In this document: one piece after another, positions 1-32,000 of the stretch | How positions within the stretch are numbered: position 1 is the first letter of the stretch | Layout of the letters: every line of letters begins with the position of its first letter | From: Candidatus Saccharimonadota bacterium | GTDB lineage: Bacteria; Patescibacteriota; Gracilibacteria; Absconditabacterales; Absconditicoccaceae | Reading direction: 5' to 3' | DNA length: 32,000 bases | Assembly: GCA_030429145.1 (NCBI GenBank) | Contig: JAUIDC010000001.1 | Location: forward strand, 150,001-182,000 | The notes under the pieces: generated by a model | What the model saw: only the letters and a program-made list of their open reading frames with translations | What the model was told of the DNA's origin: nothing | Database searches by the model: none | Program-made: the position numbers and the translations under genes

Positions 1-743
1 TCGCCTCACAAATCGGCGTCGAAGTACTCGTCTGTACTAAAAGTTATGATGCCCTCGCTCAAAGTCGACAAAACGTCTCTACTCTTTTCTCTGGCCTGAT
101 ACAAACGTATACCAATCAACTCTCATATCTCAGCACCCTCACCGGCAACGACGAAAATTTCTTCCAGTGTATCTCTGCTTACCGTCAACAACTCAATACT
201 AATATTTCACAAATCAATCAACACTTTCCAACTATCAATAAACTCAATGCCCTTTCTACCTCGAGACAACGCACCTACAACACCTCTCCTCTTCAGTGTC
301 CTCTCGGTATTGATCTTAGACAGGACATTATAGATGTTCGCACCTATGAACAAGAAACAAATGAGCTGCTCTCTAGCAATCAGCATATCGAGAACATGCT
401 TGCAACTGGCTCCCTACAGACTATACAGGAGATATGCCAAACAGCAACCAGTGAACAAGAGTGATCAGGCCACTCTCTCGACGATCTGCTTTCTGTGTTT
501 ACAGGCTCACAGCAACAGCTTATGCAGCAGCCTCCACAGACCACCTGAGCCAATAGTAACACTGGTTCATTTACCCAGCTACCAGAAGAGACCCGAAACA
601 TCATCAATGATATCTATGAAAATAACACCAAATACATCGACCTCATGCAACAGACAAAGCAGGATAAAAGCTACAATCCACTCCGACGTATCCAACAACT
701 CTTTCAAGAGTTCTACGGCGACACTGAAGAATTTACAAGATAG
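1..743 (+). CDS. hypothetical protein, 5'-truncated at the window edge (C-terminal 246 aa visible)
   Basis: Open in frame 3 (codons from nt 3) to TAG 741-743 when TGA=Gly. Two in-frame TGA (462-464, 546-548). Q/N/T-rich, no family recognised. Track ORF 334..921 is a different, implausible frame. Confidence 0.5.
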
Positions 744-793
744 CTACAGACCTTTTTCAACTTTATACATTTTTAATTTTATATTATATTCCT

Positions 794-1597
794 ATGATTG
801 CTTTCCATATTGGGTCCATCCCCATCTATCGATACGGTATCTTCTATCTCGCAACTTTTGTTGTTGGCTATCTCTTTCTCATTCGAGTAGGCAAGATCAG
901 AATGTATGCGAAGTTCGATAATGCTCAAACGATACTTACAAGATGAGTCGATGATATCGTCCTCGCCTCGGTCATTGGGATACTTGTAGGCGGTAGACTT
1001 GGAGAGGTTCTCCTTTACAACCGAGAATACTACAGCCAAAACCCAGCAGAGATTATTGCGGTCTGGCATGGTGGTATGTCATTTATCGGTGGCATTGTCG
1101 GAGTCATCCTTGCAATTCTTTTCTTGGATAGAATGTTCAAACTATCGAGAAAAGAGCTTCTTATCATCTTTGACCTCATCCTCGTGATCGTACCTATCGG
1201 TATCATCCTTGGTCGCTACGGCAATTTTCTCAATCAAGAACTGTATGGCATCCTCGCGCCTTCTCGATGGCCAGAGATCCTTACGCACACCTATACCACC
1301 ATTGATAACCAACCAAGGATCAACACAAACTTTCTTGCACTCCTCTTCGAATGAGCCCTCACTTTTGTTGTCTCTCTCTTCCTTTTCTTCAAACAAAAAA
1401 TAACTAAACATATCACCCCAGGAGTTATCTCGGTCACTTTTATCTCCCTCTATTCTATCATCAGATTTTTCCTCGACTATCTCAGACAGGATAGCCAAGG
1501 TCAATTTATGGGACCATTCACTACTACACAATGGTTTATGCTCTTCTTTTTCCTCTTCGGCATAGCCCTTTGGAGATATCTTATCCAAAAAAGATAA
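794..1597 (+). CDS. lgt: prolipoprotein diacylglyceryl transferase
   Basis: 267 aa after joining fragments across TGA 944-946 and 1352-1354. N-terminus 'MIAFHIGSIPIYRYGIFYLATFVVGY', 'AVWHGGMSFIGGIVG', 'GRYGNFLNQELYG' and 'LLFEG' match Lgt signatures. Ends TAA 1595-1597. Confidence 0.88.
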
Positions 1598-1599
1598 TC

Positions 1600-1627
1600 T
1601 TGACTTTTGAGATTTGGGGCGTAATAT
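1600..1627 (+). promoter_or_regulatory. candidate sigma-70-type promoter (TTGACT-N16-TAATAT)
   Basis: TTGACT at 1600-1605 and TAATAT at 1622-1627, in the gap after lgt and upstream of the 1661/1682 ORF. Confidence 0.35.
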
Positions 1628-1660
1628 TCAAAGCACGCTTTACATCACAACATTCAAAGT

Positions 1661-1882
1661 ATGTACTGAGGAAATCTTAATATGTTCCAGACTATCGGCA
1701 ATGGTCATAATAAAGGCTATGACGATTACAATTATTACAATGAACAGATAGCTCATAAAGACTGAGTGCAACAGAAAAAAGAAACTACCGCTGCTATCAT
1801 TGAAGCACTTTCAGACAAGAAAGAAGAGCCAGTTAAAAAAGAAGGTGATGATGAATACATTCAATCCATCCCAGCTTGTTAA
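1661..1882 (+). CDS. small hypothetical protein (73 aa; alternative start ATG 1682)
   Basis: Frame-2 ORF open with two TGA=Gly, ends TAA 1880-1882. Acidic/Lys-rich C-terminus, no family recognised. Confidence 0.35.
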
Positions 1883-1908
1883 TTTTTGATTATATAACGT
1901 CATATAGG

Positions 1909-2190
1909 ATGAACCTGAGTATGCGTATAAATATAAATCATCTACCTGCACAGGAATCAGAATTAAAACAGCTAGCGACTATTTGTAGGCAAACAAGATT
2001 AGATATTGCAAAAGAGTTCACCACTATCCAAGATCGTTTTAATAAAAGAAATGACACAGAGTACGAACTACCTGATTTTATGGATATGATCAATAGTATC
2101 GACTGAGAAATTGACTACCTTACATGAGGGCAAGGCTATACTCCACAGGAATATATAGATATGCTTGAAAGAAAAGAGAAACGTGCATAA
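1909..2190 (+). CDS. small hypothetical protein (93 aa)
   Basis: Track ORF 1876..2106 continues through TGA 2104-2106 and a second in-frame TGA ('YLTGGQGY') to TAA 2188-2190. First ATG is at 1909. No family recognised. Confidence 0.4.
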
Positions 2191-2202
2191 TTAACCCTCA
2201 AA

Positions 2203-2910
2203 TCACTTTTCTTTGATACTCATAGCCACTGAAACATCACCCTCTTGGGTGATTTTTCCATTTTCGAGAACGTAGACGTGATCAACGGGAATGTAGTCGA
2301 GGATAGAAAAGTAGTGCGTGATGACGATGAAAGTGTTATTTTGATTATTTAGTTCTTTCATAAGAGTAGCCACACTACGGAATGCATCCACATCGAGGCC
2401 ACTATCCACCTCGTCGAGGAAGATATACTTTGGCTCTAGTAAGCGTAGTTGTAGAATTTCAATCTTTCTTCTTTCTCATCCACTAAATCCGACATTGAGA
2501 TCGCGCCAAAGGAAATCACGGTCTATATGTAACTCCTCTATCAGAGGTTCAATGACCTTTTTAAATGCGAGAAATGTTATTTGCTCTCCCACTTTAGCAG
2601 AGTAAATAGTACGTAGAAATTCAAAAAGTTTTACGCCTTTGATCTCTGGGATAGATTGAAATGCAAGAAAAATACCTTGCTGTGCTCTCTCATTTGGCTC
2701 CATCTCTTTAAGCGATTGTCCATCGAGGAGAATATCTCCGTCTGTAACCTCATATGAGGGATGTCCCATGACCGTAAGAGCAAGAGATGACTTACCAGAA
2801 CCATTTTTACCGAGCAAACAGTAGTTTTTTCATAACTCAAACTCCATTTTTACTCCTTTCAATACCTCTTTCTCCTCTACCGTTACGTGTATATCTTTTA
2901 TTGTTAACAT
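2203..2910 (-). CDS. sufC: Fe-S cluster assembly ABC ATPase SufC
   Basis: Track fragments 2203..2409 and 2476..2817 plus an upstream piece join in one frame (235 aa). TGA 2476-2478 gives 'NVGFSG-G-ERRKIEILQL' (ABC signature) and TGA 2830-2832 lies in 'MEFEL-G-KNYCLLGKNGSGKSS' (Walker A). N-terminus 'MLTIKDIHVTVEEKEVLKG' is SufC-like. Ends TAA. Confidence 0.85.
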
Positions 2911-3011
2911 CAATGCATATTAGGTCTAAACAGGTCAATATAATAGGTAAAAAGCCTCAAAAAACAAGGGGTACGGTGGACTTGACTTTTTCTCCTATAG
3001 GGATAAACTCT

Positions 3012-3446
3012 ATGTACAACAAAAAGCCAACGCTTATGAAATGGAGAAATACACTAATGTTGGGGTGGTTAATCCAGCTCATCAACCCAGCGTACAAAGG
3101 CAGGGTGAGCATAACTTGCAATAACATTCCTGTCTCAGTTGAGCCAGATCTCCTTGCTCTTATGACTATTGGACTAGGACAAGCATCTGTAAATTCAAGT
3201 TACAGTATGCAGCCAGCCGTCCCCATGGGCTATGACGAAGAGGTTGAGTATGACACTGCTAACAGTGATTACTCCTCTGACATGCACTATGTTACCATCC
3301 AATTGCATAACGGTAAAACCGTACGTGCAGTAGCAGCGGATGGCGATAACGTACAACGTCTCCAACAAGGACACGAAGTACAAGTCAGAAAAACTCATTG
3401 GCTCTTCAGCGACACGAAAGCCACCGTCTATGAACTACTACAGTAA
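3012..3446 (+). CDS. hypothetical protein (144 aa; start uncertain)
   Basis: Inner ATG of track ORF 2787..3446; the upstream part overlaps sufC antisense. No in-frame TGA, ends TAA. No family recognised. Confidence 0.45.
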   Translation: MYNKKPTLMKWRNTLMLGWLIQLINPAYKGRVSITCNNIPVSVEPDLLALMTIGLGQASVNSSYSMQPAVPMGYDEEVEYDTANSDYSSDMHYVTIQLHNGKTVRAVAADGDNVQRLQQGHEVQVRKTHWLFSDTKATVYELLQ

Positions 3447-3464
3447 CAATATTATTTCACGAAA

Positions 3465-3487
3465 AAGCGCCTCGTATCGGGGCGCTT
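3465..3487. terminator. bidirectional intrinsic terminator hairpin between convergent genes
   Basis: AAGCGCC (3465-3471) pairs with GGCGCTT (3481-3487), flanked by an A-run and T-rich tail. It lies between stop 3446(+) and stop 3492(-). Confidence 0.6.
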
Positions 3488-3491
3488 CTGC

Positions 3492-5420
3492 TTATTGAAA
3501 TATTTTCTCAAACATCTGTTCTATCTCATCTCTCTTCGTTTTAAACTTAGGGTCTTTTATCCAGCTACCAAACTGTTTGTGACAGAAGTCGATGGTTTCT
3601 TCTACTCACTTGTGTTGTATACCCATATAGGTTTCCGTGTCTCACTGTTTTAGTAAGAAGATATTATCATCATAGAGGTCATCAATGAGGTTAACTATCT
3701 CCTTCCATTTTTGAGGGCTCTCTTCTTGTAGTAACTGAATCACCGTTGGGTATCTCTTTGTCTTAGGTAGGCCTTCTATATGTTTTCTATAGGCTTTCAT
3801 GTCGATCCTGACACCAGTATCTTGGATGTTATCCCAGTCACCGATAAAGTAACTTTGTAATCCAAACTTATCGAGGAATTTATTCCATCTGTTGAATGAA
3901 CCTTTTCCGTTGATATTAATAATTTCATAGTTAATAAGTTTTTTTGATCGCTTCGGATCTTTCTCCGCCAAGTAGTTCAAATAAAAGCCAAAGAAAAGCT
4001 CATCGATCTCGCCTTCCACCATGATGATTTTGTTCACAAAGAATATCTTTGCTGTATTGGTGAAGCGAAGTATCTGTACGAGGTTTGATTCATGTTCATG
4101 GTATGAGTGCAACGGTGACACCACCTGTGTCTCATGATTTCTCATATAGAACCTATGCACGTACTGGATATTGTTTTCATTGATAAGTAGTGCTGCGTGT
4201 GTTGCAACTACACACTGGATCTTCAATGCGTTACCTACTCTCTCCAAAAGAGAGAGAAGTTTTTTTTGTAGCTGAGGGTGTAGATGCAATTCAGGTTCAT
4301 CGATAACTATCAGTCCATTCTCGAGATCAAATCCATATAGCGTTGTGATAAGGAAAAGGATAGCTTTGTCCCCTGAAGACAACTCATCAAACGAGTAGCG
4401 ATGCCCCGCACTGTTTTCTAAGAAAAACGTATATCTCGTCTGCTCGTGCTCAGGTCTGTAAAGTCTCAATGAAAAGCCAATATACTCCTCGAGAAGCATA
4501 TTGATGGCAGCATACTCTTTGTTGTCTTTAAGTACGTCCTTACATGGTTTATCTCCACCAGGACATGTATAGTGGTATGCTTTTGCGAGTTTCTTTTTTA
4601 ACATCTCAAAACCGATCGGCAGATTTGCCTGTGAGAAAAAGTCCTTATCTTCATCGATCGTCTGGAGTACATCACTACCATAGCGGAAGTGCAGGTCATA
4701 GTGCGAATCCAGATGCCCAAGTTTTCTATAACATCAGATAATAGCAAACGTATTGTTCAAGTGACGAACTCTCTCCTTCGGATCAGTGATGATAAATGTA
4801 TTGTAAATGGTAATCAGATGCTGAATCGCTTCAAAGTGTTTGATATAAGCGAAGAACAACTGCCCTACCGGATCAGTATCCAGACAGTTTGAACTCACAA
4901 CTCCCGTCTTCGTATTGATCTTGCAACTCACATGAAGTGACTCACGTTTCATCACATCATCTACCGAGACCCCATTGTTAAAGCGAACTGGAATTCTCGA
5001 GTAGGTTCCAAGAAGCTCATTGATCTTCTGTGCATACTTCACGATGAATGCTGCGTTGTCACGGTCAAGATCTGAGAGGTAGAAAGAAACCTGTATCTCA
5101 CTTGGTTTGTCTTTATGATCATTGTGTGGTGGAAGCGCAACGATCGGGTGAGCAATCTGTGTAATCGTCCTATCATAATTCCCCACGTCTTCTCTTTTTA
5201 AAAACTGATCATTGAGTGTATAACGATCTGTCATACCTACGCGAAACATATAGTTCACTATCGTAAGAAAATTACTTTTTCCTGAACCGTTAGGTCAGAT
5301 GAGAATGTGTGTATGCGCATCTATTGTTCATACCGGGAAAGTAATCCCTCTATCCGTTTTCATATTCGGCACATACGGGAAGCTCAATAAGTTCGAAATT
5401 TTGATGTTGTGTATCTTCAT
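3492..5420 (-). CDS. OLD-family nuclease-like protein (N-terminal ABC/AAA ATPase + C-terminal Toprim)
   Basis: 642 aa after joining track ORFs 3642..4604 and 4734..5258 with three further pieces across 5 in-frame TGA. Walker A 'HILI-G-PNGSGKSN' has its first Gly encoded by TGA 5295-5297. Other motifs: signature-like 'ELSSGDKAILFL', Walker B 'LIVIDEPELHLHP', H-loop 'VVATHAALL'. Toprim motifs: 'KIIMVEGEIDELFF', 'NINGKGSF', 'IGDWDN' (DxD). The apparent stop TGA 3642-3644 reads through 49 more codons to TAA 3492-3494. Confidence 0.62.
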
Positions 5421-5458
5421 AAGATAGCGCAACAGTAACTAAAAATCAGCACTCTTTA

Positions 5459-5486
5459 ATAATACTGAGAATCGTAAAAAAAGCAA
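5459..5486 (-). promoter_or_regulatory. candidate promoter for the OLD-like gene (TTGCTT-N16-TATTAT on minus strand)
   Basis: The reverse complement of 5481-5486 is TTGCTT and of 5459-5464 is TATTAT, about 40 nt upstream of ATG 5420 and just downstream of the 5501-5537 hairpin. Confidence 0.3.
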
Positions 5487-5500
5487 AAAATGACTATAAG

Positions 5501-5537
5501 AAAAAGCGAGCGATTACCTAGGTAATGACCCGCTTTT
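5501..5537 (-). terminator. intrinsic terminator after the histone-like gene
   Basis: The minus strand reads GCGGGTCATTACC-TA-GGTAATCGCTCGC followed by TTTTT. The stem is imperfect, with a strong ATTACC/GGTAAT core. Confidence 0.5.
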
Positions 5538-5554
5538 ATGAAGAATGCCAAGAA

Positions 5555-5755
5555 TTATTTCTTCTTCTTAGCAGCGCTTTTTTTCGTAGCTTTCTTAGCT
5601 ACTTTCTTCTTTGCAACTTTTTTAGCTACCTTCTTTTTAGCAGGTGCTTTTTTAGCAACTTTCTTCTTAGCTACCTTCTTAGCAGTAGTCTTTTTTGCTA
5701 CCTTCTTCTTAGCAGGTGCTTTCTTTGTTGCTTTCTTCTTTTTTGCAACAGCCAT
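5555..5755 (-). CDS. histone H1-like Lys/Ala-repeat DNA-binding protein (66 aa)
   Basis: 'MAVAKKKKATKKAPAKKKVAKKTTAKKVAKKKVAKKAPAKKKVAKK...' is almost entirely AKKK/VAKK repeats. Start taken at the internal ATG 5753-5755 of track ORF 5555..5854; the longer start 5854 is possible. Ends TAA. Confidence 0.7.
   Translation of the reverse strand: MAVAKKKKATKKAPAKKKVAKKTTAKKVAKKKVAKKAPAKKKVAKKVAKKKVAKKATKKSAAKKKK
5625..5722 (-). repeat. in-frame 72-nt-period direct repeat inside the histone-like gene
   Basis: gctaccttctttttagcaggtgcttt (5625-5650) and gctaccttcttcttagcaggtgcttt (5697-5722) match at 25 of 26 nt. Both encode the repeated 'KKAPAKKKVAKK'. Confidence 0.7.
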
Positions 5756-5866
5756 CGTCTGTGCGAAATTATGAAATAAATATTGTAGTGCATCGATGAA
5801 TATTTCATCATCACGTATGATAGATAGAAAAAATACGAACAATTGCAAGGGCAAATTATTTTTTCA

Positions 5867-6571
5867 CTACCAATTTTTTATTAATCGTCATCCAATGATC
5901 GCAGCAGTTTCCATTCTCAAAATATTTTCACCGAAGGATATTTTTTTTACATTATTTTTTTCAAACATTTTTTCTTCATCCTCATGTCGTCAACCTTCAG
6001 GTCATACCAACACTATCACATCATTACTATTTTCATTTTTTTCTCTTTGAGTCATAAGTTTTTTCACATCTTCTCCGTCTTGATGAGCCACAAAAATTTC
6101 TTTTCACTCACTCCATAAGAAAACATTTTTTTCGAAAAAAAGGTTGGGGATTTTTTTTCATCGTGATTGTTCAACAGCTTCGAGTGAAATTTTTTGCAAA
6201 CGTTCCATTTTTTTCTCTGACATTTCTTTAATGATCGAATGTTGTGCAGGGAAAAAGACAATTGTATCTACTCCTGCCTCCGCACACTTCTGCACAATCA
6301 ACTCCGCCTTATCAAACTTATTTGGCATCGCAACAGCGAGGCAGTTACTTGCTTTATCAAGCTCTAATCTCTCTTCTGTAACAACCTCAGCCTCTATAGC
6401 ACTCTTCGATATGTCTATAATTTTTATCACTACTCTTCTACCCTCCCACTGCACGGCAACCTCGTCTCCCACCTTCGCACGCAACACTTTTGAAAGTTGA
6501 TGAACTACCCTCTCTTCTGTAAGAGAGATAATATTGTTAGTTTGTATGTATGGTGTAATGAATAATTGCAT
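5867..6571 (-). CDS. rsmE: 16S rRNA (uracil1498-N3)-methyltransferase RsmE
   Basis: Track ORF 6158..6571 (PUA-like N-terminus 'HQLSKVLRAKVGDEV') continues through 5 TGA to TAG 5867-5869 (234 aa). C-terminus 'VLV-G-PEG-G-' (TGA 6002-6004, 5990-5992) and 'ISFGENILRMETAAI' match the RsmE SPOUT motifs. Confidence 0.85.
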
Positions 6572-6592
6572 ATGATAGATGTTACATACGTA

Positions 6593-7321
6593 TTAAAACA
6601 ACTCATCTTCCTCACTCACTTCCTCTACAATCTCCTGCGTCTCAGGGTCTACTCTCCAGTCGATTGGCTCCAATCCGTGTTCCTGTAAGTACTCATTTGC
6701 TTTGCTAAAGTGTTTACAGCCGAAGAAGCCAGAGTGGACGGAGAATGGTGAAGGATGAGGCGATTCGAGGACGAGGTGCTTTGTTGTGTCGATAAGTGCC
6801 TTTTTGCCTTTGGCAAAGTTTCCTCGAAGCATGAAGACGACGTGTTCTTTTTGGTCACTGATGGTTTTAATGACAGAGTCGGTGAACTGTTGCCGCCCGA
6901 GCTGTTGGTGTGAAGCAGGCTGATTGGCACGAACTGTCAAAATAGCATTGAGCAATAGCACCCCCTGCTCAGCCCAAGGAGTCAGATCTCCCGTCTTTGG
7001 AACAGCCAGTCAGATATCCTCATGTATCTCCTGATAGATATTCTTCAGTGAGGGCGGCAGCGCTATTCCCTCCGGCACACTAAATGAGAGACCCATGGCT
7101 TGTCCTGGTCCGTGATATGGATCTTGTCAGAGGATAACGATTTTGACGCGATCGAAAGGCGTGGTATTGAAAGCATTGAAAATAAGATTTCCCGGTGGAT
7201 AGATAGCATGTTGTTGTTTTTTTTCTTCGATAAGTTTTTCTTTGATAGTAGCAAAATAGTCTTTGTGAAACTCGTCTGCTAGTGCGTCTTTCCATGACTC
7301 CTCTATCTGTATCTCGCTCAT
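6593..7321 (-). CDS. ung: uracil-DNA glycosylase (family 1)
   Basis: Track ORFs 7127..7321 and 6593..6961 join in frame (242 aa). TGA 7127-7129 supplies the Gly of '[21 protein letters not shown]'. '[15 protein letters not shown]' and 'SPHPSPFS' are also present. Second TGA at 7010-7012. Ends TAA. Confidence 0.92.
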
Positions 7322-7345
7322 CGCATTCTATCAGAAAATAAACTG

Positions 7346-7951
7346 CTATTTTTTGACCGTTTTTTTCTTTTTGCTGTATCTCATCTTTTTCTGCAAATAG
7401 CACTTCCCGCACGCTGGCTCATAGGTCACTTTTGCATCAGAACCGTCTATCATAACCTGCTCCCCATCAAAGATCGGCTTGTCGTCAAGAAGCCTGATGT
7501 TACATGTTGCTTTCTTACCACAGTGACAAATGGTCTTAATCTCCTCCAATGCATGCGCTATCTCCAAGAGCCTGGTACTTCCAGCAAACCCCTCCATCAT
7601 GAAGTCAGTACGAAGTCCATAACATATCACTGGAATTTCATCAATCACCGCCAAACGAAAGAGCTGATCGATCTGTTCTGCGGTACAAAACTGGGCTTCA
7701 TCTACCAAAATACAATGTGCAAATGGCTCTTTCGCAACTAGCTGCACGAGATCATCTTCTGGGGCAAACACAATATCTACCTTTCTCTTCATCCCAAGTC
7801 TCGATACAACATGCTGTTTTCCTTTGGTGTCTAACTTCGGCTTCATAACCAACACTTTCATCTTATTCTCTTCATAATTATGCGCAACTTGCAATAGTGC
7901 TGTCGATTTTCCCGCATTCATCGCACTATAGCGAAAGTAGAGTTTTGCCAT
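7346..7951 (-). CDS. tdk: thymidine kinase
   Basis: Intact 201-aa ORF with 'YSAMNAGKSTALL' P-loop, 'ILVDEAQF', and zinc-ribbon cysteines 'CHCGKKATCN...CGKCY'. No in-frame TGA. Ends TAG. Confidence 0.93.
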   Translation of the reverse strand: MAKLYFRYSAMNAGKSTALLQVAHNYEENKMKVLVMKPKLDTKGKQHVVSRLGMKRKVDIVFAPEDDLVQLVAKEPFAHCILVDEAQFCTAEQIDQLFRLAVIDEIPVICYGLRTDFMMEGFAGSTRLLEIAHALEEIKTICHCGKKATCNIRLLDDKPIFDGEQVMIDGSDAKVTYEPACGKCYLQKKMRYSKKKKTVKK

Positions 7952-8009
7952 ACCAAGCTCATCAAGAATAAATTTCCGATAGTATACGATTTACTGCTTT
8001 CAGAACAAT

Positions 8010-8040
8010 AAAAAAAGCAGAATCGCTAGGATCCTGCTTT
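8010..8040 (-). terminator. intrinsic terminator after rnj
   Basis: The minus strand reads GCAGGATC-CTAGC-GATTCTGC followed by TTTTTTT, 23 nt after the rnj stop. Confidence 0.6.
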
Positions 8041-8062
8041 CTCATATGCTTTTTTCATATGA

Positions 8063-10027
8063 TTACTCTTCATCTTTCTGTTTCTTGTCTGTTGGCTGTG
8101 ACATCTCCTCTGCTCCAGTGTCATCACCCTGTTCTTCAAGGGTCATACCAACGATAGCATCTTCTGCAGAGATGGCATCAAGCTTTGATTCATCTTTTAC
8201 TGCATCACGATTGATATACACAAACATAGGCATAATCATCGGTACACGACCAATATTCTTCTCTATGAACTCTCCGAGCTCATCCTTCATAGTCTTCAGG
8301 ATCATTTTCACATCTCCCGTATTCTTGAGATGGTGATAGAATTTCTTCTTTGCGAACTCTACGATATCTGTATGGATTTTTTGCACCTCTGATGAGTAGA
8401 CGAAACCACGTGACTCGATCTGGATATTACCCACGAGTTCTTTGGTCTTTGTATCTACCTTAAAGATAAGCGCTAACACACCGTCCTGCGACATGATTTT
8501 ACGAGCCTTGATCACGTACTCTCCTGAGAGATGACCCATACCAAGACCGTCGATCATAACAACATCAAGTTTCATCTGGTATTTTGAAAGTTCGACTCTA
8601 TCGTCATACATTTCGATAACGCTACCATTTTTCTCTGGCATGATAATGTTTTCATCAGGTATTCCCATATCTAGACCCAATGCTCTGTGAGAATATCTCT
8701 CTGCAGCAGGCATATAGTATGGAAGGAAATACTCAGGTTTCACAAGTCCAAGCATGATCTTGTGGTCTTCTGCACCACCATGACCGCTGGCATGTACGTC
8801 CATCGCATCATTGGTAATAAGATTGATCTTCTTGATAACGAGATCATTGATCATCTTTGCAAATTGTGACTCATTACCAGGAATCGTACTTGCAGACATC
8901 ACGACAGTGTCACCTGGTCTCAGTTCAAAGTGCTGGTGCTCTCCTCTTGCAATACGCGCAAGTGCCGAGAACTCTTCACCTTGGGCACCTGTAGAAAGCA
9001 ATACTACTCTTTCATCTGGTAGTGTCTCGATCTCGTTTGCATTGATCAGCTTACGAACCGTTCCCTTTGGAAAGTTAATATAGCCAAGCTGCTGACAGAT
9101 CTCCACGTTGTTGATCATCGATCTTCCTGAAAGGAATACGACTTTATTATTTTTCACAGCAGCTTGAATAATCTGGATGATACGTCCGACATTTGACGCA
9201 AACGTCGCAATTACCATCCTCGATTTTGTTGCTTTGATAATAGCTTCGATAGACTCTCCGACTCTCTTTTCTGAGATAGCGAAGCCTGGTTTATTTGCAC
9301 CAAGTGAGTCTCCGATATAGAGTTTTACACCCTCTGTACCAATACGTGCGATCTTCGAAAGATCTGCAGGCTTATCGATAGCTGGTGTATGGTCGATCTT
9401 AAAGTCTGATGAGTTGAAGATCAGTCCCTTAGGCGTATGAATCGCCATAGCCATCGTCTCTGGGATGTTGTGGTTCACATGCACATACTCGATCGTAAAA
9501 CATCCAAGTTTTACAATATCCTTATCTGGGTCAATAAGTTTTGCTTTGATTCTTCCGAGCTGTTTTGGATCATCGAATGTTTTCTTCACAATACCGAGTG
9601 TCAGTGGTGTCGTATAGATCATTGGAAAATCCAATGCTGGCAAGACATGACGAAGTGCTCCCACGTGGTCAAGATGGCCGTGAGAAAGTAAAATACCTCT
9701 AATCTTGTGCTGATTTTTCTTCAAATATGAGATATCTGGAATAATATAGTCTGCTCCAAGTGTCTCTTCTGCTGAGAACTCCATACCTGCATCGACGATG
9801 ATAATATCATCCTTGTATTCGATAAAGATACACTGTCCTACCTGCTCTAGACCAAGTAATGAACCAATTCTTACAGGGATTTCTCCCTTGTATACAGGTT
9901 CTTCAAATTGTTCTTGTTTTGGTTTTCTCGTATATCTTCTTGGGCCTCTACGAGTTGGCGCTTTCTTTGCGTTGTTTTTTTTGTTAAAATCAATATGCAC
10001 GTTTGTTGAAATAGTTGATGGATTCAT
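8063..10027 (-). CDS. rnj: ribonuclease J (metallo-beta-lactamase / beta-CASP)
   Basis: Intact 654-aa ORF with 'LSHGHLDHVGAL' (HxHxDH), 'DVHASGHG' and beta-CASP-length architecture. Basic N-terminal extension. No in-frame TGA. Ends TAA. Confidence 0.9.
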   Translation of the reverse strand: MNPSTISTNVHIDFNKKNNAKKAPTRRGPRRYTRKPKQEQFEEPVYKGEIPVRIGSLLGLEQVGQCIFIEYKDDIIIVDAGMEFSAEETLGADYIIPDISYLKKNQHKIRGILLSHGHLDHVGALRHVLPALDFPMIYTTPLTLGIVKKTFDDPKQLGRIKAKLIDPDKDIVKLGCFTIEYVHVNHNIPETMAMAIHTPKGLIFNSSDFKIDHTPAIDKPADLSKIARIGTEGVKLYIGDSLGANKPGFAISEKRVGESIEAIIKATKSRMVIATFASNVGRIIQIIQAAVKNNKVVFLSGRSMINNVEICQQLGYINFPKGTVRKLINANEIETLPDERVVLLSTGAQGEEFSALARIARGEHQHFELRPGDTVVMSASTIPGNESQFAKMINDLVIKKINLITNDAMDVHASGHGGAEDHKIMLGLVKPEYFLPYYMPAAERYSHRALGLDMGIPDENIIMPEKNGSVIEMYDDRVELSKYQMKLDVVMIDGLGMGHLSGEYVIKARKIMSQDGVLALIFKVDTKTKELVGNIQIESRGFVYSSEVQKIHTDIVEFAKKKFYHHLKNTGDVKMILKTMKDELGEFIEKNIGRVPMIMPMFVYINRDAVKDESKLDAISAEDAIVGMTLEEQGDDTGAEEMSQPTDKKQKDEE

Positions 10028-10102
10028 GGAAATAAATAAATAGAATATAAAGTAAAATGTATTTGTATGATAATTTTAATTCTGTGATACTTGTATTAGT
10101 GT

Positions 10103-10681
10103 ATGTGAATCGACTTTCTTGATAGTTTCAGAGAGCGTTGTATTGCTCGCCGCGTACCAATCATCTCAAAGCCGACAGAGGCGTATCTCAAAGGAATTAT
10201 TGCAAAACATGCTCCTCGTCGTGTTTTAGAAGTTGGAAGTGCCGTGTGATATAGTGCCAGTGTGATTTCCCGTGAAATTGCATCATATGGTGGAATCCTC
10301 TATACATTTGAGATTGGATACCGAGATTATGTAAGTGCATTATATACATTTCATAAGCAACACGCATACAATGTCGTCTCTTACCACGCCGATTTCTTAG
10401 ACGTTGATCTTGCAAAATTGGGTATTGAGAAAATCGATATGATACTAGTAGACGGAAGGAAAAATCAATACAAGGAGTATATCCTCAGGGTTTCCGACTT
10501 CGTGGCCTCTGATGGGATTATTGTCGTAGATGACGCCATCAAGTTCGCTCACAAAACATCTTCATTATATGATTTTCTGGAAAAAAATCAAATCCAATAT
10601 GAGCTCTTACAACTTGACGAAGATGACGGAATCATCGTAATATACAATGCTTGAGTGCAATTACAGAAAAAGAAGGTCTAA
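10103..10681 (+). CDS. class I SAM-dependent O-methyltransferase (family 3, YrrM/caffeoyl-CoA OMT-like)
   Basis: 192 aa with 3 TGA. 'RRVLEVGSAV-G-YSASVIS' (TGA 10247-10249) is the SAM-binding motif I; 'MILVDGRKNQY' and 'GIIVVDD' follow. The apparent stop TGA 10652-10654 reads through 8 codons to TAA 10679-10681. Confidence 0.72.
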
Positions 10682-10697
10682 AACACCTTCTTTTTTA
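10671..10697. terminator. intrinsic terminator hairpin (AGAAGGT/ACCTTCT + T-run)
   Basis: agaaggt-ctaaaac-accttct followed by ttttttattt. It overlaps the last codons of the methyltransferase and sits between convergent genes. Confidence 0.55.
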
Positions 10698-10720
10698 TTT
10701 ACATTGACTTCTCAGCTCGA

Positions 10721-11134
10721 TTATTCTTCGCTCATCTCTTTGAGGTCGATTTTCTCACCCTCAAGTTCCATCTTATCGATAGTTTTTGAGATGAACGGAT
10801 CAACGAACATCCAGTGTGTTGCCGTAGCAAAATCTTCATCTTCTAGCGCATGTGCTGATTGGACAAATGCCACATTTTGATTGTTGTACTTCAATAGATA
10901 GTTCAAAGAGTCTCCTTTGTCTGATACCACTTTGATAGTTACACTATCTTTATCGTATTCACCTGGATAGTCGATAGTAAACGCATCATCTTTATTCTCA
11001 TCATTTTGATATCTCATCTCTTCACCCTTCGTCAGCATGAGATTGATATAGTTTTTTTCTGGCTCTGAGAAACAAAGATAAAATTTCCCTTCAAGGATGT
11101 AGCCGTCTTTATGTGGTTTAATGTTTACTGCCAT
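10721..11134 (-). CDS. hypothetical protein (137 aa)
   Basis: Intact ORF with no TGA, ends TAA. Acidic. No family recognised. Confidence 0.55.
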   Translation of the reverse strand: MAVNIKPHKDGYILEGKFYLCFSEPEKNYINLMLTKGEEMRYQNDENKDDAFTIDYPGEYDKDSVTIKVVSDKGDSLNYLLKYNNQNVAFVQSAHALEDEDFATATHWMFVDPFISKTIDKMELEGEKIDLKEMSEE

Positions 11135-11166
11135 GGTCTAGTTTTACGTTTATACAATATAAAGAT

Positions 11167-11766
11167 TTATGTAAAGAAGTTTGGATTGATCAGTCTGAGG
11201 ATCGCACCCGATGCACCGAGAATTGCAAGGCCGATAGCCACCTTGATGATTTTCTTTTTTCCTTCTCATGGATTACCAGATGCTCGCTGCACTCCGCCTA
11301 TAATAACGAACATCAGTGACACTATCAAGATGACTGTTACGACAATCTTTGAGAGTCCACCAATGAGATCAGTAAAGGCTGTACTAGCGCTTGAACCAGC
11401 GCTACTAGAGTTATCTTTATTGATGCATTTGCCGACGAAGGGAACATTGGTATTGAGCTTAATGCCTCCCTCAGCAATACAGCTACAATACTCTGTTTCT
11501 CCTGGATAGTTTGCAATACACTCATTGTATTTCTGACCATCACTACTATTGCTACTATTGCTGCCGCCAAGACTATTGAGATTATTTTGCGACTGCTGAT
11601 TGGGGTTATTTGGTGTATTACCATTGAACTGCGCACTACTCTGCCCATTGATATTGTTGGGCATAGATGTCATACCTGGCCCGTCTTCTGCAAAGATAGG
11701 CATCACAAATCACGAGGCAACAGCGACCATGATAACTAACCAACCTTTTATATATTTTATCATCAT
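11167..11766 (-). CDS. secreted/membrane protein with VirB2/TrbC-pilin-like C-terminal two-helix hairpin
   Basis: 199 aa after extension across TGA 11710-11712 (signal peptide 'MMIKYIKGWLVIMVAVAS-G-FVMPIFA') and TGA 11266-11268. The middle is N/Q/S-rich with a Cys motif ('YNECIANYPGETEYCSCI...VPFVGKCI'). The C-terminus is TM1 'IVVTVILIVSLMFVIIGGV', loop 'QRASGNPGEGKKK', TM2 'IIKVAIGLAILGASGAILRLI'. Ends TAA 11167-11169. Confidence 0.45.
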
Positions 11767-11783
11767 AGCTCCTGTGAAATAAA

Positions 11784-12227
11784 TTAGATCATACTGACAA
11801 TAATATCATTGAGCATCTTGCCATCTACGACAGCCTTGTGCTCAGCCATGATGGCTCCTACGAGTTTACCACGCTCAGCTTTGAGATCCTGGATGCCAAG
11901 CTCCGTCTTTTTCTGCTCAACGAGGTTACGGAGCTGCTCCTCACTCATCATCTGAGGAATATACTCCTCCATCACCGCTATATTACTTTTTTCTGCAGCA
12001 ACATCATCACTCTTTCCAGCCTTTTCTAGATAGTCTATCGACTCATTTCTCGACTTAATTTCCTTCCTGATAAGCGCTATCACCTCATCGTCACTCACAT
12101 CCGTTTTCAATTCAATTTTCTTATTTTTTATCTGGGCAATAATATAATTTAATATACCCTTTTTCACATCATCCTTTTCTTTAAAGGCCTGCTTATAATC
12201 ATCAAACAGCTTTTGTTCGAGCGACAT
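11784..12227 (-). CDS. yqeY: GatB/YqeY domain-containing protein
   Basis: Intact 147-aa ORF. 'LKEAMKAKD'-type N-terminus ('YKQAFKEKDDVKKGILNYIIAQIKN'), 'EIKSRNESIDYLEKAG' and 'GKLVGAIMAE' are typical of YqeY. Confidence 0.8.
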   Translation of the reverse strand: MSLEQKLFDDYKQAFKEKDDVKKGILNYIIAQIKNKKIELKTDVSDDEVIALIRKEIKSRNESIDYLEKAGKSDDVAAEKSNIAVMEEYIPQMMSEEQLRNLVEQKKTELGIQDLKAERGKLVGAIMAEHKAVVDGKMLNDIIVSMI

Positions 12228-12251
12228 TTTTCTTATAAAAAGAATAAATAT

Positions 12252-12647
12252 TTAGTTCCTATTTGCCTCCAAGATAGGCAATCCTGCTTCAGTAGGTATA
12301 TAGATAACCTGACTCTGTGTATTATCAAGCTTATCGATATAGAGATATCTGAGATATTCGTCATTTCCCTCTAGACTATCCCCGATAATTCTATTCGCTT
12401 CTGCTACCCCTTTTGCTTTTTCTATCTCGGCTTCAGCTTTGAGCTTCGCATTTTCCAGCTCTGCCTTCCCTTCTTCAATAAGAATTTTCTTTGTTCGCTC
12501 AGCCTCTCTGAGAGCTGCTTCTCCTTTCAGTGTCTGTGCATAGATACGATATTTAGGTATCCCTCGAAGCATACCGATGATAAGAGCTACCGCCACGAGA
12601 ATAAATATTAACACTGCTCATAGTGATCCCTTTTCAGTTTTTTGCAT
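12252..12647 (-). CDS. short SPFH/band-7 (prohibitin)-like membrane protein
   Basis: 131 aa with ATG at 12647 and one TGA (12618-12620). N-terminal TM, a coiled 'AELENAKLKAEAEIEKAKGVAEANRII' segment, and a 'QVIYIPTEAGLPILEA' tail resembling SPFH C-termini. Much shorter than canonical SPFH proteins. Confidence 0.45.
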
Positions 12648-12744
12648 AGATATAGTATCAGTAAGTTAAAAGTTATTATATGTTGCAAATATGTATTCAT
12701 CATACAGAAGCCCTCTATTTCTGCAAGTCATTTCTTTCTTCTAT

Positions 12745-12777
12745 ACAAAAAAACAACCGGTAGAGCGGTTGCTTTTT
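12745..12777 (-). terminator. intrinsic terminator downstream of tRNA-Leu
   Basis: CAACCG (12754-12759) pairs with CGGTTG (12766-12771), flanked by an A-run and a T-run, so it could act in both directions. Confidence 0.55.
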
Positions 12778-12860
12778 TGGTGCTGGAGAGGAGACTCGAA
12801 CTCCCAAGCCGAAGCATACGCACCTCAAGCGTACGTGTATACCAATTCCACCACCCCAGC
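12778..12860 (-). tRNA. tRNA-Leu (anticodon GAG), CCA encoded
   Basis: The 83-nt reverse complement folds as a class II cloverleaf. Acceptor GCTGGGG/CTCCAGC; anticodon stem TACGC/GCGTA with loop TTGAGGT. It has an 11-nt variable arm, T-arm GGGAG-TTCGAGT-CTCCT, discriminator A and 3' CCA. Confidence 0.88.
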
Positions 12861-12908
12861 ATAAAGCATTTGTGTGATATAGAGCTAAGCTCCTTCGGCG
12901 TACAGACT

Positions 12909-12936
12909 ACTATAGTGAGTTTCCTCGAAAATTCAA
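12909..12936 (-). promoter_or_regulatory. candidate promoter upstream of tRNA-Leu (TTGAAT-N16-TATAGT on minus strand)
   Basis: The reverse complement of 12931-12936 is TTGAAT and of 12909-12914 is TATAGT. It lies between the pilin stop and the tRNA. Confidence 0.35.
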
Positions 12937-12945
12937 CAGATATTA

Positions 12946-13491
12946 TTAATGTTTCTTCATATTAATCGGGTCATATACATACCAGTAGTTTGTTTGTGGC
13001 TGTCCTCCATTTGGACAGAGTCACAAACCATTTTGAGGGCTGTTTTGATGAGCATATACGTAACTTTTTAACTGACATCTTGCCTGGTCTTCTCTGTTTT
13101 CAAGTGCTGCATACAGTGCATAACTCGTTATGCCATAAGTTCCGTCCCAGTTTCGATAACGATATGTGTATTGACCTGTCACATTATTTGGACCATTATT
13201 TACTGGGTCGACTGGCACGGAGGTCATATATGTTCCCGCCAATCACGTTATCCACAGTGCAGGCGTATTATAACTCCATCTATCGGAGCCAGGATTTGCA
13301 TAGACACCATTGTCCAGCCTATAGACTTCATTCGCATTATAGATAGACGACAAATCTGTCTTACGTTTTGCGTCTCTCGCTCTTCATTGGATAGAGTTGA
13401 GTCTCGGCACGAGAGCGGCCGCCAAAATACCGATAATCACGATGACTATCAGCATTTCTATCAGTGTAAACGTTTTTATCTTTTTATTCAT
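12946..13491 (-). CDS. type IV pilin / pseudopilin-like protein (prepilin-type N-terminal domain)
   Basis: 181 aa joined across 3 TGA (13384-13386, 13243-13245, 13021-13023). The N-terminus 'MNKKIKTFTLIEMLIVIVIIGILAAALVPRL' is the class III signal/methylation motif with the conserved Glu at +5. GGGAG lies 3 nt upstream of the ATG. Ends TAA 12946-12948. Confidence 0.8.
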
Positions 13492-13530
13492 TACTCCCTG
13501 AAGGATAAATATTCATATTAGCTACTTTCC

Positions 13531-13559
13531 TATATAGTTAATTTTCTTTCGTAATGCAA
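13531..13559 (-). promoter_or_regulatory. candidate promoter for the pilin gene (TTGCAT-N17-TATATA on minus strand)
   Basis: The reverse complement of 13554-13559 is TTGCAT and of 13531-13536 is TATATA, about 40 nt upstream of ATG 13491. Confidence 0.35.
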
Positions 13560-13560
13560 G

Positions 13561-13591
13561 AAAAAAGACCTGTCACGAAGACAGATCTTTT
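13561..13591 (-). terminator. intrinsic terminator after the sigma-r4/HTH gene
   Basis: The minus strand reads AGATCTGTC-TTCGT-GACAGGTCT (one mismatch) followed by TTTTTT, 19 nt after stop 13610. Confidence 0.55.
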
Positions 13592-13609
13592 AGTATGTTA
13601 TCGTCTTAT

Positions 13610-14722
13610 TTACTTAGCAGTTTTTTTACTCTTAGCTCCTTTCAACTGATATACTCCCTTATCTACTCTTTCAAACATATCTTTGTATTTCTGAAGATTG
13701 AGAAGTACTGTATTTGGGCTAACCATCTTTTCTTTCAACAGCTCTTTTGAAATCTCTTTCACTGTCATAGGTCTCGCATTTTTTTTGAGGATACGAGCGA
13801 TGATATCTTTCACCACACCACCTTGGATACCCCACTCTCTGAGTCCATAGATACCAAGTCCCATGTTAACAAATGTTTGATTGTTCTTAACCAACTCATT
13901 GTGAACAGTCGTTACCTTGATAGCCTTGCTTGGGAACCACTCCATGATCTTTGAAGGAATCTCCTGGAAGTGAAGAGGCTTGTTTACCTTTCTTAGCACG
14001 TACATGATTTTCAGCTTGATAGTCTTTGGATTCACATCTGCGAAGTCCTGTAGTCCTACCTTACCGTCAAATGTTTTTGCTCCTCTGATCACATTGAAGA
14101 AGTTTGTGTAGAAGAGTGTATTGTTAAGATAGTGAATATTTGGATGTTGCGGTTGGAATTCAGCTTTTAGTTTATCAATAAACTCATACAAGTCTTCTGA
14201 CTCTCCTGTTTTTTCAAAGTAGTTGTTCACGAAGAGTGTCATCTTTGTAAGGAGATCTTCGAAAAGTGGATCCTTGTAGAATGCCTTGTAGAGAAGTTTA
14301 TTTCTTTTGAGATAGTTGATGTCAAAGTCAGATACGAGAATCAACTTCAACTCTTGTGCAGAAAATTTAAACACACCTTTGTTTACCATCTTCTTGATCA
14401 TATCCTCTTCCGAAAGAAGACCTCCTGATACGTCAAGCGTTTTCTTTGCCTCTTCCAATACCTTCACGTACTTATCGTTGCCAACAATAAGTCTTCTGAA
14501 TCTCATAAGAGCCTGTGTCTCGATCTGTCTTACACGCTCTCTTGTCATGTTGTAGTCCTGTCCGATTCTCTGCAAAGGAATTTCTTTCCCTGTGAGAAGT
14601 CCGAATTTTTTACAGAGCACAAGTTGCTCCTTCGGCTTACAATATTGAAGGATATCTTTGATGTTAGTACTATCAATGTCGACCTTAATTTTTTTGTCGT
14701 CCATCTTTATATTAAAATTCAT
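13610..14722 (-). CDS. DNA-binding protein with N-terminal sigma-70 region 4 and C-terminal winged-HTH (HARE-HTH-like)
   Basis: Intact 370-aa ORF, no TGA. 'EQLVLCKKFGLLTGKEIPLQRIGQDYNMTRERVRQIETQALMRFRR' is a textbook sigma-70 region 4.1/4.2, but no region 2 is evident. The C-terminus 'ARPMTVKEISKELL...NTVLLNLQKY...FERVDKGVYQL' looks like an HTH. Confidence 0.55.
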   Translation of the reverse strand: MNFNIKMDDKKIKVDIDSTNIKDILQYCKPKEQLVLCKKFGLLTGKEIPLQRIGQDYNMTRERVRQIETQALMRFRRLIVGNDKYVKVLEEAKKTLDVSGGLLSEEDMIKKMVNKGVFKFSAQELKLILVSDFDINYLKRNKLLYKAFYKDPLFEDLLTKMTLFVNNYFEKTGESEDLYEFIDKLKAEFQPQHPNIHYLNNTLFYTNFFNVIRGAKTFDGKVGLQDFADVNPKTIKLKIMYVLRKVNKPLHFQEIPSKIMEWFPSKAIKVTTVHNELVKNNQTFVNMGLGIYGLREWGIQGGVVKDIIARILKKNARPMTVKEISKELLKEKMVSPNTVLLNLQKYKDMFERVDKGVYQLKGAKSKKTAK

Positions 14723-14768
14723 GGCAAGAGGTGTTTAGAAGGTAAAACGTAAACGCATCTTGTGAAAC

Positions 14769-14797
14769 ATTATTATGCATTTACTGATTATTGTCAA
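14769..14797 (-). promoter_or_regulatory. candidate promoter for the sigma-r4/HTH gene (TTGACA-N17-AATAAT on minus strand)
   Basis: The reverse complement of 14792-14797 is TTGACA and an A/T -10-like hexamer lies at 14769-14775. Confidence 0.3.
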
Positions 14798-14908
14798 GCA
14801 CAACTTTTAAGTTCAAACTGTATATTGGAATTATAGCATTGTGCTCATTTAATGTCAATGGAAGATTTTCTTGCTCCATTTATTTCTTAATAATTCATCA
14901 TCCTACTT

Positions 14909-16003
14909 TTACTGTCCAACTTTAAAGACGATCACGTCTCACTCTTGTACTATATACTCTTTTCACTCTAAACGCAAGTATCATTTTTCTCTCGCTTGTG
15001 ACCAGCCTCCTGCTTCGATAAACTTATCGTATGAGACTATCTCTGCTTTGATAAATTTCTTTTGAAAGTCTGTATGGATTGCTCCTGCTGCTTCAGGTGC
15101 ACGCGATCATTTTTCTATCGTTCGCGCACGAGTTTCTTTTTCACCTGTCGTGAAATAATACATAAGTCAGAGAGTATTGAATGCGAGTGAGATCATGTCA
15201 TCCAATGTAGGAATGTCTTTTCATGGATGCATGTCCTGCACGAACTCCTCTCTTTCTTCAGGAGTAAATCCAAGCATCTCTGCTTCCATCTTTGCACAGA
15301 CGATCGCAACTGGACGTTGGAGTTTTTCTTCGAACTCTTTTTTGATAGCTTCAGCATTTGCGAGTTCATCTTGTGATACATTGACCGCGTAGACGAATGG
15401 TTTAAATGTCAGAAGATTGTAACTCCTCAATAGATCTAACGCCTCACCAGCGAACTCATCTTTCACTTCGTACGCCAGTTTCCCTTGCATAAGGGCATCA
15501 TAAATAGTCTTCAAGACTGGATACAATTTTGTTGCTTCACTATCCTTCGCCTTTGCTTTTTTCTCCAGTGACGGAAGCTTTGATTCGATCTGTTCTATAT
15601 CCGCCATGATGAGCTCTGTATTGATAATCTCAACATCACGAAACGGATCTACATCTCCTTCTACATGCATCACATCACTATCATCAAAATGACGAAGCAC
15701 TTGTACGATGGCATCTACCTCGCGGATATGTGCAAGAAATTTATTTCCCAGACCCTCTCCTTTCGATGCTCATTTTACGAGCCCTGCAATATCAACGAAT
15801 TTTATATTCGCATATATTTTTTTCTGTGTATGTGAAATCTCTGCAAGTTTATCAACTCTCTTATCTACCACATCCACGATACCAACATTTGGTTCTATCG
15901 TACAAAACGGAAAATTTGCAGCATCCGCTGCATAGGTTTTTGTCAACGAATTGAACAGTGTTGATTTCCCGACATTTGGCAGTCCAACAATTCCTATTTT
16001 CAT
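14909..16003 (-). CDS. ychF: ribosome-binding ATPase YchF (Obg-family GTPase)
   Basis: 364 aa rebuilt from track ORFs 15770..16003 and 15221..15700 plus five more pieces across 7 in-frame TGA. G1 motif '[15 protein letters not shown]'. '[20 protein letters not shown]' has TGA at 15770-15772. C-terminal TGS-like 'RLEGKEYIVQEGDVIVFKV'. Ends TAA 14909-14911. Length matches canonical YchF. Confidence 0.92.
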
Positions 16004-16023
16004 ATATTAATAGTAGAAAGGTA

Positions 16024-16049
16024 CAAAAAAAGAGTCTTTGACGACTCTT
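16024..16049 (-). terminator. intrinsic terminator upstream of ychF (ends the 16092..17938 unit)
   Basis: The minus strand reads AAGAGTC-GTCAAA-GACTCTT followed by TTTTTT. Confidence 0.6.
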
Positions 16050-16091
16050 GGTAGTATATGAAATCATTATTAAATTACAATGGTAGTAGCT

Positions 16092-16775
16092 TTATGCTCT
16101 TTTTTTCATAAATCTCTTTGCTGGTGTAAGATGTCCTGGTTTTACATTTGTTCTAGCCATCATATATTCGTCAGGATGATATTGATTTGCTTCTGTCATA
16201 TATGGCTGTTCTCCATCTGTTGTCAATCACTCCCACCCTGGGAATGTCTGCTGAGTATCCTTCACCTCTTCATAATATGAGACCAACTGAGATGAATTCT
16301 TAACAAGTGTCCCTACAACTCTTTGAAAATCTTTGTCATTTCTAAATTTTTTAGGCAAAGTTCTTATTGCTGCACCAATTCCTCCTCAATGCGAGTCGCT
16401 GTAATATGCCAACAGCATTGCTTTCACCTTCTTCAATGCCTTATGAGTATCTTCTGCCATGGATCACGTGGTCTCCAATGTTTTTAATTTCTTTACGATA
16501 CTGTTTCGCAGATCAATATAAGGAACCCCAGTCGAAGAATTGGTTCTATTTCAGAGCATATGATCTTCTATAAATTTCTTTGTATAAATAGAACGAGATT
16601 TATAGAAGAGTTCTTTTATTGCTTCTTTCGTCTGATCTACATACATAGTTGATTGTGGTTGTTCTTGAACTTCTGTCTTGCGAGTTGTGTCAGAAAGTCT
16701 TTCTCCACCGAATGGATAGGGTCAACGAAGATTGTTTACATAAGAAGATGTTGATCAGAATGATCCTCATACCAT
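16092..16775 (-). CDS. hypothetical protein (227 aa), UGA-rich
   Basis: A continuous minus-strand frame appears only with TGA=Gly (7 in-frame TGA). ATG at 16775, TAA at 16092-16094. The track shows only Cys-rich antisense fragments on the + strand here. No family recognised. Confidence 0.55.
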
Positions 16776-16885
16776 AACAATTGTTGTTTACAAACCAAAA
16801 AGAGTTTTCTCTTTGTTTGATATTATCAGTTTGCGATAATAATATCGATTAATCTTTGTTTGTCTAGGGGAAATGAAAGGCGCTA

Positions 16886-17938
16886 TTATGCGATAGTGAT
16901 ACCTTCTGTTGTTCCGCCAAATCTTGATTGGAAGTATGCAGGGATAAGTTCTTGTCTTGTCTTTTTATAAAGATTGACGAAGTTTACAGCAATATCTCCA
17001 TTGTTTTTCTTCCGAGTAATATCGTTTGCGTTGACAGTAAATGAGTGCTCAAATCATTTATTGGTGTGCGCAGTGAGTACAATGTTTGGATTCTTTTCAA
17101 AATCGAACGATGAGAGATCAAGCCATGAGTCACTTGTTCTGTTGATGAATGGTCCGAACGCAATTGAGTTTACACCATCGTCAGCACGCATCATATCGTG
17201 AAGCTCCTTTTGTTTTTTCGAAAGTCTGTCTCCTGCTCGACCTGCGTCTTTGCTACCAGGAAGGATATCTTCCAGTCTTGGCTTCAGGTGTCCTTGCTTG
17301 ATAAAGTATGTGAAAAGAGCCTCCTTATATTTTTTATTCTCTTTTTCGTGAAGCTGCTCAGGAGTCAATTTCTTTTCAGTCTTTTCTTTTGGCGCTGTTG
17401 GAGATTGCTCCAGATGCTTACTTTGATAGACAGCTATGATAGCATCCATCTCCTGCGAGGTGAGCAACATAGTCTTTGGATGTGCACGCTCAATGTTGTA
17501 GTAGGTACAGAAATCATCAAGCGCCCCAATAGTGGCTGGTCATTTCATGCCATCAGCATCTATATTGAAATTTTCAGAGCGAAGAATGAGCTGCAGTGGC
17601 ATAGTATAACCTACTCCTCTATTTCTGAGTACTGACTCGGAACCATTTTGGTCGATATCGGTTTTTAGTTGCTGAAGATATGAGAGCATTTCACCTGATG
17701 AAAATTGTGCTTCGAACTGCTTCTCAATCCCCTCCATGATGGTTTTATGCAAAGCTTTTGACTCTTTGCTGAGTTTTTCCATGCTTTCTTTTCGGTCTTC
17801 TTGATTTTCGATATACTGGGAAAATTCCTTATCGACCTGCTGAGCAATCCAAGGGTGCTTGATCTCAATGTCAGCTTTAGGAGTCGAATCCTGTTCTTTC
17901 TTCTCCTGTTTATCTGTTGCATCTTCTCTGAATGGCAT
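16886..17938 (-). CDS. hypothetical protein (350 aa)
   Basis: Track ORFs 17540..17938 and 17054..17470 plus a 3' piece join in one frame across TGA 17540-17542 and 17054-17056. Ends TAA 16886-16888. Acidic/Lys-rich N-terminal half. No family recognised. Confidence 0.6.
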
Positions 17939-17968
17939 CGGAAGATTTTTTGAAAAGAGTAAATATAG

Positions 17969-18091
17969 TTAATTATAGTAGGAAAGTAGTTTTTTGTCAA
18001 ATTTCATGCCGTTTGAGGGGGTAAAATGTGGCTTGGCTTGCATTTTGTTTGTTTTTTGGTAGAAAAAGCAGTAAGTAGTGCTATCTATCAC
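17969..18091 (-). CDS. possible small ORF (40 aa, GTG start) preceded by a perfect Shine-Dalgarno motif
   Basis: AAGGAGGG (reverse complement of 18101-18108) lies 9 nt upstream of GTG (18089-18091). The ORF ends TAA 17969-17971, 30 nt before the 350-aa gene. Speculative. Confidence 0.2.
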   Translation of the reverse strand: MIDSTTYCFFYQKTNKMQAKPHFTPSNGMKFDKKLLSYYN

Positions 18092-18114
18092 TGATTTTAT
18101 CCCTCCTTTTTCCC

Positions 18115-18420
18115 ATGGTGATTTTATACGAGATCATGAAAATCATCTTTCTGATATTGACGATCCTCATTGCTATTTTCTTCTTGAGAGGAAATTACAT
18201 CCTACCAGATGAGACGTTTACCTTCTATCAGAAGCTCCTCTTGCCACTTTTCCTTGTGCTTTGCGGTATTATGCTTGGCTATATTATAGCTCAGATTATG
18301 ATCGCGAAAGGAGACGAGAGCGAGAGTCCATCACGCCTGTATGTAAAAGCATTTACCATCGGGTTGATCATTGGTATCATCGGCGCTCTTCTTTATATTT
18401 TCTTTGGACAGTCATCATAA
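18115..18420 (+). CDS. small integral membrane protein (101 aa; alternative start ATG 18136)
   Basis: Intact ORF with three hydrophobic segments. TAA 18418-18420 overlaps the next ATG (TAATG). Confidence 0.6.
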   Translation: MVILYEIMKIIFLILTILIAIFFLRGNYILPDETFTFYQKLLLPLFLVLCGIMLGYIIAQIMIAKGDESESPSRLYVKAFTIGLIIGIIGALLYIFFGQSS

Positions 18421-18950
18421 TGAGAAAACGACATAAGTCTTTAGTTGCTTTCAGTGTCTTGTTTTTAGCGGGTTGTGGTGCGGCACCACAAACTGTTGTA
18501 CCTTTTGACGGCCTACAAGTGAGCGTACCACAAGAATACACCAGCGTGAGTTCTGCTGCCATAGACGGCTATCAGATCATCAATAAGATCCTCAAAGCAT
18601 ACAAGTTAGATACGAGAACGCTCATCGTTGCAAGAAGTGCACTCAATGCGAAGCTCTCGCCACAGGAGTATGCTTCTACCTCAAAAGAAAAGCTCGCGTT
18701 TGCGATGCCTGGTTATGAGCATATAGATGACGGGACCTCTCGCTTCGATTGTGGTGATGAAGAGATCGTAGGATACACCCATAAGTTCTCTATCGCTGAT
18801 AGCTCGTGAGAAGAAAACCCAGGGAAAACATACGTGATGCAATATTACTTTATCGCGCAATGAACACCATATATCATCTCACAGGCAGACCGCTCATCGT
18901 CACACTACTCCGACTTTACATCTCTGCTGAATTCATTAGAGTGTCGTTAA
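18420..18950 (+). CDS. lipoprotein (176 aa)
   Basis: 'MRKRHKSLVAFSVLFLAGCGAAPQ' is a signal peptide with lipobox LAGC. Two in-frame TGA (18807-18809, 18861-18863). Ends TAA 18948-18950. Translationally coupled to the upstream gene. Confidence 0.7.
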
Positions 18951-18996
18951 TCAACTCACGATAGACTACCTTTCTTTTACTTGTACATCATGAACA

Positions 18997-19770
18997 ATGA
19001 CAAACAAAGAAAACAGTGTTGCACTAGGTAATGAGCCACATAATAATACGGGCTGGCAAGTCTTTGCCAAGGCGGGCCTTGGCTTGGCAGTATGAGTTAT
19101 CATCGCTTTCCTGATCTTCATTATCCTCTTCCTTGCCAGCAGCATGTTTACGCAGGCACTCAGAAGCACTATCAATAGCCCTGGTGTTGCGAACACTGTC
19201 AATCCACTCCTCCCACTCGTATTGGTTATCATCGCATTTATCGCAACATTTGTCGGAAGCGTCATCCTTAGTGGTCTTTTCAACCTTTTCTACAGCAATA
19301 AATACTACGATCTCGGGAAAACATTCAGCGTCTCACTTCTTACAAACATCTTTCTTTTCTTTCTCATGATCCCGCTCTATATCCTCTTTTCACAGAGCAT
19401 CAATACGCTCTTCTACATTCTTGGGTTCCATATTATCTTCGCCATTTTCATCAGTTATGTCCAAGGAGAGTTTGTTACCAATCCAAACTACGCAGCATCA
19501 CATATGATCGGTTCAGTAATCGGAGCAGCAATCTCTATGATTGTCTTTGCTGTCGTAGCAAAAGGGCTCCAAGGAAACCAGAACATGCTCCTTATCCCTT
19601 CTATCCTTGGTTACATGTTCATACCATTTTTCCATGCACTTTGGGAGAAAATCTACTATAAGTTTTATGAAAATGGCAATAACTTCCTTTTCTTACCTTC
19701 ACTCAGCGAGATTATCGCATCTGAAGAGAACGTCACAACTGATGACGACATCACCGTTGAATCAAATTAG
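18997..19770 (+). CDS. polytopic membrane protein (257 aa)
   Basis: Track ORF 19144..19770 extends upstream across TGA 19093-19095 to ATG 18997. Multiple TM segments and an acidic C-terminal tail. Ends TAG. Confidence 0.6.
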
Positions 19771-19792
19771 ATTACTCATTGATTGCTAAAAT

Positions 19793-20182
19793 ATGATCAA
19801 ACTGAAGGCGTTCCGCCATCTCTCATTTATGAAAATACTGATTGGTGTGACACTCTTATGTGTCGCATTTTTCACTATCAATGTGTTTGAAGATCCCGGC
19901 ATCGGCATAAGCCTGCTCTTGTTCGGACTCTTTTTTCTTTCGTGGGGGTGAAGTTTTTTCCTTTTTATGTTTCTGCAAAATCTATTTCATCAATTTCCGC
20001 TTTCAGAGCAGAAAAAGCAGAAAGAAAGCTATAAGTTGTCACTTCTATTTGGATTATACATCCTTATCAATATCATCTTACTTATACTCGAAAAGCGGAC
20101 AAAACGAAATGGTTTTATGCTGCTTATGGTATTTATTATCGGACAGGTAATTTTATTTGTGCAACCGAAAGATGACAGATAA
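19793..20182 (+). CDS. membrane protein (129 aa)
   Basis: ATG 19793 is joined to track ORF 19967..20182 across TGA 19949-19951. About four hydrophobic segments. Ends TAA and overlaps the next gene by 11 nt. Confidence 0.5.
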
Positions 20183-20510
20183 GAACGAAGTGAACAACAA
20201 CATTCAAGAGATGAAAGAAACGATAATCACACAGCTCCAGTGAGTCTACGACCCCGAATTTCCACTTATAGATATCTGGACTATGGGTCTCATCTACGAG
20301 ATCACTATTGATGAAGACGAAAACAGCATCCACGTCTTGATGACACTGACCTCACCGAGCTGCCCCGCTGGTGACATCATCGAGCAAATGATCCGTAACG
20401 CCATCATCTCAGTCTATCCAGAATACATGCTAGAAATAGAAATTACTTTCGACCCAGCATGGAACTATGAGATGATGAAAGATGACGATTTGAAGAGGAT
20501 GTTTGAGTAA
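20172..20510 (+). CDS. DUF59 / SufT-like Fe-S assembly protein (MIP18 family)
   Basis: 112 aa. 'LQ-G-VYDPEFPLIDIWTMGLIYEI' (TGA 20241-20243) and 'HVLMTLTSPSCPAGD' carry the conserved Cys motif of DUF59. Confidence 0.75.
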
Positions 20511-20522
20511 TTATGCGAATGA

Positions 20523-20711
20523 TTATTTTGAAGTTCTCTCCAACAATTGATTTGTAACCCACATTTCTTGGGTTTCCTGTATGCAATCCTCTCTATCGTA
20601 ATAAAGCTCTAATGCTTTATTAATAATAGCTGATTTATTGGGCGACTCCTGCAACCTGTCCCAATATTGCATCTTAACTGAAATTGAGATTTTCTTTATT
20701 TTTGCAGACAT
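20523..20711 (-). CDS. ribbon-helix-helix (CopG/Arc-like) DNA-binding protein (62 aa)
   Basis: 'KKISISVKMQYWDRLQE..SPNKSAIINKALELYY' fits a beta-strand/helix/helix RHH pattern. Intact ORF, ends TAA. No adjacent toxin-like partner. Confidence 0.5.
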   Translation of the reverse strand: MSAKIKKISISVKMQYWDRLQESPNKSAIINKALELYYDREDCIQETQEMWVTNQLLERTSK

Positions 20712-20746
20712 ACCGACAGGGAGTATATGTATACTAAAAAGTACCG

Positions 20747-20779
20747 GTATGACTATTTTGAAATAGTCATACTTTTTTT
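20747..20779 (+). terminator. strong orphan hairpin plus T7 run (terminator-like, + strand orientation)
   Basis: GTATGACTATT (20747-20757) pairs perfectly with AATAGTCATAC (20762-20772) around loop TTGA, followed by TTTTTTT (20773-20779). There is no + strand gene immediately upstream; it lies in the leader region of the minus-strand RHH gene. Confidence 0.45.
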
Positions 20780-20877
20780 AAGTGGCACGAAATTTTTACC
20801 CTATAGTCCGTCTCTTTTCAAAAGAAATATTCTAAAAAATAAAAATAATATTATATTATAAGAATCGCAGTAATAGT

Positions 20878-20905
20878 AAAAAACGACCTATGTAGGTCGT
20901 TTTTT
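20878..20905. terminator. bidirectional intrinsic terminator after dnaK
   Basis: AAAAAA-CGACCTA-TG-TAGGTCG-TTTTTT, 19 nt after the dnaK stop. Confidence 0.65.
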
Positions 20906-20923
20906 GGTTATCATTATAAGTGA

Positions 20924-22843
20924 TTACTCTTTCTTCTCATCCTCTGCGTCAGCATCGACGACTTGAGCATCGTCAGATCCGGCTGTGTTTTCTGAGGCAC
21001 CTTTGTCGATGATGTCTTTAGGGTTTGGATTGGTTGCGTTGTTTTGCGCTCCGAATTTTTGGTAGAGTTCGTGGAACTCTTTGTGGAACCTGTCGGCTTC
21101 TTTGTCGAGTTCTTCCTTCGTTACGTCTTCCTTTGCTTGAAGAGCTTTTGCTTCTTCCATGAGCTTGGTAAGCTTTGCTTTTTCCTCTTCAGGAAGTTTG
21201 TCTGCATTATCTTTCTCCATAGTTTCCATCTGGTAGATCAATGCTTCGAGTTTGTTCTTCGCTTCTACTAGTTCCTTTCTCTTGCGGTCTTCCTCTGCAA
21301 ATTTCTCTGCATCCATTTGAGCCTGCTTGATCTCTTCATCAGAGATACCAGTAGCGCCCTGGATAGTCACTTTTTGTTCCTTACCAGTAGACTTCTCTTT
21401 AGCAGAAACATTGAGGATACCATTGGCGTCCATATCAAATGTTACTTCAATCTGCGCCTGTCCTCTCTTCATTGGAGGAATACCGTCAAGATTGAACATA
21501 CCAAGCGACTTGTTGTCTTTCGCGAATTGTCTTTCACCTTGCGTCACATGGATAGTTACCGCAGGTTGGTTATCTGATGCTGTAGTATAAATATTTGATT
21601 TTTTAGTAGGAACAGTTGTGTTTCTTGGGATCATCACATGTGCGAGACCTCCTTCAACCTCTACTGCCAATGAAAGTGGTGTCACGTCAAGCAAGAGAAT
21701 ATCCTGCACGTCACCCTGAATAATACCACCCTGGATAGCAGCACCTTGCGCGACTGCTTCATCAGGATTCACCGTTGATTTCGCTTCCTTACCAAATACA
21801 TCCTGCACCATCTTCTTCACTGCAGGGATACGAGTTGAACCACCTACAAGAAGGATCTCATTTACCTCACTTTTGTCGATCTTACTATCGCTGATAGCAT
21901 TGAGCACTGGTGCTTTACAACGCTCGATGAGGTCGGCACACATTTTATCAAATTGCGCCCTTGTAAGCGTTTCTTGAATATGCTTCGGCTCACCTTCTAC
22001 CGTTGTAACGAATGGAATGTTTACATCCACGCTGTCGGTCTGTGAGAGCTGCTTCTTTGCGTTTTCTGCTTCGTCTTTGATACGCTGAAGCGCTGAAGCA
22101 TTTTTAGAAAGATCAATTCCCTCCTTAGCTTTGAATCCTGCAAGAAGCCATTCCATGATACGCTGATCAAAGTCAGCACCACCAAGATGCGTGTCACCTG
22201 ATGTTGCTAGCACCTGGAATGTACCTTCTGAACCAATATCAAGGATAGTCACGTCGAATGTACCACCACCAAGGTCGAACACAACAATCTTCTCGTCTTT
22301 TTTCTTATTCTCACCGTATGCAAGCGATGCTGCAGTCGGTTCGTTGATGATTCTTTCTACCTTAAGTCCTGCGATCTCACCAGCTGCTTTAGTAGCGTTA
22401 CGCTGTGAGTCGTTGAAATATGCAGGCACAGTAATAACTGCTTGCGTGATAGTTTCACCAAGATGTTTTTCAGAGTCCTCTTTGATCTTCTTAAGGATGA
22501 ATGCTGAGATCTGCTCTGGCTTATACTCTTTACCGTCAACAACGATGAGCACTCCTCCATCTGATCCTTCTTTGATCTCATAAGGAACTGATTTATCCTC
22601 ATCAGTAAGTTCAGAGTATTTACGACCGATAAATCTCTTCACCTCATAAATGACATTTTGAGGCTCCAAAACAGCTTTACGTTTTGCAATCGTTCCAACA
22701 AGTAGTTGATCACCCTTGATGTACACGATAGAAGGAGTTGTTCTTCCACCATCTGAATTAGGGATCACTTCTGACTTGTCATTGAGTAGGTAAGCTGAAC
22801 ATGAGTTCGTTGTACCCAAGTCGATTCCAATTACTTTTGCCAT
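20924..22843 (-). CDS. dnaK: molecular chaperone DnaK (Hsp70)
   Basis: Intact 639-aa ORF with 'GIDLGTTNS', 'DLGGGTFDV', 'LVGGSTRIP' and an acidic C-terminus. No in-frame TGA. Ends TAA. Confidence 0.97.
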
Positions 22844-22886
22844 AGTTATATAGTATATAATAAGGTAAATTGTGTCTTTTCATAAA

Positions 22887-22912
22887 ATAGCACGTAGACA
22901 ATATAGTGCTAT
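22887..22912. promoter_or_regulatory. second, degenerate CIRCE-like inverted repeat
   Basis: ATAGCACGT-N8-TAGTGCTAT has the core TAGCAC/GTGCTA conserved and a spacer one nt short. About 45 nt upstream of the dnaK ATG. Confidence 0.4.
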
Positions 22913-22933
22913 GAAATCCAATTTCAAGAGAAA

Positions 22934-22960
22934 GTAGCACTTTTTTATGTTTAGTGCTAG
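22934..22960. promoter_or_regulatory. CIRCE-like inverted repeat (HrcA operator) upstream of dnaK
   Basis: GTAGCACTT-N9-TAGTGCTAG compared with consensus TTAGCACTC-N9-GAGTGCTAA: 7 of 9 in each arm and correct 9-nt spacer. About 100 nt upstream of the dnaK ATG. Confidence 0.55.
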
Positions 22961-22964
22961 CAAT

Positions 22965-22993
22965 AGAAAAAACCGACTATTTTAGCCGGCTTT
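22965..22993 (-). terminator. intrinsic terminator after the 23026..23760 gene
   Basis: The minus strand has an imperfect hairpin AAGCCGGCT-AAAA-TAGTCGGTT followed by TTTTTT. Confidence 0.45.
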
Positions 22994-23025
22994 CTTGATC
23001 TGTGAGGTATGAATAATCTCTTTTA

Positions 23026-23760
23026 TTAGTTCTGCGATTTTACTTTTCTGATCGTCTCGAGTTTTTCAAAGTAGTTCTTGAGGAGGTTTGTCCTTCCGAG
23101 GATGAATTTTTCAAATGCATCCATTTTTGCTTCATCAATATAGTTTGTTAGTGCTACTTTATATGTTTCAATAACACCTTCTGCTCTGAGATTCCACTGT
23201 GATTCTGTCATGAGATTGCTTGTACTAGCAGCAAGTTCGTAATCTCTGCGCATACTCTCTCTTGCATCGAGAAGAGTTTTGATAGCATCTGTGACAGCTT
23301 CTTGCATAGCTTCCATCTCTGCTCTTTCTACTCTCTTAAGAAAACGAAGGATGTAGCCACGCTCTGTACGATATGCTTTTACTGCTTCAGCATCTTGCTT
23401 AACGACTGTCCTTACAGCGGGCACATTATTATTGACATTTGTCTGAGGTCTTACAGTGCTATTTCCCGTTGTCACAGGAGGATTCTTTGTTCCCGTCATG
23501 ACATTACCAGTGATGTTTTTTGCACCATGCGTACTTGCAGGAAGTGTTGGTCTTCTATCAAGCACATCACGAAGCGATGGGCGACTTGAACGAGTATATG
23601 GGATATATTTACCTGGAGTTAGAGGCTTTGTATTAGTAGTAGGTTGTACATTTGGTTTACTTGTATCCGTTGCCGGATCTGTTTCCAAAATAAGTGTTGC
23701 CGAGGCGATACCGGTTACAACCAGTATTCCAACTAGTGTTCCAAGAAGCTGTTTCAGCAT
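23026..23760 (-). CDS. secreted hypothetical protein (244 aa from ATG 23760; alternative start 23793)
   Basis: 'MLKQLLGTLVGILVVTGIASA' is a signal or anchor. It is followed by a Pro/Thr/Asn-rich linker and a helical C-terminal domain. No TGA. Ends TAA. Confidence 0.6.
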   Translation of the reverse strand: MLKQLLGTLVGILVVTGIASATLILETDPATDTSKPNVQPTTNTKPLTPGKYIPYTRSSRPSLRDVLDRRPTLPASTHGAKNITGNVMTGTKNPPVTTGNSTVRPQTNVNNNVPAVRTVVKQDAEAVKAYRTERGYILRFLKRVERAEMEAMQEAVTDAIKTLLDARESMRRDYELAASTSNLMTESQWNLRAEGVIETYKVALTNYIDEAKMDAFEKFILGRTNLLKNYFEKLETIRKVKSQN

Positions 23761-23840
23761 TATTTGTTGTTTTATATATAAATATGATTCCACTATAGAA
23801 ATATAAGATAAAAAGGCAACCTGTAAATATGATAAAAAAA

Positions 23841-23859
23841 TATGTAGACTTTTATCTAC
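23841..23859. promoter_or_regulatory. shared motif copy A: A7-TATGTAGAC-N5-TCTAC (candidate operator)
   Basis: Contains inverted repeat TGTAGA/TCTACA. It lies between the divergent genes 23760(-) and 23914(+) and is nearly identical to 26461-26479. TATAAT at 23867-23872 follows. Confidence 0.35.
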
Positions 23860-23913
23860 ACGCCATTATAATAGTTATTGATAATATTTGTTTTTATTAG
23901 TTTGCTATTCTAC

Positions 23914-24687
23914 ATGGATCAGAGTCTCTTAGATGTCCTCAGTGACAACGGCTTGAATGAGAAAGAAGCGAAGGTATACGTTACCAATCTGCAACTTGGG
24001 ATGGCGCCCGTAAGCACCATCGCTAGACACATGCGTGAAAATAGAGTGACAGTATACTCTATCTTGAAAAACCTTATCAGTAAAGGTATTGCAAAGTCCT
24101 CTACGAAAAAAAATACGACCTACTATAGCGTTATCGACCCTGAGCAACTTGCAGGGAAAGCATCAGAAAAGGCTCAACGCATGCAGGAGATCGTTCCACA
24201 GTTGATGGCTATGGCTACCAAAGTTGATGCACCAGTGAAGACACAATTTTTTGAAGGACTGGAGGGATTGAAGACGATCTATACACAAATCATTACAGAG
24301 GGTGACAAGACTATGGAACCTGGAGAACCCTTTTTGTCATTCACCGGAGCTGGTAGCATAGACCCAAATCTTCTACAATACTTGGAAAAAGAGTTTATTC
24401 CACGAAGATTAACATTTCCAAGAAAAACGCTTGCTATCCTCTCAGGAAACGACTCATCATATGGGCAATATACACATAAGAAACACGAAAATATCATCAT
24501 AGAAGACCCTGTATTTGATCTCGCAAACGAGATTGTCGTTTATGGAAAAGATCAGGTTGCGATACTGATGTACTCCTCTGCTGAAATGGCTGCACTCGTC
24601 ATCCAGAGCCAGACTCTACACAATGCTCTCAAGTCTGTCTTCAATATCATCTGGAAGACCCACAAAAAACCTTTGAAAAAGAGGTAA
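23914..24687 (+). CDS. TrmB-family transcriptional regulator
   Basis: 'LLDVLSDNGLNEKEAKVYVTNLQLGMAPVSTIARHMRENRVTVYSILKNLISKGI' is the TrmB N-terminal winged HTH. Start taken at the inner ATG 23914 of track ORF 23878..24687. No TGA. Ends TAA. Confidence 0.75.
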   Translation: MDQSLLDVLSDNGLNEKEAKVYVTNLQLGMAPVSTIARHMRENRVTVYSILKNLISKGIAKSSTKKNTTYYSVIDPEQLAGKASEKAQRMQEIVPQLMAMATKVDAPVKTQFFEGLEGLKTIYTQIITEGDKTMEPGEPFLSFTGAGSIDPNLLQYLEKEFIPRRLTFPRKTLAILSGNDSSYGQYTHKKHENIIIEDPVFDLANEIVVYGKDQVAILMYSSAEMAALVIQSQTLHNALKSVFNIIWKTHKKPLKKR

Positions 24688-24733
24688 AATTTGCGTGAAA
24701 ACCCAGCATCTGTATAATTAAAAGGAGGTAATT

Positions 24734-24769
24734 TTGTCTACTGTACACGATGTATGGGTAAAACCTTAA
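24734..24769 (+). CDS. possible 11-codon leader ORF (TTG start) behind a perfect Shine-Dalgarno motif
   Basis: AAAGGAGGT (24721-24729) lies 4-5 nt upstream of TTG 24734. The frame reads LSTVHDVWVKP then TAA 24767-24769 and overlaps ATG 24754 of the large gene in another frame. Speculative. Confidence 0.15.
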   Translation: MSTVHDVWVKP

Positions 24770-26454
24770 GCAGTTTGAGAGGAAAAATTGAGAAAATGGA
24801 TAATATCCTGAGTTTTTCCATACCCGAATCAAAAGTTGTGCAGTACAATATCAATGGCACACCTAGCAACTTGGAAGAGATGCAATGGGATGAACATGCT
24901 GCATTGTATATTTGAAAGATGACTCCCGACAATAAAGGAATATACAACACAGAGAGCATTGAGTGAATGCTCCGCTTTGCTGCGATAAGAAAAAAACAAG
25001 AGAAACCAATACATATTGTCCTAGGACCAGAGCTTTATGCCACACTTGCTGAAGACAGAGAAGAAGAGTTTTTCAGCTACACGAGTCAAGAAATATTGGT
25101 GCAAAACATCGCAGAAGAAGTATGATTAAGTGCTTCCGACATACACATCGAAGATATGGCCAGCATGCATGAAGCACTTTTTACTGCTCTTAAAACACAT
25201 GGAATTGATAGCTTAAATGAAACTACTCCCCTCAGAGAAAAATGAGAAGTAAGCAGTCTCGACATCGCTCAACATCTCTACACTCTTTCCCTCAAACATC
25301 CTGAGCTACAAAAATTATTTTTTAATACTGTCCCTAGTGAACTCAAAAAAAAACTACCAAAGAACCACCCTCTCTGGTATTATGGACTTATTGAGATTGC
25401 CTGCAGGCTCTTTGACTTCAAACAGGGCATCACCATGCAAGGATGAGTAGTAAGGCAAAAAAAATATGACGACGTTCTCCTTGAGCTACTAGATAGCGAT
25501 TCTGCAAGTATGCCAGCGCTAACAGATCTTCAATGATGGCTGCAAAAGCAAATAAACATCAGTGACACGCCGTTTTCTACATGGTATTTTAAAAACAAAA
25601 CATATTTGGATCTCCTCCCCAAAGAAAAAGAAAAACAACAACTAAAAAGCAAACTAACAAACCTCACAGCTATCGTTTCTATAGCCGTTGCTTCTGCGCT
25701 CCTCGGTTGAACAAGTGTCAAACTATATAATGAGCACCAAACGAAGAAGAAAGAGCGCACCAGACAGGAGTATCTTATGAAACAAAAGTTAGAGCACGAA
25801 ACGGTCTGAGTATGAATAGGCTCTGTTGTAGATTATAATTCATATGCAAGCAACGAGAAAAAAATACAACTATTACAAACTACGGCTAACAACGTATACT
25901 ACTATCTCATAGATCGCTATGATATTGACCCACACTCGCAAAAAATCATCAAAAGCATCATAAAAGACGCCCTTCTTGAGAGCGATCAGCATGGAACTCT
26001 CCCTATCAATACCATCAATAGTGATATTGATGAGATCGAAAATCGCTGTCATGCATTTATCGAACAAGACCTCGTCCCTCAACATGCTATAGCGCTCACA
26101 ACAGCTGGCATGGATATCAGACCATATAGCAAATGGATTACACATAAAAACACTTTCGAAGAAACCGTAAACATGCATGAGCAGTTTACCGTAACAGGGA
26201 GCTTTGCCGAAAGAGACTGAGGAAATAATCCGCTAGATCGCTTTGGTGCAAGCGTTGAATCCCTTGGAACATTTACCAATAGTGACAATAAAAAATACGA
26301 ACTTAAACGCGTCAGGATAGATAAAAATAGTATGGTACAAGTCTATCACAAAGAATTTATCGTTGCAAGACCTCTCTACGACGGTACAGACACCTATACT
26401 ACCGACACTGCTAAACTCGTAGCAAAAGAATTGTTAGAAATTCGAGACAAATAA
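24754..26454 (+). CDS. hypothetical single-pass membrane protein (566 aa; alternative start ATG 24796)
   Basis: Frame 1 is open for about 1.7 kb only with TGA=Gly (10 in-frame TGA). The standard-code track shows nothing on this strand. One central hydrophobic segment, 'LTAIVSIAVASALLGG'. Ends TAA 26452-26454. No family recognised. Confidence 0.6.
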
Positions 26455-26460
26455 AAAAAT

Positions 26461-26479
26461 TATGTAGACATATTTCTAC
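26461..26479. promoter_or_regulatory. shared motif copy B: A7-T-TATGTAGAC-N5-TCTAC
   Basis: Same 9-mer and 5-mer with the same spacing and the same preceding A7 run as 23841-23859. It lies between the stop of the 566-aa gene and the ABC transporter operon. Confidence 0.35.
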
Positions 26480-26487
26480 TACATTTC

Positions 26488-26516
26488 GCAAGGGTTAAAT
26501 CCTTGACTTTTTTATT
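26488..26516 (+). terminator. weak terminator-like hairpin (CAAGG/CCTTG + T-run)
   Basis: gCAAGG-gttaaat-CCTTGa followed by cTTTTTTaTTT, downstream of stop 26454. Confidence 0.35.
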
Positions 26517-26559
26517 TATAAGCGTAGCCTTTCGGTATTTATATATTTTTTCTTATTCG

Positions 26560-27705
26560 ATGAAAAAATTACTAGCCGGACTAGCTATCATCTCTGCAAC
26601 TGTCCTTGCGGGATGTGGCATGCAAAATGCAAACAACACAGCAAATGGAGAAACACAGACGGTAAAAGTAGGTATGATAGCTCCTCTTTCAGGACCAGCA
26701 GCAACCTATGGTGAAGACGCTATTCGTGCTTACCAGCTAGCAGCTGAGGAGTTCAACAATTCTCAGAACGACTATATGATTGAAATCATTGCAGAAGATG
26801 GAAAATGTAATGGACAGGATGCAACTGCCGCTGCGCAAAAGTTAGTAAATATCGACCAGGTAAAAGTAATATTAGGTGGACTCTGTAGCGCCGAAACACT
26901 AGCAGCAATGAAAGTAACTGAGCCAGCTAAAGTAGTGCTTGTATCAGCTGCTTCATCTAATCCCGACATCAGTAATGCTGACGACTATGTATACAGATAT
27001 TTCAACGACCTTCTCCAAGGGAAAGCTCTCACTGAGCATCTAGAGAAGATCGGAGCGACAAATGTAGCACTCCTCTATGAGAATACTGACTACTCAGTGG
27101 GTCTTGCTAACGTTATTAAAGATAACAAAGGGGATATGAACATCTATGAAGAGAGATTCGCAGCAGAAGAAAAAGACTTTCCAGCTATCGCTAGCAGAGT
27201 TGCCAGCAGAAGCGAAGTCGATGCTATCGTATATATACCTTCATCAGAAGGTAATGTTGTAAGTCTTCTCAGAGCATTAGACGATGAAGGGTTACTCGAA
27301 AAGCTGAAAGGAAGCGTCCTTACTTCAGAAGTTGGGCTCCCTAACTCTGCTTTAGAAACACTTGGCTCTATGACTGATGGAATCCTTACCACACAACTTG
27401 TAGATTATACAACACTCGGAGACGAATCTATTAGATTCATAGACAAATTTAAGAGTAAGTATACAGTAAATCTCACAGACACTTATATTGCTCTCTACAA
27501 AGAGACTTTTGATATGGCTGTAGACTGAATCACAGATTCTGAATATGGCATCAATGATATGAATGCTTATATGCATAGCATTAATGAGCAGAATCCAAGA
27601 GAAGGACTTGGGAAACAATATTATTTCGACGGCGTAGATGCAGTTAATGCTCTTGGCTTTGTTATGAAAAGAGCAGAAAATGGTACATTAGTAGATAATG
27701 AATAA
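26560..27705 (+). CDS. ABC transporter substrate-binding lipoprotein (Leu/Ile/Val-binding, PBP type 1 family)
   Basis: 381 aa. 'MKKLLAGLAIISATVLAGCG' is a lipoprotein signal. 'VKVGMIAPLSGPAATYGE' and 'KVILGGLCSAE' are typical of LivK/LivJ-like binding proteins. One TGA (27526-27528) reads through to TAA 27703-27705. Confidence 0.8.
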
Positions 27706-28523
27706 TGCTATCATATATTCTTCTTAATACATTAATTTACGGAACAATAGCATTTGGCTTGAGTGCATGTTTTGCCTACGCTAAATATCTCAATGTCACT
27801 CTCGGTAGTTTTATGATACTTTGAACCTATGCACTCAGCAATATTATCCGTCATGGTCTATCGCGGCAAAGTATTGCTGTGCTGCTGGGCGCAGTTATCT
27901 TCTATCTGCTCATCAACTATGTGGTCGTACACTTTTTCTCCAACGAAAGAAAAAGGGATCTCTTCTGACTCATATTCACATTATGAGCAGCGCATCTCAT
28001 AGCAAATGTGAACACACTGCTCTATGGAGCAAATCCTATAAGTCTACAACTAGGCACTATTCCCCTGCGAGTCATAGCAGCCATCATTCTTCTTATCAAT
28101 ATTCTGGTATTCTACGTCTTTCGCAAAACCTATATTGGAGCTATTCGAAGAGGAATTTATACCAATGCTGCTTCTATTCGTGCGATAGGTATCAATACGT
28201 TTCGTATGATCCAAAGTTTTTTGCTTAGCTACCTACCTTTTCTCATAGGTCTTGGTTTACTTATCGCCAACCAGAGTTCACTCAGACCAAGCGACAATCT
28301 TTTCTATATCATTAAAGGTATAGGAATTATGATTATGGTGTGATTGGACAAGAGGGAGTATGTGTATGCAGCCGCGTTGGTATATGTTATATTGGAGTAT
28401 GTATTGTTTATTCAGCTCCAGCTTCCTATTCAATACAAAGAAGCGTTTATCCTCGCTATTATTTTGCTCATTCTCCTCTTTAAACCCCAAGGGTTACTCA
28501 GCACAAGAATGAGAAATATTTAG
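27705..28523 (+). CDS. livH: branched-chain amino acid ABC transporter permease (LivH-like)
   Basis: 272 aa with 4 in-frame TGA; its ATG overlaps the upstream TAA (TAATG). 'LGSFMIL-G-TYAL' matches the conserved LivH N-terminal motif. Polytopic. Ends TAG 28521-28523. Confidence 0.72.
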
Positions 28524-28538
28524 TTACAAGCACAATCT

Positions 28539-29411
28539 ATGCAGTTCTTTCTGTTTCATCTACTCATCGTTAGTATTGTCTATTATATCATCAATACATG
28601 ATTTAAGTTTTTTCTCAAATTGAGATTAACGATTGATTTTTCATTTCTCGCAATCGTGATCTTTGGAGCATATGCTGGTGCACTATTAAACATACATTTT
28701 GGGTTAGGAATTATCCCTGCTATTATCATCTCTCGAATCGGTAGTATTCCATTTACACTTTTGATCTTATATCTTTCACAGCGTTTATCACAAATTTATT
28801 TCGTGGTGGGAACACTGGCACTCTATATGTTCTTCTTCCAGCTAGCAACCAACTGGGAGGGAGTAACAAATGGTGTATTGGGTATTTCTGGTATTGATAG
28901 ACTTCTCCGAGGCAATATAGAGATTGGCGGACTAGAGCCTTATCTCATTTTATCAGTGATTCTGGGCCTGATAATTTTACTAGGATTGATGTACTTCAAA
29001 AAAACATATCTCTACACTATCCTCAAATGACGAGGAGAAAATCACAACGTCCTCAAAGTTCTCGGTGTCAAAATCCCGCTCTACACATTTATATTGATTG
29101 CCATTACTGCACTCTGTGCAGTAGTCGGTGCGAATCTCTATTCGTTCTACTATCTATACATTGATCCAAATAGTTTCTGGTTTACTATGTTGATACTATT
29201 GTTAGTAGTAGCGTTTGTCTCATACAGGATGGGAGAGATTCCGACTTTTTTGACCACATTTGTTATTATCTTTGCATATGAATATTTGAGGTTTTTCAAG
29301 GTGGTCGATCCTGCTCTCCTCGGCTATGTGAGAGAAAGCCTCTTTGGATTAATCATCATGGTCACCTCATTTATCACCTTCCGCAAGACCTCGTTTGGAA
29401 GACAACATTAG
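28539..29411 (+). CDS. livM: branched-chain amino acid ABC transporter permease (LivM-like)
   Basis: 290 aa joined from track ORFs 28620..29030 and 29094..29411 across TGA 29028-29030 (plus TGA 28599-28601). 'GVTNGVLGISGI' and 'VLGVKIPLYTFILIAITALCAVVGANLYSFYYLYIDPNSF' fit the LivM pattern. Ends TAG. Confidence 0.72.
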
Positions 29412-29454
29412 GTGTTTTACAAACTTTTAATTTTATGAATTTTCAATTAAGAAG

Positions 29455-30189
29455 ATGTTAGAAATTCAAAACTTAGAATGGCATATTGGAAACAATCATA
29501 TCATCAACGGCATTGATCTGAAGATCAAAGAGGGTCAGGCGATATGATTGGTAGGTCCAAATGGGTGTGGGAAGACATCTCTGATTAATCTTATCAATGG
29601 ATTTCAAAAGCCACAACAAGGGTCTATCATTTTCGAATGAAAACGCATCACTCAGATGTCTGTCGAGCAAAGATCTCTGCTTGGGATCGGTCGCGTCTTC
29701 CAGAGTTTTGGTATTTTCAAGAACCTAACATTAGAAGAAAATCTGGCGCTCGCATTTGTGCATAAGCTGAAGCGATGGCAAAAGCGGTTGCCACTCAGTT
29801 TTCTCCCCAAAGAGATCAAACAAGAGATAGAAGACATTCTCAAAGAGGTTGACCTCTATACAAAGAGAAAACATCTTGCTGGCTCACTTTCAGGAGGTCA
29901 GATGAGGCTATTGGAGATAGCAAGGCTCTATCTGCAGGATACTAAGCTCTTTCTCCTCGATGAACCGACTGCGGGCGTCAGCCCCAAATTGAAGGGAACG
30001 GTAATCGATTTGTTAAAAAGAATTATCGCAACGGGAAAGACGGTGATCATCGTAGAACATGACTTTGAATTTTTGGGAGAGTTTGTAGACACCATAGTAG
30101 TGATGAATGACGGGAAAGTGATCTTGAAGGGAGATTATGAGGAGATTAAGGATAATCCGAAGTTGAAGGAAGTGTATTTTGGAAAATAA
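29455..30189 (+). CDS. ABC transporter ATP-binding protein (LivG-like)
   Basis: 244 aa. '[17 protein letters not shown]' (TGA 29545-29547), '[13 protein letters not shown]', '[11 protein letters not shown]' and 'IIVEHD'. Second TGA at 29638-29640. Ends TAA. No second (LivF-like) ATPase follows. Confidence 0.85.
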
Positions 30190-30193
30190 AAAA

Positions 30194-30218
30194 AGCCCCG
30201 GATAAGCCGGGGTTTTAA
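30194..30218. terminator. GC-rich bidirectional terminator hairpin
   Basis: A-run, then CCCCGG (30196-30201), loop ATAAG, CCGGGG (30207-30212), then TTTT. It lies between convergent genes. Confidence 0.7.
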
Positions 30219-30229
30219 ATTCTTTCATC

Positions 30230-30685
30230 TTAACTTTCATTAAAGCTCAGCAAAAGCTCTTCATGAGTTTTAATACTCTTTTCTTTCTCTTGAAGTTCTT
30301 TTTTCAGTTTAACTACTGCATCTTTATCTTCAGCAATATTCTCAGAAAGATATGCTTTTACTAGGATATTTGACTTACCATCTTCTATCACAGGGTCTAC
30401 ATATAACAACATATGAAAACCCAATAGAATACCTGCTATTGCCATACCGACCCCAGTAGACGTAATTAACACAAACACAATAGTCATAACAATATCCGTA
30501 TCAGCGACAGGGAGAGATTTGTCCCCTGTATGAGTTGATATAAAAAACACTTCTATAATAAGCGTCAATAATCCAATCACCAATGAAGCTTTATTAAAAA
30601 ACCGTAATTGATTTTCATTTCGCTCTCTCTTTAGATAGTTCTCACGAACGATTTTCTTAATTTCTTGTAATTTGGGATTTTCCAT
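30230..30685 (-). CDS. membrane protein (151 aa)
   Basis: Intact ORF with two or three TM segments and a coiled, charged C-terminus. No TGA. Ends TAA. Confidence 0.55.
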   Translation of the reverse strand: MENPKLQEIKKIVRENYLKRERNENQLRFFNKASLVIGLLTLIIEVFFISTHTGDKSLPVADTDIVMTIVFVLITSTGVGMAIAGILLGFHMLLYVDPVIEDGKSNILVKAYLSENIAEDKDAVVKLKKELQEKEKSIKTHEELLLSFNES

Positions 30686-30726
30686 GATTATATGTTTTTA
30701 ATATTTTTTTATTCAATGTAATGAAA

Positions 30727-30750
30727 TGGCGGAAGCAATAACTTCCGCCA
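30727..30750 (-). terminator. hairpin after the beta-rich protein gene
   Basis: TGGCGGAAG (30727-30735) pairs with CTTCCGCCA (30742-30750) as a perfect 9-bp stem. The T-tail on the minus strand is weak. Confidence 0.45.
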
Positions 30751-30777
30751 TAAGTAAATTCCACGTACATACCAAGC

Positions 30778-31641
30778 TTATAGCGAAATCAATAAGTATG
30801 ATTTCACACTCTTTGTTTCATAGGCATAACCTATACCAAAGAGAGCTTTGAGGTATTTAGCTTGTACAAGCTTAAGGATTCCTCCTTCTAGGCGTACTAC
30901 ACACTTATTGGGCAATGAATAGCCGAAATCTGAGTATAGTAATAAGTGCTGCTTGCGATGAATCATGAACGTGTTGAGGTTGGCAATGGCATCATTGCTT
31001 TTCCAGAGCACAGTTGTGCTAAAACGCTCATTCTTATAGTCGAAGCCTATGCCAGTAGTCTGGGTCTTTACCTGGTAAAAACCGCTAATGCGAAAGTTCT
31101 TTACCGTACCTGACAACTGATACTCAGGCATGTTTTGGCGAAGAGATAATCCTCCACCGATCATGCTATTTTCAGTTGGTAGATATCTGACCATAACTCC
31201 TGGTGCAGCACCTGGGAAGCGACCCTTCGTTGAAGGTTCAAACTGTCCAAAATGTGAAGCGGGATGTGGCCTATGCTGCAAAGCTGTCAGCGTAGGACTA
31301 AAACCTGCATTTACAATCCACTTACGATGAGGAACATACTGAACATAAGCAGTAGCTAGTCCATACGATACTTGTGATATCGTTTCATACTCTGCAAATG
31401 TCCACGAGTAATACGTTAGTTTCTTGCTCATCTTCCAATGAATAGCTGCACCGACACGGGTATACATAAAGTTGTTGAATTGCTTCGTCTCAGGCTGATA
31501 CAAAGCGCCCGACAATACGCCAGCATATACTTTATCTATCATCACCGCGCTGTCACCTACAGGTATATTGGTAAGCTGTGCTTGAACTGTTAATGAACTC
31601 ATGGTGATAACGCACACCAACGCGATAATTAGTCTTTTCAT
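30778..31641 (-). CDS. secreted beta-strand-rich protein, outer-membrane beta-barrel-like (287 aa)
   Basis: Signal peptide 'MKRLIIALVCVITMSSLTVQAQ'. The remainder shows alternating hydrophobic/polar dyads with Gly/aromatic-rich turns ('FRISGFYQVKTQTTGIGFDYKNERFSTTVLWK', 'ALFGIGYAYETKSVKSYLLISL'). No TGA. Ends TAA. The fold is inferred only from sequence pattern. Confidence 0.5.
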   Translation of the reverse strand: MKRLIIALVCVITMSSLTVQAQLTNIPVGDSAVMIDKVYAGVLSGALYQPETKQFNNFMYTRVGAAIHWKMSKKLTYYSWTFAEYETISQVSYGLATAYVQYVPHRKWIVNAGFSPTLTALQHRPHPASHFGQFEPSTKGRFPGAAPGVMVRYLPTENSMIGGGLSLRQNMPEYQLSGTVKNFRISGFYQVKTQTTGIGFDYKNERFSTTVLWKSNDAIANLNTFMIHRKQHLLLYSDFGYSLPNKCVVRLEGGILKLVQAKYLKALFGIGYAYETKSVKSYLLISL

Positions 31642-31814
31642 ATTTTTCTTTTATTTTGGTTTTTGTGTTCATATTATAATACATATCTCTTATCTGTCAA
31701 TTATGTTGATTAACTTTCTGTTGTTTGAAACCACCAACAACCCCCTAAATTTGCGTAATAGCAAAAGTACGAATATACTAGGATATATCTTATTTCTTAC
31801 GATATTTTACGCAC

Positions 31815-32000
31815 ATGGAATCATTACTTTTGACTCTCCAACAGTACGGTCTTTCTGAGAAGGAAGCGAAGGTCTATCTCACTGCCCTGCAACTCGGTTC
31901 AGCGCCCGGCAGCACTATTGCAAGAAATGCAAAAGAGAATAGAGCTACGGTCTATACCATCCTCAAAGAGCTCCAGAAAAAAGGGATCGTCAACGAGATC
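31815..32000 (+). CDS. TrmB-family transcriptional regulator, 3'-truncated by window edge (paralog of 23914..24687)
   Basis: 'MESLLLTLQQYGLSEKEAKVYLTALQLGSAPGSTIARNAKENRATVYTILKELQKKGIVNEI' aligns by eye with the N-terminus of the first TrmB-like protein. Confidence 0.7.
   Translation, partial: MESLLLTLQQYGLSEKEAKVYLTALQLGSAPGSTIARNAKENRATVYTILKELQKKGIVNEI

Follow-up and report, generated by a model that had tools for sequence, protein, structure and literature searches.

Probable recoding of UGA to glycine and of CGA and CGG to tryptophan in a 32 kb sequence from an Absconditabacterales-type genome

The 32,000-nucleotide stretch of DNA analysed here (the window) contains many genes that break at TGA, which raises the question of the genetic code with which it should be translated. 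The initial annotation held that the window must be read with NCBI table 25. The glycine meaning that this table gives to UGA is upheld, but 37 CGA and CGG codons behave as tryptophan codons, for which the table does not provide. The window very probably comes from the chromosome of an uncultured member of the Absconditabacterales (SR1) in which UGA encodes glycine, CGA and CGG encode tryptophan and termination occurs at UAA and UAG only. The three codon meanings rest on residue conservation and on synonymous interchange among relatives.

UGA encodes glycine in Absconditabacteria and Gracilibacteria, and CGA and CGG have been predicted with Codetta to encode tryptophan in Absconditabacteria (Shulgina and Eddy 2021, PMC8629427), a reading restated in PMC13092985. 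Glycine at UGA was confirmed by proteomics in a BD1-5 bacterium (PMC4032931). The recoding was thus, as first remarked, already known for the clade (PMC8629427, PMC4032931), and the value of the present analysis lies in annotation.

Gene set and relatives

RNase J (654 aa; 8063..10027, minus strand; Pfam RNase J domains), whose gene has no TGA, CGA or CGG codon, served as the anchor for retrieving relatives and yielded 51 related loci. All 51 come from SR1, Absconditabacterales or Gracilibacteria-type genomes, in line with the source initially proposed, and RNase J identity is 90% for the top two. Between 0 and 41 of the approximately 50 glycine codons in the relatives' RNase J genes are TGA, facing GGN in the window.

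UGA codes for an amino acid in the window. A conservative set of 32 genes (8,929 codons) contains 66 in-frame TGA codons and no in-frame TAA or TAG, and a permissive set of 38 ORFs contains 74 to 76, which makes the original count of about 70 breaks a fair one. The 32 genes end in TAA (26) or TAG (6), as had been claimed, although this is true by construction if TGA is taken as sense. Re-calling genes with TGA as sense, a check suggested at the outset, supports this reading: in a greedy ORF set, the number of ORFs falls from 54 to 38, coding coverage rises from 78% to 92%, the median ORF lengthens from 121 to 243 aa and strand switches drop from 28 to 13. Pfam scans of the window ORFs show domains that span the TGA codons at full length and without frameshifts.

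Glycine at UGA codons

Among 22 TGA sites covered by PDB structures from standard-code organisms, 14 face glycine and none faces tryptophan (binomial P ~3e-11). Seven of the other eight lie at variable positions, and one (RsmE codon 138) is opposite a conserved Arg/Lys; the initial statement that TGA falls exactly at invariant glycines is therefore overstated. TGA codons at variable positions are uninformative as to meaning. Across the 51 related loci, the window codons opposite the relatives' TGA are GGN (1,347) or TGA (59), and the relatives' codons opposite the window's TGA are TGA (59) or GGN (48); TGG is opposite TGA in neither direction in approximately 2,000 aligned cells. The 59 TGA:TGA cells represent TGA codons kept at orthologous sites of independent genomes. 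On these residue comparisons, the reading of UGA as glycine, not tryptophan, is fully supported, as the initial annotation had maintained. UGA makes up approximately 11% of the glycine codons in the window.

The sites with glycine include Walker A, GPEGG, GQDPYHG and ABC signature glycines. YchF (14909..16003, minus strand), 364 aa long as predicted, matches Pfam MMR_HSR1 and YchF-GTPase_C at full length and contains seven TGA codons (15770-72, 15221-23, 15167-69, 15107-09, 14981-83, 14963-65 and 14939-41), five of which are glycine in 4/4 PDB YchF/OLA1 structures. Its single CGA (15122-24) is opposite tryptophan in the same four structures; relatives have TGA or GGN at the TGA sites and TGG (6) or CGA (1) at the CGA site. 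In uracil-DNA glycosylase (Ung, 242 aa; 6593..7321, minus strand; Pfam UDG), TGA codons 65 (7127-29, in the GQDPYHG motif) and 104 (7010-12) correspond to glycine in 3/3 and 2/3 PDB structures, while CGG codon 143 (6893-95) and CGA codon 166 (6824-26, in 'LLWG') correspond to tryptophan in 3/3.

The 16S rRNA methyltransferase RsmE (234 aa; 5867..6571, minus strand; Pfam Methyltrans_RNA) contains five TGA codons (6158-60, 6104-06, 6002-04, 5990-92 and 5888-90) and three CGA codons (6161-63, 5987-89 and 5885-87). The two TGA sites of its GPEGG motif are glycine in 4/4 and 3/4 PDB structures; codon 138, mentioned above, is the single exception, and CGA codon 195 faces Phe/Leu. All three TGA sites (2830-32, 2476-78 and 2203-05) of a SufC-like ABC ATPase (239 aa; 2191..2910, minus strand; Pfam ABC_tran) are glycine in the E. 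coli and T. thermophilus SufC structures. In an O-methyltransferase (TrmR/YrrM-like, 192 aa; 10103..10681, plus strand; Pfam Methyltransf_24 and Methyltransf_3) with TGA at 10106-08, 10247-49 and 10652-54 and CGA at 10322-24, TGA codon 49 is glycine in 3/3 PDB structures, and relatives have G (21), TGA (22), A (4) or C (1) at this site.

An OLD-family ATPase with a TOPRIM nuclease (642 aa; 3492..5420, minus strand; Pfam AAA_21, AAA_15 and OLD-like_TOPRIM) has TGA at 5328-30, 5295-97, 4734-36, 3642-44 and 3606-08 and CGA at 3948-50. TGA 5295-5297 is the first glycine of Walker A, as originally described, and one relative has glycine at 4/5 TGA sites, including both C-terminal 'read-through' sites. 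The read-through extensions first reported are correct (OLD-like +49, methyltransferase +8 and binding protein +58 codons). In the last of these, a solute-binding lipoprotein (381 aa; 26560..27705, plus strand), TGA 27526-28 precedes the TAA stop by 58 codons, and the Peripla_BP_6 match reaches profile position 283 of 343 and ends ten residues ahead of this TGA; thus, the domain must run on past it.

The two permeases that follow on the plus strand, LivH-like (27705-28523; Pfam BPD_transp_2, profile 1-269 of 269) and LivM-like (28539-29411; profile 2-264 of 269), together have six TGA codons (27822-24, 27966-68, 27984-86, 28341-43, 28599-601 and 29028-30), five CGA and one CGG (27705..29411). 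Eight of the nine TGA coordinates quoted in the initial annotation are exact and their peptide contexts were reproduced, but the LivH-like 'MIL-G-TYAL' codon was misplaced by 18 nt: it lies at 27822-27824, and 27840-27842 is AAT. A LivG/F-like ABC ATPase (244 aa; 29455..30189, plus strand; Pfam ABC_tran) contains TGA at 29545-47 and 29638-40, CGA at 29773-75 and CGG at 29785-87. TGA codon 62 is glycine in 3/4 aligned ABC domains. Codon 31 (29545-29547), which had been presented as an invariant glycine, is not one: it precedes the Walker A glycine by four residues and faces Ala in PDB structures and A, C or TGA in relatives.

A type IV pilin-like protein (181 aa; 12946..13491, minus strand; Pfam N_methyl and T2SSG) has TGA at 13384-86, 13243-45 and 13021-23 and CGA at 13153-55. 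Seven other ORFs bear in-frame TGA, and in each of them codon usage scores highest in frame 0: 3-743 (plus; TGA at 462 and 546), 11167-11766 (minus; 11710 and 11266), 12252-12647 (minus; 12618), 16886-17938 (minus; 17540 and 17054), 18997-19770 (plus; 19093), 19793-20182 (plus; 19949) and FeS_assembly_P (20172-20510, plus; 20241).

Tryptophan at CGA and CGG codons

The window contains 31 CGA and 6 CGG codons. Eleven of these, in four proteins, are covered by PDB comparators and form the basis of the amino-acid assignment. Five face invariant tryptophan (YchF 294, Ung 143 and 166, Lgt 13 and 31) and two further sites face Phe or Leu; arginine is the usual residue at none of the 11, and a lone Lys comparator is seen at each of two variable sites (P ~2e-7 for the 11 sites against standard-code comparators). 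Lgt, the prolipoprotein diacylglyceryl transferase (267 aa; 794..1597, plus strand; Pfam LGT, E=1e-46, profile 2-239 of 240), has CGA at 830-32, 884-86, 1022-24 and 1265-67, and in the E. coli Lgt structure codons 13 and 31 are Trp, 77 Phe and 158 Leu; its TGA codons (944-46 and 1352-54) are at variable positions, Glu and Leu. Approximately 4 of the 11 CGA/CGG sites are likewise variable and uninformative either way.

In the relatives' alignments, Arg and Lys are opposite window CGA in 1% of cells; the figure for AGA, AGG, CGT and CGC is 50-78%. W, CGA or CGG is opposite window TGG in 80% of cells. TGG, CGA and CGG mix without Arg in single columns, with counts of 19/19/7 (O-methyltransferase column 62), 16/8/4 and 11/24/1 (RNase J column 249). 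Relatives use the same code, so these comparisons reveal codon equivalence, not which amino acid is encoded. When all codons were swept, departures from the standard meaning were confined to TGA, CGA and CGG, plus one noisy low-count codon. CGA and CGG make up approximately 44% of the window's tryptophan codons; per 10,000 codons, CGA occurs 35, CGG 7 and TGG 54 times (all genes, not Pfam-aligned columns). From these comparisons, CGA and CGG behave as Trp codons, not Arg, which matches the Codetta prediction; the papers cited here report no mass-spectrometry support for CGA/CGG as tryptophan in any organism.

It is accordingly quite unlikely that plain table 25 applies, with CGA and CGG still arginine. 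It is the official NCBI code for the clade, its UGA half is fully supported, and Arg is possible at variable sites (methyltransferase codon 74, ABC ATPase codons 107 and 111). However, the five invariant tryptophans, the rarity of Arg/Lys opposite CGA and the interchange of the three codons within columns all contradict it, and TGG alone would leave tryptophan at just 0.54% of residues.

Other readings of UGA

The Mycoplasma-type table 4, in which UGA is tryptophan, is refuted by the residue tables (Trp at 0/22 sites, TGG:TGA 0) and has next to no probability. What favours it is a public collection in which YchF is matched exactly when Trp is placed at each of its seven TGA sites, and the 566-aa protein described below likewise, in neither case with Gly; these versions reflect the pipeline's choice of table, not biology. 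Because that pipeline uses table 4, Trp is placed where Gly belongs.

The same calls bear on two genes that had been described as hidden from standard pipelines. Their coordinates, 16092-16775 (minus) and 24754-26454 (plus), are exact, but they are hidden from table-11 callers only: both are present in public gene calls on Logan contigs. The 566-aa gene (24754..26454) belongs to no Pfam family and falls into 11 pieces under table 11. It has ten TGA codons (starting at 24913, 24964, 25123, 25243, 25444, 25534, 25708, 25807, 25813 and 26218, each +2) and one CGA (26443-45), a positive codon-usage score in the claimed frame only, and a length for which ~7e-8 ORFs are expected by chance. Its homologues are P0018 (44% identity, 97% coverage), with G, or a W that represents TGA, at 8/10 TGA sites, and P0019 (30%). 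The 227-aa orphan ORF (16092-16775) has seven TGA codons (lower coordinates 16767, 16755, 16722, 16551, 16464, 16386 and 16227, each +2) and one CGA (16506-08). Its codon-usage score is also positive in the claimed frame only, with ~0.15 ORFs of such length expected by chance, and its sole match among 5.8 billion proteins is itself. It is probably a real gene.

It is barely conceivable that TGA is a genuine stop in these genes or an artefact, through pseudogene formation, errors in sequencing or assembly, selenocysteine insertion or programmed read-through on occasion: these are generic alternatives for in-frame stops with nothing specific in their favour, and against them stand genes interrupted by TGA alone, frameshift-free Pfam matches, TGA shared with independent genomes, 100% identity of the full 32 kb window to two separately assembled contigs from run ERR3428547, alignment of TGA with Gly rather than Cys, and an Rfam search that returned no SECIS-type element.

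Decoding and comparison with known codes

No tRNA with a UCA, UCG or CCG anticodon occurs in the window, Pfam scans of its ORFs found no release-factor gene, and tRNA(UCA) is absent from all 53 retrieved loci; we therefore infer the decoding machinery rather than observe it. From the literature on the clade, a tRNA(UCA) of glycine identity would read UGA, release factor 2 would be lost, tRNA(UCG) and tRNA(CCG) with tryptophan identity elements would decode CGA and CGG, and CGU and CGC would still be read as Arg by tRNA(GCG).

Given UGA as glycine and CGA/CGG as tryptophan, correct translation would thus require table 25 plus CGA/CGG=Trp. No NCBI table is known to encode this combination. Table 25 leaves CGA and CGG as Arg, so that approximately 0.4% of residues would be mistranslated, several at invariant tryptophan positions.

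Table 25 is the Candidate Division SR1 and Gracilibacteria code, for which PMC8629427 cites Campbell et al. 2013 and Rinke et al. 2013. It shares with the window glycine at UGA, termination at UAA and UAG only and the clade itself, and differs in keeping CGA/CGG as Arg where the window's behave as Trp. Table 4 (Mycoplasma/Spiroplasma) is alike in having UGA as sense, an expected loss of RF2 and the same ORF boundaries as table 25, and unlike in that UGA is Trp there and Gly in the window. The Absconditabacteria code from Codetta agrees in all three codon meanings, with no difference in what was compared. In Absconditabacteria, usage per 10,000 is below 37 for CGA in all species and below 7 for CGG in all but one (PMC8629427), ranges from Pfam-aligned columns that the window's all-gene values fit. 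The tRNA evidence in that study is a tRNA(UCG)/tRNA(CCG) with G73 and without A20, and the change of both codons was attributed to one tRNA(UCG) reading both. CGG is also Trp in Anaerococcus and an uncultivated Bacilli clade, GTDB order RFN20 (PMC8629427), later named Onthovivens (PMC13092985). There too, tryptophan captures a rarely used arginine CGN codon, but only CGG is changed and CGA remains Arg, whereas both codons are changed in the window.

Source organism and relatives

The SR1/Gracilibacteria affiliation guessed in the initial annotation is borne out by RNase J (8063-10027(-)), a TGA-free gene whose product was scanned against one genome per GTDB species. All 51 loci retrieved belong, by RNase J similarity, to a clade of SR1/Absconditabacterales/Gracilibacteria type. 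They are labelled candidate division SR1 (including the complete RAAC1_SR1_1), Candidatus Absconditabacterales/Absconditicoccaceae, Vampirococcus lugosii, Gracilibacteria, Patescibacteria, 'uncultured bacterium', 'bacterium' or 'Peribacteria'. The two closest relatives, JAGOPC010000017 and the 1.107-Mb chromosome OZ246420.1, have RNase J proteins 90% identical to that of the window. This single-protein similarity points to a placement within Absconditabacterales/Gracilibacteria. Many ENA bins labelled 'uncultured Candidatus Peribacteria bacterium' (loci L003, L008, L011 and L013, among others) group by RNase J with SR1/Absconditabacterales and use TGA in frame at glycine positions; judged from these sequences, the 'Peribacteria' label is apparently wrong.

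UGA as a sense codon

The gene content of the window agrees with the proposal that UGA is a sense codon. A conservative set of 32 curated genes (8,929 codons) was assembled after starts had been moved to match evident signal peptides or conserved N-termini and one spurious antisense ORF dropped. It contains 66 in-frame TGA codons, spread over 22 genes; 40 of these codons fall in genes with Pfam support, and TAA and TAG never occur in frame. The 32 genes terminate in TAA (26) or TAG (6), a result that is partly by construction once TGA is treated as sense, and UGA makes up 11.4% of their Gly codons. Homology continues past TGA: Pfam and PDB alignments run on through every covered TGA, the LGT match extends over profile positions 2-239 of 240, and the ABC_tran, Methyltrans_RNA, UDG, YchF-GTPase_C, BPD_transp_2 and Peripla_BP_6 matches are likewise essentially full-length.

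Under table 11 (UGA = stop) the window holds 63 ORFs that are 80 aa or longer, and overlaps on opposite strands are common among them. As the initial annotation had anticipated, re-calling genes with TGA as sense gives fewer and longer ORFs: in greedy non-overlapping sets, their number falls from 54 to 38, coverage rises from 78% to 92%, median length from 121 aa to 243 aa, and strand switches drop from 28 to 13. Reading TGA as sense also doubles the six-frame ORF content, so that ORF length alone gives no evidence of a gene. When all six frames were scored with a codon-usage log-likelihood, trained on the genes with Pfam support, 32/32 genes came out positive in their annotated frame and negative in each of the remaining five.

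Two ORFs were rejected as spurious: a 346-aa ORF antisense to RsmE (5538-6578(+)), which was picked by the greedy longest-ORF procedure and failed frame inspection, and a 107-aa ORF (12642-12965(+)) that overlaps a tRNA-Leu(GAG). The intervals 1600-2190 and 2920-3490 contain only short, mutually overlapping ORFs that lack Pfam support and lie outside the conservative set; a 219-aa ORF at 2787-3446(+) also has no Pfam match.

Pseudogenes or sequencing errors as the source of the TGAs are excluded: the genes are interrupted by TGA only, independent genomes retain TGA at the orthologous positions (59 aligned cells), and two contigs assembled separately from run ERR3428547 (Logan contigs of 73 kb and 63 kb) match the entire window with 100% identity.

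UGA encodes glycine

Seven window proteins were aligned to solved structures, all apparently from standard-code organisms, with TGA positions masked as X; six were informative. The OLD-like protein had only weak or spurious PDB matches, which give no information on its TGA sites. At 14 of the 22 covered TGA sites Gly is present in most or all comparators (P ~ 3e-11 against a glycine background of 7.5%), and Trp is found at none. In YchF, codons 78, 299, 341, 347 and 355 face Gly in 4/4 structures each, with 261 and 279 variable. RsmE shows Gly at codons 190 (4/4) and 194 (3/4), with 156 and 228 variable, SufC shows Gly in all comparators at 27, 145 and 236, and Ung shows Gly at 65 (3/3) and 104 (2/3). 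Codon 62 of the ABC ATPase faces Gly in 3/4 structures and codon 31 Ala; codon 49 of the O-methyltransferase, whose other TGA sites lie outside the covered region, faces Gly in 3/3. The two sites in Lgt, 51 and 187, are variable.

A codon-level tblastn comparison of all window proteins with the loci of the 51 relatives gives the same assignment. Opposite TGA codons of relatives, the window has GGN in 1,347 cells (GGT 648, GGA 532, GGC 139, GGG 28), TGA in 59 and TGG in 0; opposite TGA codons of the window, relatives have TGA in 59, GGN in 48 and TGG in 0. Together, these residue and codon counts indicate that UGA is a glycine codon in the window. In a BD1-5 bacterium with UGA = Gly, proteomics recovered 97 peptides that fit only the Gly translation and 3 that fit only the Trp translation (PMC4032931).

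The counts bear on two other meanings of UGA. Table 4 (UGA = Trp), which the initial annotation had already set aside in favor of Gly, is excluded because no TGA site stands opposite Trp: the residue is found at 0/22 PDB-covered sites, and TGG never faces TGA in either direction among relatives. Selenocysteine is excluded as well, given that the sites align with Gly and not Cys, that they are too numerous (66 in 22 genes), and that no Rfam match, SECIS element included, reaches the gathering threshold.

Eight of the nine TGA coordinates originally quoted are exact. The TGA in the LivH-like motif 'MILgTYAL' lies at 27822-27824; the quoted position, 27840-27842, is AAT. When 15 codons on each side of the TGA were inspected, the motifs of Walker A ('IgPNGSGKS'), SufC ('GFSGgERRK'), Ung ('LgQDPYHG'), RsmE ('VgPEGgR'), YchF ('GLVKgASKGEG') and the methyltransferase ('GSAVgYSA') were all confirmed.

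A single TGA, codon 138 of RsmE (6158-6160(-)), stands opposite a conserved residue other than Gly, namely Arg/Lys in four RsmE structures. It is preceded by CGA, and a close relative likewise has CGA-TGA. This exception may stem from the 'QSxR' motif being locally rearranged.

CGA and CGG as probable tryptophan codons

The initial annotation held that the window must be read with table 25. Its assignment of UGA to Gly stands, but the table is insufficient, as CGA and CGG behave as Trp codons. The sole serious rival to this reading is table 25 with CGA and CGG retained as Arg, and the residues facing these codons disfavor it. Across the 32 genes there are 31 CGA and 6 CGG codons, compared with 48 TGG. 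Eleven CGA/CGG sites are covered by PDB comparators; Trp is invariant at five (P ~ 2e-7 against a Trp background of 1.3%), and Arg is the usual residue at none. The five are YchF CGA 294 (15122-24; Trp 4/4), Ung CGG 143 (6893-95; Trp 3/3), Ung CGA 166 (6824-26; Trp 3/3, in 'LLWG'), and Lgt CGA 13 (830-32) and CGA 31 (884-86), each with Trp in the comparator. Lgt CGA 77 (1022-24) faces Phe and RsmE CGA 195 (5987-89) faces Phe/Leu; Lgt 158, RsmE 137 and 229, and methyltransferase 74 are variable. Lone Lys comparators occur at two variable sites among the 11.

The codons of relatives also speak against Arg. Arg and Lys together account for 1% of the cells aligned with CGA in the window, as against 74% for AGA, 60% for AGG, 78% for CGT and 50% for CGC. 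The window's TGG faces W, CGA or CGG in 80% of aligned cells. TGG, CGA and CGG interchange within single alignment columns among relatives, as in methyltransferase column 62 (19/19/7 cells, respectively), column 108 of the ORF at 10721-11134 (16/8/4), RNase J column 249 (11/24/1), column 297 of the sigma-like protein (5/4/0), and YchF columns 294 (6/1/0) and 334 (2/5/0); Arg is absent from all six. A sweep of all codons finds a non-standard meaning for TGA, CGA and CGG only, apart from TCC, a low-count signal with few sites in many loci that was rejected as noise. With CGA and CGG added to TGG, Trp content goes up from 0.54% to 0.95%. We conclude that the correct reading is very probably table 25 plus CGA/CGG = Trp.

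Neither reassignment is new biology, as the initial annotation had said of the recoding, and both are already known and unsurprising to a specialist. UGA = Gly has been known in SR1 and Gracilibacteria since 2013, and a Codetta survey predicted in 2021 that in Absconditabacteria, in addition to UGA = Gly, both CGA and CGG have passed from Arg to Trp by reassignment (PMC8629427). The prediction was restated for Absconditabacterales in a 2026 paper (PMC13092985), and according to this literature experimental confirmation is still pending. The window provides independent residue-level support for it. What the analysis adds is the SR1/Absconditabacterales placement, the insufficiency of table 25, and the presence of Trp at glycine positions in the public protein collection.

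Candidate decoding machinery

According to the clade literature, UGA would be read by a tRNA(UCA) with glycine identity, RF2 would be lost and RF1 would terminate at UAA and UAG. CGA and CGG would be read by tRNA(UCG) and tRNA(CCG) with Trp identity, and CGU and CGC would stay Arg through tRNA(GCG). Glycine identity of tRNA(UCA) was defined by G1:C72, C2:G71, G3:C70 and U73, and Trp identity of tRNA(UCG)/tRNA(CCG) by G73 and no A20; a tRNA-Arg(ACG) would also be lacking. None of the genes in this scheme lies in the window.

Scans of the window and of 53 fetched loci, comprising the 51 related ones and the flanks of the Logan contigs, found no tRNA(UCA) or tRNA(UCG). In the window, ARAGORN detects only a tRNA-Leu(GAG), with no tRNA(UCG) or tRNA(CCG), and the Rfam scan at gathering threshold gives zero matches, tRNA family included. 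The only tRNA(CCG) found lies in L037 (343-413(-)), the locus of a relative with 64% RNase J identity. The ARAGORN model of this tRNA has G73 and G1.U72, which is Trp-like under Codetta's rule, but contains two acceptor-stem mismatches and leaves position 20 unassignable; an alternative register has a perfect acceptor stem and U73. The tRNA-Leu(GAG) of the window lies at 12778-12860(-), and more than 15 relatives also have one upstream of RNase J.

Uneven use of TGA among genes

TGA is absent from the Gly codons of RNase J (0/49; binomial p 0.005) and DnaK (20924-22843(-); 0/46; p 0.008), and makes up 36-42% of them in two hypothetical genes, the narrowly distributed 24754-26454(+) and the orphan 16092-16775(-), and in RsmE (5867-6571(-)). 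Among relatives, the number of RNase J Gly codons written as TGA ranges from 0 to 41 (of about 50) and broadly tracks the GC content of the locus. RNase J and DnaK are the two most conserved genes and presumably highly expressed. On an improbable reading of this pattern, the lineage is at an intermediate, still costly stage of its three-codon recoding: decoding of UGA (and of CGA/CGG) could be slow or ambiguous, with selection barring the new codons from genes where errors matter.

Consequences for annotation

The value of the revised code is practical and concerns the annotation of the window. Table 11 splits YchF into 8 pieces and the 566-aa gene at 24754-26454(+) into 11. Table 4 places Trp at 66 glycine positions and, with 37 CGA/CGG read as Arg, makes about 1.2% of residues wrong. 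Under table 25, 37 codons that probably specify Trp (about 0.4% of residues) still come out as Arg, some of them at Trp positions that are invariant in Ung, YchF and Lgt.

Proteins of this organism are present in the public protein collection as table 4 translations, with Trp at every TGA site (P0014, P0017 and P0020). The exact YchF sequence (P0014) is on record with Trp at all seven TGA sites, the 566-aa protein (P0017) has Trp at all ten, and P0020 is the 227-aa product of 16092-16775(-); the Gly (table 25) versions of these three are absent from the collection. The three proteins are also found on a 936,577-bp NCBI contig, probably the one from which the window derives. Structure predictions, family assignments and proteomic searches on the clade all inherit the errors made with tables 11, 4 and 25. 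Lgt (794-1597(+) in the window; 11863-12672 in the Logan-contig locus L001; Pfam E=1e-46) is also missing from the public calls on that contig, which show two antisense ORFs, 148 and 86 aa long, in its place.

Two genes, 24754-26454(+) and 16092-16775(-), had been described as hidden from standard pipelines. This holds for table 11 callers only, and both genes are among the public calls on the Logan contigs. The 566-aa product of the former has a homologue that is 44% identical over 97% of its length, with G, or W standing for TGA, at 8/10 TGA sites, and a second homologue at 30% identity; these alignments indicate that 24754-26454 is a real gene. The product of 16092-16775(-) has a database match to itself only. 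Its frame is backed by codon usage and it is called by the public pipeline; chance alone would give the window about 0.15 ORFs as long as this one. On codon usage and the pipeline call, 16092-16775 is probably a gene.

The read-through lengths first reported for three genes are numerically right, and each extension is supported. In the binding protein (+58 codons) the domain must run on past the TGA, since its Pfam match breaks off shortly ahead of that codon, at profile position 283 of 343. A relative has Gly at both C-terminal TGA sites of the OLD-like protein (+49), and codon 184 of the methyltransferase (+8) faces G/A in relatives.

Other features of the window

OLD-family nucleases are often linked to anti-phage defence; the window encodes a 642-aa member (3492-5420(-); AAA_21/AAA_15 ATPase plus OLD-like TOPRIM) amid housekeeping genes. 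A 66-aa protein (5555-5755(-)) contains little besides Lys and Ala ('AKKKVAKK' repeats), has no Pfam match and is matched in one close relative; it may be a histone-like DNA-binding protein.

Both Logan contigs end at 13435-13450, where they share a 16-nt overlap, inside the type IV pilin-like gene at 12946-13491(-). The break sits in the conserved N-terminal methylation motif, which suggests that assembly is disrupted by a repeat common to pilin paralogues or by strain variation. The 370-aa product of 13610-14722(-), which has no TGA, carries a sigma-70 region 4 at its N-terminus and a HARE-HTH domain at its C-terminus, an unusual architecture.
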